Notes under the pieces: model-generated
Databases searched by the model: none
What the model saw: only the letters and a program-made list of their open reading frames with translations
What the model was told of the DNA's origin: nothing
Source: Candidatus Methylomirabilota bacterium
GTDB lineage: Bacteria; Methylomirabilota; Methylomirabilia; Rokubacteriales; CSP1-6
DNA: 64,000 nt
Direction of reading: 5' to 3'
NCBI GenBank assembly: GCA_035709005.1
Contig: DASTFB010000059.1
Coordinates: 13,472-77,471 of the forward strand
Shown: piece by piece, positions 1 through 64,000 of the stretch
Position numbering within the stretch: position 1 is the stretch's first letter
Layout of the letters: each line of letters begins with the position of its first letter
Made by a program: the position numbers and the translations under genes

Positions 1-759
1 ACTATCGAGGGGCAGGCGCCGTCGCAGCAGAGCGGCTACGCCTTCCTCGTCGGTGACGGCTCGGTGCTGCCCGAGGTCGATCAGGCGGTGGCCGGTATGG
101 GGGCCGGCGAAGAGCGCACCGTGGCCGTCCGGCTCCCCGATGACCACCGCCAGGAGGCGCTGCGGGGGCGCCCGGGCACGGCCGCGGTCAAGGTCGTGGA
201 GGTCAAGGAAAAGGTCCTGCCCGAGCTCAATGACGATCTCGCCAAGTCAGCGGGCGACTTCGAGACCCTGGCTGCGCTGCGGGCCGAGGTGCAGAAGCAG
301 CTGGAAGCGCGGCGGGCCGCCGAGGACCGCCACAGCCTCGAGGAAAAGATCGTCGATGCCTTGCTGGCCGCCCACCCGTTCGCCGTGCCGGAATCCATGA
401 TCGTGCGCCAGGTCGCGCACCAGGTGGAGCACGCCCGGGAGCGGTTGCGGCGCCAGGGCGTCGATCCCGACGCCATGCCGTGGGACTACCCCAAGCTCAT
501 GGGCGAGCTACGTCCCGGGGCCGAGCGAGCCGTTCGCCGCGCGTTGCTGCTGGAGGCCGTGGCCGAGCGGACGGGCCTGACGCCGGCCGAGCCCGACGTG
601 GACGCCGAGGTCGACCGGATCGCGCAAGCCACACAGCGTCCCACCCCGGCCGTCCGGCGTATGATGGAGAAAAGCGGCGATCTCGAGCGCCTGCGACTGA
701 GCCTCCGGGAGCGTATGACCCTGGACCTCCTGATCGAGCGGGCGACGATCCACGCATGA
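1..759 (+). CDS. tig: Trigger factor, 5'-truncated by the window edge
   Basis: Frame is open from base 1. FKBP-like segment followed by the C-terminal chaperone domain; directly upstream of clpP-clpX. Confidence 0.92.
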
Positions 760-770
760 AGGAGAAGCTC

Positions 771-1406
771 ATGGCCCTGGTACCGATGGTGGTCGAGCAG
801 ACCCCGCGCGGTGAGCGCGCGTTCGACATCTTCTCGCGGCTGCTCAAGGAACGGATCATCTTCCTGCCCACGTTCATCGAGGACGAGCTGGCCAACCTGG
901 TCATCGCCCAGATGCTCTTCCTGGAGGCCGAGGACCCGGACAAGGATGTCTACCTCTATATCAACTCGCCGGGTGGCTCGGTCACCGCGGGGATGGCCAT
1001 CTACGACACCATGCAGTATGTGAAGCCGGCCATCGCTACAATCTGCATGGGTCAGGCCGCCTCCATGGGAGCGCTGCTGCTGGCGGCGGGCGCGCGGGGC
1101 AAGCGCTTCGCGCTGCCGCACGCGCGCATCATGATCCACCAGCCGTTGGGCGGCGTGCAGGGGCAGGCCACCGACATCGACATCCAGGCTCGCGAGATCC
1201 TCCGGATGCGCGAGGAGATCAACCGGATTCTGGTCCACCACACCGGTCAGTCGATGGAGCGGATCGAGCGGGACACCGATCGGGACTTTTTCATGACCGC
1301 CGAGCAGGCCAAGGACTATAGAATCGTCGACGAGGTGATCTCCTCCAAGCCGACGACGCGCGCCGTCAGCGAGCAGGCGGCGCTCACGGCCCAGGCCCAG
1401 AAGTAG
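771..1406 (+). CDS. clpP: ATP-dependent Clp protease proteolytic subunit
   Basis: [58 protein letters not shown] at 761; alternative ATG at 756. Confidence 0.97.
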
Positions 1407-1436
1407 GCCTGCCGGCCGGAGGAAGCTGGTCCACTG

Positions 1437-2684
1437 ATGGCACGCACACGAGAGGGCAATGGCGCGCTGAAATGCTCGTTCTGCGGCAAGAGTCAGAACG
1501 ACGTCCGCAAGCTCATCGCCGGCCCCACCGTCTACATCTGCGACGAGTGCATCGAGCTCTGTAACGACATCATCGCGGAGGAGTGGGAGGAGGAGAAGAG
1601 CCGGGAGATCCGGAGCCTCCCCAAGCCCGCGGAGATCAAGACCGTCCTCGATCAGTACGTGGTCGGCCAGGAGCGGGCCAAGAAGATCCTGGCCGTCGCC
1701 GTCCACAATCACTACAAGCGCATCGAATCGGGCGGCGATGCCGGCGACGTGGAGCTGCAGAAGTCCAACATCCTCCTCATCGGCCCGACCGGCTCCGGCA
1801 AGACCTTGCTGGCCCAGACGCTGGCCAAGGTCCTGCGCGTGCCCTTCACCATCGCCGACGCCACCACCCTCACCGAGGCCGGCTACGTGGGCGAGGACGT
1901 GGAGAACATCATCCTCCGCCTGCTCCAGGCCGCCGATTACGACGTGGAGCGCGCCGAGCGAGGCATCGTCTATATCGACGAGATCGACAAGATCGCGCGC
2001 AAATCGGAGAATCCGTCGATCACCCGCGACGTGTCCGGCGAAGGGGTGCAGCAGGCTCTGCTCAAGATCCTGGAGGGGACCGTCGCCAACGTGCCGCCCC
2101 AGGGGGGCCGCAAGCATCCCCACCAGGAGTTCATCCAGGTCGACACGTCGGACGTCTTGTTCATCTGCGGCGGCGCGTTCGTCGGCCTCGACAAGAGCAT
2201 CGAACAACGGGTTGGCCGGTCAGGCATGGGATTCGGCGCCGAGATCAAGAGCCGGGAGGAGCGGCGGGTGGGCGACCTGCTGGCCATGGTCCAGCCCGAG
2301 GACCTCCTCAAGTACGGGCTGATCCCGGAGTTCGTGGGCCGGCTGCCCGTGGTGGCCACGTTGCACGATCTCGACGAACAGGCGCTGGTCCGCATCCTCA
2401 AAGAGCCGCGCAACGCGATCATCAAGCAGTACCAGAAGTACTTCGAGCTGGAAAAGGTTCGCCTGCGCTTCACCGACGACGCGGTCGTGTCCATCGCCAA
2501 GGAGGCGCTGAAGCGGGGCACCGGCGCCCGTGGCCTGCGCGCCATTCTGGAAGAGGTCATGCTGGAGATCATGTACGAGCTGCCGTCGATCCAGGGCCTC
2601 AAGGAGTGCGTGATCACCCGCGAGGTCATCCTGAGTCACGAGCGGCCCGTGCTGGTGTCGGAAGCGAAGGAGCAGTCGGCTTGA
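1437..2684 (+). CDS. clpX: ATP-dependent Clp protease ATP-binding subunit ClpX
   Basis: CSFC..CDEC zinc finger, [30 protein letters not shown]. Confidence 0.98.
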
Positions 2685-2685
2685 A

Positions 2686-2793
2686 CTCGGAGGGGGGCTT
2701 CGCCCCCCTTCCGACGGCGCTGCGGGCCTGACGGCCCGCTCGCGCCTGCCTCCCCCCAAGGATCGATCGCGCGGGCGAAGCCCGCGCTCGAAA
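2686..2793. repeat. Composite intergenic REP-like element with three GC hairpins
   Basis: GGGGGGC-TTC-GCCCCCC (2692-2708), GCGGGCC-TGAC-GGCCCGC (2722-2739), GCGCGGGC-GAA-GCCCGCGC (2769-2787). Confidence 0.6.
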
Positions 2794-2800
2794 GCAGCAG

Positions 2801-3472
2801 ATGAGCGGGACGCTCTATGTCGTGGCGACTCCCATCGGGAATCTGGAGGACATCACTTTGCGCGCGCTGCGGGTGCTCAGGGAGGTGGATTTGATTGCGT
2901 GTGAGGATACGCGGCGGACGCGAGGGTTGCTGAGCCACTTCGATATTCACACGCCGACCATCTCCTATTTCGAAGGCAACAAGGTGGCCCGGGGCCGGGA
3001 GCTCGTGCGGCGACTGCAGGAGGGCCAGTCGGTGGCCCTGGTGACCGATGCCGGCACGCCGGGCGTGTCCGACCCGGGTTTTCTCCTCGTGCGTGAGGCG
3101 CGGGCCGCCGGGCTCGCCGTCGTGCCGGTCCCGGGCGCGACGGCGGTGGCGACGGCGCTGAGCGGGGCCGGCGTCCCCGCCGACCGCTTCCTCTTCGAAG
3201 GTTTCCTGCCCATCAGGCCGGGCCGGCGGCTCACGCGCCTGCGCGCGCTCCAGGCTCTGGAGACGACGATCGTGCTCTACGAGTCTCCCCACCGCATCCT
3301 GGCTACCCTGGACGCGATCGCCGAGGTGTTCGGCGAGCGAGAGATCGTGGTGGCGCGGGAGCTCACCAAGCAGTTCGAGGAACTCGTCAGCGCGCCGCCC
3401 GCGGCCCACCTGGCCCGGCTGGGCGCCGGAGCCATCCGCGGCGAGTTCACCCTCGTGATCCCGGCCCGCTGA
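2801..3472 (+). CDS. rsmI: 16S rRNA (cytidine(1402)-2'-O)-methyltransferase
   Basis: [49 protein letters not shown]. Confidence 0.95.
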
Positions 3473-3533
3473 GCCGACCGCGTCGCCGCTCGGCCGTTTG
3501 TCGGGGCCCGGGCCGGCGCGTATACTTCGAGCG

Positions 3534-4322
3534 ATGCGCGTTCCCAAGGCGCTGACCATCGCCGGCTCGGACTCGGGCGGCGGGGCCGGCATCCAGGCGG
3601 ACCTCAAGACGTTCTCGGCCTTCCGCGTGTTCGGCATGTCCGTGCTGACGGCGGTGACGGCGCAGAACTCCCTCGGCGTGCAGGCCGTCTTCAACCTGCC
3701 CCCGGCCTTCGTCGGGGAGCAGCTCGACGCCGTGCTGGCCGATTTCGGAGCCGACGCGGTGAAGATCGGCATGCTGTCCACGGCGCCCATCATCGGCGTC
3801 GTGGCCGAGCGGTTGCGGGGCGCCCGTCATGATCGCGTGGTGCTCGATCCGGTCATGATCGCAAAATCAGGGGACCCGCTGCTGCAGCCCGACGCCCGGA
3901 CGGCGCTGATCGCCGAGATGCTGCCCCTGGCCCTGGTGGTCACGCCGAATCTCCACGAGGCGGCGGCGCTGGCCGAGATGCCGGTCGAGAGCGAGCCCGA
4001 CATGATCGAGGCGGCGCGGCGGATCGTCGCCCGCGGCGCCCGCACGGCGCTGGTCAAGGGCGGTCACCTCAAGGATGCGGCGACCGACATCCTGTGGGAC
4101 GGCCGCGCGCTCACCCGCTTCCCCGGGCCCCGGCTCGATTCGGCCAACACCCACGGCACCGGATGCACGTTCTCGTCGGCCATCGCGGCCGGGCTGGCGC
4201 GTGGCCGGGCGCTGGAGGCGGCCGTCGGCGACGCCAAGGCCTACGTGACCGCGGCGATCCGCGAGGGCTTCCAGGTCGGGCATGGCGTGGGGGCCCTCCG
4301 CCACTTCGTGGAGCGCTGGTAG
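3534..4322 (+). CDS. thiD: Hydroxymethylpyrimidine/phosphomethylpyrimidine kinase
   Basis: [42 protein letters not shown]. Confidence 0.95.
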
Positions 4323-4326
4323 GCGA

Positions 4327-5082
4327 ATGGCACACGTGGTCAGCGACAAGATGTCGTTCATGGAGCATCTCGGCGAGCTCCGCACCCGGATCGTGCGGAG
4401 CCTCATCGCCCTCCTCGTCGGCCTCGTGGTCACCTTCCCGCTGAGCCAGCGCATCGTCGACTGGCTGGCCCAGCCGATCCAGGCCACGGGCAACAACCTC
4501 GTCTTCCTGGCCGTCACCGAGGCCTTCTGGGTGCAGATGAAGGTCGCCCTCCTCACCGGGCTCTTCCTGGCCTCGCCGGCCATCCTCTGGCAGGTATGGG
4601 CGTTCATCTCGCCCGGACTCTACGGGCACGAGAAGAAGTACGCCGCCCCGTTCGTGATTGTCGGCTCCCTGCTCTTCGTGGCCGGGGGCGCCTTCTCGCT
4701 GAAGATCGTCTCGCCTTACGCCGTCCAGTTCTTGTTGTCGTTCAGTCGACCCGGGTTGACGCCGATGATCTCCATCGGCAGCTACATCGACTTCTTGCTG
4801 AAGTTCACCCTGGCCTTCGCCCTCGTGTTCGAGCTACCGCTGGCCATCACGCTGGCCGCCCGCCTGGGGCTGGTGACGCCCAAGGCGCTGGCCCGGAACC
4901 GGAAATACGCGGTGCTGGGGGCCTTCGTGGCCTCCGCCGTGCTAACCCCCACGCCGGACGCCTTCAACCAGATGCTGATGGCCGGCCCCCTCATCCTCCT
5001 CTACGAGATCGGGATCATCTCCGCCCGCATCTTCTCGCGGCGCGCCAGGCCCGCCCCGGCCGGGGAAGAGACGCCCGCATGA
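4327..5082 (+). CDS. tatC: Twin-arginine translocase subunit TatC
   Basis: MSFMEHLGELRTR, ISPGLY..EKKY, FELP, TPTPD; multiple TM helices. Confidence 0.95.
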   Translation: MAHVVSDKMSFMEHLGELRTRIVRSLIALLVGLVVTFPLSQRIVDWLAQPIQATGNNLVFLAVTEAFWVQMKVALLTGLFLASPAILWQVWAFISPGLYGHEKKYAAPFVIVGSLLFVAGGAFSLKIVSPYAVQFLLSFSRPGLTPMISIGSYIDFLLKFTLAFALVFELPLAITLAARLGLVTPKALARNRKYAVLGAFVASAVLTPTPDAFNQMLMAGPLILLYEIGIISARIFSRRARPAPAGEETPA

Positions 5083-5089
5083 CCCGGTA

Positions 5090-6523
5090 ATGGAGTTCGA
5101 AGCGCTGAACCTGCCCGAGCCGGTCATGCGGGGCATCCGCGAGGCCGGCTTCGTCACCACGACGCCCATCCAGGAAGCCACCCTGCCCCTGGCGCTGAAG
5201 GGCAAGGACCTGGCTGGACAGTCGCAGACCGGCACGGGCAAGACGGCGGCGTTTCTCATCGCCGCCTTCGCTCGACTCCTGCGCGAGGACGAGCGGTCCG
5301 GCCGGCCGTCCGACGGTCCCCGGGTGCTGGTCATCGCTCCGACCCGCGAGCTCGTGGTCCAGATCGAGTCCGATGCCCGCTTGCTGGGCAAGTTCACGCC
5401 GTTCCGGATCCTCAGCGTCTACGGGGGAATCGACTACAACCGGCAGCGCGAGGCGCTGCGGGAAGGCTGCGACATCCTGGTCGGCACGCCGGGCCGGCTC
5501 ATCGACTATCTCAAGCAGCACGTGTGGTCCCCGCGCCGGGTCGAGGTGCTGGTCATCGACGAGGCCGATCGGATGTTCGACATGGGGTTCATCGCGGATC
5601 TGCGCTTCATCCTCCGCCGCCTGCCTCAGCCGGAGCATCGCCAGTCCTTCCTCTTCTCGGCCACCCTGTCCTTTCGGGTGCTGGAGATCACCTGGGAGTT
5701 CATGAACAACCCGGCCCAGATCTCAATTGCACCCCGGCAGAAGACGGTGGAGAAGGTCGAGCAGGGCCTCTTTCACGTGGCCCGCGAGGAGAAGTTTCCG
5801 GTGCTCCTGGGCCTCCTGCGGCGGGAGGGCGGCGACCGCATCCTCATCTTCAGCAACACCCGGGAGGAGGCGCGCCGGCTCGAGGACCGCCTGACCCGCA
5901 ACGGCTGGGAGGCCCGGGCCCTGACCGGCGACGTCGACCAGAAGAAGCGGCTGCGGCTCCTCAATGACTTCAAGGAGGGCCGGCTCCCGGTCCTCGTCGC
6001 CACCGACGTGGCCTCGCGCGGGCTGCATATCGAGGCGGTCAGCCACGTGATCAACTGGGACCTGCCCGAGGACGCCGAGGACTACATCCACCGGATCGGC
6101 CGCACGGCCCGGGCCGGAGCGGGCGGCAAGGCGATCAGCCTCGTCGACGAGGTGAGCGCGCTCCGCATCGAGGCCATCGAAAAGTTTCTGAATCAGAAGA
6201 TCCCGGTGGAGTGGGCGGAGGAGGACCTCATGGTCACCGAGATCCCGCCCACGCCCGAGGAGCGGCGGCGCTACGCCGAAGAGCGTCGAGCTCGGCTTGC
6301 CGGCCGCCGTGATGGCGAGCGTGGCCGCGGGGGCGACCGCCGTTCCCGTGAGCGTGGCCGCGAGCGCCGAGCGGACGCCGGCCCGGTCCGTCAGCCGCCC
6401 CCCGGGCCTCCCCCGGTGGGTACGGCGCCGGCCGGCGACGTCGCGGCCGGCCAGCGCCGTCGCCGCCGGCGTAGCCGGCGTCGCCGGGGCCCACGGCCGG
6501 GCGGTCCGGCGCCTTCGAGTTGA
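5090..6523 (+). CDS. DEAD-box RNA helicase (RhlB-like) with Arg-rich tail
   Basis: TPIQ, SQTGTGKT, PTREL, TPGR, DEAD, SAT, TDVASRG, HRIGRTARAG. Confidence 0.93.
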   Translation: MEFEALNLPEPVMRGIREAGFVTTTPIQEATLPLALKGKDLAGQSQTGTGKTAAFLIAAFARLLREDERSGRPSDGPRVLVIAPTRELVVQIESDARLLGKFTPFRILSVYGGIDYNRQREALREGCDILVGTPGRLIDYLKQHVWSPRRVEVLVIDEADRMFDMGFIADLRFILRRLPQPEHRQSFLFSATLSFRVLEITWEFMNNPAQISIAPRQKTVEKVEQGLFHVAREEKFPVLLGLLRREGGDRILIFSNTREEARRLEDRLTRNGWEARALTGDVDQKKRLRLLNDFKEGRLPVLVATDVASRGLHIEAVSHVINWDLPEDAEDYIHRIGRTARAGAGGKAISLVDEVSALRIEAIEKFLNQKIPVEWAEEDLMVTEIPPTPEERRRYAEERRARLAGRRDGERGRGGDRRSRERGRERRADAGPVRQPPPGPPPVGTAPAGDVAAGQRRRRRRSRRRRGPRPGGPAPSS

Positions 6524-6561
6524 GGCGCAGCACCTGTGGCAGACTCTAGCCGGAGGTCACG

Positions 6562-6924
6562 ATGAAGAGTTGGGTGACGTTGGCGCTGCTGATCGTCGGG
6601 GCGTGGGCCACCGCGCTGCCGGGCGGGGCGGCGGCGCATCACGGATGGAGCGGCTACGACAGCAGTACGCCGTTGAATCTGACCGGGGAGGTCAAGGAGT
6701 CGGGCTACGAGCACCCGCACGGCCACATGAGGCTGGAGGTGCCGGGCAAGACGTGGCTCGTCGTGCTGGCCCCGCCCTCGCGTATGGAGCGGCGTGGCCT
6801 CCCGCCCTCGGACCTGGCCGTCGGGACCAAGGTCACCGTGGTCGGCTACCCCAACCGCACCGATCCCATGGAGATGCGCGCCGAGCGCATCACCGTCAAC
6901 GGCAAGACCGTCCAGCTTCGTTGA
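6562..6924 (+). CDS. Secreted DUF6152-like protein
   Basis: Signal peptide followed by AHHGWSGYD, then HPH and an OB-like beta-rich body. Confidence 0.65.
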   Translation: MKSWVTLALLIVGAWATALPGGAAAHHGWSGYDSSTPLNLTGEVKESGYEHPHGHMRLEVPGKTWLVVLAPPSRMERRGLPPSDLAVGTKVTVVGYPNRTDPMEMRAERITVNGKTVQLR

Positions 6925-6983
6925 GAGGCGCACCCAGACCAGCCCACCCTCGGTTCTTCCGGGCTCGCGCCCTCGGTGAATAG

Positions 6984-7481
6984 TTGACCCATTCGCCGAC
7001 CGGCCCCGCCTGGCTCGTCTGGCTCGAGACGACCGCCCTGGCGGACGCCATGCGCCAGTGGCTGTGGCTCTACCCGATCGTGGAGATCGTCCACATCGTC
7101 GGCATCGTGCTCCTGGTCGGTGCCGCCGCCATGTTCGACCTCCGGCTGCTGGGGCTCTCGCGCCGCCTGCCCGTCGCCGACATGGCGCGCCACCTGTTGC
7201 CGTGGGCGCGCCTGGGATTGGGCATCGTCGCGGTGACGGGGGCCACGATGTTCGTGGCCCACGCGACGGAGTTCGCCGACAACCCGGCGTTCAAGCTCAA
7301 GCTGGGTCTGATCGCCGCGGCCTGTCTCAACGCGGTCGCCTTCCACCGCTGGCCGTTCCGCGCCGTGAGCGCCTGGAACGTCGTGGCCGACACACCTCTG
7401 GCCGCGAAGTGCGCGGCCGTGCTGTCGCTGTCCCTGTGGACGGGCGTGATCTCCTGCGGCCGGCTGCTCGCGTATTTGTGA
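6984..7481 (+). CDS. Four-TM membrane protein (DUF6644/DUF2214-like)
   Basis: YPIVEIVHIVG, DLRLLG, NPAFKLKL; follows the DUF6152-like gene. Confidence 0.65.
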   Translation: MTHSPTGPAWLVWLETTALADAMRQWLWLYPIVEIVHIVGIVLLVGAAAMFDLRLLGLSRRLPVADMARHLLPWARLGLGIVAVTGATMFVAHATEFADNPAFKLKLGLIAAACLNAVAFHRWPFRAVSAWNVVADTPLAAKCAAVLSLSLWTGVISCGRLLAYL

Positions 7482-7719
7482 CGTCACCCGCTGGCCCGGG
7501 TTCCGAGACCGGGCCCGGGGCCCATCACCGGCGCAGTGTCATCCGGCGCGAGTGCCGGCGTCGAACGGCTTGCCGGCGCGCGCCTCGCTGGGGTGCTGGA
7601 CCAGCGACAGGCTGCGGGCAGATCTGGGTGAACGGGACCGGGAGGGACGCGAGGCCGTCTTGCGCGACAGACCAAGGGGGGTCGGCATCGCCCCCGACCT
7701 GCTGGCAGAGACCCTGGGC

Positions 7720-7880
7720 GACGGTGTCTTGTTGGTGGCGCTGACCGGTTACGGTGATAGCGACAGCCGCCGGCGGACAGCCGAGGCCCGGTTCGATCAC
7801 CACGTCGTCAAACCGGTCGACCCGGTGGAACTCGTGCAGTTGCTGACCCGGGCGAGGAAGGAACTACCCGCCTACAAGGC
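7720..7880 (+). pseudogene. Remnant C-terminal half of a receiver (CheY-like) domain
   Basis: LLVALTGYG..SRRRTAEARFDHHVVKPVDPVEL matches the end of hybrid-kinase REC domains; no recognisable N-half with the phospho-Asp. Confidence 0.55.
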
Positions 7881-7882
7881 GG

Positions 7883-9376
7883 CTAGTCAGCTCGCCCCGC
7901 GGACTCAGGCGGTGACGGGGACTCCCCGAGATCGGGAGACTCCCCGAGAGCACGTGGATGCAGGACGTCGATCGCCCAGGCGGCATCGAGGCGCTCTCCC
8001 AGCCAGCCGGGGCACGACGTCCGCGGGTGGATGTTGAGCCCCTGCGCGACGTGGCCGGATCGAAGAGCGTCCGCCGGATCGGTCGGCACGGCGGCCGGCG
8101 GTGGCACCTCGGCGAGGAGCCGGCCGTCGGGCCACTGGAACCGGAGCGTGCCGTCGGGCTGGCGATCGACCTGAAAGCCCTCCTCGTGGACCGCGCGGTG
8201 GTGCCGGCGACAGACCAACGTGAGATTCGAGAGCGTGGTGGGGCCGCCCTGTGCCCAGTGCCTGATGTGGTGCCCCTGGCCGAACCGCACGCCGCAGCCG
8301 GGAAAGCGGCAGCCGCGGTCGCGATGCTGCAGCGCTCTGCGCAGGGCGGGTGGGATGGTGCGCGTCCGGGCGCCGACCTCCAGCAGGCGGCCGTCTTTGT
8401 CGTGGCGCATGATCACCCGGCTGGCATCGCAGGCCAAGCGCTGAGACGTTCCAGCTGGAACGCGCGTGCCCTCCTCAAGCACCGACTGGCCCGGTGCATC
8501 GGCATCCGCCAGGACCTCGGCGTCGACGTGGACGACCACCTGGTAATGCTTGCCCGGAGCCCCGGGATCGAGCCCCTGGTGCAGGGCCGTCTCGGCCAGT
8601 AGCGCCAGGGCGTCGGCCTGCTGCTGGGCCAGGGTGGAGATGTCCGGGACGACCGGAGACGTTCCCGCGGCAGTGTCGGGGGTCGACGTCGGGGTGCCAC
8701 CCAGTGCCGGCGCAGTCGACGTTCCTGCAGGAACGCCGGCCGGAGACGTTCCAGCTGGAACGTCGCCCGGGTCGGTGGCGCGCGCTTTTTGATACAGCGC
8801 CTCACGGGCGGCGGCCAGCGCCTGCATGACCAGCGCGCCGACCTCGGGCTCCAGCCGCCCCCGCAGAACCACCATGCCGTCCTCATCGTGATACACGTGC
8901 AGCGCTCGGCTCTTGTGCCGCTGTGCCGCTTCCCGGGCCTCGGCCTGCCGGTCGACTTTCCGCCAGCCCCGCACGATCCTTTCGACGTGTTCGGCCGTCC
9001 CGGCCCGCCCGACGGCGAGCAGCCGCTCTTCGGTCACCGGGCTGGCGACACGTGTCAGGGCCCGGACCTTCGAGTACGAGAGCTCCCCGCGGGCGAGCGC
9101 CTGGGCCAGCAACGGCAACGTCCCGAGAGCGCGCGCCACGCGCACGTGCTCACGGGCAGCGCCGGAAGCGAGTCCGATCCGCCAGGTCAACCAGTGGGCG
9201 CAGGACTTGAACCCGTTGCCCCAGCCGCCGCGGGCGTCGAACTCGCGAATGAGATCCAGGAGGCGGGCGATGGCGGCGTCCAGGTGGGCCGCCAGCTCAG
9301 CGATCTCGTCGCCCAGCCGGTCGAGCTCTGCGGTGCGATCGTCGGTGGGAACACGAATCGGCGAGTGAATCTCCAT
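7883..9376 (-). mobile_element. DUF222 (13E12-like) / HNH endonuclease gene, probable selfish element
   Basis: N-terminal EIAELAAHLDAA..WGNGFKSCAHWL; RLACDA; RALQHRDRGCRFPGC..HHIRHW..GG.T..NL..VCRRHH..VH. AAGGGGGG RBS before ATG 9376. Confidence 0.85.
8447..8764. repeat. Reiterated palindrome CGTTCC(A/T)GC(T/A)GGAACG inside the HNH gene
   Basis: Perfect palindromes at 8447-8462, 8720-8735 and 8745-8764; degenerate copy at ~8660-8674. Confidence 0.85.
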
Positions 9377-9599
9377 GCCGCCCCCCTTCGTTGGGGCGAC
9401 TTTACACTCCGATTTCGGCGCCACCGGGACGGCGCGATGCGCAGTGATCTCGCAGAAATCAAGTTCTTTGCGAGACACGAACCTCCGGCGGGCTTGTACG
9501 GGTGCCAGCGGGCCGCTGGGCCGCTATTTCGGAGTCACTCGCGAAGCGCGGTCAGCCCGAAAACAAACCCTGTCAAGAGCTAAGTTCAGATACACCCGT

Positions 9600-9843
9600 T
9601 CCTGCGGAGCGACGTACGGCACGTCCGGTACGGCCGTGTTCTGACCCGTCTCGAGCATCCGGGGGCTCCGCCGACAGCCCCCACATCCGTTCGGCTCGGT
9701 AGGCTTTCTTTCCCGGACGAGCAGCCGATCACAATCGCAGGCTGCGGACGGCAACACGTCACCTGGCTTTCGACGCCGACGCTTTCGGTCGGCGGATCAC
9801 GCTCACCTCTGGAGCGCTGAAGGAATGCGCCCCGGCACGAATC
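9600..9843 (-). ncRNA. Candidate structured RNA / long leader upstream of the HNH gene
   Basis: Hairpins at 9775-9793 (GAAA loop), 9721-9745 and 9661-9682 lie just downstream of a sigma70-like promoter; no convincing ORF. Confidence 0.35.
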
Positions 9844-9849
9844 CAACAC

Positions 9850-9877
9850 ATCGTAGGGTTCCGCCTGAGGGTGTCAA
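9850..9877 (-). promoter_or_regulatory. Sigma70-like promoter
   Basis: TTGACA-16 nt-TACGAT on the minus strand. Confidence 0.6.
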
Positions 9878-9895
9878 GCCGACGGCTCGCTCTGC

Positions 9896-10981
9896 TCACA
9901 GCGCCATCAGGGCGCGGGCGCGGCCGTGCGGGGGCTGATCGGCGCGCATGGTGTCCGGGTTCACGCCGCGCCGCAGCGCCAGGTGATACGTGAAGAGCTG
10001 CAACGGCACGACGGTGAGGATGGGCGAGAGCAGCTCGTTCACCGGGGGAATGGCGATCGTCTCGGCCGCAAGCGCGCTGATCTCCTGGTCGTCCTCCTGC
10101 ACGAGGGCCACGACCGGCGCGCCCACCTCCTTCGCCGCGCGGGCCACGGTCAGGCAGCGCTCGTAGGAGCGGCCGGGCGGGGCGATGACGAACACGACGT
10201 CGCGGGGGTCCAGCGCCGCCCACGGCCCGTGCAGGAACTGCTCGCAGTTGTAGCCGACCGTTACCGCGTGATTGGCCTCGTTCATCTTGAGGGCGCCCTC
10301 GAGCGCGGTCGCCGTGTTGGGGCCGCCTCCCACGAAGCAGTAGCAACGGCGGTCGGCGAAGCGCGCGGCCAGGTCGTCCCAGGCCTCCTGGCCGAGCAGC
10401 GTCGCGAGGTGGTCGGGAATGCCATCCAGGTCGCGACGCACCCCGTGATCGCCGCCGAGCGCGGCGGCCAGGGCCGCCAGCAAGGACATCGCGCACGTGT
10501 AGCTCACGGTGTGGGCGGCGGAGGATTCCTGCTCCACCGTGCGTAGCGTGTAGTCGGCGATGGCCAGGCCCTCGCCGCTGCCCTTGCCGGTGATGACCAG
10601 GGCCACGCCGCCGCCGGCTTTGGCCGTGGCCAGCGCCTCCAGGGAGAAACGCTTCGTGCCGCGGTGGCTGACCACGATCGCGCCCGTCCTGGGATCGGGC
10701 CCCGCCCAGTAGTTCTGGAACTCGAACGAGTGGAAGGCGCGGACGCGATGGCCGAGGCGGCCGACATGGGCCAGCAGCAGCTCGCCGACCAGGGTGGCGT
10801 GCCAGGAGGTTCCGATGCCCGAGAGCAGTACGCGGTCCATGGCCCGCAGGCGGTGGGCGGCCTCGTCCAGCACCGCTTCCTGCCCGCGGAGGACGAGGCG
10901 CAGGGCGCCGGGCTGGGCGTAGATGGCGTCGTGCATGTAGTAAGGATGGCCGGAGCGCGGGGGCGGTGGTGTCCAGGTCAT
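9896..10981 (-). CDS. Double-SIS-domain sugar-phosphate isomerase/deaminase (GlmS C-terminal/FrlB-like)
   Basis: MHDAIYAQP, GIGTSW, VSHRG, HTVSY, EGALKMNE, EQFLHGP, NPD; no glutaminase domain. Confidence 0.85.
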   Translation of the reverse strand: MTWTPPPPRSGHPYYMHDAIYAQPGALRLVLRGQEAVLDEAAHRLRAMDRVLLSGIGTSWHATLVGELLLAHVGRLGHRVRAFHSFEFQNYWAGPDPRTGAIVVSHRGTKRFSLEALATAKAGGGVALVITGKGSGEGLAIADYTLRTVEQESSAAHTVSYTCAMSLLAALAAALGGDHGVRRDLDGIPDHLATLLGQEAWDDLAARFADRRCYCFVGGGPNTATALEGALKMNEANHAVTVGYNCEQFLHGPWAALDPRDVVFVIAPPGRSYERCLTVARAAKEVGAPVVALVQEDDQEISALAAETIAIPPVNELLSPILTVVPLQLFTYHLALRRGVNPDTMRADQPPHGRARALMAL

Positions 10982-10988
10982 GGCGCGG

Positions 10989-11018
10989 ACTGTAGGCAGG
11001 GGCGCCACGAGGTGTCAA
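10989..11018 (-). promoter_or_regulatory. Sigma70-like promoter, probably giving leaderless SIS mRNA
   Basis: TTGACA-18 nt-TACAGT, then 7 nt to the ATG. Confidence 0.6.
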
Positions 11019-11118
11019 CAATCATCGCGCGCCGGCTCCGGGCAGCCGGGCGCCATCGTGTATAGTGACGCCGGTTCGATTCCCGTCCCTGTCGCGGGAC
11101 GGCGACCGGGAGCAGGGC

Positions 11119-11266
11119 ATGACACACGCGCCGAGCGAGACCGACGTCGTCAAGATGATCGACAGCATGAGCAACTGGGGCCGCCGGGGCGCTCATGCTG
11201 ACCATTGCCCCGCTCCGCTTGCAGAACGCCACCGGCTCGCCGGTGAATCCGATCGCCGTCTTCTGA
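11119..11266 (+). pseudogene. Cyclase-family gene collapsed to N- and C-terminal stubs
   Basis: MTHAPSETDVVKMIDSMSNWGRRG is joined out of frame to MLTIAPLRLQNATGSPVNPIAVF*; both ends resemble cyclase (kynurenine formamidase-like) termini. Confidence 0.75.
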
Positions 11267-11269
11267 GCC

Positions 11270-11653
11270 GTGAGTGAAGTGAGCCCGTTCCACGCCGTCA
11301 ACATCGGCCCCCGGGAACGGCGCCGGCGACTAGCACTCGGTATCGGCATGCTGGCCGTCGGCGTCATCGTCGTGGTCGCCCTCATCGCCGGCGACGCGAC
11401 GCCGGCCTGGCTGCTCCTCGCCTTTCCCTTGTTCCTCGCCGGGGCGTTGGGGATCGTTCAGGCTCGCCAGGGGACTTGAGTGCGACTCGCCGCGCGCGGC
11501 GCGCGTGACATGGACGCCGGGCCCGAGGCCGTGCCCGACTCGGAGGAAACCCGCCTGCTCCGAGCCCAGGCCATCCGGGTCTACACCGCGTCGTTCGCAG
11601 GAGCCCTGCTCCTCACGGCTCTCGGCGTGCTGGTGGCGGGTCTGTGGGAGTGA
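11270..11653 (+). CDS. Small membrane protein with in-frame UGA (11477-11479), candidate selenoprotein, 127 aa
   Basis: NIGPRERRRRL-TM-TM-QARQGT*VRLAARGARDMD... stays open to a final TM and TGA at 11651; hairpin directly after the UGA. Confidence 0.7.
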
Positions 11654-11769
11654 GCCGACCGGCCGACGGCCGCGGCGCGGCTTGTGGGCATGTACCCGGC
11701 ATGTAATACTTCCGGCCCAAGATGAGCGGGACGCGTGCCGTGTTGGGCCGCGGCGGGTAGTTTCGCGCC

Positions 11770-11967
11770 GTGCGAGCGCGGGATCTGCTGCCTGCCTGTT
11801 TCCTGCTGTTCACCGCGCTGCTCGTCTGGCCGCTCCTGAGCATCCCCAACCGGGCCGTCCTGGTGGCCGGGCTCCCCTCCCTGGTGCTCTACCTGTTCGT
11901 CATCTGGATGATCATCGTCGCCGCGCTGGTCTGGGCGGCCCGGCGCGGGAATGGGGACGGCCCATGA
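11770..11967 (+). CDS. Small two-TM protein preceding SLC5-kinase 1
   Basis: 65 aa hydrophobic ORF; ATGA overlap with the next gene; similar to 20110-20310. Confidence 0.8.
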   Translation: MRARDLLPACFLLFTALLVWPLLSIPNRAVLVAGLPSLVLYLFVIWMIIVAALVWAARRGNGDGP

Positions 11968-14933
11968 GGGCCACTCCGCTCGTCGCCGTCCTCCTGGCCT
12001 ACCTCGTCTTCCTGTTCCTGGTTGCCGCCGTCGCCGAACGCTTCCGCCACCGGCTCATGGCGCCGCGCCTGCGCACCCTGACCTACGTGATGGCCATCTC
12101 GGTCTACTGCACGGCGTGGACGTTCTATGGCAGCGTGGGCCTGGCCGCCAACCGCGGGCTGGAGTTCCTCACCATCTATCTGGGGCCGGCCCTGGTCGCG
12201 CTGATGTGGCCAACGGTGCTCCGCAAGCTGGTCCGCGTCGCCAAGGAGCAGCGGATCACCACGATCTCGGATTTCATCGCCAGCCGCTACGGCAAGTCGG
12301 CGTCGCTGGGCACCCTGGTGGCGGCGCTGGTCGTGTGCGGGATGATTCCCTACATCGCGCTCCAGCTCAAGGCGGTGACAGTGACGTTCCAGATGATGAT
12401 CCGGGAGGACTCGGTGCTGTCGGGGTACGACCCCGCGATCCTGGTGGCCGGCACCCTGGCCCTCTTCGGCATCCTGTTCGGCGCGCGCAACCTCGACTTC
12501 ACGCGCCAGCAGACGGGGCTCATGACGGCAGTGGCGGTGGAGTCCCTCGTCAAGCTGGTCGCCTTCCTGGCCGTCGGGGCCTTCGTCACCTGGGGGCTCT
12601 TCGACGGATTCGCCGCGATCTTCGCCCGGATCGTCGAGCACCCCGAGTGGTCGGCGCTCGTCACCCTGGGCGCGGCGCCCACCGCCTCCTACGACCGCTG
12701 GGCGGCGATGCTCCTGGTCTCGATGGCGGCGGTGATGTTCCTGCCCCGGCAGTTCCACGTGCTGGTGGTGCAGAATCCGGACGAACGCGACGTGCACACC
12801 GCGGCCTGGGCCTTCCCACTGTACCTGCTGGCCATCAACGCGTTCGTGCTCCCCATCGCCTTTGCCGGCCTGCTCACCTTCGGGAGCGGGACGGCGGCGG
12901 ACAGCTTCATCCTGGCCTTGCCGCTGCACGCTGGGACGGAGCTGATGGCCGTCATCGTCTTCCTGGGCGGCTTCTCGGCCGCCACGGCGATGATCGTCGT
13001 CGACTCGCTGGCGCTCTCCAAGATGATCTCCAACGATATCGTGCTGCCCATCGTCCTGCGGCGCCGCCACCTCGAGGAAGTCTACTGGGTCGGCCTGGCC
13101 TCGACCCGGCTGGGCATCCTGGTCGTCGTCATCCTGGGCTACCTCTGGGCTCACTTCGAGCGCGGCCAGTTCCTGCTGGTCGAGATGGGGTTGCTCTCGT
13201 TCATCGCGGTCGCTCAGTGCGCCCCGGCCGTGCTCCTCGGGCTGTACTGGCGGCGGGGCTGCCGCACGGGCGCGCTGACCGGCATCTCCCTGGGCTTCGC
13301 GCTGTGGTTCTACACGCTCATCATCCCGGCCCTGGTGAAGGAGGGTGTGCTGCCGATCTCTGTCCTCGAGCAGGGGCCGTTCGGCTTCTGGTGGCTGCGC
13401 CCGACGGCGTTGCTGGGCCTGGAGGGCCTGAATCCCCTCAGCCACGGCGTGTTCTGGTCGCTGCTCCTCAACATCGGCTCCTACCTGCTGGTGTCGGTCA
13501 TCGCCACCCAGGACGCCGACGAGCGCGCCCAGGCGGTGGCCTTCGTCGGGGGCGCCGCGGTGGAGCCTTCGCGAACGCCGGCCATCCTCTCGGTGCCCGA
13601 GATCGAGCGCCTGCTCCACCTCTACGTGCCCGCCGAGGAGGCGGACGCCATCCTGCGCGAGTTGCTGGTCGGCAAGGCTCCGCGGGAGCTGTCACTGCCG
13701 GACCTGCTCGACCTGCGCATCCGCCTGGAACGGATCATGGCCGCCTCGCTGGGCGCGGCGGCGGCGCGTTACATCATCGAGGACCGCTTCACCATCTCCA
13801 AGCAGGAGGCCAGTCAGCTGGTCGAATCCTTCCAGGCCATGCAGCGGTTGTTGCGGCAGAGCGAGCAGCTGCTGGCATCCGTCGTCGAGAGCGTCGACGA
13901 CTGCATCTTCACCACCGACATCGACGGGCGGCTGATCACCGTCAATCGGGCCGGCCAGCGGCTGCTGGGCCTGAGCGCCGGTGCCACGCCCGGCCAGAGC
14001 TACCTCGACGTGCTGGACGAAGCCGATCGACGCAGAGTCGGCCCGGCCATCGAGCAGGCCGTCGCCGACGGGCGGGCCTGGCGCGGCAACGTCAGCGCCC
14101 TCACGCGCAGCCGCCAGAGATTCCCCGCCCACCTGGCCATCGCCTGCGTCTTCGACGCCCAGCGGCGGGTCCTGGGCACGGTCGGCGTCCTGCGCGACCT
14201 CACCGAGCAGGTGGCGACCCAGCAGCGGCTGATCCAGCGGGAGAAGCTGGCCTCCCTGGGAGAGATGGCGGCCGGCGTGGCCCACGAGATCCGCAACCCG
14301 CTGGGCGGGATCAAGATGGCCACCCGCTTGCTCGCCTCGGGGGAGTTCAGCCGCGGTCGCATTCCGCAGGAGATGGCCCACACCATCGTGACGGGCATCG
14401 CCGAGATCGAGCGGATCATCACCGATCTGCTCGACTACGCCCGGGAGACCCGGCTCGATCCCCAGGAGTACCCGCTGGGCCTCATCCTGGGGCCGGTGGT
14501 CGCCGCGGCCGCCACCGAGGGCGAGCAGCGCGGCGTGCAGGTGAGGGCGGAAGGTCTGGAGGACGACCTCGTCGCCGCGGTCGACGGACCGCGCCTGCGG
14601 CAGGTCGTCAGCAATCTCATGAAGAACGCCCTGGAGGCGACCGAGCGCCATCCCCAGGGCCGGGTCACCGTCCGCCTGTACCAGCGGTACTCCGCCGCCG
14701 TGGTGGAAGTCGCCGACAACGGCGTGGGGATCGATCTCGAGCATCGAGACAAGATCTTCCTGCCCTTCTTCACCACCAAGCCGACGGGCACGGGGCTCGG
14801 CATGGCCATCGTCAAGAAGATCATGGATCTGCACGGCGGCGAGATCGAGGTCGACAGCCGGCCGGGCCAGGGCACGACGGTCCGGCTCGTCTTCCCGCCG
14901 GCCCCGCTGGCGGCGTCAACCAGGGTCGGATAG
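11964..14933 (+). CDS. SLC5 (sodium:solute symporter)-STAC-like-PAS histidine kinase (CrbS/CbrA-like)
   Basis: YCTAWTFYGSVG, IPYIALQLKA, FLPRQFHV, AATAM; PAS domain; H-box AHEIRNP, N-box NLMKNA, DNGVG, FFTTK, GTGLG. Confidence 0.9.
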   Translation: MRATPLVAVLLAYLVFLFLVAAVAERFRHRLMAPRLRTLTYVMAISVYCTAWTFYGSVGLAANRGLEFLTIYLGPALVALMWPTVLRKLVRVAKEQRITTISDFIASRYGKSASLGTLVAALVVCGMIPYIALQLKAVTVTFQMMIREDSVLSGYDPAILVAGTLALFGILFGARNLDFTRQQTGLMTAVAVESLVKLVAFLAVGAFVTWGLFDGFAAIFARIVEHPEWSALVTLGAAPTASYDRWAAMLLVSMAAVMFLPRQFHVLVVQNPDERDVHTAAWAFPLYLLAINAFVLPIAFAGLLTFGSGTAADSFILALPLHAGTELMAVIVFLGGFSAATAMIVVDSLALSKMISNDIVLPIVLRRRHLEEVYWVGLASTRLGILVVVILGYLWAHFERGQFLLVEMGLLSFIAVAQCAPAVLLGLYWRRGCRTGALTGISLGFALWFYTLIIPALVKEGVLPISVLEQGPFGFWWLRPTALLGLEGLNPLSHGVFWSLLLNIGSYLLVSVIATQDADERAQAVAFVGGAAVEPSRTPAILSVPEIERLLHLYVPAEEADAILRELLVGKAPRELSLPDLLDLRIRLERIMAASLGAAAARYIIEDRFTISKQEASQLVESFQAMQRLLRQSEQLLASVVESVDDCIFTTDIDGRLITVNRAGQRLLGLSAGATPGQSYLDVLDEADRRRVGPAIEQAVADGRAWRGNVSALTRSRQRFPAHLAIACVFDAQRRVLGTVGVLRDLTEQVATQQRLIQREKLASLGEMAAGVAHEIRNPLGGIKMATRLLASGEFSRGRIPQEMAHTIVTGIAEIERIITDLLDYARETRLDPQEYPLGLILGPVVAAAATEGEQRGVQVRAEGLEDDLVAAVDGPRLRQVVSNLMKNALEATERHPQGRVTVRLYQRYSAAVVEVADNGVGIDLEHRDKIFLPFFTTKPTGTGLGMAIVKKIMDLHGGEIEVDSRPGQGTTVRLVFPPAPLAASTRVG

Positions 14934-14943
14934 GAGGGAGTCC

Positions 14944-16347
<1,404 letters not shown>

Positions 16348-16379
16348 CCGGTCCCGCCGAAGAACGCCCGCCGCCGGGA

Positions 16380-16499
16380 TCAGGGCGCGGCGCCGATACC
16401 CCACTCGGCGCCGTAGCGGGCCAGGAGGAGAACGGACCCGGCCAGCGCCAGGACCAGCGAGACGACCCAGACGATGCGGCGCAGCCGCTCTCGATCCAC
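16380..16499 (-). CDS. 39-aa single-TM protein
   Basis: GGAGG RBS, GTG start; MDRERLRRIVWVVSLVLALAGSVLLLARYG. Confidence 0.55.
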   Translation of the reverse strand: MDRERLRRIVWVVSLVLALAGSVLLLARYGAEWGIGAAP

Positions 16500-16512
16500 G
16501 CCAGGCCCTCCC

Positions 16513-17448
16513 TCAGGACGTGGCTGCCACGCGCTCGAGGGCCTCGCGCAGGCTCTTGGGCGATCGGAAGGGTGAGATGTCCTCGGTGGATGGAGGCTCG
16601 TTCGTGGCCCGCTGGGCGAACTCGTCCAGCACGACCAGCGCCCGCTGGGCTTCGCGTCCGGCCTCCCGGGTGCGGCCCGTCTGGGCCAGCACCAAGGCCA
16701 GCCCGGCATGAGCGAGGTTCCGGTCGGGACGCAGGCGGAGCGACAGGCGGTAGGCCCGTTCGGCGTCCCCCGGTTGCTCCTTCGACATGCGGTTGCCGAG
16801 GCTGTGGAGCAGGCGGGCGAAGTCCTCGACGCTCGCCGCCTGATCCGCGACCAGCGAGGAGGCCCTCCGGAAGAACCGCTGGTGGAAGAGGCGATAGCGG
16901 TCGACGAGACTGTCGAGTTGGGCCCACTCGCTCTCGTCCAGGCGGGCGCGGACCTCGTCCACGAACTCCACCGGAAGCGTCTCCCATCCGGAGATGGTCA
17001 GGCGGTCGCGGACGCGATCGTAGACGTGGCCGAGCACCTCGCCGTCCAGGCGGACTCCCAGACATCCGAGCAGCGCGCCGACGCCGCCCACCGCCCGCTC
17101 CTTCTCGGAACGCCCGGTCCAGGCCGTTTCCAGGTCCTGCCGGCCCTGACGCTGGCGTTCCTCATCGGTGGGCAGGCGCGCCAGCAACCGCTGGCGGGCC
17201 GTGGGCTCGTCGACGCCGCGCGCTCTCGCGGCGAGGTAGGCGCGGAAGAGGCTCTGGGCGCGCTGCCGGGGCTGGCGCTTGTAGATCTGCAGGCTCACCA
17301 GCCCGATGATTACGACGGCGAGATAGCCGGAGTAGGGAGGCGGCAGGGCATGCTCGAGGACCCAGGTGAGCGCGACCACCGCAGCAATCACACCGAGCGC
17401 CACGAGGGCCAGCCGGGCCCGCCCACCCCGAGATGTCGAGCCGCTCAT
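16513..17448 (-). CDS. Membrane-anchored protein with C-terminal TPR-like repeats
   Basis: Two N-terminal TMs; AERAYRLSLRLRPDRNLAHAGLALVL. Confidence 0.65.
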   Translation of the reverse strand: MSGSTSRGGRARLALVALGVIAAVVALTWVLEHALPPPYSGYLAVVIIGLVSLQIYKRQPRQRAQSLFRAYLAARARGVDEPTARQRLLARLPTDEERQRQGRQDLETAWTGRSEKERAVGGVGALLGCLGVRLDGEVLGHVYDRVRDRLTISGWETLPVEFVDEVRARLDESEWAQLDSLVDRYRLFHQRFFRRASSLVADQAASVEDFARLLHSLGNRMSKEQPGDAERAYRLSLRLRPDRNLAHAGLALVLAQTGRTREAGREAQRALVVLDEFAQRATNEPPSTEDISPFRSPKSLREALERVAATS

Positions 17449-17586
17449 GGCGTCGTGATTCGCGCCCGCCGCAGGCCCGACCATCGAGATATCGGGCGGC
17501 CACGATCCACGGCCCGAGTATAGCGCGGGAGGGGCGGCGGTGTCGGGGGCGCGGGACTATAATCGGCTCCGGAGGGTTACACGTCG

Positions 17587-17964
17587 ATGGGGAAGTCCCG
17601 TGTCCTGCTCATCGAGGACGAGCCCCATATTCTGCTGTCGCTCGAGTTCCTCCTTGAGCGCGCGGGGTACGAAACCGCCTCGGCCACCGACGGCGAGGAA
17701 GGCCTCGCCCTGGCCAGGCGCCTGCGTCCCGACGTGGTCCTGCTCGACGTCATGATGCCGAAGCGCAACGGCTACGAGGTGTGCCAGGCCATCAAGGCGG
17801 ATCCGGAGCTGCGCGCGATTCCTGTGATCATGCTGAGCGCCAAGGGGCAGGAGGTGGAGGTCATGAAAGGACTCGAGCTGGGCGCCGCCGCATACGTGAC
17901 CAAGCCCTTCGGCAATGCCGAGATCCTGGAATCCATCCGTGCCGTTCTCGACGTTCGAGCGTAA
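17587..17964 (+). CDS. Stand-alone receiver-domain response regulator
   Basis: LLIEDE, VLLDVMMP, MLSA, YVTKPF; TATAAT at 17557 and a GGAGG RBS. Confidence 0.92.
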   Translation: MGKSRVLLIEDEPHILLSLEFLLERAGYETASATDGEEGLALARRLRPDVVLLDVMMPKRNGYEVCQAIKADPELRAIPVIMLSAKGQEVEVMKGLELGAAAYVTKPFGNAEILESIRAVLDVRA

Positions 17965-20113
17965 GCTTCCCCTCAGCCTCGTCACTCTTCTGGCGATCAT
18001 CATCCTGGCTGCTTCCGCAGTCGTCGCCGCCCTGTTCCTCGGCGTCCGGCCTCCGCTCTCGTCGGCCGTGGCCGCGGCGATCGTTCTGGTTGGCCTCGGC
18101 CTCGCCGCGCTCATGGTCCGCCGCCTGGCTGGCCGCCGCCTCGAGGAGATCCGGCTGGGAGCGGAACTGATGGCGACGGTCAATCCCGAGCACCGGCTTC
18201 CCATCCGGCCCGGCGACTGGTTGGCACCGGTGGCTGAGGAGATCAACCGGATGGCCGACCGCCTGGGCGAGGCTCGGCAGGGGCTTGAACGCGAGGTGCA
18301 GCGGGCGACGCAAGAGCTCGACGCCGAGCGGAGCCGGCTGGCCGGCGTGCTGGAGACGCTGGGCGAGGGCGTGGCGGTGGCGACGTCCGAGGGGCGCGTC
18401 GTCCTGGCCAACCGTGCCGCCCATGCGGTGCTCGGGGTCGGCCCGGGCGGTCTGCTTGGCCGGAGCCTCTTCGATCTCGTCGACCGCGAGAAGGTCATCC
18501 ACTTCTTCGACCGGCTCCGAACGGCGCCGGCGGGGGCCGAGCGCTTCAGCCTCCACCCGCCCGGTGGCGCCATCCTCGATAGCGTCATGACGCCGCTGTT
18601 CGACGACGCCCACCGGCTGATCGGCTTCACCCTGGTGTTCCACGACGTCACCGGGCCCGCCCGCACGGCGGAGGCCCGGCGTCACTCGCTGGCCGAGATC
18701 CTCCACGAGTTGCGCGGTCCCATCGCCTCTGTCCGGTCGCTGTCGGAGAGCCTTCTCGGCGAGCCGGCCTTCGCCCGGGCGCCGGATCGACGCTTGCTGG
18801 AGGCTATCTATGCCGAAGCGGTCCGCCTGTCCGCCGTGGTCCGGGACATGGGCGAGCCCTCGCGACTGGGGCTAGCCCGGCCACCCTGGCATTTCGAGGA
18901 GATCTCGTTCGAGGACCTGGCCGCCATCGCCCTCCGCCGCCTGCGTGAGGACGGCGTCGCCTTCGCCGAGGTAGAGGTTATCGGCGAGCCGTCCCCGTCG
19001 CCACGGCTCAGGGCCGAGGTCTCCGCGCTCAGCGCGGCCCTCGGCCACCTGTTGCGGTCCCTCCTGGCCCAGCGCGACCGACGGGGCAAGGCCTGGTTGC
19101 GTCCGCGACGGCGCGGGCGCCTGCTCCAGATCGAGGCGGGCGCCGAGAGCCGCGCCGGTTGGATGGGCCTGGATGCGTTGCTGGACGTGCCCGTTCCGGT
19201 GGGTGGGACCGGCCCGGTGTCGGTACGGAACATCGTCCGACAGCACGCCGGCGAGGTGTGGGCCTACGGCGATGACGGCCGGGTCGGCTTCCGGATCACG
19301 CTGCCCGATGTGGAGCCGTGGGAGCCCGCCGTGGGGGCGGCGGGAGTGGCGCCGGGGGCGGGCTTCATCGGCGCCGGCACCGCATCGGGGCTCGCCCGCG
19401 AAGAGCCGGACGCCGAGCGCCCCGACTTCTACGACTTCTCGCTCTTCGACGAGATGGACCGCCACGTCGTGGCCACCGACCGGGAACGGCCCCTCGGCGA
19501 CGTCCCCTGCGTGGTTTTCGACATCGAGACCACCGGGCTCCGGCCGGAAGAGGGCGACCGGATCGTGTCCATCGCGGGGGTGCGGGTCCGGGGCGGCATG
19601 GTGAAGCGGGGGGAAACCTTCGACGCCCTCGTCAACCCCCGGCGCTCGATTCCGTCGTCGAGCGTCAAGTTCCACGGCATCACCGACGGTATGGTGGCCG
19701 AGGCGCCCCCCATCGACGTCGTGCTGCCGGCCTTCCTGCGGTTTGCCGATGGTGCCGTGCTGGTCGGTCACCAGGTGTGGTTCGACGTCCATTTCCTCGC
19801 TCTCGAGGCGGCGCGTCTGGGGCTGCCGCCGATCACGTTGGTCCACCCCGTCCTGGACACCCTCGTCCTCTCCGAGCTCGTGCACGGGGTCCTCCCGGGC
19901 CACAGCCTGGAGGCAGTGGCCGCGCGCCTGCGGGTGGCCGTCCGCGGGCGGCACTCGGCGCTGGGCGACGCGCTCACGACCGCCGACATCTTCGTGCGCC
20001 TGGTCGAGCTCTTGAAGAGGCGGGAGATCGTGACACTGGGGCACGCCCTGGACGCGACGCGCAAGGTCCACGGAGCGCGGGCCGACGACGTCACCCCCGG
20101 GGCGGGCCCGTGA
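17939..20113 (+). CDS. TM-HAMP-PAS-degenerate kinase core-DEDDh exonuclease fusion (start uncertain, 17915 or 17939)
   Basis: Two TMs, EINRMAD (HAMP), PAS, HELRGP, then VVFDIETTG, GHQVWFD, HSALGD. Confidence 0.8.
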   Translation: MPFSTFERKLPLSLVTLLAIIILAASAVVAALFLGVRPPLSSAVAAAIVLVGLGLAALMVRRLAGRRLEEIRLGAELMATVNPEHRLPIRPGDWLAPVAEEINRMADRLGEARQGLEREVQRATQELDAERSRLAGVLETLGEGVAVATSEGRVVLANRAAHAVLGVGPGGLLGRSLFDLVDREKVIHFFDRLRTAPAGAERFSLHPPGGAILDSVMTPLFDDAHRLIGFTLVFHDVTGPARTAEARRHSLAEILHELRGPIASVRSLSESLLGEPAFARAPDRRLLEAIYAEAVRLSAVVRDMGEPSRLGLARPPWHFEEISFEDLAAIALRRLREDGVAFAEVEVIGEPSPSPRLRAEVSALSAALGHLLRSLLAQRDRRGKAWLRPRRRGRLLQIEAGAESRAGWMGLDALLDVPVPVGGTGPVSVRNIVRQHAGEVWAYGDDGRVGFRITLPDVEPWEPAVGAAGVAPGAGFIGAGTASGLAREEPDAERPDFYDFSLFDEMDRHVVATDRERPLGDVPCVVFDIETTGLRPEEGDRIVSIAGVRVRGGMVKRGETFDALVNPRRSIPSSSVKFHGITDGMVAEAPPIDVVLPAFLRFADGAVLVGHQVWFDVHFLALEAARLGLPPITLVHPVLDTLVLSELVHGVLPGHSLEAVAARLRVAVRGRHSALGDALTTADIFVRLVELLKRREIVTLGHALDATRKVHGARADDVTPGAGP

Positions 20114-20310
20114 AGGGCGTGACCGGGAAGCTGGTGCTGCTGTTCATCGGGGGCGCGCTCCTCCTGAACTTCCCGCTGCTCGCCATCTTCAACCGCGGCC
20201 TGGTCGTGGGCGGGGTCCCGGGGCTGTACCTTTATCTGTTCGGCCTCTGGATCGTCGGCATCGCCGCCGTGTACGTCCTGGCCCGCACCCCGTGGGACGA
20301 CGAGGGTTGA
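20110..20310 (+). CDS. Small two-TM protein preceding SLC5-kinase 2
   Basis: GTGA overlap; LLNFPLLAIFNR..GVPGLYLYLFGLW, similar to 11770-11967. Confidence 0.8.
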   Translation: MKGVTGKLVLLFIGGALLLNFPLLAIFNRGLVVGGVPGLYLYLFGLWIVGIAAVYVLARTPWDDEG

Positions 20311-20317
20311 GCCGGCC

Positions 20318-23300
20318 ATGCTGACGCCGTGGGCCATCCTCACCGTCGCCCTCATCTACGTGCTGGGACTCTTCGCCATCGCTTATGTCGGCGACCGGCG
20401 GGCCCGGGCCGGACACCGCGTCATCGACAGCCCGGTCATCTACTCGCTGTCGCTCGCCGTCTACTGCACATCGTGGACGTTCTACGGCAGCGTCGGGCGG
20501 GCCGTGGCCTCCGGCGTGGGCTTCTTGCCCATCTACCTCGGGCCGACGTTGATGGCGGTCCTGTGGTGGTTCGTGCTGCGCAAGACGGTCCGGATCGCCA
20601 AGGCCAACAACATCACGTCGATCGCCGATTTCCTCGGCTCCCGGTACGGCCAGTCGGCGCTGCTGGGCGCGGTGGTCGCGGTGGTCACGGTCGTGGGCAT
20701 CACCCCCTACATTGCGCTGCAGCTCAAGGCGATCGCCCAGACCTTCGAGGTCCTCCGCCAGTACCCGGCCGTACCGCTGAACCTGGTCGCCTCGGCCACC
20801 CGACCTTTCTACACCGACACCGCCTTCGGCACCGCCGTCATCCTGGCCGTCTTCAGCATCATGTTCGGCGCCCGTGACCTCGACTCCTCGCGCCGCCACG
20901 AGGGGTTGGTGGCCACCATCGCCTTCGAGTCGCTGGTCAAGCTCCTGGCCTTCCTGGCCGTCGGGATCTTCGTCACCTACGGGATATTCGGCGGATTCGT
21001 CGACATCTTCGACCGTATCGCCGGCGACCCGGAGTACGCCCGGTTCCTCGGGGGCGATCCGGCGTTCTCCTACGGCGACTGGGCGGCCCTGACCTGGCTG
21101 TCGATGATGGCCATCATGTTCCTGCCTCGACAGTTCCACATGGCAGTGATCGGAAACAGCCGGGAGGCGCACATCAAGACGGCCATGTGGATGTTTCCCA
21201 CCTATCTGCTGCTGATCAACATCTTCGTCCTCCCCATCGCCTTCGGCGGCGTGCTGATCTTCCCCCAGGCGTCCGCCACCACCGCCGACTACTTCGTGCT
21301 GACCCTGCCCATGGCCCAGCACCAGCAGGGGCTGGCCCTGTTCGCCTTCATCGGTGGCATCTCGGCGGCCACCGGGATGGTCATCGTGGAGTCGATCGCG
21401 CTGTCCACGATGATCCTCAACAACCTGGTGGTGCCGTGGCTGGTCCGCCTGGGCATGACCCGGGACATCTCGGGGCTGCTGATCAACGTGAAGCGTCTGG
21501 CCATCGTGGTGACCATCGTCCTCGGCTATGCCTACTACCACTTGATCGGGGAGTCGTACACGCTGGTGAACATCGGGCTGATCTCGTTCGCCGCCGTCGC
21601 CCAATTCGCCCCCGCCTTCTTCGGGGGCCTCTACTGGCGGGGGGCGACCCGGCAGGGCGCGCTGGCCGGGCTATCGGCCGGGTTCCTCATCTGGTTCTAC
21701 ACACTGCTCCTGCCTTCGTTCGTCCGCTCCGGCTGGGTGCCGGAGAGCCTGGTGGTGGCGGGCCCCTTCGGCGTCGACTGGCTGCGCCCTGAGCAGCTCT
21801 TCGGCGTGGTCATGGGCTCGTGGTCCAACACCGTCTTCTGGTCCCTGGCCTTCAACGTGACCGCCTTCGCCCTAGTATCGCTCTATACCCGGCCGTCGGT
21901 GCTGGACATTGCCCAGGCCGACCGCTTCGTGGGCGCATTCGAGGAGCCGGCCTTGCGGCCGCCGGCCCCGGTGGCCGGCCACGCGCTGGCCGCCGAGGGG
22001 CTCGAAGAGCTGGTGGCCAAGTTCACCGGCCGCGACAAGGCTCAGGCCGCGTTCGCGGCGTTCTTCGAGGGCCGGGGGACGGGGGACCGGCAGCACCTCA
22101 CCGAGGTCGACCGCCGCGAGCTGCTGGCCTTCGCCGAGCGCACGCTGTCGGGCGCTGTCGGGACCGCCTCGGCCCAGGCCATCATCGAGGGCGTCGGACA
22201 GGTGGCCACCGGGCGCTTCGAGGCGATCTTCGACGTCTTCGGCAAGGTGTCGCAGTCGCTGGAGCAGAGCCGGGAGGACTTGCAGCGGCGGGTGCGCGAG
22301 CTGTCGCTGCTCAACGAGGTGACCCGCCGCATCGCCTCCAGCCTCGACCCCCAGCGCATGATGGACGGCGTGGTCGACCTGTTGAGCCGGGAGTTCCAGT
22401 TCGACGTGCTGACCGTTCGCCTGCACGACGCCGACGGCCGGCTCCGGATCAAGAGCCATGCCGGGCTCCCGCCCAGTGCCGACCTCTCGCGGGGCGACCC
22501 GGTGTCGCGCGACACCTACTTCGGCGAATGCTTCGTCGACGCCCGGGTGATCGTGGTCGAGGACACCACGCTCATCCGCAAGCCCCTGGTCTTCCCGGGG
22601 CCGGAAGGCCCGGCGCCCCGATCCTTCGTCCATGCTCCCATCGCCATAGAAGAACGGCCGATCGGCGTCCTGTCGGCCTACTCCTCCACTGGCCACGTGT
22701 ACTTCTCACCTGAATTCTTACAGTTCTTTCGCACCCTGGCCGCCCAGTTGGGGCTGGGCCTCCAGAACGCCCAGCTCTACCGGGAGCTGGGCGACCTCTC
22801 GCGGGCCCTGGAGGAGAAGGTCCACCAGCGGACGGCTGAGCTGGAAGAAGCCAACCGGCGGCTCACGGAGCTGGACCGGCTCAAGAGCGACTTCGTGTCC
22901 ACGGTGTCCCACGAGCTACGCACGCCGCTGACGTCGATCCGGTCCCTGTCCGAAAGCCTGCTCGAGAGTCTCCGCGCCGGCGGCGACATCGCCCGCAGCC
23001 GTCAAGAGCAGTTCCTGGCCATCATCACCGAGGAGAGCCAGCGGCTGTCCCGGATGATTAACCAGCTCCTCGACCTCTCGCGCATCGAGGCGGGCAAGAT
23101 GGAGTGGCGCCTGGAGCGGCTGGACCTCGGTGAGGTCGTGGCCCATTCCGTCGACACCCACCGGGCGCTCTTCGATATGAAGGGCATTGACATCGCCACC
23201 GACCATGTGGACGGCGCCGTTCCGGTGGTGGCCGACCGCGACAAGATCATCCAGGTTCTGACCAATCTCCTGTCCAACGCCGCCAAGTTCACCCCGGCCG

Positions 23301-23575
23301 GGGGGCGGGTCCGGATCCGGACGCTGCGGGCGGCGGCCGATGCCATCGTCGAGGTGGAGGACACCGGTCCCGGCATTCCACCGACGCAGATCGACACGAT
23401 CTTCGAGCGGTTCCGTCAGGTCGGCGACACGCTGACCGCCAAGCCGGAAGGCGCCGGGCTCGGCCTCCCCATCAGCCGGGAAATCGTCCAGCACCACGGA
23501 GGGTCGCTCACCGTGCGGAGCGAATCGGGCCGGGGGAGCTGCTTTCGGATGAGCCTGCCCCTGGGCGCCTCCTGA
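20318..23575 (+). CDS. SLC5-STAC-like-GAF histidine kinase (CrbS-like)
   Basis: YCTSWTFYGSVG, TPYIALQLKA, FLPRQFH; GAF domain; SHELRTP, NLLSNA, DTGPG, GAGLGL. Confidence 0.9.
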   Translation: MLTPWAILTVALIYVLGLFAIAYVGDRRARAGHRVIDSPVIYSLSLAVYCTSWTFYGSVGRAVASGVGFLPIYLGPTLMAVLWWFVLRKTVRIAKANNITSIADFLGSRYGQSALLGAVVAVVTVVGITPYIALQLKAIAQTFEVLRQYPAVPLNLVASATRPFYTDTAFGTAVILAVFSIMFGARDLDSSRRHEGLVATIAFESLVKLLAFLAVGIFVTYGIFGGFVDIFDRIAGDPEYARFLGGDPAFSYGDWAALTWLSMMAIMFLPRQFHMAVIGNSREAHIKTAMWMFPTYLLLINIFVLPIAFGGVLIFPQASATTADYFVLTLPMAQHQQGLALFAFIGGISAATGMVIVESIALSTMILNNLVVPWLVRLGMTRDISGLLINVKRLAIVVTIVLGYAYYHLIGESYTLVNIGLISFAAVAQFAPAFFGGLYWRGATRQGALAGLSAGFLIWFYTLLLPSFVRSGWVPESLVVAGPFGVDWLRPEQLFGVVMGSWSNTVFWSLAFNVTAFALVSLYTRPSVLDIAQADRFVGAFEEPALRPPAPVAGHALAAEGLEELVAKFTGRDKAQAAFAAFFEGRGTGDRQHLTEVDRRELLAFAERTLSGAVGTASAQAIIEGVGQVATGRFEAIFDVFGKVSQSLEQSREDLQRRVRELSLLNEVTRRIASSLDPQRMMDGVVDLLSREFQFDVLTVRLHDADGRLRIKSHAGLPPSADLSRGDPVSRDTYFGECFVDARVIVVEDTTLIRKPLVFPGPEGPAPRSFVHAPIAIEERPIGVLSAYSSTGHVYFSPEFLQFFRTLAAQLGLGLQNAQLYRELGDLSRALEEKVHQRTAELEEANRRLTELDRLKSDFVSTVSHELRTPLTSIRSLSESLLESLRAGGDIARSRQEQFLAIITEESQRLSRMINQLLDLSRIEAGKMEWRLERLDLGEVVAHSVDTHRALFDMKGIDIATDHVDGAVPVVADRDKIIQVLTNLLSNAAKFTPAGGRVRIRTLRAAADAIVEVEDTGPGIPPTQIDTIFERFRQVGDTLTAKPEGAGLGLPISREIVQHHGGSLTVRSESGRGSCFRMSLPLGAS

Positions 23576-23595
23576 CGCCGCTCCCGACGTCGGCC

Positions 23596-25056
23596 TCAGT
23601 TGAGGATCTGCGTGAAGTAACGATCCTCGACCTTGCCCTGGAGGTGGTGGATCGCCCGAAAGGCATCCCGCAGGCGGCGCTGATCAGCGCGGCCGAGCGC
23701 GTAGGGATCGAGGAAGTTGTCGGGCTCCTGGCCGGCATCGAGCTGGGCCAGCTGGTGGCGCAGCCGCAGCCGAAAGATCGTTTCGTAGGCGGCGCGGATC
23801 TCGTCGGTCTCGCCCTCGGTGAAGCAGCGGCCGACGCGGGCGGCCGCCTCCAGGCGCTCGATGGTATTCGTCTCGTCGAGCCCGAGCTCGATCGCATACG
23901 CCCGGAGGGCGTTGTTGAGGAGGAGCATGCCCCCCAGCTTCACGTTGACCCCCCGGCGGCCGTTGGACCGCTGGCACTTGAATCGGCCGAAGAGCCCCAG
24001 GGGTGGTGCGTGAGACACCGCAATCTTGGCCAGATACCTCGGGAAGGACCGCCAGGTCGTGACCCGGGCGCGAACTTCGTCCCGGAGATCTCGGGCCAGG
24101 CGCGCCTCCCCGGCCACCGGCCGGAAGTCCAGATAGATCGAGGCGTACATGAGATGCTCCGGCGTGGTGTCGCGGGCCCAATCCTCGAAGTACCCGCGCC
24201 ACACCGACAGCGGCTGGCACCACCGGGGGTTCGAGGCCATGGACCCGCCGCGGCAGCGCGGGTAGCCGAGCCGGACCAGCCCCTCGATGGCGCGCTCCGC
24301 GAAGGCCAGGAAGTAGCGCTGGGCCGCATTCCCCATCCCCGCCGGTGGGTCCTCGTAGACCAGCCCGTTGTCCTGATCGGTGCGCAGCGTTTGCTCCCGA
24401 CGCCCCTCGCTGCCCAGGGCCAGCCAGCAGAACGCCACCGGAGGCGCGGCGAAGCCCTCGTCCCGCAGGCCCTCCTCAGCGAAACCGAGCGTGCGGCGGA
24501 TGAGCTGGTCGTTGACTTCCGATACGATCCGGCCGATCTCGTATCCGCTCAAGCCCTGATCGACCAGTTGCCGCACCACCGCCGTTAGGTCGGGAACGCG
24601 GGTGGCCAAATCATCGAACGACGTGCTGGCCTGAATCGCCCGCACCAGCTCCAGGGGCTGCGTGGCCTCCACCCGCAGGAGATCGTCACTGGTCACGAGC
24701 CCCAGCAGGCGGCCGCCCTCGACGACGAGCAGGTGGTGGATGCCGTGACGGGCCATCTCCACGACCGCCTCGAGTACGAACGCCTCGGGCGAGACGCTTA
24801 CCAGCGGCGTGGTCATGATGGCCATGACCGGCTCCGCCGGCGATCGGCCCACTGCCAGCACCCGCTCCCGCAGGTCCCGATCGGTGATGATGCCCCGGGG
24901 CTGGCCATCGGGGTCCAGGACGATGATCGACGTTCCGCCCTGCGCGGTCATGGCCCGACTGGCCGTGGCGATAGTGTCCGTCATCAGGCAGGTGATGAGC
25001 GGGCGCTTGAGCAGCGAGCGGATCTGAAGGCTGAGCGGGGAGGTCGCGTCGACCAG
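23596..25056 (-). CDS. CBS-CBS-DUF294 nucleotidyltransferase-DUF294_C protein (first ATG 24984; frame extends to CTG 25056)
   Basis: GIITDRDLR and IHHLLVV (CBS pair); LGSEGRREQTLRTDQDNG (NTase GS/DxD motif); MASNPRW; LDFRPVAG. Confidence 0.85.
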   Translation of the reverse strand: MVDATSPLSLQIRSLLKRPLITCLMTDTIATASRAMTAQGGTSIIVLDPDGQPRGIITDRDLRERVLAVGRSPAEPVMAIMTTPLVSVSPEAFVLEAVVEMARHGIHHLLVVEGGRLLGLVTSDDLLRVEATQPLELVRAIQASTSFDDLATRVPDLTAVVRQLVDQGLSGYEIGRIVSEVNDQLIRRTLGFAEEGLRDEGFAAPPVAFCWLALGSEGRREQTLRTDQDNGLVYEDPPAGMGNAAQRYFLAFAERAIEGLVRLGYPRCRGGSMASNPRWCQPLSVWRGYFEDWARDTTPEHLMYASIYLDFRPVAGEARLARDLRDEVRARVTTWRSFPRYLAKIAVSHAPPLGLFGRFKCQRSNGRRGVNVKLGGMLLLNNALRAYAIELGLDETNTIERLEAAARVGRCFTEGETDEIRAAYETIFRLRLRHQLAQLDAGQEPDNFLDPYALGRADQRRLRDAFRAIHHLQGKVEDRYFTQILN

Positions 25057-25181
25057 GCTGCGTTCGTCTCCTGGAGCGTTTGCGTTCTCGGCGAGTCAGT
25101 ATAGTCGGAAACGACGGTGAGGCGGGAGCGAGCGGCGGGGCGGAGGTCCTCCTCCGCCCCGCCGGGCCGACGAGACTTCAG

Positions 25182-25262
25182 TTAGCCGAAGTACACGAAC
25201 ATGAAGATGAGCGCGAAGATGACCGTTCCGAAGGTCCAGATCTCGGGGAGTCCGATCTTCAT
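25182..25262 (-). CDS. 26-aa single-TM microprotein coupled to the SLC5 transporter
   Basis: AGGAG RBS, ATGA overlap with the transporter stop; MKIGLPEIWTFGTVIFALIFMFVYFG. Confidence 0.65.
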   Translation of the reverse strand: MKIGLPEIWTFGTVIFALIFMFVYFG

Positions 25263-27148
25263 GCCCTGCTCTCCTTGCCGGCCGGCTCGGCGTCGCTGCC
25301 GCCGGCCAGGGCCGGAGCTACCTCGTGCACCACGAGCTTGACGTCGCGTTCGGCACGCTGGATCTGGGCCTCACCCAAGAACGAGAGCCCGGCCTTGAAG
25401 CAGAGGCCCCACATCATGATGACGCCCAGCAGCCACCAGACGATCTGCCAGGCCCACAGCGGCGGGAAGCCGAGGAACGAGAACGCCGTGTTCCCCCACA
25501 CCGCGAACGGCCCGATGGCGAAGAGGTACCAGACAGGGACGATCACCCACATCGCCTTCCGCCACGCCTTCTGCGACTCCGAGGCCCGGTCGATGTCGTT
25601 CAGCCAGGTCCGGATCTCGCGCTGCCGCTCGCGGATCTCGGGGGAGTCCGTGAAGATCTTGCTGAGGACGAGCGCCACGATCAGGCCGACCCCGAGGCCC
25701 CAGCCCGCCGAGTGGATCGTCCAGAGGTACCCGAAGGTCTGGGCCCAGGGGCTGATGTTGATGTCGGTGATGATGACCACCAAGATGCCGATGAGGAGGC
25801 CGGCGACGGCGCCCACGCCGCGAATGGGCCAGCCATAGACGACTCCCAGTAGCGCCACGTACATGAGCGTGCCGAAGGCGGTGGCTAGCCCGCCGAGCAT
25901 GACGAGGGCGGCCGCCGAATAGATCGAGATGATCATGGCCACCGAGGCGATGACGACGGCGAAGACCCGGGCCATCCAGATCTGCTCGCCGTGGCCGGCG
26001 GTGGGCCGGATGTAGCGGAAGTACACGTCGCGAGCCAGGATGGTCGAGCCGGTGCCGATGTAGGGCGCCGCGGTCGACTGCATGGCGGCCAGGGCGCCGA
26101 TGGTCACGAACGCCAGGAAGAAGCCGGGCAGGTAGTGCTCCATCAGCGCCGGCACCAGGTTGCGATCCGAGACGACCACCCCGAGGGCCTTGGACACCTC
26201 TTCGGCGACCACGCGGCCGCCCATACCCTGGATGGCCGTGAAGAAGAAGAGGGCGAAGCCCACGAAGAAGGTCGAGGCGATGGCCTGCTGCCAGGGGAAG
26301 GGGCGCGGGTTCTTGTTGGAGAAGGCCCACATGGTGAAGGCCGGCGAGGACTGGATCCCCATGAGCGAGAACATGTAGGTGAGGATCATCGCCCCGGTCC
26401 AGATCGTCTTGCCCGAGGTGAACTGGATCATCCCGGGTGATCCGGCCGTGGCTCCGGGGCCTCCCGGGATCTCGAGGTATTTCGGGTCGAGGGCGCTGAT
26501 CTTCGGGGCCAGGACCGACCAGCCGCCGGTGGAATGCAGCACGAATGCGCCCAGTGTGATGATGCCGCTGATCAGGAGGATGCACTGCAGCGCGTCCACC
26601 CACGCGATCGACCGGATGCCGCCCGCCGCCACGTAGAACACCACGATGGACGCCAGCAGGACCGAGCCCCACACGATGGGGATCTGCTTACCGGTCACCA
26701 GGTGAAAGAGATTGCCAGAGGCGATGAGCTGGACGGCCGAGTAGAACGAGGAGTACAGGAAGGCCACGATGACCACCAGCCAGCGCATGAACTCCGAGCC
26801 GTAGTAGTAGGAGTACATGTCGCCCGGCGTGATGAAGCCGTAGCGCTTACCCAGGAGCCACTGCCGCTTGGCGAAGAAGGCCCCGGTGATCGGGATGGTC
26901 AGGACGTAGAAGGAGGCGAAGGCGTAGGAGAGCCCGTCACGCCAGATCAGGCCGGGGTGTCCGATGAAGGTCCATCCCGAGAAGGACGTGGCGGTCGCAG
27001 CCAGGATGAAGATCCACATCGGCAGGGCCCGCCCCGCAACCATATAGGCGCCCGCCGTTCTCGACTTGCGGGCGCCCTGGATCCCCCAGTAAATGCAGTA
27101 GATCCAGTACAGGATGACGAGGGTCCACACCCATGCGACTGGACTCAT
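25259..27148 (-). CDS. Sodium:solute symporter (SLC5) transporter
   Basis: AAGGAG RBS; YMVAGR, SFSGWTFIGHPG, GFITPGD, GGIRSIAWVD, GALAAMQST; many TMs. Confidence 0.9.
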   Translation of the reverse strand: MSPVAWVWTLVILYWIYCIYWGIQGARKSRTAGAYMVAGRALPMWIFILAATATSFSGWTFIGHPGLIWRDGLSYAFASFYVLTIPITGAFFAKRQWLLGKRYGFITPGDMYSYYYGSEFMRWLVVIVAFLYSSFYSAVQLIASGNLFHLVTGKQIPIVWGSVLLASIVVFYVAAGGIRSIAWVDALQCILLISGIITLGAFVLHSTGGWSVLAPKISALDPKYLEIPGGPGATAGSPGMIQFTSGKTIWTGAMILTYMFSLMGIQSSPAFTMWAFSNKNPRPFPWQQAIASTFFVGFALFFFTAIQGMGGRVVAEEVSKALGVVVSDRNLVPALMEHYLPGFFLAFVTIGALAAMQSTAAPYIGTGSTILARDVYFRYIRPTAGHGEQIWMARVFAVVIASVAMIISIYSAAALVMLGGLATAFGTLMYVALLGVVYGWPIRGVGAVAGLLIGILVVIITDINISPWAQTFGYLWTIHSAGWGLGVGLIVALVLSKIFTDSPEIRERQREIRTWLNDIDRASESQKAWRKAMWVIVPVWYLFAIGPFAVWGNTAFSFLGFPPLWAWQIVWWLLGVIMMWGLCFKAGLSFLGEAQIQRAERDVKLVVHEVAPALAGGSDAEPAGKESRA

Positions 27149-27254
27149 GCGCGGCTCCTTTCGCTGAGGCTCGCTGCGCGCTCCACCAGGGTCGTCCGCA
27201 CGCCTGGCGTGAGGGCTTCGCCCGGCCGGGCAAGCCGGAGCGGAGGACGCTGCA

Positions 27255-27270
27255 AGCACCCGGTATGCCA
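27255..27270 (-). promoter_or_regulatory. Sigma54 (-24/-12) promoter for the SLC5 transporter
   Basis: TGGCATACCGGGTGCT, with GG and GC at consensus spacing. Confidence 0.6.
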
Positions 27271-27311
27271 GCTTGCTCTCTCGGCAGCCCGAAGATCTGT
27301 ATGTGGCGATA

Positions 27312-27324
27312 AATCAGGGCCTTA
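27312..27324 (+). promoter_or_regulatory. IHF-consensus site
   Basis: AATCAG-GGCC-TTA matches WATCAR-N4-TTR, ~42-54 bp upstream of the -24 box. Confidence 0.5.
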
Positions 27325-27514
27325 GGGCCTCGTGCGACGGTTAGCGTGGCCAGGGCCGGATCTGGTAGCAGGACCATGGAGCGGCGCCTGCAGTTGTGTT
27401 CATGCGTGACTTTCTCGGGGATTAGATGACGGCCTCCTTACCAAGGCGCCATGGTGTTCAGGCCAGCGGACGATCTCCGGTGACCTCTAGGGGGCTTGCC
27501 GTCGCCGGTGTACC

Positions 27515-28180
27515 TTGTCAGGCGTGGCGGGATTCTTTCCGATGTTCGTGCGTCTGGCAGGGCGCATCGTCGTCGTCGTGGGCGGTGGCGATCTCGCCGT
27601 GCGGACGGTCGAGGCGTTGCTGGCCTGCGAAGCCGAGGTGCGCGTGATCAGTCCCCGGCTGTCGGCCGGCTTCTCACGGTTTCGAGGCGCGCCCAACCTC
27701 ACCCTGATCAAGCGCGGGCTGCAGAACGGCGATCTGGAGGACGCGCTGCTGGCGTTGGCCGTGGACGACGACCCCTCGGTCAACCTGCACGCGGCCCGGC
27801 AGGGCCTGGAGTGGAACGTGCTGGTCAGCGTCGCCGACGAGCTGGCTCTCAGCGACTTCGTGGTTCCCTCGTTCGTGCACCGGGGCGGGCTCACCCTGGC
27901 CCTGCACGCCGGCACACCCAACACGGCGTTGGCCCGGCGCATCAGCGAGGATCTCGAACGAGCGCTGAGTCCTGAGTACGGCGACTTCATCGCCGCGCTG
28001 GACCGGGCGCGGGAGCGCCTGGGCCGGGAGGTCGCCGACCACGAGTTGCGGCGCTCTCTGTTCGAGCGGATCGTCCGTTCCGATTTGCTCGCCGTGATCA
28101 AGCGCGACGGTGCCGCCGCCGCCGACACCCACATCGCGGCCCTCCTCGGCGGCGCCGGGGTCGCCACGCCCGGCGACTGA
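27515..28180 (+). CDS. Precorrin-2 dehydrogenase/sirohydrochlorin ferrochelatase (CysG N-terminal/Met8-like)
   Basis: FFPMFVRL..VVVVGGG; VSVADE..SDFVVPS.VHRG; LARRISE. Confidence 0.85.
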   Translation: MSGVAGFFPMFVRLAGRIVVVVGGGDLAVRTVEALLACEAEVRVISPRLSAGFSRFRGAPNLTLIKRGLQNGDLEDALLALAVDDDPSVNLHAARQGLEWNVLVSVADELALSDFVVPSFVHRGGLTLALHAGTPNTALARRISEDLERALSPEYGDFIAALDRARERLGREVADHELRRSLFERIVRSDLLAVIKRDGAAAADTHIAALLGGAGVATPGD

Positions 28181-28341
28181 TCGCCCGCCGCAGCTCTTCC
28201 CCGGCCCCTTCCCTCCTGAGCCGCGCTCGGCAACAAGCGACGCCATCGGAAACGGCCGGCTTCCTCGTACAATACCGTCGGCGGCGGGCGGACGCGGTCG
28301 GCGGAAAGCCACGGCGGTCCTGGCGACGAGCGGGAGGGGCG

Positions 28342-28809
28342 ATGGCGATGATGCTCGTGTTCTCGGTCTGTTTCGCGTTCTGGCTCGCGCTGTCGGGCTC
28401 CCTCGCGCCGCTGCCGCTCACGCTGGGCGTGGTCAGCTCGGCCGTCGTCGCCTGGGCGAATCGCGACCTCGAGCTGGTCAGCCGCGCCGTGCGGGTCTCG
28501 CCGCGCTTGGTCACGTACGTGCCGTGGCTGCTCAAGGAGATCGCGGTGGCCAACATCCAGGTCGCCCGCCTCGTCCTGGATCCCCGCCTGCCCATCGACC
28601 CGGTGATCGTTCGGTTCGACACGCGCTTGTCGACCGACCTGGCCCGTACGACGTTCGCCAACTCCATCACGCTGACGCCCGGCACCGTGACCCTCGACAG
28701 CGAAGGCTCGGAATTGGTGGTGCATGCGTTGACGCGGGGCATGGCCGATCTCGCCGGCGGGACGATGGAGCGCCGCATCGCCGCGGTGTTCGGCGAGGCG
28801 TGGCCGTGA
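28342..28809 (+). CDS. mnhE: Mrp/Mnh antiporter subunit E
   Basis: WLLKEIAVANIQVA, ANSITLTPGT. Confidence 0.88.
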   Translation: MAMMLVFSVCFAFWLALSGSLAPLPLTLGVVSSAVVAWANRDLELVSRAVRVSPRLVTYVPWLLKEIAVANIQVARLVLDPRLPIDPVIVRFDTRLSTDLARTTFANSITLTPGTVTLDSEGSELVVHALTRGMADLAGGTMERRIAAVFGEAWP

Positions 28810-29081
28810 CGCCCCCCGGGCTGTTCCTGGGGATGGCGGTCACGCTCCTGGTGCTGGTGACCGCTTATCTCTATCGCCTGGCCGCCGGGCCCACCGTGTT
28901 CGATCGTCTGCTCGGGCTGAGCGGGTTCGGCACCAAGGCCACCCTGGTCTTTCTGCTGATCGGGGCCGTGTACGAGCGCTTCGAGATGTTCGTCGATGTC
29001 GGCCTCGCCTATGCGCTGCTCATGTTCATCGGGTCGCTGGCCGCCGCGCAGTACTTCGAGCACGGAGGCCCTCGTCGGTGA
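28806..29081 (+). CDS. mnhF: Mrp/Mnh antiporter subunit F
   Basis: GPTVFDRLL, FIGSLAAA; GTGA overlap. Confidence 0.85.
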   Translation: MTPPGLFLGMAVTLLVLVTAYLYRLAAGPTVFDRLLGLSGFGTKATLVFLLIGAVYERFEMFVDVGLAYALLMFIGSLAAAQYFEHGGPRR

Positions 29082-29395
29082 TCGTCCTCCTCGTCCTCGT
29101 CCTGGGCGCGGCCCTCTTCTTTCACGCCGTGGCGGCCGTCGGCGTGCTCCGGATGCCGGATTTCTACACGCGCCTGCACGCGGTCTCCAAGGCCGAGACG
29201 CTGGGAGTCGTGTTCACCGCCACCGCGCTCGTCCTCTGGGTCGGCCCGAGCCTGCTGGCGCTGAAGATCGTGTTCGTCGCGGTGTTCCTGTTCCTGGCCA
29301 ACCCGACGTCGACCCACGCCATCGGTCGCGCCGCGCTGCGGACCGGCGTGCGGCCGTGGGAACGGGCGCCGGCCCCGGGACCTCCAGACGAATGA
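29078..29395 (+). CDS. mnhG: Mrp/Mnh antiporter subunit G
   Basis: GVLRMPDFYTRLHA.SKA.TLG, NPTSTHAI. Confidence 0.9.
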   Translation: MIVLLVLVLGAALFFHAVAAVGVLRMPDFYTRLHAVSKAETLGVVFTATALVLWVGPSLLALKIVFVAVFLFLANPTSTHAIGRAALRTGVRPWERAPAPGPPDE

Positions 29396-29919
29396 GCGAG
29401 CTCCTCGTCGCCGTCTTGCTGCTCCTGCTGGTCCTCCTGGCCGTCATCGCCGTACGCGCCGCCGACCTGCTGCTGGCGGCCATCGCCCTGGGGGCGTACG
29501 GCTTCGTCCTGTCCCTCATGTGGGCGGCGATCGGTGCGGTCGACGTGGCCTTCACGGAGGCGGTGGTGGGCGCCGGCGCCACCACGGTTCTCTTCCTCGC
29601 GACCCTGCTGCGCACGTCCCGCCGGCGCTCGCCGGCGGCCAGCCCGGTGCGCTGGCTCGCGCTGGCCGTGGCGTTGGGCACCGGCGGGGTGCTCCTGGGC
29701 GTGACCCGAGGCCTGCCCATGTGGGGCGACCCAGCCTCGCCGCCCGCGCTCCACGTCTCGCCGCGGTACCTGGTCCGCACCCTGGAGGAGACGGGCACGC
29801 CGAACGCGGTCACGTCGGTGCTCGCCGACTATCGGGGCTACGACACGCTGGTCGAGACGACGGTGATCCTGACGGCGGGCCTCGGCTGCTGGCTGCTGCT
29901 CAGTCCAGGTCGAAAGTGA
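29392..29919 (+). CDS. MrpB-related DUF4040 subunit
   Basis: DVAFTEAVVGAG, NAVTSVLADYRGYDTLVE. Confidence 0.82.
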   Translation: MSELLVAVLLLLLVLLAVIAVRAADLLLAAIALGAYGFVLSLMWAAIGAVDVAFTEAVVGAGATTVLFLATLLRTSRRRSPAASPVRWLALAVALGTGGVLLGVTRGLPMWGDPASPPALHVSPRYLVRTLEETGTPNAVTSVLADYRGYDTLVETTVILTAGLGCWLLLSPGRK

Positions 29920-29926
29920 CGGGACG

Positions 29927-30364
29927 GTGATCGAGCGTCACGCCAGTGTGGTCGTGCAGACCTTCGTCCGGGTGTTGACGCCGCTCGCTCAGCTGTTTGC
30001 CCTCTACGTTCTCACCTTCGGTCATTACAGCCCCGGCGGAGGATTCCAGGCCGGCGTCATCCTGGGCGCGTCGTACATCCTCCTGGCGCTCGCCCTCGGA
30101 CGCGAGACGCTTGACCGCAAAGTGAACGAGCCGCTGTGCGTCGCGCTGGGCGCCGCCGGCGTCCTGCTGTACGTCTTGACCGGCGTGGCGGGCATGCTCG
30201 GTGGCGGCAACTTCCTCGACTACTCTCTGCTCCCCCTGCCCGTCACGCCGGTCCGGGCCCGCTACTTCGGCATCCTGTTCATCGAGAGCGGGGTGACGCT
30301 CGGCGTGGCGGCCACGCTGATCATCCTCTTCTGCCGACTGGGCGAGCGGCAGACCGGCCCATGA
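29927..30364 (+). CDS. mnhB: Mrp/Mnh antiporter subunit B
   Basis: GHYSPGGGFQAG. Confidence 0.88.
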   Translation: MIERHASVVVQTFVRVLTPLAQLFALYVLTFGHYSPGGGFQAGVILGASYILLALALGRETLDRKVNEPLCVALGAAGVLLYVLTGVAGMLGGGNFLDYSLLPLPVTPVRARYFGILFIESGVTLGVAATLIILFCRLGERQTGP

Positions 30365-30726
30365 ACTACCCCTACTGGGTGGCGCTCGGCCTGCTCATGC
30401 TCGGGCTGTACACGATGATCGCCCACCGGAACCTTCTCAAGAAGGCCGTGGGCATGACGATCTTCCAGACGGCGATCATCCTGTTCTTCCTCCTGCTGGC
30501 GGTCAAGCGCGAGGGCAGCCTGCCCATCGTCTCGCCGGGTCCCGTCGACCCGGCCGGGTTCATGAATCCGCTGCCGCACGCGCTCATGCTCACGGCGATC
30601 GTGGTCATGGTGGCCACCAGCGGCGTGGCTATGGCCATCCTGATCCGGCTGTACGCCCGGTACGGTTCCCTCGAGGAGGACGTCATCGCGGGGCGCGTCG
30701 CGAGCGACGATGCTGGCCCCGCCTGA
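30361..30726 (+). CDS. mnhC: Mrp/Mnh antiporter subunit C
   Basis: RNLLKK, NPLPHALMLTAIV. Confidence 0.9.
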   Translation: MNYPYWVALGLLMLGLYTMIAHRNLLKKAVGMTIFQTAIILFFLLLAVKREGSLPIVSPGPVDPAGFMNPLPHALMLTAIVVMVATSGVAMAILIRLYARYGSLEEDVIAGRVASDDAGPA

Positions 30727-32180
30727 TGCGGGCCCAGCTTCCTGTCCTGCCCGTGCTCCTGCCGCTCCTCGGCGCGCTGCTTCAGCCGATCGTGGGACTG
30801 GCGACCCGGCGAGCCTCGTGGCCTCTGGCCGTCCTGACGGCCGCCGTCACCGCCGGGGCCGGCATCGCCGGGCTCCTCGACGTGTTGGCCCGCGGGCCCC
30901 GCCGATACTGGGTGGGAGGCTGGGCGCCACCCTGGGGGATCGAGATCGTGCTGGATCCACTCAGCGCGTTCACCGTCTGCGTGATCGCCGTGGTGGCGAC
31001 GCTGACCCTGCTGGCGGGAGGGCCATCGGCCCGGGCGACGTTCGGCGGCGAGGAGCGCACCTACTACGCGCTGGCCCTGCTGCTGGTGACCGGTCTCCTG
31101 GGGATGGTCGTCAGCGGCGATCTGTTCAACATCTTCGTGTTCCTGGAAGTCGCCTCGATCTCCAGCTATGCCCTGGTCGCCAGTGGCGGCGGCCCGGCGC
31201 TGGCCGCGGCGTTCCGCTACGTCGTGATGGGCACCGTGGGCGCCTCGTTCTATCTGCTGGGCGTGGGCTGCCTGTATGCGCTGACCGGCACTCTCAACAT
31301 CGCCGACCTTATCGTTCGTCTCCCGACGGCCACGGACTCCCCCCTCTTCACCGGTGGCATCGCATTCATGGTGGTCGGGCTCGCCATCAAGATGGGCCTC
31401 TTTCCCCTCCACAGTTGGCTGCCCGACGCCTACACGTGGGCCCCGGCTCCGGTGACCGCCGTGATGGCTCCGATCGCGACGAAGGCCGCGGCCTACGTGC
31501 TGGCGCGCGTCCTCCTCTATGTCCTCAAGCCGGAGAGCCTCCCCGTGGGCGCGACCCTCGCGTGGGCCGGTGCGGTGGCCATCTTGGCCGGCGGCGCCCT
31601 GGCCGCCCGGGAGCCCGACGCCCGTCGGCTGCTCGCGTACTCCAGCGTCAGCCAGATGGGGTACATCGCCCTGGGCTTCGGCCTCGGCGTGCAGCAGGCG
31701 CTGGCCGGGGCGTATCTGCACATCCTGGCCCACGCCCTCATGAAGGCGGCACTCTTCGTCGCGCTCGCCGCGGCCGTCCTCGACGGGCGCGGGCCCACGC
31801 TGACCGCGTTGCGTCTCGGCCAGCGCATGCCGGTGACCGGCGCCTGCGCCGTGATCGCGGCGCTCTCGATGGTGGGCGTGCCCCCGGTGGCGGGGTTCTT
31901 CTCCAAGTGGTACCTGCTCCAGGGCGCGGTGGCGGCCGGCCAGCCGGTTCTGGCCGGGGCGATCCTGACCGGGAGCCTCCTGGCGGCGGTCTACATGTAT
32001 CGGCTGACCGAGGCGGTGTGGTTCGGCCCGCCGCGAGCCGCGGGCGGGCCGCCGGAGGCGCCGACGCCCTTGCTCGTGGGGCTGGTGGCTCTGACCGTCG
32101 CGACCGTCGTCGTCGGGCTTGGCAACGCCGAGCTGTTCATGGACGTCCTCGAGCCGGCCGCTGCGGGGGCCGCCAGGTGA
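30726..32180 (+). CDS. mnhD: MrpD-like antiporter subunit 1
   Basis: GDLFNIFVFLEV, FPLHSWLPDAY, LLAYSSVSQMG, GFFSKW. Confidence 0.88.
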   Translation: MRAQLPVLPVLLPLLGALLQPIVGLATRRASWPLAVLTAAVTAGAGIAGLLDVLARGPRRYWVGGWAPPWGIEIVLDPLSAFTVCVIAVVATLTLLAGGPSARATFGGEERTYYALALLLVTGLLGMVVSGDLFNIFVFLEVASISSYALVASGGGPALAAAFRYVVMGTVGASFYLLGVGCLYALTGTLNIADLIVRLPTATDSPLFTGGIAFMVVGLAIKMGLFPLHSWLPDAYTWAPAPVTAVMAPIATKAAAYVLARVLLYVLKPESLPVGATLAWAGAVAILAGGALAAREPDARRLLAYSSVSQMGYIALGFGLGVQQALAGAYLHILAHALMKAALFVALAAAVLDGRGPTLTALRLGQRMPVTGACAVIAALSMVGVPPVAGFFSKWYLLQGAVAAGQPVLAGAILTGSLLAAVYMYRLTEAVWFGPPRAAGGPPEAPTPLLVGLVALTVATVVVGLGNAELFMDVLEPAAAGAAR

Positions 32181-33655
32181 GCCAGGCCTCGGCGCTCCCC
32201 GGGCTGGCGCTGGCCCCGTCGGCGCTGGCCGTCGTCCTCATCCTCCTGTCGCGCCGCCGCCCGGTGGTGCGGGAAACCTGGAGCATTCTGGCCGCGATCA
32301 CGCAGACGGTGGTCCTGGCGGCGATGATCCCCTCCGCGCTCGGCGGGACAGAGCTCGTCTGGTCTCCGATCGCCCTGGCCGAAGGGGTTCCGCTGGTCCT
32401 GCGCGCCGACCCGCTGGGCGTCTTCTTCGGGACGCTGGCCTCGGCCCTCTGGGTGCTCACCACGGTCTATTCGATCGGCTACACGCGCGCGCTCCGCGAG
32501 CACGCGCAGACCCGGTACTTCGCGTCGTTCGCCCTGAGCCTCTTCGCCACGATCGGTGTGGCGCTGGCCGGGAATCTCGTGACGTTCTTCGGCTTCTTCG
32601 AGATCCTCACCGTGGCGACCTACCCGCTCGTCATCCACAAAGAAACGCCCGAAGCGGCGCGGGCCGGCCGGGTCTATCTCGCCTACACGCTGACCGCCGG
32701 GGCCGCGCTCCTGGGCGCCGTGGCCGGGATCCAGGTGCTGGCGGGCCGGACCGAGTTCCAGGCCGGCGGTATCCTGGGCGGCCTGAGCGTCACCCCCGCG
32801 GCGCTCTGGGGTCTCCTCCTGCTCTGCGTCGTGGGGTGCGGCGTGAAGGCGGCCCTCGTGCCGCTCCACACGTGGTTGCCGCTGGCGATGATCGCGCCCA
32901 CGCCGGTCAGTGCGCTGCTCCATGCCGTCGCGGTGGTCAAAGCCGGTGTCTTCGGCCTGGCCCGCGTCACCGGCTTCGTGTTCGGCCCGGAGCTGCTCGG
33001 TGAGATGGGCGCCGACCACGCGCTGGCCGCGGTGGCGCTGGCTACGATCCTGCTCGGCTCGCTGGCCGCGCTGAGACAGGACAACCTCAAGCGCCTGCTC
33101 GCCTTCTCGACCGTCAGCCAGCTGTCCTACATCGTCCTCGGCGTGACCCTGGGGGTGCCCGAGGCGTTCGCGGGCGGCGTGCTCCACATCGCGAGCCACG
33201 GCCTGCTCAAGATCACGCTGTTCTTCTGTGCGGGAGCGCTCTACGTGGCGGCGGGCGCGGAGCGGGTGAGCGAGCTGGATGGAATCGGCCGCCGCATGCC
33301 CTTCACGATGGCGGCCTTCGCGCTGGCCGCCTTCCTGCTGGCCGGCCTGCCGCCCGGCCTGGCCTTCGCGAGCAAGTGGCACCTGCTCGCCGGCGCCGTC
33401 GGGGCGCACGCCTGGCTCGCAGTGGCGACGCTCTCCGCGAGCACGGTGCTGAACATCGCGTACTTCGCGCCGATCGTGATCCGCGCCTTTCGACCGGGGC
33501 GCGAGGGGCCGATCCAGGAGGCTCCTCTGCCACTGCTGGTGCCGCTCCTGGTGACGGCGGCCGGGGGGCTGCTGCTAGGAGTCGACCCGGATGCCGGCGC
33601 GCGGCTCTGGTCGCTGGCCCAGGCGGTGGCCGTCAGCGTCGGGGGGGTGCGATGA
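32177..33655 (+). CDS. MrpD-like antiporter subunit 2
   Basis: FFEILT, PLHTWLP.AM.APTPVSALLHAVAVVKAG, LLAFSTVSQL. Confidence 0.88.
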   Translation: MSQASALPGLALAPSALAVVLILLSRRRPVVRETWSILAAITQTVVLAAMIPSALGGTELVWSPIALAEGVPLVLRADPLGVFFGTLASALWVLTTVYSIGYTRALREHAQTRYFASFALSLFATIGVALAGNLVTFFGFFEILTVATYPLVIHKETPEAARAGRVYLAYTLTAGAALLGAVAGIQVLAGRTEFQAGGILGGLSVTPAALWGLLLLCVVGCGVKAALVPLHTWLPLAMIAPTPVSALLHAVAVVKAGVFGLARVTGFVFGPELLGEMGADHALAAVALATILLGSLAALRQDNLKRLLAFSTVSQLSYIVLGVTLGVPEAFAGGVLHIASHGLLKITLFFCAGALYVAAGAERVSELDGIGRRMPFTMAAFALAAFLLAGLPPGLAFASKWHLLAGAVGAHAWLAVATLSASTVLNIAYFAPIVIRAFRPGREGPIQEAPLPLLVPLLVTAAGGLLLGVDPDAGARLWSLAQAVAVSVGGVR

Positions 33656-33846
33656 GGCGGCCGGTGGGCGTCCTGGTCGCGATCGCGATCGTCCTGTTCG
33701 GGCTGGAGCTGGCGCTGCCTTCGAGTGGCCACTGGCCGCCGGGGGCCTCGGCCGCGTTCGGGCTCATGGGGTGCGTCGTGATCGTGGCCGTGGCCAAGCT
33801 GCTGGGCGGCCTCGGCCTCCAGCGCGTGGAGCCGGCGGATGACTGA
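33652..33846 (+). CDS. Small two-TM accessory protein of the Mrp operon
   Basis: Overlaps both neighbours; FGLMGCVVIVAVAK. Confidence 0.7.
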   Translation: MRRPVGVLVAIAIVLFGLELALPSSGHWPPGASAAFGLMGCVVIVAVAKLLGGLGLQRVEPADD

Positions 33847-35494
33847 GTGGATGCACCCCGCCTGGCCGTTCCTGATCGGCGCGGTGCTGGCCGGGCTGGC
33901 GCCGGGCGCCGCCCGGCGCATCGTCGTGCTCGTCGCCCCGGCGGTCGGCGTAACCCTGGCCTGGCTGCTACCCCAGGGGGCACAGCTGCAGGCGACGGTG
34001 ATGGGGCACGATCTCCTCTGGCTGCGCGCGGACGCGCTGGCCCGGCCGTTCACGATCATCTTCGCCCTCTTGGGGGGGCTCGGCCTGCTCTACGGCTGGT
34101 CGGGGTCGCGGCGGCTGCACACGGCAGGATTGACCGCGACCGGCGCGGCGCTCGGCATCGCCCTGGCGGGCGACTGGGTGACGTTCTACCTGGCCTGGGA
34201 GACGCTCGCCGTGGCGTCGTTCGTGTTGATCAAGGACGGGGCGTCACCCCGAGCGTCGGCAGCCGCGTACCGCTACCTGCTGATGCACATCCTCGGGGGC
34301 GCCTGTCTGCTCGCGGGCGTCAGCGTGCACCTGGGCGGGGGCGGTGGCGGGCTGGTGGCCGGGCCGGTGGCCGGGAGCGCCTGGGCTCTGATTCTCGTGG
34401 CGTTCGCGATCAATGCGGCAACACCGCCCCTGCATGCCTGGCTGACCGACGCTTACCCGGAGAGCTCGCCCGCCGGCGCGGTTCTGCTCTCGGCCTTTGC
34501 CACCAAGGCCGCGGTCTATGCGCTGGCGCGGGTGTTCCCCGGCGTCGAGGCCCTGGTGTGGGTCGGCGCGATGATGACGCTCTACGGCGTGGTCTTCGCC
34601 GTGCTCGAGAACGACATTCGACGGCTCCTCGGCTACCACATCGTCAGCCAGGTCGGCTACATGGTCACCGGGGTCGGTCTGGGCACGTCGCTGGCAATCA
34701 GCGGGACCGTGGCGCACGCCTTCTCGCACATCCTGTACAAGGGACTGCTCTTCATGGCCACGGGGGCCGTGGTCCAGGCGACGGGGCGTCGCCGCCTGAC
34801 CGATCTGGGCGGGCTCGCCGCAGCGATGCCCGCGACGCTGGCCCTGTACATGATCGGCGCGCTGTCGATTTCCGGCGCGCCGCTGCTCAACGGGTTCATC
34901 AGCAAGTCGCTGGTCGTGGCGGCGGCCGAGGCAAGTCACCGCGACGTGGTCGCGGCGCTCCTGACGCTGGCCTCGGTGGGGACGTTCCTCAGCGTCGGCC
35001 TCAAGCTGCCATTCTTCACCTTCGGTGGGGCGTCGTCCGGCGCGACGCCGAGCCCCGTGCCGAAGGCGGCATTGCTGGCGATGGGGCTGACCGCGGCGCT
35101 GTGTTTCCTGAGTGGCGTCGCTCCCCAGATGCTGTACCGCCTGTTGCCGTTTGCCGTCGCGTACAGGCCTTACACCACGGATCACGTCCTCGGAGCCGTT
35201 CAGCTTCTCGTGGGAACGGCACTCGGCTTCACGCTCCTGCTGCGTCTGCTGAAGGGCAAGCCAACCGTCACCCTGGATGCCGACCGCGCCTACCGGGCGC
35301 TCGGGCGGCTGGTCGCCGGCCTCGGGCAACGCGTAGCCCGGGCGGCTGATGCGCTGGAAGAGTGGGCAATCGCGGGGGTTACACGGCCGTTACACCTGCC
35401 GCGTGTTCGAGCGCTGGCGTCGATGAGCTACGATGCCCTGCTCGCCGTGCTGCTTCTCGGCGCCGGCATCGTGGTGCTGGGCCTGTTTCGCTGA
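33839..35494 (+). CDS. MrpD-like antiporter subunit 3
   Basis: PPLHAWLTDAYPE, SAFATK, RRLLGYHIVSQVG, HILYKGLLF, NGFISKS. Confidence 0.88.
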   Translation: MTEWMHPAWPFLIGAVLAGLAPGAARRIVVLVAPAVGVTLAWLLPQGAQLQATVMGHDLLWLRADALARPFTIIFALLGGLGLLYGWSGSRRLHTAGLTATGAALGIALAGDWVTFYLAWETLAVASFVLIKDGASPRASAAAYRYLLMHILGGACLLAGVSVHLGGGGGGLVAGPVAGSAWALILVAFAINAATPPLHAWLTDAYPESSPAGAVLLSAFATKAAVYALARVFPGVEALVWVGAMMTLYGVVFAVLENDIRRLLGYHIVSQVGYMVTGVGLGTSLAISGTVAHAFSHILYKGLLFMATGAVVQATGRRRLTDLGGLAAAMPATLALYMIGALSISGAPLLNGFISKSLVVAAAEASHRDVVAALLTLASVGTFLSVGLKLPFFTFGGASSGATPSPVPKAALLAMGLTAALCFLSGVAPQMLYRLLPFAVAYRPYTTDHVLGAVQLLVGTALGFTLLLRLLKGKPTVTLDADRAYRALGRLVAGLGQRVARAADALEEWAIAGVTRPLHLPRVRALASMSYDALLAVLLLGAGIVVLGLFR

Positions 35495-35495
35495 G

Positions 35496-35741
35496 CTAGA
35501 GCCGGGGGAGCAGCGCTTCGACCAGGGAGGCTGGGGGCTTGAAGTCCAGGGCCTGCGAAGCGAGCAGCCCGCCGCCGACCAGCGCCGCGATCGCCAGCAC
35601 CTTGAGCAGCCGCCAGCGGCCGCGATGCTCCTCCGGCATGACCACGCGGGGCGGCGCGCTCAGCTGCGCCAGCATCGTTTCCTGCGCGCGCTGCTGAGCG
35701 ATTCGCACCCGGCGCCGTTCCTCCTGAGTGAGCCGGTTCAC
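35496..35741 (-). CDS. Hypothetical protein with C-terminal TM
   Basis: GGAG before GTG; MNRLTQEERRR..WRLLKVLAIAALVGGGLL. Confidence 0.5.
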   Translation of the reverse strand: MNRLTQEERRRVRIAQQRAQETMLAQLSAPPRVVMPEEHRGRWRLLKVLAIAALVGGGLLASQALDFKPPASLVEALLPRL

Positions 35742-35943
35742 CCTCTCCACCTCCGTGCTCACGCGGTCTTGCCCGAAGCTGATGCAAAGACCTCGCCGAA
35801 GTGGTGAGCACCTTGTAGTGGGTCGAAGAACACCGGTAGGACGCGAGCTTGGCCACACGACTGAGGGGGAGGACCCGCCGTCCGCCGCCCTGACCTGCAA
35901 GGTCCGCCGGAAACCTTGTCAAAATGTCCCGGCGCGGGACACG

Positions 35944-36366
35944 CTACTCGACGACCTTGAGGATGTGAATCGCCGCTGCGACAACCTCGTCGCGCTGGTT
36001 CGTGCAGGTGACGCGAGCAAAGGCCTTCATCGCCGGCTCGTCTCGCTCGACGATCTCGTAGGTGACGGTGATCGTGTCGCCGATGAGAGCCGCAGCAGGA
36101 AAGCGGATCTTCTCGAACCCATAGGAAACGATCGTGCCGGGCAGTCCCTCGCAGATCGCAGTCGACGCTCGGGACATATAGCCGACCAACAGCGCCCCGT
36201 GAGCGATGCGGCGGCCGTATCGGGTGTTGCGCATGAACTCCTCGTCGACGTGGTTCGGCGAGAAGTCGCCGGTGATCCCGGCGAAGAGGTACACGTCCGA
36301 CTCGCTGATCGTCTTGCGCACCGCGACCTTCCGGCCCACGGTGAGCGCCGCGAACGTCTTGTTCAT
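35944..36366 (-). CDS. MaoC-family dehydratase
   Basis: FAGITGDFSPNHVD, RIAHG, IRFPA..IGDT. Confidence 0.9.
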   Translation of the reverse strand: MNKTFAALTVGRKVAVRKTISESDVYLFAGITGDFSPNHVDEEFMRNTRYGRRIAHGALLVGYMSRASTAICEGLPGTIVSYGFEKIRFPAAALIGDTITVTYEIVERDEPAMKAFARVTCTNQRDEVVAAAIHILKVVE

Positions 36367-36379
36367 CGGGATGTCCTGT

Positions 36380-37390
36380 TCAGAAGTTCCAGCCGTCCAG
36401 TCGGGCCGAGTTATCGGGCACGACCAGCAGAGGCAGATCCTCGTCGCCCAGAATGCCATGAGCGACCAGGGCGGCGCCGCCGTCGTGACGGCGGGCCTCG
36501 AGACGCGTGAGGCTCGGCATCTCGGGCAGGCGGCGCGCCAGGTGGCGAGCGCTTGCCGGCAGCCAAACGGCGCCGGCGGGCGTCCACAGCGGGAATTTCC
36601 CCCGGACCGGATCGAGAGGGCCGGCCACCGCCGGCACCTGGGTCCACAGCCTGGACCGGCTCCGGCGTGGCCGGGGTTCCGCCTGGCCGCTGGCGACATC
36701 CCAACCGGTCAGGGCCGCCGCCGTCACGGCCGGGGCCGCCGCGCGCCGGCGCCCGGCCGACCAGGTCAGTGACAGGGCGAGCGAGCGACCACGGCAGACG
36801 ACCTCGTGCGGTGTGTACGGCGGCAGGTAGAGCAGCGTTCCCGGTCCGAGGTGGCGAGTCCACCAGCCCGGATGTGCTGATCGCTCCCGCTCGCTGTCGA
36901 GGTCCGCCGGGGTTTCGGGTCGCACCGCGGGCCCGACCGTCGCCGTGCGCCGGCCCTCGAGCTGCACCCAGAAGCCGTGGACGTTGCCGTCGTGATGCAG
37001 GCCCATCCCCGGGCGGTCCCGCCCCTCGACCAGAAAGAGAAACGAGCACTCCTGGCGGAACGGGCCGAGACACGTGGCCCGCAGCGCCACCATGAGGCGC
37101 ATCACGCGCGGCAGCACCTGGTGGACCTGCGGCAGGTACACGGTCGCCCCCGCGGCCGTCGCGCGAGCGACCTGCCGCGGGGTGGGGGCGCGGCGGCAGC
37201 GGCGGGCGGTCACGAGGTGCACGGGGAGGCCGGCGGCGGTGAGCCGGCGGACGCGCTCGAATCCCGGCGTCAAGGTCCGCCAGGCTCCATCCCGCGGGGC
37301 CAGCAACGTGGGCCAGCGCCCCAGGCGGCTGCGCCGAAATCTGGTCATGGCCCGCTGATCGGGGAACCAGGTCGCCAGTGGCGAGATCAC
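36380..37390 (-). CDS. JmjC/cupin 2OG-Fe(II) oxygenase-like protein
   Basis: GLHHD..VQLEG..LGPGTLLYLPPYTPHEV; GTGA overlap with the upstream gene. Confidence 0.75.
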   Translation of the reverse strand: MISPLATWFPDQRAMTRFRRSRLGRWPTLLAPRDGAWRTLTPGFERVRRLTAAGLPVHLVTARRCRRAPTPRQVARATAAGATVYLPQVHQVLPRVMRLMVALRATCLGPFRQECSFLFLVEGRDRPGMGLHHDGNVHGFWVQLEGRRTATVGPAVRPETPADLDSERERSAHPGWWTRHLGPGTLLYLPPYTPHEVVCRGRSLALSLTWSAGRRRAAAPAVTAAALTGWDVASGQAEPRPRRSRSRLWTQVPAVAGPLDPVRGKFPLWTPAGAVWLPASARHLARRLPEMPSLTRLEARRHDGGAALVAHGILGDEDLPLLVVPDNSARLDGWNF

Positions 37391-38241
37391 CGGGAGGGAA
37401 CGGCAGCCGGCTGCGCCTGGCGGCGAGCCGTCCACACCCCCCTGGTGCCGTCGGCACCGGCCAGCTCGCCGCTCGCGTGGTCGCCGTCGATGCGGGCGAC
37501 GAGGGTCAAGCGCTCTCCCGAGACCGTGATGCGAGCGCCCTCGACCTGTCCGGTGATGAAGATCTGGTTGCCGTCGAGATGCAGCGTGCCGACCACCTGC
37601 TGGAAGCGCTGGGCCAGGTCGAGGACCGCCGGCCGCTCGATGCCACGCCCGCGCAGGGTCCCGGCCCAGCGGCCGACGACGTCGGCCGGAACCGTCCACA
37701 GGTAGATGGTGTGCACGCGATCCGGGCCCTGGACCCGCTCGACCCGATCGGGCACCCACTGGCCCATGCGGAAGTCGTGCGAGACGACCCGGCTGCCAGG
37801 CGCCAGCTCGTGCACCAGCTTGGGCTGGAGCCGGAGGTTGACGTCCTCGCGTAAGTAGAGGGCCACGACGGTGGCCTCCCCCAGGTCGGTGGCGAAGAGG
37901 TCCTGCCAGAGAAAGCGCGCGCGGTCGGCCACGCCGGCGTTCACCGCGCGCTCGCGGCTCGTCTGCACAAGGTCGGCGTCCAGCTCGACGCCGACGGCGC
38001 GCGCGCCGAACTCGCGCGCCGCCGCGATGACGAGACGCCCGTCACCGCTGCCCAGATCGTAGACCACGTCGTCGCGGCCGACCCCGGCGATCCTGAGCAT
38101 CTCGACACCGACTCCCTCGGGAGTGGCCACGTAGGGCAGGGCGGGAGCGTGAAAGCCGGGCTGGGTGCTCTGGCAGCCGGCCAGGGTGACGAGCCCGGCC
38201 AGGCCCCACGCGACCCACCTCCGCCCGCGGCGAAGCGCCAC
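37387..38241 (-). CDS. Class I SAM-dependent methyltransferase with lipoprotein signal
   Basis: LAGC lipobox; PYVATP, YDLGSGDGR, GVELD, VVSHDF. Confidence 0.85.
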   Translation of the reverse strand: MALRRGRRWVAWGLAGLVTLAGCQSTQPGFHAPALPYVATPEGVGVEMLRIAGVGRDDVVYDLGSGDGRLVIAAAREFGARAVGVELDADLVQTSRERAVNAGVADRARFLWQDLFATDLGEATVVALYLREDVNLRLQPKLVHELAPGSRVVSHDFRMGQWVPDRVERVQGPDRVHTIYLWTVPADVVGRWAGTLRGRGIERPAVLDLAQRFQQVVGTLHLDGNQIFITGQVEGARITVSGERLTLVARIDGDHASGELAGADGTRGVWTARRQAQPAAVPSR

Positions 38242-38261
38242 GCCCCGAGCCCGCCCGAGCG

Positions 38262-40061
<1,800 letters not shown>

Positions 40062-40127
40062 CCCGATCATGCTACCACGCGACGCCATGTATAATGACGC
40101 TCACCTCGCGCGCCCGGAGGTCGTCGC

Positions 40128-40658
40128 ATGCCTCGAGTCCTGTGGCTGATCGTCGCCTGGCTCGCCTTGCCGCTGACGGTGTGGGCCCAGCCCACGAAGT
40201 CGCCGACAGCCGTGATCACGCTGGAGCGCGGCGGCCAGATCACGCTGGAGCTCTGGCCGGCGGACGCGCCGAACCACGTGAAGAACTTCCTGGACCTGGC
40301 GGCCAAGCGCTTCTACGACGGCCAGCGGGTGCATCGGGTGGAACCGGGGTTCGTGGTGCAGTTCGGTGATCCGCAGTCCAAGACGCTGCCCCTGAACGAT
40401 CCGCGGATGGGAAGCGGCGGGCCCGGCTACACCATCAAGGCCGAGTTCAACAAGCGGCCGTTCGACCGCGGCGTGCTGGGCATGGCCCGCACCGACGACC
40501 CGGACTCGGCCGGGAGCCAGGTCTACCTCATGCTGGCCCCGGCGCCCTTCCTGAACGGCAAGTACACCGCGTTCGGACGCGTGGTGACAGGCATGGAGAT
40601 CGTGGACACGATCAAGGTCGGCGAGCGCATCAAGAGCATCGCCGTCGGCGATCGGTGA
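40128..40658 (+). CDS. Cyclophilin-type PPIase with signal peptide
   Basis: FYDG..HRVEPGFVVQFGDP, GMAR..PDSAGSQ, YTAFG. Confidence 0.92.
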   Translation: MPRVLWLIVAWLALPLTVWAQPTKSPTAVITLERGGQITLELWPADAPNHVKNFLDLAAKRFYDGQRVHRVEPGFVVQFGDPQSKTLPLNDPRMGSGGPGYTIKAEFNKRPFDRGVLGMARTDDPDSAGSQVYLMLAPAPFLNGKYTAFGRVVTGMEIVDTIKVGERIKSIAVGDR

Positions 40659-40783
40659 GGTGCGAGCCGCAGGACGTCGCGGGCTGGGGCCCCGCCGTCC
40701 GAGGCGAGGCTACAAATGAGGTGCGAGCCGCAGGACGTCGCGGGGCTGGGGCCCCGCCGTCCGAGGTGAGGCTACAAATGAGG
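40656..40783. repeat. Two tandem 61/62-bp units plus a partial unit
   Basis: TGAGGTGCGAGCCGCAGGACGTCGCGGG(G)CTGGGGCCCCGCCGTCCGAGG(C/T)GAGGCTACAAA at 40656-40716 and 40717-40778. Confidence 0.9.
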
Positions 40784-40791
40784 AGGAGCCG

Positions 40792-41226
40792 GTGAAGCAG
40801 ACCGCCGTCATCACGCTGGAGAGCGGGGGCGAGATCCGCCTGGAGTTCTTTCCCGAGGACGCGCCCCGCACCGTGGAAAACTTCGTGACGCTGACGAAGA
40901 ACGGCTTCTACAACGGCCTCGCCTTCCACCGGGTGGTGCCCGCCTTCGTCGTCCAGGGCGGCGACCCCAAGGGCGACGGCACGGGCGGGCCCGGCTACAC
41001 CATCAAGGCGGAGTTCAACAAGCGCAAGCACGAGCGGGGGGCGGTGGCCATGGCGCGCAGCCAGCACCCCGACTCCGCCGGCAGTCAGTTCTACATCACC
41101 TACGGCGCCCAGCCGCACCTCGACGGCAACTACACCGTCTTCGGACGGGTCACCTCGGGCATGGAGCACGTGGATCGCATCAAGCAGGGCGACCGAATGG
41201 CCTCCGTGGTCATCGTCGAGGAATAG
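40792..41226 (+). CDS. Cyclophilin-type PPIase, cytoplasmic
   Basis: FHRVVPAFVVQGGDP, AMAR..PDSAGSQFYI, HLDGNYTVFG. Confidence 0.93.
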   Translation: MKQTAVITLESGGEIRLEFFPEDAPRTVENFVTLTKNGFYNGLAFHRVVPAFVVQGGDPKGDGTGGPGYTIKAEFNKRKHERGAVAMARSQHPDSAGSQFYITYGAQPHLDGNYTVFGRVTSGMEHVDRIKQGDRMASVVIVEE

Positions 41227-41229
41227 CCC

Positions 41230-42831
41230 GTGGCCTGGTCGCTCCTGATCCGCGGCGGCGAGGTCGTGGACGGAACGGGAGCGCCGCGGCGGCGGGCCGA
41301 CGTCGCCGTCGAGGCCGATCGGATCGCCGCGGTGGGCCCCGACCTCGCCGGCGAGGCCCGCCGGGTGATCGACGCCGGGGGGCACGTGGTGGCCCCGGGG
41401 TTCATCGACATCCACTCGCATTCCGACCTCTTCTACCTGGCCTGCCCGGCCGCCGAGTCGAAGGTCCGTCAGGGCTGCACCACCGAGGTCGTCGGCATGT
41501 GCTCGTTCTCGCCGGCCCCGGTGCCGGCCGCCGGGCGGGATCGGCTGCGGGTCTGGGCCGCGGGCATCGGGGCCCGACTGGACATCGACTGGACGACGTT
41601 CGGCGAGTATCTCGACGCCCTGCGGGCGGCCCGGGTCGGCATCAACGTCGTTCCCTTCGTCGGCCACGGCGCGCTCCGCCTGGCCGCCGTCGGCGCCGAG
41701 AACCGGGCGCCGGCGGCGGGCGAGATGGAGGCCATGCGGCGCATGCTGCACGAGGCGCTCGATGCCGGCGCGTTCGGATTCTCCACGGGGCTGGTGTACC
41801 CGCCGAGCGCCTATGCGGCGACGGAGGAGCTGATCGACCTCGCCCGCGCGATGGCGCGGCGCCGCGGGCTCTATTTCTCGCACATCCGCGGTGAGGCGGC
41901 GATGGTCGAGGACTCGATCCACGAGGCCATCCGGATCGGCGAGGAGGCCGGGGTCGGCGTCCAGATCGCTCACGTGAAGGTCACGGGCCGTGAGAACTGG
42001 GCGATGATCGACCGGGTGCTCGCCCTGATCGATCGGGCGCGTGCCCGCGGCGTCGACGTCAGCGGCGATGCCTACCCGTATCACGCCGGCTCCACTCGCA
42101 TGGACAACCTGCTGCCGGCCTGGGTGCACGACGGCGGGGCCGCCCGCCTGCTCGAGCGCATCGCCGATAGAGCCACGCGCCGGCGCATCGTGGAGGAATC
42201 CCTGGTCGGCGGCGAGCGCTGGCGCACGCAGTCCATGGGAGCGGTGGGCTTCGACGAGGTGCGTATCGCCTCCTGCAGTCAGAAAGACCTGGAAGGGTTG
42301 TCGCTGGCCGACCTGGCCGGTAAGCGAGGGGTGTCGCCCCCCGAGGCCATGATGGATCTGCTGGTCGAGGAACGGGCGACGGTCTCGATGGTGGTCTTCT
42401 CGCAGAGCCCGGACAACGTCGCCAAAGTCCTGGCGCACCCGGCCATCATGGTCGGCTCCGACTCCCTGGGGCTGACGAGCGGGCCGGGGCCGCACCCCGG
42501 CAAGCCGCATCCCCGGATGTACGGGACGTTCCCCCGGGTGCTGGGTCGCTACGCGCGGGACGACCGGGTGCTGTCGCTCGAGGCCGCCGTGCAGAAGATG
42601 ACCGGGATGCCGGCGGCCCGGCTGAGCCTCCACGACCGTGGACTGGTGCGTCCGGGCCAGGCCGCCGACCTGGCGATCTTCGACCCGGTCACCGTCAGGG
42701 ACGAGGCGACGTTCGAGGACCCGCACCGACACCCGACGGGCATTCCGTACGTGATCATCAACGGAGCGGTCGTGGTCGACCGGGGCACCTTCACCCCGGC
42801 CGCCGGCCGGATTCTCCAGCCCCAACGCTGA
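41230..42831 (+). CDS. N-acyl-D-amino-acid deacylase family amidohydrolase
   Basis: PGFIDIHSHSD, FSHIRGE, HVK, GSD, PHPRMYGTFPR. Confidence 0.9.
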   Translation: MAWSLLIRGGEVVDGTGAPRRRADVAVEADRIAAVGPDLAGEARRVIDAGGHVVAPGFIDIHSHSDLFYLACPAAESKVRQGCTTEVVGMCSFSPAPVPAAGRDRLRVWAAGIGARLDIDWTTFGEYLDALRAARVGINVVPFVGHGALRLAAVGAENRAPAAGEMEAMRRMLHEALDAGAFGFSTGLVYPPSAYAATEELIDLARAMARRRGLYFSHIRGEAAMVEDSIHEAIRIGEEAGVGVQIAHVKVTGRENWAMIDRVLALIDRARARGVDVSGDAYPYHAGSTRMDNLLPAWVHDGGAARLLERIADRATRRRIVEESLVGGERWRTQSMGAVGFDEVRIASCSQKDLEGLSLADLAGKRGVSPPEAMMDLLVEERATVSMVVFSQSPDNVAKVLAHPAIMVGSDSLGLTSGPGPHPGKPHPRMYGTFPRVLGRYARDDRVLSLEAAVQKMTGMPAARLSLHDRGLVRPGQAADLAIFDPVTVRDEATFEDPHRHPTGIPYVIINGAVVVDRGTFTPAAGRILQPQR

Positions 42832-42907
42832 CCCGCCGCCGATGGTGATTCCAACGGGGCATGGGCGTGGCAAACCCCGGGGCCCATGCCCAGTGAAGGA
42901 GAACAAT

Positions 42908-44344
42908 ATGCCGAGCGCTCAGATCTTCATCAACGGTCAGTGGCAGCCACCCGCGTCCGGCGAGACCTACTCGCCCATCAACCCGGCGACGGAGGAGCCG
43001 ATCACCCCCGTCGCCAGGGGCGACGAGCGCGACGTCGAGGCGGCGGCGGCCGCCGCCCGCAAAGCCTTCGACGAGGGGCCGTGGCCGCGCATGAGCCCTC
43101 ACGAGCGGGGCCGGATCGTGTGGAAGCTCGGCGATCTCATCCAGGCCAACCTGGACGAGATGGCGCGTCTGGAGAGCCAGTGCACCGGCAAGACGCTGTT
43201 CGACTCGGGCAAGGTCGAGATCCCGTTCGCCGCCGAGGTCTTCCGCTACTACGCGGGCTGGGCCACCAAGATCCACGGCGAGACGCTGCAGCTCCGGGAC
43301 AACGCCTTCACCTTCACCCTGCGGCAGCCGGTCGGCGTGGTCGGGGCGATCGTGCCGTGGAACTTCCCCTTCCTGCTCTCGTCCTGGAAGATCGCCCCCG
43401 CGCTGGCCGCCGGCAACACCGTCGTGCTCAAGCCGGCCTCCCAGACGCCGCTCACCGCGCTCAAGTTCGCCGAGCTGTGTCAGCAGGCCGGCCTGCCCGA
43501 GGGCGTGCTCAACGTGGTGACCGGCCCCGGAGGCAAGGCGGGAATGGCCCTGGTGAAGGATCCCCGGGTGGACAAGATCGCCTTCACCGGCTCGACCGAG
43601 GTGGGCAAGCAGATCATGCGCGAGGCGGCGGGTACGCTCAAGCGCCTGAGCCTGGAGCTCGGCGGCAAGTCGCCCAACATCGTGTTCGCCGACGCCGACA
43701 TGGAGGCGGCGCTCCGGGGCGCCATGACCGGCATCTTCTACAACAAGGGCGAGGTCTGCGCGGCCGGGTCCCGGCTCTTCCTCGAGGAGCGCGTGCACGA
43801 CGAGTTCATGGCCAAGCTCACCGAGCGGGTCAAGGGCCTCAAGGTCGGCGATCCCATGGACAAGGCGACCCGTATGGGTCCCGTCGTGTCCAAACAGCAG
43901 ATGGAGACCGTGCTCTCCTACATCGAGGCGGGCAAGCGCGACGGCGCCCGGCTGGTTGCCGGAGGCTCCCGGATCGGCACCCGGGGCTACTTCGTGGAGC
44001 CGACCATCTTCGACGGCGTGACCAACCGGATGAAGATCGCGCGCGAGGAGATCTTCGGCCCCGTGCTGTCGGTGATCCCCTTCAAGTCCGTGGAGGAAGG
44101 GCTGGCCGAGGGGAACAACACCAGCTACGGGCTGGCCGCGGCGGTGTGGACGCGAGACGTCGCCAAGGCCTTGAAGGCGGCCCGGGCCATCCGGGCCGGC
44201 ACCGTCTGGGTCAACGCCTACAACCTCTTCGACGCCGCGCTGCCGTTCGGCGGCTTCAAGGAGTCGGGCTTCGGCCGCGAGATGGGCTCGGCCGGCCTCG
44301 AGCACTACACCGAGGTCAAGAGCGTGTGGGTCGATCTGTCCTGA
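42908..44344 (+). CDS. Aldehyde dehydrogenase
   Basis: [34 protein letters not shown]. Confidence 0.95.
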
Positions 44345-44347
44345 CGC

Positions 44348-44718
44348 ATGGCCCGAGGGGGACTCGCGCGCGTCCCCAGCGCATCCAGCCGAAGCTCAAG
44401 GTCTGGGTGGTGTTCGGCTCTCGAGTGAAGTTCGGCGATGGGCGGGCGCGGCTGCTCGAGCTGGTCGATGAGCTGGGCTCGCTGCGGCGGGCGGTGGGCC
44501 GGGTCGGCATGTCCTACCGCGCCGCCTGGGGGTATTTTCGCGAGCTGGAGCGCGCCTCCGGTGTGAAGGTGCTCGAGCAGATTCCCGGCGCCGGCCCCCG
44601 CGCCGGGACCCGCCTCACGGCCGAGGGGCGCGCTCTCGTCGCGCGCTTCCGCCGTTTTCAGGCCGGCATCGATACCAGCGCCCGCCGCGGCTTCGCGCGG
44701 ATCTTCAGCGACCGCTGA
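44348..44718 (+). pseudogene. ModE-type winged-helix regulator, apparently frameshifted near its start
   Basis: KVW..FGDGRARLLE..GSL..A..GMSYRAAW; ATG 44348 is out of frame by one base across a G5 run. Confidence 0.65.
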
Positions 44719-45010
44719 GCGGCTGCCGGACGCCGGAGCCAGGGCTCAGGACCGCCCGGGCTCAATAGAAGAACACGCAGGGTCTTCCCCAGCTCAAGCC
44801 CTTGGCAAGCCGGATCCCTCGCAGCATCTCGGACCCTCCGTGTTGACCGCGGTGGCTGGGAAGCAGGGACCGACCCTGCCGCTCGTCGCGAAGTTTGACA
44901 GTCGTGGACAGGGCTTCGACCGCCCCGTGGCGCCCGGGCGGGAGGTCGGCACGGAGATAGCTCGACGCCAACCGACTGGCAAGGCCGCCCTGACCGTCCC
45001 CCGCGCCCTT

Positions 45011-45036
45011 GATTATGCTTGCGGAAGCATATATAG
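45011..45036. promoter_or_regulatory. AT-rich inverted repeat, candidate ModE-family operator
   Basis: TATGCTT-GCGG-AAGCATA (45014-45031) followed by TATAG, upstream of tupA. Confidence 0.4.
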
Positions 45037-45095
45037 AGAGGGCACTCGTATCGGACGCGTCTCAGGACCGACAACCGTTGACGAAGAGGTGCTGA

Positions 45096-45929
45096 ATGAG
45101 ACGAGTGGGCATACTCATCCTGGCGGCGTGGGTGGGGTTGGCCATCTCGAGCTACGGCGCGGCGCAGTCGAACACCGTCATTCTCTCCACCACCACCAGC
45201 ACGCAGGACTCGGGGTTGCTCGACGTGCTGGTGCCGATGTTCGAGAAGAAGACGGGCCTGAGCGTCAAGGCGATCTCCGTGGGGACGGGCCAGGCTCTGG
45301 CGCTGGCCGCGCGGGGAGAGGCCGACGTGACCCTGGCCCACGCGCCCTCGCTCGAGAAGAAGTACGTGGCCGAGGGCAAGATGCGCAACCGCCGCCTCGT
45401 CATGTACAACGACTTCGTCCTGATCGGGCCCGCGGCCGATCCGGCCAAGGTCAAGGGGGAGCAGAGGGCGCTGGCCGCCTTGAAGAAGATCGCCGCCGCC
45501 GGCGCTCGCTTCGTCTCACGAGGCGACAAGTCGGGCACCCACAACCTGGAGCTCAACCTCTGGAAGCAGGCGGGGGTGAAGCCGGGCGCGCCCTGGTACG
45601 TCGAGTCCGGCCAGGGCATGGGCGCCACCCTGGGCATCGCCGACGATCGTCAGGCCTACACGCTCACGGACCGGGCCACGCTGCTGGCCTTCAGCAAGCG
45701 CGTGAAGCTCATCACGCTGCTGGACGGCGATCGTCCGCTTCTCAACATCTACTCGGTCATGGAGGTCAACCCGGCCAACGGCCCCCGCGTCAACGAACAG
45801 GGGGGCAAGGCGTTCGCCGACTTCATGCTGGCGCCGGAGACCCAGGCCGTCATCGAGACCTTCGGCGTCGACAAGTACGGCCAGCCGCTCTTCGTTCCCA
45901 TCGCCGGCAAGAAGGACGAGGACCTCTAG
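45096..45929 (+). CDS. tupA: Tungstate ABC transporter substrate-binding protein
   Basis: STTTSTQDSGLL, VGTGQAL, HAP, MYNDF, SRGDKSGTH, YTLTDRAT. Confidence 0.9.
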   Translation: MRRVGILILAAWVGLAISSYGAAQSNTVILSTTTSTQDSGLLDVLVPMFEKKTGLSVKAISVGTGQALALAARGEADVTLAHAPSLEKKYVAEGKMRNRRLVMYNDFVLIGPAADPAKVKGEQRALAALKKIAAAGARFVSRGDKSGTHNLELNLWKQAGVKPGAPWYVESGQGMGATLGIADDRQAYTLTDRATLLAFSKRVKLITLLDGDRPLLNIYSVMEVNPANGPRVNEQGGKAFADFMLAPETQAVIETFGVDKYGQPLFVPIAGKKDEDL

Positions 45930-45932
45930 GCG

Positions 45933-46628
45933 GTGGACCTTCTCGTCGAGGGGACCCGGCGCGCCATCGCGCTCCTGCTCGGCGCCGATCCCGAGATCTG
46001 GGCGATCCTGTGGCTGTCGCTCCAGGTCTCGGCCACCGCCACCGGCCTGGCCCTGGTCATCGGCATTCCCGTGGGTGTGGTGCTGGCCCTCGCGCGGTTC
46101 CCGGGGCGGATGCTCCTGGTCAGCGGGGTCAATGCGGGGATGGGGCTGCCCCCGGTGGTGGTGGGACTCTTCGTCACGATCCTGCTCTGGCGCGCCGGGC
46201 CTCTGGGCGAGCTGGAGGTGCTCTACACGCCCGCGGCCATCGTCATCGCCCAGGCGGCGATCGCCTCGCCCATCGTCACCGGCATCACGCTGGCCGCGGT
46301 CCAGAACATCCCCGAGATGTTCCGACTCCAGCTCCTCGGGCTGGGCGCCTCTCGGCGCCAGATGGTGTGGGTGGTGCTGCGCGAGGCGCGCCTGCCCATG
46401 CTGGCCGCCGTCATGGCGGGCTTCGGGGGGATCATCTCGGAGATCGGCGCCTCCATGATGGTGGGCGGCAACATCAAGGGCCACACGCGAACGCTGACCA
46501 CGGCGATGGTGCTGGAGACCGGTAAGGGCAACTTCGATATCGCCATCGCGCTGTCGATCCTGCTGCTGACGCTGGTCTTCCTGGCCAGCTGGGCGCTGAC
46601 CTCCATCCAGCAGCGTCGCGCGTTGTGA
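45933..46628 (+). CDS. tupB: Tungstate ABC transporter permease
   Basis: MGLPPVVVGL, LYTP.AIVIAQ, EIGASMMVGGNIKGHTRTLTTA. Confidence 0.88.
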   Translation: MDLLVEGTRRAIALLLGADPEIWAILWLSLQVSATATGLALVIGIPVGVVLALARFPGRMLLVSGVNAGMGLPPVVVGLFVTILLWRAGPLGELEVLYTPAAIVIAQAAIASPIVTGITLAAVQNIPEMFRLQLLGLGASRRQMVWVVLREARLPMLAAVMAGFGGIISEIGASMMVGGNIKGHTRTLTTAMVLETGKGNFDIAIALSILLLTLVFLASWALTSIQQRRAL

Positions 46629-46705
46629 TCGCCACGGCCAGGCCCCTCGCGTCGCCCGATTACGGGGGCTGGCGGCGGACGTACCGCAGACGTTAGGATC
46701 TGCTC

Positions 46706-47566
46706 ATGAAACGGTTCGAGGTCGTCCAGGCCGACAGCGTGGAAGACTGCCTGCGGGCGCTCGCCGCGCACGGGCGCGAGGCGAAGCTCCTGGCAGGAGG
46801 CACGGATCTGCTGCCCCAGCTCAAGAACGGGATGCTGGCCCCCCGCTACATGGTCGACCTGTCCAGGGTCACCCGGTTGCGGACCCTGGACGTCCATGAC
46901 GGGCTCCGGGTGGGCGCCGCGGTGACGGCCCGAGAGCTCGAGCTGAATCAAGCCGTCCAGACGCGCTATCCGGCGCTGGCCGAGAGCGGCGCCCTCGTCG
47001 GCTCGGTCCAGGTGCGCAACCTGGCCACCGTGGGCGGCAACCTCTGCAATGCCGCGCCCTCGGCCGACATGGCCCCGCCGCTCCTGGCCCTGGAGGCCGA
47101 GGCGGTGATCGCCGGGCCCCGCGGCGAGCGGCGGGTGCCCCTGAGCGCGTTCTTCGCGGACGTGAGGCGCACGGTGCTGGCGCCCGACGAGCTGCTGCTC
47201 GAGCTCGTGATCCCGGCTCCGGCGCCGCGGAGCGGAGGACGTTACCTGCGCCACACGCCGCGGCGTGAGCTGGACATCGCCGTGGTGGGCGTCGCCTCCC
47301 AGCTCAGCCTGTCGGACGGCATCTGCGCGCGGGCGCGCATCGCGCTCGCTGCCGTAGCGCCGATTCCCCTCCGGGCGACGGCTGCCGAGCAGGCGCTGGA
47401 AGGGCGACCGCTCACGGCCGAGCTCATCGAGGAGGCGGCGGGGCTGGCGGCGGAGGCCGCCCGACCCATCAGCGATCAACGGGGATCGGCCGAGTTCCGC
47501 CGCCATCTCGTCCGCGTCCTGACGCGACGGACACTGACCTCCGCGCTCGCGCGAGCGCGGAGCTGA
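46706..47566 (+). CDS. Xanthine dehydrogenase family FAD-binding subunit
   Basis: LAGGTDL, QVRNLATVGGNLCNAAPSAD. Confidence 0.92.
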   Translation: MKRFEVVQADSVEDCLRALAAHGREAKLLAGGTDLLPQLKNGMLAPRYMVDLSRVTRLRTLDVHDGLRVGAAVTARELELNQAVQTRYPALAESGALVGSVQVRNLATVGGNLCNAAPSADMAPPLLALEAEAVIAGPRGERRVPLSAFFADVRRTVLAPDELLLELVIPAPAPRSGGRYLRHTPRRELDIAVVGVASQLSLSDGICARARIALAAVAPIPLRATAAEQALEGRPLTAELIEEAAGLAAEAARPISDQRGSAEFRRHLVRVLTRRTLTSALARARS

Positions 47567-47583
47567 GCGAGAGGAGCTTCGAA

Positions 47584-48057
47584 GTGGCCAAGCAGGCCCT
47601 GAGCTTTACGGTGAACGACGAGGCGGTGGAGGTGCTGGTCCAGCCCTGGGACACCCTGCTGGACGCGCTGCGGGAGCGGCTGGGCCTCACGGGGCCGAAG
47701 GAGGGTTGCGGCACTGGCGACTGTGGGGCCTGCACGGTGCACGTCGATGACAAGCCGGTGGCGAGCTGCCTGATGCTGGCGGTGCAAGCGCGCGGCCGCT
47801 CGGTGCGCACGATCGAGGGGCTGGGCCGGCCGGGGGCGCTTCATCCGCTGCAGGACGCCTTCGTGCGGCACGGCGTGCCCCAGTGCGGATTCTGCATTCC
47901 CGGAGTCCTGATGGCCGCAGCAGCCTTGCTGGCCGAGAACCCGCGTCCGACCCCCGAGGAGATCCGCTACGGCATCGCCGGCAACCTCTGCCGGTGTACG
48001 GGCTACACGACCATGATCACCGCCATCAGTGAAGCCGCTGCCGCGGCGGCGAGGTAG
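47584..48057 (+). CDS. Xanthine dehydrogenase family [2Fe-2S] subunit
   Basis: GCGTGDCGAC..C; QCGFC..CRCTGY. Confidence 0.94.
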   Translation: MAKQALSFTVNDEAVEVLVQPWDTLLDALRERLGLTGPKEGCGTGDCGACTVHVDDKPVASCLMLAVQARGRSVRTIEGLGRPGALHPLQDAFVRHGVPQCGFCIPGVLMAAAALLAENPRPTPEEIRYGIAGNLCRCTGYTTMITAISEAAAAAAR

Positions 48058-48063
48058 ACCACC

Positions 48064-50388
48064 ATGGCCCAGAAGACGACGCGCGATGTCCGGGGAGTGG
48101 GGCTGGCCATCCCCCGGCCCGACGGCCCCGAGAAAGTCACCGGCCGGGTCCAGTACGTGGCCGATCTGCAGCCACGCGGGCTCCTGCACGCCAAGCTGCT
48201 CCGGAGTCCGCACGCCCACGCCCGCATCGTACGGATCGACACCACCCGGGCCCGGGCGCTGCCGGGCGTGCGCGCGGTCCTCACCGCGGCCGATGTCCCC
48301 GAGCTCAAGCGCAAGGCGCCGACGCGCGCCCACGCGGTGCTGGCGATCGATCGCGTGGTGTTCGTTGGACAGCCGGTGGCCGCCGTCGCGGCCGACGAGC
48401 TGGCCATCGCCGAAGAGGCGATCGATCTCATCACTGTCGAGTACGAGGTGCTCCCGGCCTCCGTGGACCCGCTGAAGTCGATGCAGGTCGGCGCGCCCGG
48501 CGTCGCTGACGCCGGCACCGAAGCGGACACCAGCGAGGCCATGGCCCACGGAGCCGTCACGGTGGCCAAGACCGATGCGCCCCCGCCCAAGGCCGCCAAC
48601 GTGGCCCAGCAGTCGCGGCTCCACCGCGGCGACGTCGCCAGGGGCTTCGCGGAATCCGACCTGGTGCTCGAGAAGACCTATCGTGTGCCGATGGTGCACC
48701 AGGGCTACCTCGAGCCGCACGCCGTGCTGGCCGAATGGGACCGCACGGGGTTCCTCACCCTGTGGGCCAGCACGCAAGGCTCGTTCAACACCCGCTCCGA
48801 GGTCGCGGACGTCCTGCAGATGTCAGAGAACCAGATCCGCGTGATCCCGATGGAGTGCGGGGGCGGCTTCGGCGGGAAGATCCGCGCCCTGTGCGAGCCG
48901 ATCACCGCGCTGCTGGCCCGGGCCACCGGGCGGCCGGTGCGCTACGTGATGACCCGGCGCGAGGAGCTGGAGGCCGGCAACCCCGCGCCCCAGGTCATCA
49001 TCCGGCTCAAGACCGGCGTGAAGCGAGACGGCACGCTGATGGCGCTCGAGGCGGAGACCGTGTTAGAGGCGGGCGCCTTCTCGGGAGCGGTCCTGGCCGT
49101 GAGCGCGGTCTTCCTGGCCAGCCTCTACAAGTGGCCGGCGTTCGAGGTGCGCGGGGCCGAGGTGCTCACCCACAAGCCGAGCATTGCCGCCTATCGGGCC
49201 CCGGTCGCCCCCCAGACGATCTTCGCCATCGACTCGCACATGGAGCAGATCGCCCGCGCGCTGGGGCTCGACCCGGTCGAGTTCCGCCGGCGCCACCTCA
49301 TCGCCGAGGGCGATCCGATGGCCAATGGCCAGCCCTGGCAGAGCAACGGCGCGCGGGAAGTCCTGGACCGCATCGCTGGGCACCCGCTCTGGAAGAGCCG
49401 GGCCGAGTGGAAGGCCAGCGGCGGCAAAGGCCATGGCCTGCGGGGGACGGGGCTGGCCCTGGGCGGGTGGCTCGGCGGCCTTCAGCCGACCGGCGCCACG
49501 GTGCGCCTCAACCCCGACGGGACGGTCAGCGTCCTCACCGGCCAGGTGGACATCGCCGGCACCAACATCGCGCTGGCCCAGATCGCCGCCTCCGCGTACG
49601 GCGTCGATATCGAGAAGGTCCGCATCACCACCGGGGACACCGATACCGCGCCGATGACCGGGCTCAGCGCCGGCAGCAAGACGGTCTACACGGTCGGCAC
49701 GGCCGTGCTCCAGGCGGCGGAGGACGCGCGCCGGCAGACGCTGGAGATCGCGGCCTCGGAGCTGGAAGCTTCCGTCCACGATCTCGAGCTCGTGGATGGC
49801 CGCGTGACCGTTCGGGGCATGCCCGATCGTGGCATCACGCTCGCCCAGATCGGCAAGAAGGGCAATCTCTACATGTCCAAGGTGCCGCCCGTCCTCGGGG
49901 TGAGCCGCCCGGCGTTCTCCCAGCAGGCCCCGGGCTTCGCCGCTCAGCTAGCGCGGATCGAGGTCGACCCCGACACCGGAGAGGTCACGGTGTACGACTT
50001 CGTGGTCGTCCAGGACGTGGGCAAGGCGATCAACCCGCTGGGCGTCGAGGGACAGATGCAGGGCGGCGCGGTGCAGAGCCTGGGGATGGCGCTCACCGAG
50101 GCCCTGACGTACGACGACGAGGGCCGCCTGACCAACCCCAGCCTGCTCGACTACCGCAAGCTCACCGCGGCGGATCTTCCGGACATCGAGACGATCATCG
50201 TGGAGAAGCCGTCGCCGTCCGGCCCCTTCGGGGCCCGGGGCGTCGGCGAGCCGCCCATCGTCCCGGCGCCCGCCGCCATCGCCAACGCGGTCGAGGACGC
50301 GACGGGAGTCCGGATCACCACGGCCCCGCTCACGCCCGAGCGCATCGCGCTGGCGCTGCTCGCCGGGCCGCCCGCCAGAACCGGCTAG
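48064..50388 (+). CDS. Xanthine dehydrogenase family molybdopterin-binding subunit
   Basis: YLEPH, STQG, GGGFGGK, AYRAPV, GQMQGG, GARGVGEPP. Confidence 0.93.
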   Translation: MAQKTTRDVRGVGLAIPRPDGPEKVTGRVQYVADLQPRGLLHAKLLRSPHAHARIVRIDTTRARALPGVRAVLTAADVPELKRKAPTRAHAVLAIDRVVFVGQPVAAVAADELAIAEEAIDLITVEYEVLPASVDPLKSMQVGAPGVADAGTEADTSEAMAHGAVTVAKTDAPPPKAANVAQQSRLHRGDVARGFAESDLVLEKTYRVPMVHQGYLEPHAVLAEWDRTGFLTLWASTQGSFNTRSEVADVLQMSENQIRVIPMECGGGFGGKIRALCEPITALLARATGRPVRYVMTRREELEAGNPAPQVIIRLKTGVKRDGTLMALEAETVLEAGAFSGAVLAVSAVFLASLYKWPAFEVRGAEVLTHKPSIAAYRAPVAPQTIFAIDSHMEQIARALGLDPVEFRRRHLIAEGDPMANGQPWQSNGAREVLDRIAGHPLWKSRAEWKASGGKGHGLRGTGLALGGWLGGLQPTGATVRLNPDGTVSVLTGQVDIAGTNIALAQIAASAYGVDIEKVRITTGDTDTAPMTGLSAGSKTVYTVGTAVLQAAEDARRQTLEIAASELEASVHDLELVDGRVTVRGMPDRGITLAQIGKKGNLYMSKVPPVLGVSRPAFSQQAPGFAAQLARIEVDPDTGEVTVYDFVVVQDVGKAINPLGVEGQMQGGAVQSLGMALTEALTYDDEGRLTNPSLLDYRKLTAADLPDIETIIVEKPSPSGPFGARGVGEPPIVPAPAAIANAVEDATGVRITTAPLTPERIALALLAGPPARTG

Positions 50389-50414
50389 ACGTCTCCGCGG
50401 GCCCAGGCGACTCG

Positions 50415-50849
50415 ATGTGGATCGCCGGCAACCGCTACGACGTGCGAGAGCTGAACGGCGCGTTCGGCGACCTGGGCACGCTGATCCCCTTCGTCCTCGG
50501 GGCCCTGGTCATGCTGGGCCTGCTCATGGTGCTCGTGGGCCTCGGCCTCGCCGACTCGGTGAGCATCCTGCTGCGGCTGTTCCCGGCCGCGGTGCTCGGC
50601 GTAATTCTGATGTTCGGCGGCCTGGAGCTGGCCAGGGGCCTGCTGCCCAGTGTCGCCACGGGCAGCGATCGTGCGGTGACCCTGCTCACGGCCGCCGTCG
50701 CGATGTGGAACATGGGCGCAGGCTTCCTGGCGGGCCTCGCCCTCTGGTACATGCACCCGGGCAACGGACGCGCACGCCAGCCCGAGGACGAGGCTCGGGG
50801 CCCCCGCGCACGTGGCATAGTGAGGCCTGACCGAGAGGAGGGCGCATGA
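50415..50849 (+). pseudogene. MOT-type (sulfate/molybdate) transporter with large in-frame internal deletion
   Basis: GNRYDVRELNGAFGDLGTLIPF is joined directly to GALVMLG..LLRLFPAAVLGVILMFGGLELA; only 144 aa. Confidence 0.7.
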
Positions 50850-51619
50850 AGGTGTTGACGGTGCTGATGCTGCTGGCGCTCCTGCACGCGAGCGGCGGGC
50901 CCGCGGTGGCCGCCGAGCTCCTGCTCTCCGTCGCCATCAGCATGAAGGAAGCCGCAGAGGACGTGGGCCGCCGGTTCGTCGAGCACCATCCCGGTGTGAC
51001 GTTGCGGTACAACTTCGGCGCCACTGGCGATCTGCAGAAGCAGATCGAGGCGGGCGCCCCGGTGGACGTGTTCGTCTCGGCCGCTCAGCGCCAGATGGAC
51101 GAGCTGGAGCTCGGCGGGTTCATCGTTCCGGAGAGCCGCCGGGTGTTCGCCCGCAACGTCCTGGTCACGGTCAAGTCGGCGGCCGAGCCTCTGGATCTGC
51201 CGGGACCGTCGGACCTTCTCGATCGACGCGTCCAGCGAATTGCCATTGGCAATCCCAGGACGGTACCGGCCGGGCAGTACGCCGAGGAGAGCCTGCGCAC
51301 GCTGAGGCTGTGGGACCGGCTCAAGAGCCGGCTGGTGTTCGGGGAGAACGTCCGCCAGGTGCTCGACTACGTCAGCCGGGACGAGGTCCACGTGGGCATC
51401 GTGTACGCCACCGACGCCCTGACCCGCGCGGGCCAGGTGCGTCTGGCCTTTGCCTTTCCCGAGGATACGCACAGCCCGATCGTGTACCCGGCCGCCGTGG
51501 TGAAGAGCAGCCGCCACCGCGAGCTGGCCCGGGCCTTCGTCGAGATACTGGCCGGATCGGAGGGCCAGGCGGTGCTGCGCCGTCTGGGCTTCGAGCTGCC
51601 CGGCCCCGATCGTCGATGA
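50846..51619 (+). CDS. modA: Molybdate ABC transporter substrate-binding protein
   Basis: VAISM, FGATG, DVFVSA, GNPRTVPAGQYA, NVRQVL, VYATD, IVYPAA. Confidence 0.92.
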   Translation: MKVLTVLMLLALLHASGGPAVAAELLLSVAISMKEAAEDVGRRFVEHHPGVTLRYNFGATGDLQKQIEAGAPVDVFVSAAQRQMDELELGGFIVPESRRVFARNVLVTVKSAAEPLDLPGPSDLLDRRVQRIAIGNPRTVPAGQYAEESLRTLRLWDRLKSRLVFGENVRQVLDYVSRDEVHVGIVYATDALTRAGQVRLAFAFPEDTHSPIVYPAAVVKSSRHRELARAFVEILAGSEGQAVLRRLGFELPGPDRR

Positions 51620-52281
51620 GCCGCGAGCATTGGGATGCCCTTGCGCTGTCGGTGCAGGTGGCCGTGGTGGCCACGTTCCTGAACGCCGTGCTCGGGATCC
51701 CTTTGGCCTACGTGCTCGCTCGCCGCGTCTTCCGCGGCAAGACGGTGATCGACCTGCTCATCACCCTGCCGCTCGTCCTGCCTCCTACCGTCACCGGCTA
51801 TTACCTCATCGTGCTGCTCGGTCGGCGCGGCTGGCTGGGAGGTCCGCTCTACGACCTCACCGGCTGGACTGTGGCCTTCACCTGGTACGCGGCGGTGGTG
51901 GCGGCGACGGTGATGGCGCTGCCTTTGCTGGTGCGCACGGCGCGGGCGGCCATCGAGTCGGTCGACCGCGACCTGGAGAAAGCGGCCTACACGCTGGGGC
52001 GGCCCGAGTGGCGGACGGCCCTCGAGGTCACCCTGCCCCTGGCCGGGCGCGGCATCCTGGCCGGCCTGGTGCTCGCCTTCGCGCGCGCGCTCGGGGAGTT
52101 CGGGGCGACGCTGATGCTGGCGGGGAACATCCCGGGCCGTACGCAGACCGTGCCGCTGGCCATCTACACCGCCGTGCAGACCGGCGAAGCCGCCGAGGCG
52201 CTCGTCCTGGTGGCGGCGCTGACCGCGCTGTCCTGCGCGGTGCTGCTCGCGGCTGGCCGGCTGGGCGCTCGAGCGGCCTGA
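51616..52281 (+). CDS. modB: Molybdate ABC transporter permease
   Basis: LPLVLPPTVTGY, FARALGEFGAT, GNIPGRTQT. Confidence 0.92.
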   Translation: MSREHWDALALSVQVAVVATFLNAVLGIPLAYVLARRVFRGKTVIDLLITLPLVLPPTVTGYYLIVLLGRRGWLGGPLYDLTGWTVAFTWYAAVVAATVMALPLLVRTARAAIESVDRDLEKAAYTLGRPEWRTALEVTLPLAGRGILAGLVLAFARALGEFGATLMLAGNIPGRTQTVPLAIYTAVQTGEAAEALVLVAALTALSCAVLLAAGRLGARAA

Positions 52282-52283
52282 AC

Positions 52284-53405
52284 GTGAGCCGTCTCGAGGT
52301 GCGGATCGTCAAGCGGTTGCCCGGCTTCGCGCTGGACATCGACTGGAGCGGGGATGACGGCGTGGTCGCGCTGTTCGGGCCCTCCGGGGCGGGCAAGAGC
52401 CTGACGCTGCACTGCCTGGCCGGGCTGATCCGGCCCGATCACGGTCGCGTCGTCGTGGACGGGCGGGTGTTCTTCGACACCCCCGGGATCGAGCTGCCCC
52501 CCCAGGCCCGGCGCGTGGGGTACGTGTTCCAGAGCTACGCGCTCTTTCCGCACCTCACGGTGGCCGAGAACGTCGGCTTCGGCTTGCGCGACAGGCCGCG
52601 GCAGCACCGTCAGGAGCGCACCGCCGCCGTGCTGGAGCGTCTCGGCTTGACGGGGCTGGGCGACCGACGTCCGGGTGAGCTGAGCGGCGGCCAGCGGCAG
52701 CGCGTGGCGCTGGGCCGGGCGCTGGCCATCGACCCGGCGCTGCTGCTGCTCGACGAGCCGCTCTCCGCGCTCGATGCGCCGATGCGGGCGGGGCTGCGCG
52801 ACGAGCTGCGCGCACTGCTGCTGGACTGGGGGATCCCGGCCGTGATCGTCACCCACGATTTCACCGAGGCCTATCGGCTGGGCGATCGCATCGTGGTGTA
52901 CGATGCCGGTCGGGTCATCCAGTCGGCGCTGCGCTCCGAGCTGCTCTGGCAACCGGCTTCCGAGGCCGTCGCCCGCATCATGGGCATCCGCAACATCCTG
53001 CACGGGATCGTCATCAAGGCCACGCCCGACCGGATCCAGCTGCGGTGGCGCGGTCTGACGCTGGAGGCGGTGAACTCCCCCACCCGGGCCTATCTGCCGC
53101 CGCCGGAGGCCCCGATCGCGTTCTTCATCCGGCCCGAGTACGTGCGGCTCATCCGCAAGGACCGGGGCGCTCCGGATCCCCAGCACCACATGAACCTCAT
53201 GAGCGGGCGGATCGTCGACGAGACCGATTTCGGCACCACGTGGGCCCTGCGGATCCGTCTGGACGAGCCCGGCGCGCCCGCGCAGGGCCAGTACGACCTC
53301 GAGGTGGAGGTGCCCCGCCTGGTCTACGAAATTCTGGAGGTTGCCCGCGACCGCCGCTGGCAGCTGTCGATCCACCGGGGCTCGATCCAGGTGCTGCCCC
53401 GGTGA
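52284..53405 (+). CDS. modC: Molybdate ABC transporter ATPase
   Basis: GPSGAGKS, VFQSYALFPH, LSGGQRQR, LLDEP, VTHD. Confidence 0.88.
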   Translation: MSRLEVRIVKRLPGFALDIDWSGDDGVVALFGPSGAGKSLTLHCLAGLIRPDHGRVVVDGRVFFDTPGIELPPQARRVGYVFQSYALFPHLTVAENVGFGLRDRPRQHRQERTAAVLERLGLTGLGDRRPGELSGGQRQRVALGRALAIDPALLLLDEPLSALDAPMRAGLRDELRALLLDWGIPAVIVTHDFTEAYRLGDRIVVYDAGRVIQSALRSELLWQPASEAVARIMGIRNILHGIVIKATPDRIQLRWRGLTLEAVNSPTRAYLPPPEAPIAFFIRPEYVRLIRKDRGAPDPQHHMNLMSGRIVDETDFGTTWALRIRLDEPGAPAQGQYDLEVEVPRLVYEILEVARDRRWQLSIHRGSIQVLPR

Positions 53406-54565
53406 CCGCCCGCCCGGTGCTCGAGGCTCAGGACGTCGCCGTCCGGCGCTCCGACACCTTCACGCTGGACATCCCCGCCCTGGACGTCCGGGCCGGTGAA
53501 GTCCTGGCCGTGATCGGTCCCAACGGGAGCGGCAAGTCCACGCTCTTGCGCGTGCTGGCCCTGCTCCAGGTGCCCGACCGGGGCGAGGTGCGCTATCGCG
53601 GCAGCGTGGTGACGGCGGCCGAGGGGCTCGGCGTGCGCCGCCGGATGGCCACCGTGTTCCAGTCGCCGATGCTGGCCGATATGACGGTCGAGGCCAACGT
53701 CGCGCTGGGGCTCCGCTTTCGCGGGGTGCCGCCGGCCGAACGGGCACTGCGCGTGCGCCGCTGGCTCGAGCGCTTCGGCGTCGCCCCCCTCGCGGCGCGG
53801 TCGGCCCGCGCCCTCTCCGGTGGCGAAGCGCAGCGGGTGGCCCTGGCCCGCGCGCTGGTGCTCGAGCCCGAGGTCCTCTTCCTGGACGAGCCGTTCTCCG
53901 GGCTGGACGAGCCCACGCGTGCCGCGCTCGTGCCCGAGCTCGGCGCGGTGCTGAGAGCCGAGCGGGTGACGACCGTCCTGGTCTCGCACGACCGAACCGA
54001 GGCTCAGGGGCTGGCTGATCGCGTCGCCGTCCTGATGAAGGGCCGCCTGTGCCAGGTGGACGAGACGGCGCGCACGTTCCAGGCTCCCGCCTCCGAGGAG
54101 GTGGCCCGCTTCGTCGGCGTGGAGACAATCGTCAGTGGCGAGGTCGTCGCCACCGGCTGGGGCGTCGCGACGATCGATGTGGCCGGTTGCCGGCTGGAGG
54201 TGGCGGCGGCGGCCAGGCCGGGAGAGCGGGTGCGCCTGGGTATCCGGCCTGAGGACGTCACGCTGGCCCAGTCACCGGAGGGGCCGATGCTGACCAGCGC
54301 CCGTAATCACTTGCGGGGCACGGTGATCCGCATCACCCCGGGCAGCCCGGTGCGCGTGCTGGTGGACGTGGGGTTTCCGCTCGTAGCCGCCATCACTCCC
54401 CGCTCGGTGCAGGAGCTCAGGCTTACCGCCGGGGTGCCGGTCACGGCCGTCTTCAAGGCGAGCGCCGTGCACGTCATAGACCAGGCGATCCTTGACAGCG
54501 CCAGCCCCTTGGGGCTAAATGTGAAGCACCCGCAACCAGATGTATCGGACGGGGGTAGCGATTGA
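53402..54565 (+). CDS. tupC: Second ABC ATPase with TOBE domains (TupC-like)
   Basis: GPNGSGKS, LSGGEAQR, FLDEP, SARN..G, FKASAV. Confidence 0.75.
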   Translation: MTARPVLEAQDVAVRRSDTFTLDIPALDVRAGEVLAVIGPNGSGKSTLLRVLALLQVPDRGEVRYRGSVVTAAEGLGVRRRMATVFQSPMLADMTVEANVALGLRFRGVPPAERALRVRRWLERFGVAPLAARSARALSGGEAQRVALARALVLEPEVLFLDEPFSGLDEPTRAALVPELGAVLRAERVTTVLVSHDRTEAQGLADRVAVLMKGRLCQVDETARTFQAPASEEVARFVGVETIVSGEVVATGWGVATIDVAGCRLEVAAAARPGERVRLGIRPEDVTLAQSPEGPMLTSARNHLRGTVIRITPGSPVRVLVDVGFPLVAAITPRSVQELRLTAGVPVTAVFKASAVHVIDQAILDSASPLGLNVKHPQPDVSDGGSD

Positions 54566-54573
54566 CTGAGATA

Positions 54574-54616
54574 AACGCCAGGCCAGCGGCCGCCCGGTCG
54601 CTGGCGTTGTTCTCTG
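54574..54616 (+). terminator. Possible intrinsic terminator
   Basis: AACGCCAG..CAGCGGCC-GCCC-GGTCGCTG-GCGTT followed by GTTCTCT. Confidence 0.45.
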
Positions 54617-54650
54617 TATCCCCTCCCTGCCGCCCTCAAGGAGGCCATGC

Positions 54651-54872
54651 ATGACCGAGGAGAGCCTCATCGAGCGACTCATGGCCGAGAACGAGGAGTT
54701 CCGCCGCCTCCGGCTCGAGCATCAGGATCACGACCGTAACCTGGAGGCGTTGAAAGGCGCGTCCCCGCTCTCGGCTGAGCAACAGTGGCGCATGACGGAG
54801 CTCAAGAAGCTGAAGCTGATGGCGAAGGATCGAATGGAAGAAATCATCCGGCACGCGCGCGTCACGGCCTGA
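54651..54872 (+). CDS. DUF465 (YdcH-like) coiled-coil protein
   Basis: NEEFRRL..H..LKKLKL..KD; AGGAGG RBS. Confidence 0.8.
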   Translation: MTEESLIERLMAENEEFRRLRLEHQDHDRNLEALKGASPLSAEQQWRMTELKKLKLMAKDRMEEIIRHARVTA

Positions 54873-54896
54873 CGCCGAGCCGGTCGAGGCTTTCTC

Positions 54897-55469
54897 ATGC
54901 CGCGGACCGCGGCCAGAGCGCTCCGCGGATTCACCCACCTGGGGCCCAGGGGCGAGGCCCGCATGGTCGACGTCTCTGCCAAGCCGGAGACGGCGCGCCA
55001 GGCGGTGGCCCGGGCGGTCCTGAGGATGGCGCCCCGTACGGTGCGTCTCATCCGGGCCGGCAACGCGCCCAAGGGCGATGTGCTGGGGGTGGCGCGAACG
55101 GCCGGCATCATGGCGGCCAAGCGCACCCATGAGCTGATCCCGCTCTGTCACCCCCTGCGCATCACCGGGATCGACATCGAGTTCACCGATGACGTGCGCC
55201 GCGGCGAGCTCTCGGTGCAGGCTCGCGTGCGGACCGTCGACAAGACGGGCGTGGAGATGGAGGCCCTGACGGCGGTCAGCGTGGCCGCCCTCGCGGTGTA
55301 CGACATGGTCAAGGCGGTGGAGAAAGGGGTCACCATCGCCCGCGTGGAGCTGCTCGAGAAGACCGGGGGAAAGTCCGGCCACTGGCGGCGACGCGAACGC
55401 AGCCGGGTCCCTCCTGGAACAGGCCACCCACGGCTCAAGCCGGGCTCCCGGTCCCCGCTCCAACAATGA
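54897..55469 (+). CDS. moaC: Cyclic pyranopterin monophosphate synthase
   Basis: [45 protein letters not shown]. Confidence 0.96.
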
Positions 55470-56593
55470 AGACCGCGCTCGTGCATTCCGACCAGTACGC
55501 CCAGTTCGACTACGGACCGGAGCATCCCCTGCGTATGGAGCGCCTCGACCTCACCTGGCGCCTGATGCAGGCCTACGGCCTCACCGCGCTCCCCGGCGTC
55601 ACCGTGACGGCCCCGGACCCGGCCGAGGAGTCGGAGCTGCTGCGTTTCCACACCGAGGAGTACCTGACCGTGCTCAAGGCCGCCAACACCGGTCGGGCCC
55701 CCATGGCGGTGGTCTGTCGTTATGGCCTGGGCCCGGGCGACAACCCGGTGTTCCCCGGCTTGTGGGACGTGGCGCGACTGGCCGCCGGCGGCTCCGTGCT
55801 GGCGGCGCGGCTGGTCGGCAGCGGCCAGGTGGAGCGCGCGTTCCACTTCGCCGGAGGGCTGCACCACGCCATGCCCGATCGGGCCTCGGGCTTCTGCTAC
55901 GTCAACGACGCCGTGCTGGCGATTCTCCACCTGCGCGCCCGCGGCTTGCGGGTCGCCTACATCGACATCGACGCCCATCACGGTGACGGGGTTCAGCAGG
56001 CCTTCTACGCCGACCGCAACGTGCTGACCATCTCCATCCACGAGCGGGGCGACCGGCTCTTTCCGGGCACGGGATTCGTGGAGGAGGCTGGCGAGGGCGA
56101 GGCGCGAGGCTATTCGGTGAACCTGCCGCTCGACGTCCTCACCGACTCCTCCGCCTATCTGCCCGCCTTCGAGGCCGTAGTGCCGCCGCTCGTGCGGGCC
56201 TTCAGCCCGGACGTGGTGGTGGCCCAGCTCGGGATCGACTCCCACCGGACGGACCCGCTCACCCACCTCGCCCTGGACGTGCAGGGCTTCGCCCGGGTGG
56301 TGGCACGGATCACCGAGCTGGCGCCCAGGCTGGTGGCCCTGGGAGGCGGCGGATACGACGTGGGGAACGTCGCGCGGGCCTGGACGGCGGCCTGGGCGGT
56401 GATCAACGGCGTCGAGCTGCCGGCCGAGCTGCCCCAGCCCTTTCTCGAGCGGGTGGGATCGCGTGTGCGCACCCGATCGCTCTGGGACCCGCCGGCGCAC
56501 CTGGACGAGGACCGCCGGCGAGTCGTCCAGGACTACCTCGCCCGCCAGGTCGACAGCGTGCAGCGGCTCATCTTCCCGCTTCATGGGCTCTGA
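55466..56593 (+). CDS. acuC: AcuC/HDAC-family deacetylase
   Basis: [44 protein letters not shown]. Confidence 0.9.
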
Positions 56594-56654
56594 GTTTGTC
56601 GTGCTACAGTGACCAGACGACGGTGTCGTCTGACGCCGGGTGGAGGTCCCGAGC

Positions 56655-57275
56655 GTGCGCGGCGTGCTGATCACGTTCGAGGGCGTCGAGGGGTCGGGCA
56701 AGACGACCCAGTTGACGCGCCTCGGGCGATGGCTGGAACGAAATGGCTTCCGTGTCGAGCGAACAGCGGAGCCGGATGGCACCGCCCTCGGTGTCGCCAT
56801 CCGGCGGCTGTTCGAGCGTCCCGGCTCGCGGCCGACCCCGCTCGCCGAGCTCTTCCTCTTCCTGGCCGCGCGCCAGCAGCACGTGAGCGAGCGCATCCGC
56901 CCCTGGCTCGCCCAGGGCCGGGTCGTCCTCTGCGACCGCTACGTCGACGCCACCACCGCCTACCAGGGCTACGGGCGCGGGCTGGACGTCGAGCTGATCC
57001 GCGAGCTGAACGTCCGCGCCACCGGCGGCATCCTGCCCGACCTGACGCTGGTCTTCGATCTCGAGCCGGCCGTGGGGCTCCGGCGCATCGGCAAGCGCCG
57101 CCTGGATCGCTTCGAGCGCGAGGCCCTGGCGTTTCACCGGCGGGTACGCCGCGGCTACATCGAGCTTCACCGGGCCGAGCCCAAGCGGGTGCGGCTGATC
57201 CGGGCGGCCCGGCCCGCCGGCGTCATCGCGGACGAGGCCCAGGCGCTCGTGGGAGATTTCCTGCGTGGCCTTTGA
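56655..57275 (+). CDS. tmk: Thymidylate kinase
   Basis: ITFEGVEGSGKTTQ, EPDG, CDRY, AYQGYGR, PDLT. Confidence 0.95.
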   Translation: MRGVLITFEGVEGSGKTTQLTRLGRWLERNGFRVERTAEPDGTALGVAIRRLFERPGSRPTPLAELFLFLAARQQHVSERIRPWLAQGRVVLCDRYVDATTAYQGYGRGLDVELIRELNVRATGGILPDLTLVFDLEPAVGLRRIGKRRLDRFEREALAFHRRVRRGYIELHRAEPKRVRLIRAARPAGVIADEAQALVGDFLRGL

Positions 57276-58146
57276 GGCGCTGGCGGATCAGCCTCCCGCG
57301 ATCGAGCTTCTGCGGCGCACGCTGGCCGGAGGCCGGGTGGCCCACGCCTACGCGTTCGTGGGCCCCCCGGAGAGCAGAGCCATCACCGCGGCCCTGTCCT
57401 TCGCTCAAGCCTTGCTCTGTCCGGTCGGGGGTTGTGGCGCCTGCCGGGCCTGCAGTCTGGCGGCGGCCAGCCGGCACCCGGATCTGCACGTGATCATGCC
57501 GACGCCGCCCGAGACCAACCCCAGGGGCCCGCGCGCCATTCGTATCGGCGCGATCCGCGCGCTGGAGCGGCAGGCGGCCCTGGCCCCCGTCACGGCGGTC
57601 CGCAAGGTGTTCGTTCTGGACGAGGCGGAGCGGATGACGGGGGAGGCGCCACAGGCGTTCCTCAAGACACTGGAGGAGCCGCCGGCGCGCACCGTCATCG
57701 TGCTGGTGCTGCCGCGGACGCGCGCGGTCCCCGCCACCGTGCTGTCGCGCTGTCAGCTCGTCCGATTTCCAACCCCGGCGCCGCCCTCGCAGGAGCAGGC
57801 CGAGGTCGTGGAGGCGCTGGCCGAGGTGCGGGCCAAGGGCATGGAGGCGCTCTTCCGCCGGGCCCAGGGGTTCGACCGTGACCGTGAGCGCGCCGAGCGC
57901 TTCGTCGACGCCTGCTGGCTCCACTGCCGCGACCTGCTGCTGGCCCGCTGTGGCGCCCCCGGACGGCTGCTCACCGACCCGGCCGCGGCCGAGGTGCTCA
58001 CCCGAGAGGCCGCGGGGTGGAGCGTGGAGGCGTTGCTCCGGGCCATCGCCATCTGCCGCGAGGCCCGGCAGGCGCTGGCCGTGAACGTGACACCCCGGCT
58101 GACGCTGGAGGTCGTACTGACCCGGCTGGCGCTGCGGGCGGCCTGA
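57265..58146 (+). CDS. holB: DNA polymerase III delta' subunit
   Basis: HAYAF.GP, CGACRAC, HPD, AFLKTLEEPP, SRC. Confidence 0.9.
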   Translation: MAFEALADQPPAIELLRRTLAGGRVAHAYAFVGPPESRAITAALSFAQALLCPVGGCGACRACSLAAASRHPDLHVIMPTPPETNPRGPRAIRIGAIRALERQAALAPVTAVRKVFVLDEAERMTGEAPQAFLKTLEEPPARTVIVLVLPRTRAVPATVLSRCQLVRFPTPAPPSQEQAEVVEALAEVRAKGMEALFRRAQGFDRDRERAERFVDACWLHCRDLLLARCGAPGRLLTDPAAAEVLTREAAGWSVEALLRAIAICREARQALAVNVTPRLTLEVVLTRLALRAA

Positions 58147-58156
58147 GGACCATGGC

Positions 58157-59086
58157 ATGAGCGAGGTCGAGACCGCCTATCTGGTCGGCATCCGGCTGCG
58201 CGAGGTCGCCCCGGCCGAGGACTACAAGCTGGTCGGCGACGAGCTGACCGTGGCCGTCGGCGACTTCGCGGTGGTCGAGGCGGCCGGGGGCGAGCTCGTC
58301 GGCGAGGTCCGCCGGCCGCGGCGGCCGCTCCCCGAGTTCAAGCGAGACAGGGCGTTTCCGCAGGTGGTGCGCCTGGCCACCGAGACGGAGGTCCGGGAAT
58401 GGCACGCGCGTCGCGAGCGCGAGAAGGCGCACGTCGCGACCTCGCAGCGTCTGGCCCGCCAGCGCGGGCTGCCGGTCAAAGTGGTGGACGTCGAGATCCA
58501 CCCGACGGCCCGCCGGATCACGGTGTACTTCAACGCCGGGGACCGTGTGGACTTCCGCGAGCTCGTGCGCGACCTGGCCCGCGAGTTCCGGGCCCGCATC
58601 GAGATGCGCCAGATCGGTGCCCGCGACACGACCAAGGTCATGGACGGCATCGGCCCTTGCGGACGCCAGCTCTGCTGCTCGTCGTATCTTCGCAAGTTCG
58701 AGCCGATCTCGGTGAAGATGGCCAAAGCCCAGGACATGCCGCTCACCGACAGCCGGCTGCTGGGCAATTGCGGGCGGCTCAAGTGCTGCCTGCTCTACGA
58801 GTTCTCGCTCTATCAGGAGCTCCGCTCGCGGCTGCCCAAGGTCAACACGCCCTGCCAGGCCTCCTGCGGGGGCGGCGGCTGCATGAGCGGAAAGGTCAGA
58901 TCGATCCGGGTGCTCAAGCAGTCCGTGGTAGTGGGCTTTCCCGACGGCACCGAGGCCGAGGTGCCCTTGGACCAGATCACCTGGGAGGGGCGAGCGCACA
59001 TTGTTGTAGCGGGGTCCGCGAGCCCGGATCAGAGTGTTGTAGCGGAGCCCGAGAGTCCGGATAAGGCCGAGGGTGGCCTGAGCTAG
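58157..59086 (+). CDS. yaaT: PSP1-domain YaaT/RicT protein
   Basis: RVDFRELVRDL, RIEMRQIG.RD, CGRQLCC, CGRLKCC. Confidence 0.9.
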   Translation: MSEVETAYLVGIRLREVAPAEDYKLVGDELTVAVGDFAVVEAAGGELVGEVRRPRRPLPEFKRDRAFPQVVRLATETEVREWHARREREKAHVATSQRLARQRGLPVKVVDVEIHPTARRITVYFNAGDRVDFRELVRDLAREFRARIEMRQIGARDTTKVMDGIGPCGRQLCCSSYLRKFEPISVKMAKAQDMPLTDSRLLGNCGRLKCCLLYEFSLYQELRSRLPKVNTPCQASCGGGGCMSGKVRSIRVLKQSVVVGFPDGTEAEVPLDQITWEGRAHIVVAGSASPDQSVVAEPESPDKAEGGLS

Positions 59087-61078
59087 GTGCGTGTGGCTCC
59101 GAGCGTCTTCTATCTCACCACGCCGATCTACTACGTCAACGCGCCACCCCACCTGGGGCACGCGTACACGACCATCATCGGCGACGCGATGGCCCGCTGG
59201 CACCGCCTGGTCGGCGACCGCGTCTTCTTCCTCACCGGCACCGACGAGCACGGCGACAAGATCGCCCAGGCCGCGGCCGCGGCCGGCATCTCCCCCCAGG
59301 CGCTGGCCGACCGGAACTCGGCGGCGTTCCGACAGGCCTGGAAGCGGCTGGGGATCGTGTACGACGACTACATCCGCACGACCGAGCCCCGCCACACCGC
59401 GGTGGTCCAGCACATCCTGCAGCGGCTGCATGACGCCGGCGAGTTCTACCTGGGCAAGTACGGCGGCCAGTATTGCTTCGGCTGCGAGCGCTTCTACACC
59501 GACAAGGAGGTTGCCGACGGGCTCTGCCCCGACCACCGCACCCCGCTGACCTATATCGAGGAGGAGAACTACTTCTTCCGGATGTCGGCCTACCAGGACT
59601 GGCTGGTGGGGTATCTCAAGGCGCATCCCGACCTGATCCGGCCCGAGCGCTATCGCAACGAGATCCTGGGCTTCCTCGGCGAGCGGCTCCACGATCTGTC
59701 GATCAGCCGTCCCAAGAGCCGGCTACAGTGGGGCATCCCGCTGCCCTTCGACGACCGCTTCGTCACCTACGTGTGGTTCGACGCCCTCATCAACTACGTC
59801 TCGGCGCTGGACTACCCGGACGGCGAGCGCTTCCGCACCTTCTGGCCGCATGCCCAGCACCTCATCGGCAAGGACATCCTCAAGCCGCACGCTGTCTACT
59901 GGCCCTGCATGCTGAAGGCCCTGGCCCGCGCCCAGGGGTTGCCCGAGGACCGCTCCGACGCGCTGCTGTTCCGCCACCTCAACGTGCACGGGTACTGGAA
60001 CATCGGCGGCGGCAAGATGTCCAAGTCCGTCGGTAACGTGGTGGAGGCGCTCGCCTTGAGCGAGAAGTACGGCAACGACGCGTTCCGGTACTTCGTCCTG
60101 CGCGAGATGGTCTTCGGCCTGGACGCCGACTTCTCCGAGGAGGCGTTCGTGGGCCGGCTCAACGCCGATCTCGCCAACGACCTGGGGAACCTGGTGGCGC
60201 GGGCCACCACCCTGATCGCCAGCCACGGCGGCATCACCCGGGTGCCGGCCGCCACCGAGCTCGATCGCCAGGAACTGGCGATCCGGCAGAGTGTCGAGGA
60301 GCTGGTGCAGCGCGACGGCCCGCACAGCCTCCACGAGGCGATGGACGCGTTCGCTTTCCACCGGGCGCTGGGGCGGGTGTGGAACGTCATCGCCCTGCTG
60401 AACGGCTACGTGGATGTGAGCAAGCCGTGGGGGCTGGCCCGGGACCCGGCGGCCCGGCCGCATTTGGAGCGCGTGCTCTACGTGCTCGGCGAGTCGCTCC
60501 GCATCCTGGGTATCGTGCTGGCGCCGTTCCTCCCCGATGCCGCCGTCAGGATCCGCCAGGCCCTGGGGCAGACGGCAGAGCCGCAGCTGGCCCACGCCGC
60601 GTGGGGCGGGCTTCAGCCGGGCGCTCCGGTCCGCAAGCTCTCGGGTCTGTTCCCGCGCGTCGATCAGCGCGCCACGGCGACGGCCGGAGTGGCGGCGGAC
60701 CGGCCGGTGGAGACGCTCGACCGGGCCAGCGCCAAACACGGCGAGTCGGCGGGGCCGATCACCAAGGATCAGTTCGCGCGGCTCGACCTCCGGGTGGCCC
60801 AGGTGCTGGCCGCCGAGCCCGTGGCCAAATCGAGGAAGCTGCTCAAGCTCACCGTCTCGCTGGGCGGCGACGAGTCCCGCACCGTCGTGGCGGGCATCGC
60901 CGAGCACTACCGGCCGGACGAGCTCGTCGGCAAGAAGGTGGTGATCGTCGTCAATCTCGAGCCGGCCCGGCTGATGGGGATCGAGTCGCAGGGCATGCTC
61001 CTGGCGGGGTCCGCCCAGGGACAACTCTCGATCCTCGTCCTCGACCGCGATCTGCCGCCCGGCGCCAGGGTGACCTAG
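59087..61078 (+). CDS. metG: Methionine--tRNA ligase
   Basis: TTPIYYVN..HLGH, GTDEHG, CFGCE..CPDH, YVWFDAL, KMSKS, C-terminal tRNA-binding domain. Confidence 0.97.
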   Translation: MRVAPSVFYLTTPIYYVNAPPHLGHAYTTIIGDAMARWHRLVGDRVFFLTGTDEHGDKIAQAAAAAGISPQALADRNSAAFRQAWKRLGIVYDDYIRTTEPRHTAVVQHILQRLHDAGEFYLGKYGGQYCFGCERFYTDKEVADGLCPDHRTPLTYIEEENYFFRMSAYQDWLVGYLKAHPDLIRPERYRNEILGFLGERLHDLSISRPKSRLQWGIPLPFDDRFVTYVWFDALINYVSALDYPDGERFRTFWPHAQHLIGKDILKPHAVYWPCMLKALARAQGLPEDRSDALLFRHLNVHGYWNIGGGKMSKSVGNVVEALALSEKYGNDAFRYFVLREMVFGLDADFSEEAFVGRLNADLANDLGNLVARATTLIASHGGITRVPAATELDRQELAIRQSVEELVQRDGPHSLHEAMDAFAFHRALGRVWNVIALLNGYVDVSKPWGLARDPAARPHLERVLYVLGESLRILGIVLAPFLPDAAVRIRQALGQTAEPQLAHAAWGGLQPGAPVRKLSGLFPRVDQRATATAGVAADRPVETLDRASAKHGESAGPITKDQFARLDLRVAQVLAAEPVAKSRKLLKLTVSLGGDESRTVVAGIAEHYRPDELVGKKVVIVVNLEPARLMGIESQGMLLAGSAQGQLSILVLDRDLPPGARVT

Positions 61079-61140
61079 GTGCTTGTCCGGGTAGCGGTCC
61101 CAGAGGCACGGCCCGGCTGCGCCGGGGCGTGCCGAATGTT

Positions 61141-61177
61141 GGGGGGTGTGGGGGGCCATGTCGGGGCCCCCCACGTC
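61141..61177. repeat. G-rich intergenic hairpin (REP-like)
   Basis: GTGGGGGGCC-ATGTCGG-GGCCCCCCAC at 61148-61174. Confidence 0.55.
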
Positions 61178-61211
61178 GCCTAGTGCGGTCACCGACGGGC
61201 GAGGCCCCGTG

Positions 61212-62237
61212 ATGGAGGCCCACGCCTCGCCGGTCGCCGGTCCGAGGGTGGAGCGAGCCCTGCGCGCGTGGGGCCCGTGGCTCCGCCGCTGGGGCATTTC
61301 CATGGTGTCCCTGGTCGGCGGCCTGCTCACTCTGTTCGTCTTTCGGCGCGAGCTGACGCACATCCGATGGTTCGTCGGCTCCATCCTGCTCATCTGGATC
61401 CTGTTCGCGGTGCTGACCCAGGTCCGGCAAGCCCTGGAGGCGCGCGGCCACCGCCTGGTCATCACCGCGGCCGACTACTTGATCCAGAGCCTGTACCACG
61501 GGGTGCTGCTGTTCCTGCTGCCCGTCTACTGGGCGAGCACCACGCTCACCTCGCTCAACGCGCCGTTCCTGGTGCTCATCGTGGTACTGGCGATCCTGGC
61601 GACGTTCGATCCCTGGTACCACGTCGTGGTGCACCCGCGGCCGTGGACCCGCTACGTCTTCTTCCTCGTTTCGATCTTTTGCGGGCTCAACCTGGCGCTG
61701 CCGCTGGTCGGCGTGCCGCCTCACCTGGCGCTGGCCGGCGCGGCCTGGGCCTCGGTCGGGGCCCTCACCCCGTCGGTGTGCCGGGCCCGTGGCTGGCGGT
61801 GGTGGTTCGGGCTGCGCACCATGGCCCTGGCCGGCGTCTTCGTGGCGGTGCTCACCTGGTGGGGGCGCGCGGTGCTTCCGCCGGTGCCCCTGTTCATCGC
61901 CGCCAAGACGATGGCCTGGGCCGTCGAGGGCGACTCCCTGGAGCCGGTGGACGGGCCCATCGCCGCCGCCGACCTTCGCCGGCGCGGTCTCATCGCCTAC
62001 ACCGCGGTCTACGCGCCCGCCGGGCTCAAGCAGAGTGTGCGGCACGTCTGGCGCCAGGAAGGTCGCGTCGTCGACGACGTGCGCCTGTCCCCCGTGCACG
62101 GCGGACGCCGGGAGGGCTTTCGCACGTACTCGCGGAAGACCTCGTTCCCGGCCGACCCGTCCGGACGGTGGGTGGTGGACGTCCTGACCGGTTCCGATCA
62201 GCTCGTCGGTCGCCTGCGCTTCACCGTCGTGCCCTGA
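61212..62237 (+). CDS. Membrane protein with C-terminal DUF2914-like beta domain
   Basis: About 7 TMs; YTAVYAP, HVW, GFRTYSRK, GRWVVDV.T..QL.G. Confidence 0.7.
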   Translation: MEAHASPVAGPRVERALRAWGPWLRRWGISMVSLVGGLLTLFVFRRELTHIRWFVGSILLIWILFAVLTQVRQALEARGHRLVITAADYLIQSLYHGVLLFLLPVYWASTTLTSLNAPFLVLIVVLAILATFDPWYHVVVHPRPWTRYVFFLVSIFCGLNLALPLVGVPPHLALAGAAWASVGALTPSVCRARGWRWWFGLRTMALAGVFVAVLTWWGRAVLPPVPLFIAAKTMAWAVEGDSLEPVDGPIAAADLRRRGLIAYTAVYAPAGLKQSVRHVWRQEGRVVDDVRLSPVHGGRREGFRTYSRKTSFPADPSGRWVVDVLTGSDQLVGRLRFTVVP

Positions 62238-63010
62238 TGCTCGACCTCGTCGATACCCACGCCCATCTGCACTTCCCGCAGTTCGCCGTCGACCTGCCCG
62301 AGACGCTGGCCCGGGCGCGCGCGGCCGGCGTCCGGCGCCTGGTGACCGTGGGCACCGACATCGCGGGCTCGGCGGCCGCCGTCGCCCTGGCCCAGGCCGA
62401 GCCCGACGTGTGGGCCACCGTGGGCATTCACCCCCACGACGCCGCCACTGGCGACGAGCCCACGTTCGCCGAGATCGCCCGCCTGGCCGCCGAGCCCCGC
62501 GTGGTGGCGATCGGCGAGATCGGCCTGGACTTCTTCCGCAACCTGGCCTCGCGCGACGACCAGGCGCGGGTCTTTCGGCGGCTGCTGGGCCTGGCCCGCA
62601 GCGCCGGCAAGCCGGTGGTGATCCACTGCCGCGACGCGCACGCCGAGGTCGTGCAGATCCTGACCGAGGAGAAAGTCCAGGAGATCGGCGGGATCATGCA
62701 CTGCTTCTCGGGCGATGTCGCCGTGGCCCGCCAGTGTCTGGACCTGGGGCTGGTCATCTCGCTGGCCGGACCTGTCACGTACCCCAACGCGCGGGCGCTG
62801 CCCACGGTGGCCCGGTTCGTGCCAGGCGATCGTCTGGTGATCGAGACCGACTGTCCGTTCCTGCCGCCGCAGGGGCATCGCGGACAGCGTAACGAGCCGG
62901 CGCACCTCGCCATCACCGCGGCGCGGGTGGCCGAGTTGCGAGGCGTGCCGGTCGAGGCGCTGGCTCGCGAGCTCACCGCCAACGCCTGCCGCGTGCTGGG
63001 CCTGCCGTGA
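62237..63010 (+). CDS. tatD: TatD-family deoxyribonuclease
   Basis: DTHAH, GIHPH, GEIGLD, IHCR, MHCFSG, IETDCP. Confidence 0.94.
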   Translation: MLDLVDTHAHLHFPQFAVDLPETLARARAAGVRRLVTVGTDIAGSAAAVALAQAEPDVWATVGIHPHDAATGDEPTFAEIARLAAEPRVVAIGEIGLDFFRNLASRDDQARVFRRLLGLARSAGKPVVIHCRDAHAEVVQILTEEKVQEIGGIMHCFSGDVAVARQCLDLGLVISLAGPVTYPNARALPTVARFVPGDRLVIETDCPFLPPQGHRGQRNEPAHLAITAARVAELRGVPVEALARELTANACRVLGLP

Positions 63011-63930
63011 CGCTGCGAGACCTCGGCTTTTTCTTGAGAGGCCGACTCAATCAAGGGGTGACGCGGGTCCTGAACCTGCGCCAGCCCTCCGCGCCGCCGC
63101 CCGCCCCGCTCCACGAGGTCCTGCACGGGGCCGGCGGGCCCCTGGCGCTGGCCGGGCTGGTGGCCGGACGATCCAACGCCGAGCGCGAGGCGGCGGTGGC
63201 CGCCTATCTGGTGGCCCACGGCGTCGAGTTCGCCCGGCACCGCTTCGCCACCTTCGAAGGTCGCGGCGAAAACTTCAGCGTCGACCTGGGCAGCGGCGAG
63301 CGCGTGCTCGTGCTGATCGCCCACCACGACGCGGTCCCGGGCAGCCCCGGCGCCAACGACAACGGGGCGGCCGTCGGCATCCTCCTGCACCTGCTGGACC
63401 GGCTCGGCTCCCGCGTGCCACCCGGGCTGCGTGTGCGCGTGCTGTTCACGGCAGCGGAGGAGCTGGGGTACCTGGGCGCCCGGGCCTACGTCCGCGACAC
63501 CGAGCTCGCCGACATCGTCGGCGTGCTCAGCCTGGAGCTGTGCGGCATCGGCGATAGCCTGGCCGTCTGGGACGTCACCGGGGAGTCCGGCTTTCTCAGG
63601 TCGATCACCGGCGCCCTCGATGGCCTGGGCCTTCGCCGCGACGAGAGCTATCACGTCGTGGGCCGGATCCCGGTGTTCGGCAGCGATCATCGGGCCTTCG
63701 CGGCGGCGGGCATTCCCGCTTATGGCCTGACCATGGTGCCCGCGCGCGAAGCCGAAGCCCTCCGGCGCTTCGTGTTGAGCCCGGCGCGCAGCGCATTCCG
63801 GAACCTCGTGCGCCGGCCGCCCCCTTTCGACACCTACCACACGAGCCGTGACGGCCTCCGGACGCTGCAGGCGCCGGCGCTCCAGCGGGTAGGGCTCGCG
63901 CTGGAGGTCCTCGTGGACGCGCTGGGGTGA
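63007..63930 (+). CDS. M28-family metallopeptidase
   Basis: AHHD, GANDNGAA, AEELG, SDH, YHTSRD. Confidence 0.82.
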   Translation: MTLRDLGFFLRGRLNQGVTRVLNLRQPSAPPPAPLHEVLHGAGGPLALAGLVAGRSNAEREAAVAAYLVAHGVEFARHRFATFEGRGENFSVDLGSGERVLVLIAHHDAVPGSPGANDNGAAVGILLHLLDRLGSRVPPGLRVRVLFTAAEELGYLGARAYVRDTELADIVGVLSLELCGIGDSLAVWDVTGESGFLRSITGALDGLGLRRDESYHVVGRIPVFGSDHRAFAAAGIPAYGLTMVPAREAEALRRFVLSPARSAFRNLVRRPPPFDTYHTSRDGLRTLQAPALQRVGLALEVLVDALG

Positions 63931-64000
63931 CCAGCGCCCCTTTCGACGGCATCGCGGCCGTCATCTTCGACATGGACGGCGTCCTCGTGGATTCCGAGCC
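63927..64000 (+). CDS. HAD-family hydrolase, 3'-truncated by the window edge
   Basis: VIFDMDGVLVDSE (HAD motif I). Confidence 0.8.
   Translation, partial: MTSAPFDGIAAVIFDMDGVLVDSE

Follow-up and report, generated by a model that had tools for sequence, protein, structure and literature searches.

The window, which is the whole 64-kb stretch of DNA that was analysed, carries on its plus strand an open frame that is interrupted by an in-frame TGA at 11477 and that is proposed here to be one selenoprotein gene. It lies between the remnant of a cyclase-family gene and a small hydrophobic ORF followed by a sensor kinase gene. No tRNA genes were found in the 64-kb window. The features of the locus are as follows.

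9896-11008, minus strand: gene for a SIS-domain protein, upstream and divergent.
11119-11266, plus strand: remnant of a cyclase-family (PF04199-like) gene, with about 25 N-terminal codons (MTHAPSETDVVKMIDSMSNWGRRGA), a frame change, and the C-terminal end (LMLTIAPLRLQNATGSPVNPIAVF, then a stop).
11270-11653, plus strand: proposed complete selenoprotein gene, based on the reading frame, continuity of GC3, full-length homologues, and the AlphaFold2 model.
11300-11329, plus strand: N-terminal signature N-I-G-P-R-E-R-R-R-R, positively charged, preceding helix 1.
11477-11479, plus strand: UGA, proposed to encode selenocysteine (Sec, residue 70), in the motif Q-A-R-x-x-T-U-V-x-L-A-A-R-G.
11491-11507, plus strand: proposed SECIS hairpin, with the stem 11491-97 (CGCGCGC) paired with 11501-07 (GCGCGUG) and the loop GGC at 11498-500.
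11651-11653, plus strand: TGA, true stop codon; the sequence beyond it is not conserved.
11770-11967, plus strand: hydrophobic membrane ORF of 65 aa, overlapping the start of the kinase gene by ATGA.
11964-14933, plus strand: sensor kinase of 989 aa, with an N-terminal multi-pass membrane domain, PAS, HisKA, and HATPase_c.

About 200 codons are gone from the cyclase remnant. Within the window's clade, three loci (L005, L006, and L012) harbor an intact 243-aa cyclase (PF04199) gene that ends 1-3 nt upstream of the selenoprotein gene, and one of them, in a Rokuibacteriota metagenome-assembled genome (MAG; L005), also has the same order of 65-aa ORF and kinase gene after it. Across the 72 homologous loci described below, there was no universal neighbour gene; the neighbours found within clades were an HlyD_3 adaptor (16 loci), an ABC ATPase (7), DUF4386 (7), and the PF04199 cyclase in the window's clade. 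Because the neighbours vary outside the window's clade, the gene context gave no functional lead. Numerous short metagenome contigs that derive from other organisms matched the locus only at the conserved C-terminal end of the cyclase, a stretch of about 40 nt at 11227-11270, and diverged on both sides of it; the apparent depth at these positions is inflated because of these matches.

The sequence-only reading had described a 69-codon ORF that starts at GTG 11270 and ends in ...QARQGT before TGA 11477-79, and 57 further codons (VRLAARGARDMDAGPE...LTALGVLVAGLWE) in the same frame up to TGA 11651-53; both parts of this frame were confirmed. The complete frame comprises 127 codons from GTG 11270, or 124 codons from GTG 11279, the start chosen by gene callers. 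At 70% G+C, a frame that stays open for 57 codons is in itself nothing unusual, and it is the coding signal that exceeds chance. GC3 in this frame was 0.91 over the 45 codons before TGA 11477 and 0.87 over the 45 codons after it, and TGA 11477 was the sole convincing case in the 64-kb window of an in-frame TGA with a coding signal on both sides. A second candidate, on the minus strand at 249, was rejected because its base composition is that expected of an antisense frame.

The TGA at 11477 was identical in contigs from four independent soil-metagenome runs that covered positions 11200-11700. Three of the four contigs had no differences from the window over this interval, and the only difference in the fourth was a T>C at 11540, at a distance from the TGA. 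An assembly error at the TGA was rejected because the four independent soil assemblies agree. A soil metatranscriptome contig of 168 nt (11372-11539) crosses the TGA with 0 differences, at a low depth and with carry-over of DNA being possible.

Homologues were searched for with the read-through product as the query, in which Sec was written as Cys. The initial search returned proteins 119-136 aa in length that have Cys at the column of the TGA, together with entries of 72-96 aa that stop one residue short of this column. An exhaustive HMMER search over 1.84 billion cluster representatives identified 597 relatives at E<=1e-3, of which 120 reached E<=1e-10, and the family thus comprises about 600 clusters at 50% identity. 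One matching protein of 2264 aa (P0026) aligned with the query in 29 separate stretches (query residues 37-71) and probably has a repetitive hydrophobic or low-complexity sequence. In an alignment of the best 150 of the about 600 clusters plus 8 further sequences, column 70 was Cys in 143 of 157 homologues, the remainder being mostly fragments that were cut there, and column 64 was Gln in 140 of 157. The motif around column 70 was Q-A-R-x-x-T-C-V-x-L-A-A-R-G-x-R-[ND]-[LM]-D-x-G-x-E-x-[VI]-x-D. The pattern that the sequence-only reading had given for such membrane proteins, NIG.xE..RR-TM-TM-QAxxxxC, was therefore correct.

In the DNA of the short entries, column 70 was TGA, followed in frame by V-x-L-A-A-R-G... 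and the final hydrophobic helix. In the loci L001, L004-L007, and L010, this column was TGA, with V-x-L-A-A-R-G-x-R-[ND]-x-D following in the same frame. A metagenome scan with the pattern N-I-G-P-[RLG]-[EGQ]-[RQA]-R-R-R detected 80 loci. Among 72 distinct homologous loci available as DNA (window included), 49 carried TGA and 23 carried TGY (Cys) at the column, and the downstream part was conserved in all 72; the alternation of Cys and TGA with conservation on both sides, which had been suggested earlier as a check on the Sec reading, was thus observed. The number of residues beyond the column was the same in Sec forms and Cys forms (median 53). In species-representative genomes, the sole match was a Candidatus Rokuibacteriota MAG with 70% identity, which likewise had TGA. 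Cys forms are known from Gemmatimonadota, Zixibacteria, Microbacterium, and one haloarchaeon. The family is widespread in soil bacteria. Of the closer relatives retrieved from metagenomes, more were Sec forms than Cys forms (49/72), and the window's own sequence was recurrent in soil metagenomes.

The dN/dS values for codons +11 to +48, which lie past the hairpin, ranged from 0.10 to 0.46, similar to the range in the upstream part. On the maximum-likelihood tree, the Sec/Cys label needed at least 7 changes, and branches with good support forced at least 3 of these; L036 (TGA), for instance, was sister to L090 (Cys) with a support of 100/98. The window fell within a well-supported clade of 8 loci, all of them Sec forms, which included the Rokuibacteriota MAG. 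Families of selenoproteins are classically recognised by repeated exchange of Sec and Cys at a single invariant Cys, and because the exchange recurs at such a position here, the data are very difficult to explain by a split gene or a pseudogene.

The decay of the upstream neighbour, the cyclase remnant, would fit a nonsense mutation in a pseudogene, or a sequencing or assembly error, at the TGA. However, the same TGA was found in four independent assemblies, 48 distinct loci besides the window's carried TGA at column 70, the downstream dN/dS was 0.1-0.46, and GC3 was kept across the TGA. The chance that the codon is a lesion or an error of this kind is considered to be close to nil.

Gene callers produce exactly the halves that would be expected if UGA 11477 were a true stop, with two small membrane proteins (66-69 aa and 47-57 aa, the latter starting at GTG 11480 or ATG 11510) that associate after translation. 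A GTG lies next to the TGA in 37 of the 49 Sec forms, and an ATG (Met81) is found 10 codons further on in many of them. However, the split would have had to arise at least 3-7 times independently, each time exactly at the family's most conserved Cys, and reinitiation directly after the TGA is impossible in 12 of the 49 Sec forms, in which GTC or ATC follows. Residues 71-80, which separate the TGA from the ATG, show protein-level conservation in the Cys forms as well, and the hairpin that is specific to the TGA forms, at the spacing of a SECIS element, would be left without a role. Termination at UGA 11477 is thus highly improbable, and the downstream part as a gene of its own, which had been named as a possible refutation, was not supported, full-length Cys forms being the norm.

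The annotation of this gene agrees with the earlier expectation that pipelines would split or truncate it. The Logan calls on identical contigs consisted of a 66-aa protein (from GTG 11279) and a 47-aa protein (from ATG 11510), and the GenBank entry for the Rokuibacteriota orthologue is a 66-aa hypothetical protein. An exact look-up of the 69-aa ORF found no entry because the callers begin at GTG 11279.

Bacterial SECIS elements are stem-loops located immediately 3' of the UGA; their apical loop contains a G and lies about 16-37 nt from this codon. In the window, the loop GGC at 11498-500 is the codon of Gly77, the seventh codon past the UGA, and the proposed hairpin had a folding energy of -11.6 kcal/mol; an alternative register of 5 bp pairs 11493-97 with 11503-07 around the loop GGCGC. 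In every TGA form, the GGN codon of the loop lies 19-21 nt past the UGA, which corresponds to nt 22-24 when the U of the UGA is counted as 1. RNAalifold analysis of seven Sec forms predicted a 6-bp stem, GCGCGC/GCGCGC, which pairs alignment columns 16-21 with 25-30 around the GGN codon of Gly77. All 49 Sec forms had at least 4 contiguous pairs closing on GGN (mean 5.9), whereas the Cys forms (n=23) had a mean of 1.4 (Mann-Whitney p=4.5e-12, a value that overstates independence, the Sec forms being phylogenetically clustered). Two registers were needed to accommodate all Sec forms, one with a 3-nt loop (the window's clade) and one with the 5-nt loop GGUCN. The hairpin is thus specific to Sec forms and, with GGN at nt 22-24, is placed as a SECIS element would be.

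Other comparisons between the two forms pointed in the same direction. The mean minimum free energy (MFE) was -11.5 kcal/mol in the Sec forms and -7.2 kcal/mol in the Cys forms. The core pairs (columns 18-21 with 27-30) were kept in 43-46 of 46 Sec forms, compared to 6-12 of 21 Cys forms. Compensatory variants, including GCGCUG/CAGCGC and GCGCGA/UCGCGC, were present; they were few overall, the stem being mostly invariant GC. The covariation score for the register with the 3-nt loop was above those of all 500 shuffles. The Gly77 codon was GGT in 32 of 49 Sec forms versus 2 of 23 Cys forms. The peptide A-R-G-L-R was encoded by GCGCGCGGTCTGCGC in all nine Sec forms that contained it, and the five Cys forms that contained it differed both from GCGCGCGGTCTGCGC and from one another. 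Synonymous sites in this segment are frozen in the Sec forms only.

Folding of single sequences did not reach significance (z about 0.2 to 1.6, with one value of -0.07), and the MFE fold differed from sequence to sequence. For the window's sequence by itself, G22 and G23 are paired in another structure in the MFE fold, and the energies of three alternative hairpins differ by no more than 5 kcal/mol. The single-sequence fold is ambiguous because the local sequence is a GC repeat. The sequence-only reading had chosen a different hairpin, in which CGCCG 11488-92 pairs with CGGCG 11497-501 and GCG 11482-84 with CGC 11502-04, around the loop CGCG 11493-96. This structure does exist in the window (-11.1 kcal/mol), but the register that is conserved is a different one; over 46 TGA homologues, 60.6% of its cells were paired, which was no better than in shuffled or slid controls.

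The family hairpin was compared with a sequence that we take to be the SECIS element of E. coli fdhF, with the loop G22-G23-U24. This query was present with at least 95% identity in 5419 of 5426 E. coli genomes, and among the matches listed it was 100% identical and located inside fdhF. Both elements have an in-frame UGA at a catalytic Cys/Sec column and a hairpin directly 3' of it inside the coding sequence, and in both the apical loop opens with the GG of a GGN glycine codon at +7; the loop codon GGU of fdhF is the seventh codon past the UGA, in the same place as Gly77 in the window. Many family members even have the loop GGUC(U/A), which are the loop letters of fdhF itself. On the other hand, the family hairpin lacks an evident bulged U, and its stem consists of only 4-7 bp of GC repeat. 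The loop of the window is GGC, with C where fdhF has U24 (GGU). Furthermore, the family protein is unrelated to formate dehydrogenase, and the family hairpin is a putative SelB-binding element.

Read-through of any type would explain the downstream conservation equally well, including decoding of the UGA by a near-cognate Trp or Cys tRNA, by a suppressor tRNA, or through a lineage-wide reassignment of UGA. However, the recoded site is always an invariant Cys, which is a hallmark of Sec, and the hairpin fits a SelB-type SECIS element by its position and its GG loop. TGA is the terminal stop in 20 of the 49 Sec forms, including the window's own gene (11651), and the 64-kb window contains no other convincing in-frame TGA; reassignment of UGA (code 4 or 25) was rejected on these two grounds. 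In addition, the lineage is described as rich in selenoproteins in PMC13188914, where one Methylomirabilota MAG is reported to have 63 selenoprotein genes. Recoding of the UGA as anything other than Sec is accordingly very unlikely.

The earlier proposal that UGA 11477 encodes Sec is strongly supported by the Cys column, the alternation of TGA and Cys, the selection on the downstream part, and the hairpin of the Sec forms. These comparative data suggest, with a probability of about 90%, that 11270-11653 is a single gene encoding a membrane protein of approximately 127 residues in which UGA 11477 is decoded as Sec. For the rest of this reading, namely the recruitment of SelB, the topology, and the chemistry of the selenol, we infer the following. 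With the UGA in the ribosomal A site, the GC-rich hairpin would begin 12-14 nt downstream, and its apical G-G-N loop (nt 22-24) would occupy the position of G22-G23-U24 in the fdhF element. The loop would recruit SelB-GTP-Sec-tRNA(Sec) by the established bacterial pathway, Sec would be inserted, and translation would proceed up to the stop at 11651. The result would be a three-helix product with its selenol at the cytoplasmic surface of the membrane.

AlphaFold2 prediction of the read-through product on an alignment of 11 sequences gave a pLDDT of 92.8 and a pTM of 0.83. The model contained helices at residues 14-40, 45-67, and 91-127, with Sec70 just after helix 2, a short helix at 71-75, a beta-hairpin formed by 78-80 and 85-87, and a beta-bridge at residue 12 in the N-I-G motif. 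The beta-hairpin corresponds to the conserved acidic segment 78-87 (D-x-G-x-E-x-V-x-D), and the last approximately 20 residues of helix 91-127 are predicted by the model to be the third membrane span. In the N-terminal signature, N11 was invariant, I12 and G13 were invariant or nearly so, and R20 was invariant in every smaller alignment. Because the N-terminus and the Sec loop are rich in arginine, the positive-inside rule would place the N-terminal signature segment in the cytoplasm and the Sec loop at the cytoplasmic face of the membrane, with an N-in, C-out topology.

A second Cys occurs within 5 residues before N-I-G in 21 of 23 Cys forms, in 79 of 135 database relatives, and in 20 of 49 Sec forms; the window's protein is without it. 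A distant subfamily (P0178, P0204, P0183, P0188, and P0200), which is carried by the cultured actinobacterium Microbacterium sp. No. 7 and by a MAG of the archaeon Halodesulfurarchaeum, has the pattern Y-Q-P-G-V-C-N-I-G ... Y-L-Q-A-x-x-x-F-C. It provides a model of the Cys form that can be grown in culture. The presence of this second Cys before N-I-G, including in the motif G-V-C-N-I-G...F-C of the distant branch, suggests a two-thiol site that is reducible to a single selenol in Sec forms, a pattern that is confounded by phylogeny. With the same confounding, the gain of Sec may go along with the loss of the partner Cys. The selenol most likely has a nucleophilic or redox-active role, or binds a metal or a chalcogen, and it is probably paired with the Cys just before N-I-G in many of the relatives. 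The term redox-active, which the sequence-only reading had applied to the predicted membrane protein, was presumed and is not a finding.

No Pfam model matched the read-through product, its halves, or its relatives at the curated cut-off. The best Pfam match was YgaP-like_TM (PF11127, formerly DUF2892), which gave 18.1 bits for the N-terminal half (profile positions 3-50 of 66) and 15.0 bits for the full product, below the gathering threshold of 25.3 bits; 5 of 65 family members matched this model at E<0.01, with a best value of 0.0012. Both families have N-x-G-x-x-(E/D)-R-x-x-R at the N-terminus followed by two transmembrane helices, whereas the window's family adds the conserved Cys/Sec motif, the beta-hairpin, and a third transmembrane helix. 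YgaP was absent from the matches of the PDB sequence and fold searches. In Azospira, a DUF2892 gene is induced approximately 10-fold under H2S oxidation (PMC5358917), which, by analogy, hints at a connection with chalcogen stress.

Searches of NCBIfam, including its curated selenoprotein families, returned nothing at E<=1 for the read-through product and nothing relevant for ten Cys-form relatives, and there was no significant match in the PDB sequence search, PDB Foldseek, or Rfam. All database names of the relatives were "hypothetical protein". Nothing alike was found among the 119 prokaryotic selenoprotein families of a 2026 inventory (Table 1 of PMC13188914), a comparison that lies apart from the candidates of the groundwater-MAG study of Deng et al., which is cited in PMC13188914 for further unvalidated selenoprotein candidates. 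The literature search likewise found no description of the family; the study of Deng et al. was outside this search, so an earlier listing there is possible. The catalogued integral-membrane selenoproteins comprise MerT-like (PF02411), YeeE/YedE (PF04143), SaoP (NF040733), and SO_0444 Cu/Zn efflux (NF033936) proteins (PMC13188914, Table 1). They resemble the window's family in being small bacterial proteins with Sec in or beside transmembrane helices, with Cys homologues, and with mis-annotation by gene callers. In contrast, there is no sequence relationship between them, and the window's family differs in its architecture and in its single Sec without CxxU or UxxC. Within the libraries and inventories compared, the family appears to be uncatalogued both as a protein family and as a selenoprotein.

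The mechanism itself, bacterial recoding of UGA as Sec, is already well known. Selenoproteins mark sites where a nucleophile stronger than cysteine is needed, and every further selenoprotein family is a pointer to uncharacterised redox or chalcogen chemistry. The chances are about even that this gene is a founding member of a family of integral-membrane selenoproteins that is widespread and has so far gone uncatalogued, with a single selenol at the cytoplasmic surface and a one-selenol chemistry that is not yet assigned. If so, the candidate chemistries would include the handling of lipid-phase oxidants, of persulfide or selenide, or of a soft metal. The family is present in databases solely as two "hypothetical protein" fragments (66 aa and 47-57 aa), and because it is stored in this form, annotation, the databases used for metaproteomic searches, and tallies of selenium use in soils all overlook it. 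Recognition of the family would mend the annotation of this genome and of many MAGs. The compact SECIS element, with its GC stem of 4-7 bp and its GGN/GGUC loop at +22, could sharpen SECIS models for high-GC soil bacteria, and the selenoproteome of Rokubacteria/Methylomirabilota would be extended by one family.

Follow-up and report, generated by a model that had tools for sequence, protein, structure and literature searches.

Two paralogous SLC5-STAC transceptor kinases as the putative regulatory core of carboxylate scavenging in a Methylomirabilota bacterium

Between positions 11770 and 27330 of the window (the whole 64-kb stretch of DNA analysed here) lie two paralogous units, in each of which a hairpin peptide of ~65 aa precedes an SLC5-STAC histidine kinase; this raises the question of what two such kinases control and whether they belong to one circuit. 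An ORF and Pfam check found every part of the cassette that had been named in an earlier, sequence-only reading of this DNA, at the coordinates given there. The interpretation favoured here, to which I would give a probability of about 0.55 as a whole, is that both units are transceptors with CbrX-like peptides, and that together they would form the two-branched regulatory core of short-chain carboxylate (acetate or pyruvate class) scavenging in a Rokubacteria/Methylomirabilota-type soil bacterium.

Kinase 1, its activator and the transporter promoter

The first unit opens with microprotein 1 (65 aa, two-helix membrane peptide; 11770..11967, + strand), which appears to be translationally coupled, through an ATGA overlap, to kinase 1, an SLC5-(STAC)-PAS-HisKA-HATPase protein of 989 aa by Pfam (11964..14933, +). 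Microprotein 1 had no match in Pfam or NCBIfam, and its homologues precede kinase 1 in L007, L081 and the P0113 contig. Kinase 1 carries the H-box AHEIRNP, has AtoS and ZraS as its top NCBIfam matches, and shares 76-94% identity with the 120 best database clusters listed. Directly after it, here and in every relative where kinase 1 was seen, comes a sigma-54-dependent response regulator of REC-AAA+-HTH_8 architecture (14944..16347, +; Pfam Sigma54_activat E 1.7e-67) with AtoC and NtrC as top NCBIfam matches. Kinase 1 and kinase 2 of the second unit share 36% identity over their full length and ~50% in the SLC5 part (E 7e-175), and microproteins 1 and 2 share 50% over 42 aa (E 1e-11); judged from these alignments, the two kinases are true paralogues. 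Pfam, the coordinates, the H-boxes and this identity thus confirmed the earlier claim of two transporter-kinase paralogues with different sensory inserts (PAS or GAF) and H-boxes (HEIRNP or HELRTP), one paired with a sigma-54 activator and the other with a lone receiver and an exonuclease fusion; the single microprotein of that reading became three.

The presumed target of the activator lies 11 kb away from it on the opposite strand, and is an SSF (SLC5) transporter of 629 aa (25259..27148, -; Pfam E 2.6e-35) with NCBIfam matches at superfamily level only. Its likeliest start is ATG 27148, which is preceded by AAGGAG, and GTG 27259 was set aside as an alternative. The transporter stop overlaps by ATGA with microprotein 3, a 26-aa single-helix peptide (MKIGLPEIWTFGTVIFALIFMFVYFG; 25182..25262, -), which resembles the 28-aa peptides ending in F/W-G found after transporters of this type in three Desulfobacterota loci. 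A sigma-54 -24/-12 promoter (TGGCATACCGGGTGC; 27256..27270, -) is situated 108 nt upstream of the transporter ATG, at an estimated chance rate (my own) of ~0.015 per 350-nt region for such an element, and ~95 nt upstream of its -24 box stands a TACCA(G) element (27362..27367, -), the candidate activator site, of which TACCA is invariant in a five-sequence promoter alignment (A2). Between the two lies an IHF consensus (AATCAGGGCCTTA; 27312..27324, +), the sole exact match to WATCAR-N4-TTR in 64 kb, where 0.14 are expected. In 12 related loci, all with the kinase 1/activator pair within or next to them (L003, L005, L006, L007, L010, L081, L088, L016, L049, L066, L059 and L074), a like sigma-54 promoter precedes the transporter operon, and none was found in proteobacterial loci lacking this pair.

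With the sigma-54 element, the IHF consensus and the conserved TACCA before the transporter gene, and the same promoter in 12 related loci, the transcriptional branch that the earlier reading had proposed is well supported, and kinase 1 very probably turns on the uptake transporter via the sigma-54 activator. From the domains, the promoter and its conservation I infer that kinase 1, with its PAS domain, would phosphorylate the adjacent NtrC/AtoC-type activator, which would bind in the TACCA region upstream of the transporter gene and, together with bending by IHF, open the promoter at 27270-27256 and induce the transporter and its 26-aa subunit.

The pathway is suggested by the neighbours of these genes elsewhere. 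In L006, L016, L049 and L066, acs lies directly 3' of the activator, which points to acetate or short-carboxylate assimilation; in L005 and L059, acs lies upstream of the transporter operon and the activator is not seen on the contig. Transporter homologues of 52-53% identity are found between acs and an exonuclease gene in L041, L050, L051 and L082, and a transporter of the same type adjoins acs in Desulfobacterota loci. In the window itself acs is absent, as already stated in the earlier reading, according to a Pfam search that covered the larger high-GC3 ORFs of the remainder. That reading had left the target open; the neighbours in relatives narrow it to this pathway. Between the two halves of the cassette is a 323-aa gene (16513..17484, -) with sub-threshold Pfam matches to TPR. 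Searches of the related loci with tblastn gave no counterpart of this gene, which probably does not belong to the system. An HNH gene also sits nearby in the window.

Kinase 2, a lone receiver and a pseudokinase-exonuclease

The second half begins with a stand-alone receiver of 125 aa (17587..17964, +; REC only, Pfam E 4.7e-30), which belongs to the PhoB/WalR-like class by NCBIfam and has the phospho-acceptor Asp53 along with Ser84 and Lys106. The next gene (17939..20113, +; Pfam PAS, HisKA-like and RNase_T), whose start at GTG 17939 was inferred from P0001, a 724-aa cluster of 99% identity, encodes a protein with two TM helices, HAMP-like helices, PAS, a pseudo-DHp, a degenerate CA, a disordered linker and an intact DEDDh (DnaQ-type) 3'-5' exonuclease. 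Its stop overlaps by GTGA with microprotein 2 (66 aa, two-helix membrane peptide; 20110..20310, +), which ends 7 nt before kinase 2, an SLC5-STAC-GAF-HisKA-HATPase protein of 1085 aa (20318..23575, +) for which Pfam returned SSF, GAF, HisKA and HATPase. Kinase 2 has the H-box SHELRTP and PnpS, WalK and PhoR as top NCBIfam matches; its homologues in other phyla are shorter (911-924 aa) and lack the GAF domain. Microprotein 2 is kept before homologues of kinase 2, with 61-72% identity in Rokubacteria-like loci and 38-51% in several other phyla, and no microprotein showed detectable sequence similarity to any PDB chain.

The AF2 model of the exonuclease protein (pLDDT 81) gave WalK/VicK, DivL, RetS and the RetS-GacS complex among the Foldseek matches of its N-terminal part, and Pol III epsilon (TM 0.86) for its C-terminal part. 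Across the family the kinase-like part is, to all appearances, dead: Gly occupies the phosphatase T/N position, and the N-box and the G1 box are lost. The acceptor position is His in 3/42 family members, and the window's own protein has such a His, so that residual phosphotransfer may occur here. R267, R274, S275, L276 and E278 of the pseudo-DHp alpha-1 helix are nevertheless invariant, and so are the nuclease residues D536, E538, D624, H680 and D685 in the family alignment.

On the opposite strand follows a CBS-CBS-DUF294-DUF294_C nucleotidyltransferase (23596..25056, -; Pfam E 3e-48 and 1e-38) without a cNMP-binding domain. Its start is uncertain, being either CTG 25056 or ATG 24984; the ORF offers no ATG, GTG or TTG ahead of 24984, which leaves CTG 25056 as the only option there, and homologues align further upstream than ATG 24984. 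The GS..DxD motif is invariant as G215, S216, D227 and D229 (alignment A3), and a Foldseek search with the AF2 model (pLDDT 93) matched the protein AMPylases GlnE (1v4a and 3k7d) and DrrA (6yx5). After the 26-aa ORF, a perfect G+C-rich stem-loop of 14 bp (25133..25164, -; centroid -38 kcal/mol, z -2.9) with no U tract on its 3' side is likely, from its predicted fold, to act as a terminator or 3' stabiliser that separates the transporter unit from DUF294. Since this stem parts the two, the minus strand probably holds two transcription units. The earlier notion that both systems converge on one minus-strand unit is therefore only partly retained: transporter, peptide and DUF294 do lie there, but the transporter would belong to branch 1 and DUF294 to branch 2, since the DUF294 gene of relatives immediately precedes that of the receiver, in the same orientation. 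The 'split' of the nucleotidyltransferase from the exonuclease reflects a local inversion and not a feature of the design.

The anatomy and co-occurrence of these proteins suggest how branch 2 may operate. Kinase 2, with its GAF domain, would phosphorylate the stand-alone receiver, which has no DNA-binding domain. In its phosphorylated form the receiver would dock on the DHp/CA module, His-less and ATP-blind, within the membrane PAS-exonuclease and thereby switch the intact DEDDh nuclease. The DUF294 enzyme, CBS-gated and GlnE/DrrA-like, would work in the same pathway, most likely adding a nucleotide that is countered by the nuclease side, on a protein or an RNA 3' end of carboxylate uptake or activation. 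The post-translational branch and the writer/eraser pair of the earlier reading are candidate interpretations.

One circuit, two neighbours, or another output

The order of REC, exonuclease fusion, microprotein and kinase 2 was kept in 6/6 loci examined first, among them two pairs of near-duplicate contigs, and is found again in several phyla. Among Rokubacteria-like loci, the pseudokinase module was present in 11/11 that have kinase 2 and REC, a count that includes the window and two near-duplicate contigs, compared with 0/8 of those without kinase 2 and REC, all eight of which have a PAS-exonuclease without the DHp/CA module. Outside Rokubacteria, the receiver was adjacent to the kinase 2 homologue in 21/21 loci with kinase 2, as against 3/21 loci without. 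This conserved adjacency and joint presence or absence support the second branch, and DUF294 is part of the same module in several phyla. The double-kinase layout was seen in Rokubacteria-like loci only, and not in all of those, so that the co-conservation of sub-blocks expected by the sequence-only reading holds for a subset of relatives without being universal.

It is conceivable, though rather improbable, that the cassette is no integrated circuit and that a mobile module of kinase 2, receiver, exonuclease and DUF294 landed beside a CbrAB-like transporter system. The gene order of the window is unlike that of every relative seen, which points to rearrangement; in 63/63 loci of other phyla the kinase 2 module has neither kinase 1 nor the activator with it; and L088, with the same upstream synteny, a kinase 1 of 87% identity, activator and transporter, has no kinase 2 module at that place, as is also the case in the kinase 2-less Rokubacteria-like loci. 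L088 indicates that the two branches can exist apart. The distance and opposite strands of transporter and activator, and the lack of acs in the window, also count against the favoured reading. In L003, L006, L007 and L010, however, both systems bracket the same acs/transporter/DUF294 genes in one co-directional array of ~16 kb with short gaps, and the sigma-54 promoter of relatives heads a co-directional run into DUF294, REC, exonuclease and kinase 2, so that branch 1 may transcribe branch 2 there. The paralogy of the SLC5 domains, and of the microproteins, also argues for a connection. Equally doubtful is that the pseudokinase forms DHp heterodimers with kinase 2 in the manner of RetS and GacS, such that the sensor-exonuclease tunes kinase 2 or the reverse, with the receiver as a phosphate sink or signalling elsewhere. 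Both proteins are membrane-anchored and encoded in one operon, RetS, alone and in complex with GacS, turned up in the fold search, and co-occurrence of the pseudokinase is as strong with kinase 2 as with the receiver. The alpha-1 helix of the pseudokinase (SIRSLSESLL) matches that of kinase 2 fully or almost fully across Rokubacteria-like loci and is unlike that of kinase 1, which suits a heterodimer as well as a shared partner; yet in Proteobacteria the two helices are similar and not identical, and the identity in Rokubacteria could stem from gene conversion. Moreover, the pseudokinase-exonuclease is complete in Accumulibacter, Defluviicoccus and Methyloversatilis, where neither kinase 2 nor REC lies less than 10 kb away; this, like the helix difference in Proteobacteria, counts against the favoured reading too. 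The receiver that sits beside kinase 2 in all 21 kinase 2 loci outside Rokubacteria has no other visible target.

Somewhat less unlikely, if still tentative, is a post-transcriptional branch 2, in which an mRNA or sRNA of the carboxylate regulon would receive a 3' tail from DUF294 and be trimmed or degraded by the membrane exonuclease. Pol-beta-fold enzymes include poly(A) and CCA-adding enzymes, DEDDh proteins are nucleic-acid exonucleases of which none is known to reverse protein nucleotidylation, and the nuclease domain here has the standard DnaQ/RNase T fold with all DEDDh residues. For PP_0353 of P. putida, whose loss causes a growth defect on pyruvate, a role in mRNA degradation of carbon metabolism was speculated by the authors (PMC9927547). 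Against this, the DUF294 catalytic region comes closest in structure to protein AMPylases/de-AMPylases (GlnE, DrrA) and not to RNA-tailing enzymes, the best sequence-family matches of the nuclease domain in NCBIfam are DNA-type proofreading exonucleases, and no RNA element was identified. For the DUF294/exonuclease pair within the two-transceptor circuit preferred here, the target may equally be an RNA or a protein. Whichever it is, the module of kinase 2, receiver, exonuclease and DUF294 is widespread and found beside acetate genes.

Comparison with known systems

No paper characterising this twin transporter-kinase arrangement was found in the literature searched. Kinase 1 has the domain order of CbrX-CbrA/CbrB of Pseudomonas (an SLC5-STAC-PAS transceptor kinase with a sigma-54 activator; PDB 10ED), which likewise has an adjacent NtrC-type activator and a translationally coupled ~60-aa hairpin peptide upstream, and microprotein 1 is like CbrX in position and topology. 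The SLC5(-STAC) chain of CbrXA was matched by kinase 1 at 206 bits and by kinase 2 (residues 8-624) at 255 bits, a resemblance judged by sequence scores. The locus belongs to another phylum, while CbrAB is called unique to Pseudomonadaceae in a review (PMC8871633). CbrAB acts on crcZ-type sRNAs and histidine use, whereas the target proposed here is a transporter promoter beside carboxylate genes.

CrbS, a hybrid kinase, contains a receiver of its own, and the LuxR-type regulator to which it signals transcribes a DUF294/exonuclease pair; the cassette, in contrast, has no LuxR-type regulator, and its receiver is a separate bare protein. The CrbS/CrbR (MxtR/ErdR) systems tie an SLC5-STAC kinase to acs, a carboxylate symporter and a DUF294/exonuclease pair, and the same enzyme families occur here; the target operon PP_0354/PP_0353 (Pflu5625) encodes cNMP-CBS-DUF294 and RNase_T proteins, and mutation of the exonuclease impairs growth on pyruvate (PMC5715377, PMC9927547). 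DUF294 here lacks the cNMP domain of that pair, kinase 2 has a GAF insert, and the exonuclease is fused to a membrane PAS-pseudokinase, which would place control at the protein level. RpuS/RpuR of Sinorhizobium fredii, in which an SLC5-STAC kinase serves the pyruvate symporter MctP, is likewise the second SLC5-STAC system of its genome, and induces the SSF-type monocarboxylate transporter next to it along with a small membrane protein. According to that paper, a direct-repeat motif dependent on RpuR lies ahead of the mctP operon; a sigma-54 promoter, a link to an exonuclease or DUF294 and a pair of adjacent kinases are not mentioned there (PMC9100948).

For the pseudokinase, DivL and RetS (which binds GacS), both among the fold matches, offer examples of a catalysis-less DHp/CA fold as a platform for a single-domain receiver or another kinase. 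DivL binds phospho-DivK. Neither has a fused enzyme output, whereas the pseudokinase here is tethered to a nuclease and its binding partner is a candidate. The DUF294 catalytic region superposes on GlnE (ATase) and on the AMPylation domain of Legionella DrrA (TM 0.70) at 13-15% identity, and its CBS pair is like that of the adenine-nucleotide-binding AcuB (AcuA/AcuB/AcuC, Bacillus acsA). In Bacillus, the pairing of a writer with an eraser enzyme, next to acs and with a CBS sensor, is well established; what sets the present cassette apart is its presumed antagonist, a DEDDh exonuclease in place of an NTase-fold, HD, PP2C or deacetylase enzyme.

Anatomy of the cassette and its variation among relatives

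Open reading frames (ORFs) were called in six frames with a third-position G+C filter (window G+C ~70%) and then annotated with Pfam, and the resulting layout bore out the two-kinase anatomy described in the sequence-only reading. The plus strand opens with a 65-aa microprotein (microprotein 1, 11770-11967) whose stop overlaps the ATG of kinase 1 (ATGA), followed by kinase 1 itself (11964-14933, +; transporter-like N-terminus, PAS, HisKA and HATPase_c by Pfam) and a sigma-54 activator (14944-16347, +; REC, Sigma54_activat with E 1.7e-67, and HTH_8). Beyond an unrelated gene (16513-17484, -; 323 aa, weakly matching TPR) lie a stand-alone receiver (17587-17964, +), the exonuclease fusion (17939-20113, +), a 66-aa microprotein 2 that is joined through a GTGA overlap (20110-20310, +), and kinase 2 (20318-23575, +; SSF, GAF, HisKA and HATPase_c). 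On the minus strand, an SSF transporter (27148-25259) is followed by a 26-aa ORF overlapping its stop (25262-25182), a 14-bp G+C hairpin, and a CBS-CBS-DUF294-DUF294_C protein ending at 23596. The flanking genes are unrelated, with an HNH/DUF222 gene and a SIS protein on one side and a sirohaem synthase-like gene and an Mrp antiporter on the other. A Pfam search of the larger ORFs of the window found no acetyl-CoA synthetase gene (acs).

The two kinases are paralogues (E 7e-175, ~50% identity in the SLC5 part), and each is preceded by one of two paralogous two-helix microproteins, which are 50% identical over 42 aa (E 1e-11). The CbrA chain of PDB entry 10ED, a structure of Pseudomonas CbrXA, aligns with residues 8-624 of kinase 2 (E 1e-74) and with residues 4-458 of kinase 1 (E 1e-59); the Pfam SSF match was weak in kinase 2 and absent in kinase 1. 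A putative STAC region was traced by alignment: in kinase 2 the 10ED alignment takes in the STAC part, as far as chain residue 589, and in kinase 1 it ends at residue 458, with residues 531-600 aligning with the putative kinase 2 STAC region by BLASTP. Both kinases have catalytic HisKA and HATPase_c domains, with Pfam E-values of 1.8e-12 and 8e-29 and the H-box HEIRNP in kinase 1, and of 3e-20 and 1e-29 and the H-box HELRTP in kinase 2. The SLC5 domain of kinase 2 retains 49-56% identity across phyla, and its homologues outside Rokubacteria (911-924 aa) have no GAF domain, so the GAF insert is lineage-specific.

Named homologues belong to Candidatus Rokuibacteriota or Methylomirabilota metagenome-assembled genomes, and the locus was found nearly unchanged in many soil metagenomes, the public runs being almost all labelled as soil DNA metagenomes and none as RNA. 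Across Rokubacteria-type metagenome proteins, kinase 1 shares 76-94% identity with the best 120 clusters listed, as compared to 47-65% for the exonuclease fusion in ~96 clusters, which suggests that strong constraint acts on kinase 1 as a core regulator. A survey of the full layout among related loci in other genomes (numbered L001 onwards) showed that the sub-blocks are co-conserved in a subset of relatives: they occur together in L003, L006, L007 and L010, where both systems form one same-strand array, but L088 has kinase 1 (87% identical), the activator, DUF4212 and SSF, with the same upstream synteny (ClpX, DEAD helicase, DUF6152, DUF6644, SIS), and no kinase 2 module at that place. Kinase 1 and the activator are missing from all loci of other phyla, and the gene order of the window, in which transporter and DUF294 are inverted downstream of kinase 2 and neither acs nor a DUF4212 transporter is present, was not seen in any other locus. 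As the double layout varies in this way, the branches are best described as separable modules that were repeatedly combined in the Rokubacteria lineage.

Several smaller features of the neighbourhood were recorded. The HNH/DUF222-type gene (7883-9478, -) lies between the DUF6644 and SIS genes, which are adjacent in the close relative L088, so it looks like an insertion in the window genome. In relatives (L003 5108-6123, L006 7026-7762, L007 7268-8111, L088 16778-17727), the stretch from the DUF4212-SSF transporter to DUF294 contains two small conserved genes, one of ~88 aa without family and one of 158-207 aa with DUF4328 in some loci, both of which are absent in the window. A single-helix peptide of 26-28 aa with an aromatic and Gly end (VYFG, GVFG, GMWG) is encoded right after this type of SSF transporter in Rokubacteria (25182-25262, -, in the window) and in three Desulfobacterota loci (L041 at ~8864-8950, L051 and L082 just past the SSF stop), and is probably an unannotated small transporter subunit.

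Promoter and probable transporter control in the kinase 1 branch

Among family profiles, the top scorers were AtoS/ZraS for kinase 1 and AtoC/NtrC for the activator. A sigma-54 element, TGGCATACCGGGTGC, was located 108 nt upstream of the transporter ATG with correct GG/GC spacing, and an IHF consensus 42 nt further upstream is the sole exact match in the 64-kb window (0.14 expected). A third element, TACCA, lies ~95 nt upstream of the -24 box and shows no variation when aligned with four related promoter regions. In relatives, the pattern TGGCAY-N5-NTGCN precedes the DUF4212-SSF transporter operon in L003, L005, L006, L007, L010, L081 and L088, and ~430-470 nt before it in L016, L049, L059, L066 and L074, at a chance rate estimated from base composition of ~0.015 matches per 350-nt region. 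No sigma-54 promoter of that kind was found in the proteobacterial loci, all of which are without the activator. Allowing two mismatches, the sigma-54 pattern occurred 42 times across the whole window versus 57 expected, and since it is thus not enriched, the case for the promoter is one of position and conservation, not of count. A scan for sigma-70 promoters and intrinsic terminators between 11 and 27.6 kb remained at chance level; boxes reading TATAAT and TATACT, noted by eye upstream of the receiver and DUF294 genes, are not relied on.

The acs gene directly follows the activator gene in L006, L016, L049 and L066, and lies upstream of the transporter operon in L005 and L059, where the activator is not shown by the contig. 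Kinase 1 and the activator very probably induce a carboxylate transporter, by way of presumed phosphotransfer and DNA binding, and the pathway they serve, I conclude, is the assimilation of acetate or short-chain carboxylates.

The exonuclease fusion, the adjacent receiver and the DUF294 protein

An AF2 model of the exonuclease fusion (pLDDT 81) starts with two transmembrane helices and HAMP-like helices, followed by PAS (150-244), DHp (246-312), a CA-like alpha/beta domain (328-466), a disordered linker (469-506) and a DnaQ fold (509-725). Foldseek matched the N-terminal part to WalK/VicK-type kinases and to the pseudokinases DivL and RetS, and the C-terminal part to Pol III epsilon (TM 0.86). 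Across 42 family members, the acceptor position is His in three, the window's own included, and Arg in 27, Gly occupies the phosphatase T/N position, there is no conserved N-box Asn, and the G1 box is degenerate or missing; Pfam gave no HATPase_c match in the fusion. With acceptor His, N-box Asn and G1 lost and the fold retained, the N-terminal part is a pseudokinase. The DEDDh residues D536, E538, D624, H680 and D685 are invariant in 42/42 (RNase_T E 7e-36). Lost kinase motifs might also be read as a kinase gene in decay, a reading rejected in view of ~96 database clusters of the fusion (47-65% identity) that all share its architecture and a length of 710-770 aa with the nuclease residues invariant. 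Proofreading or repair as the primary role was rejected as well, given that the protein is anchored in the membrane, carries sensor domains and sits in a signalling context that is conserved.

The order receiver, exonuclease fusion, microprotein, kinase 2 is kept in all six loci fetched via the fusion protein, which include two near-duplicate contigs (L002 of L001, L004 of L003), and in most of them the gene immediately before the receiver, in the same orientation, is DUF294. A wider scan of one genome per species returned 80 loci, whose layout was determined by tblastn. Full-length fusions at 23-36% identity were found in Alpha-, Beta- and Gammaproteobacteria, Desulfobacterota, Actinomycetota, Anaerolineae and Calditrichota, and the match was limited to the nuclease part in Balneolales and KSB1; DUF294, SSF transporters and acs were frequent neighbours. 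Of the 42 other-phyla loci that extend 5 kb or more to either side, 21 had kinase 2, with a receiver adjacent to it in all 21, as compared to a receiver in 3/21 without kinase 2.

Eight Rokubacteria-like loci have neither kinase 2 nor receiver (L016, L035, L049, L059, L063, L065, L066, L074), and in none of these did the shorter exonuclease protein match the DHp/CA module; in L049 and L066 Pfam places the nuclease domain directly after PAS. The module is kept in 11/11 loci with kinase 2 and receiver (counting the window and the near-duplicates L002 and L004), and this co-occurrence of 11/11 versus 0/8 ties the pseudokinase to the kinase 2/receiver input, whichever of the two partners makes the contact. 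Helix alpha-1 of DHp is the receiver-docking helix in genuine kinases and sets kinase-regulator specificity, and in the fusion it is the most conserved N-terminal stretch, with R267, R274, S275, L276 and E278 invariant. Its sequence SIRSLSESLL is the same or nearly the same in the pseudokinase and kinase 2 of Rokubacteria-like loci, and kinase 1 reads GGIKMATRLL at this position. A search across phyla for exact co-variation of the alpha-1 specificity positions of kinase 2 and pseudokinase gave a match that is clear at lineage level for Rokubacteria but suggestive only, the helices being non-identical in Proteobacteria. The preferred reading is that the receiver docks on the pseudokinase, as in DivL; the alternative is a RetS-like pairing of kinase 2 itself with the pseudokinase, and both DivL and RetS were among the structural matches.

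Natural variants of this branch were also noted. The short exonuclease with PAS joined to nuclease is 453-505 aa long in the two loci with a measured ORF, L049 and L066, and its gene (around locus coordinate 10000) immediately follows DUF294 and precedes a DksA/TraR-type zinc-finger gene in L016, L049, L059, L063, L065, L066 and L074. Most Rokubacteria-like loci carry such a zinc-finger gene next after kinase 2 (L001, L005-L008, L010, L011 and L013) or after the short exonuclease; in the window that position is occupied by the inverted DUF294 gene. Accumulibacter, Defluviicoccus and Methyloversatilis loci (L018, L023, L025, L026, L031, L036, L039, L061, L067) encode the full pseudokinase-exonuclease with no kinase 2, receiver or DUF294 within 10 kb, and there either the partners lie elsewhere in the genome or the protein works alone.

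The DUF294 protein has DUF294 and DUF294_C (Pfam, 163.6 and 132.5 bits) and two CBS domains, and the Pol-beta GS...DxD motif (G215, S216, D227, D229) is invariant in 41 sequences. The N-terminal cNMP-binding domain that is common, though not universal, in the family is absent from the window protein, whose ORF is closed at 25095 and so leaves no room for it; among relatives, L005 and L006 have this domain and L003 and L007 do not. In an AF2 model of 486 aa (pLDDT 93), the CBS pair resembles AcuB and other adenine-nucleotide sensors, and the catalytic region superposes on the GlnE N-terminal domain (1v4a), DrrA (6yx5_B, TM 0.70) and the GlnE C-terminal domain (3k7d). A sequence search found no match of the catalytic part to any solved structure, and the modelled fold favours a protein or small-molecule nucleotidyl transferase. 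Where homologues begin (24984-25095, -), the ORF has no ATG, GTG or TTG; the sole in-frame start candidate is a CTG at 25056, 11 nt after AGGAG, and a start at ATG 24984 would truncate the first CBS domain. Non-canonical initiation, damage to the start codon or misassembly could each explain this.

A proposed circuit and its known counterparts

The sequence-only reading had proposed a circuit of two branches, one transcriptional and one post-translational. That interpretation is supported in part. The transcriptional branch is well founded, and the second stands as a conserved, unpublished signalling design with a putative enzymatic output. For the latter, I tentatively propose that the transporter-like kinase 2 would phosphorylate the bare receiver, which would then dock on the catalytically dead DHp/CA scaffold and switch the membrane-tethered DEDDh nuclease. 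Nuclease and CBS-gated GlnE/DrrA-like nucleotidyltransferase might together run a cycle of reversible nucleotidylation, or of 3'-tailing, that acts on some component of the uptake or activation of carboxylates and is layered, in this lineage, under the sigma-54-based transceptor system that would supply the transporter. A two-component pathway with such a non-transcriptional output is possible rather than likely, at a probability of roughly 0.3.

If true, erasure of a nucleotidyl mark by a DEDDh enzyme would be new enzymology. SLC5-STAC 'transceptor' kinases govern carbon use in Pseudomonas, Vibrio and rhizobia, and since 2017 the DUF294/exonuclease pair has stood as one of their unexplained targets. 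In this locus and its relatives the pair appears wired directly to a kinase via a receiver and a dead-kinase scaffold, which offers a concrete, testable mechanism, and the Rokubacteria-like loci that lack kinase 2, the receiver and the pseudokinase module alike come close to a genetic experiment. Being abundant in soil Rokubacteria, with a conserved kinase 1, the cassette is likely to matter for acetate-type scavenging by uncultured bacteria. The kinase 2 module also occurs in cultivable bacteria (such as Methyloversatilis universalis FAM5, Aquincola tertiaricarbonis, Pseudochelatococcus contaminans DSM 28760, Sabulicella glaciei and Halomonas sp.), and the question is therefore addressable at the bench.

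In CrbS/CrbR, a hybrid kinase that ends in its own receiver is paired with a response regulator of the LuxR type. In the window, by contrast, neither kinase carries REC, and no LuxR-type regulator was found in 11-28 kb. CrbS/R (MxtR/ErdR) controls acs, actP and the DUF294/exonuclease operon (PMC5715377, PMC9927547). Deletion of the DUF294 gene had no phenotype in P. fluorescens or P. putida (PMC5715377, PMC9927547), and the impaired growth on pyruvate upon deletion of the exonuclease is the sole reported phenotype of the pair (PMC9927547). RpuS/R controls a pyruvate symporter, and three characterised SLC5-STAC systems are described (CbrA, CrbS, RpuS), all from Proteobacteria (PMC9100948). No paper was found on the fusion, its receiver link or the double-kinase cassette.

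A close counterpart of the kinase 1 unit is CbrXA/CbrB, which has the same architecture of a PAS-type SLC5 kinase, a sigma-54 (NtrC-family) regulator and a coupled peptide, the latter being a hairpin that binds the SLC5 domain in 10ED. The two ~65-aa microproteins of the window had no match in Pfam or NCBIfam, and a PDB sequence search with microprotein 2 returned nothing at E up to 10, so that their likeness to CbrX is positional only. Kinase 1 is therefore classed as CbrAB-like by its architecture and is not filed as CbrA. The targets would also differ: CbrA/CbrB is linked to histidine sensing and crcZ-type sRNAs in Pseudomonas, whereas the putative target here is the transporter promoter.
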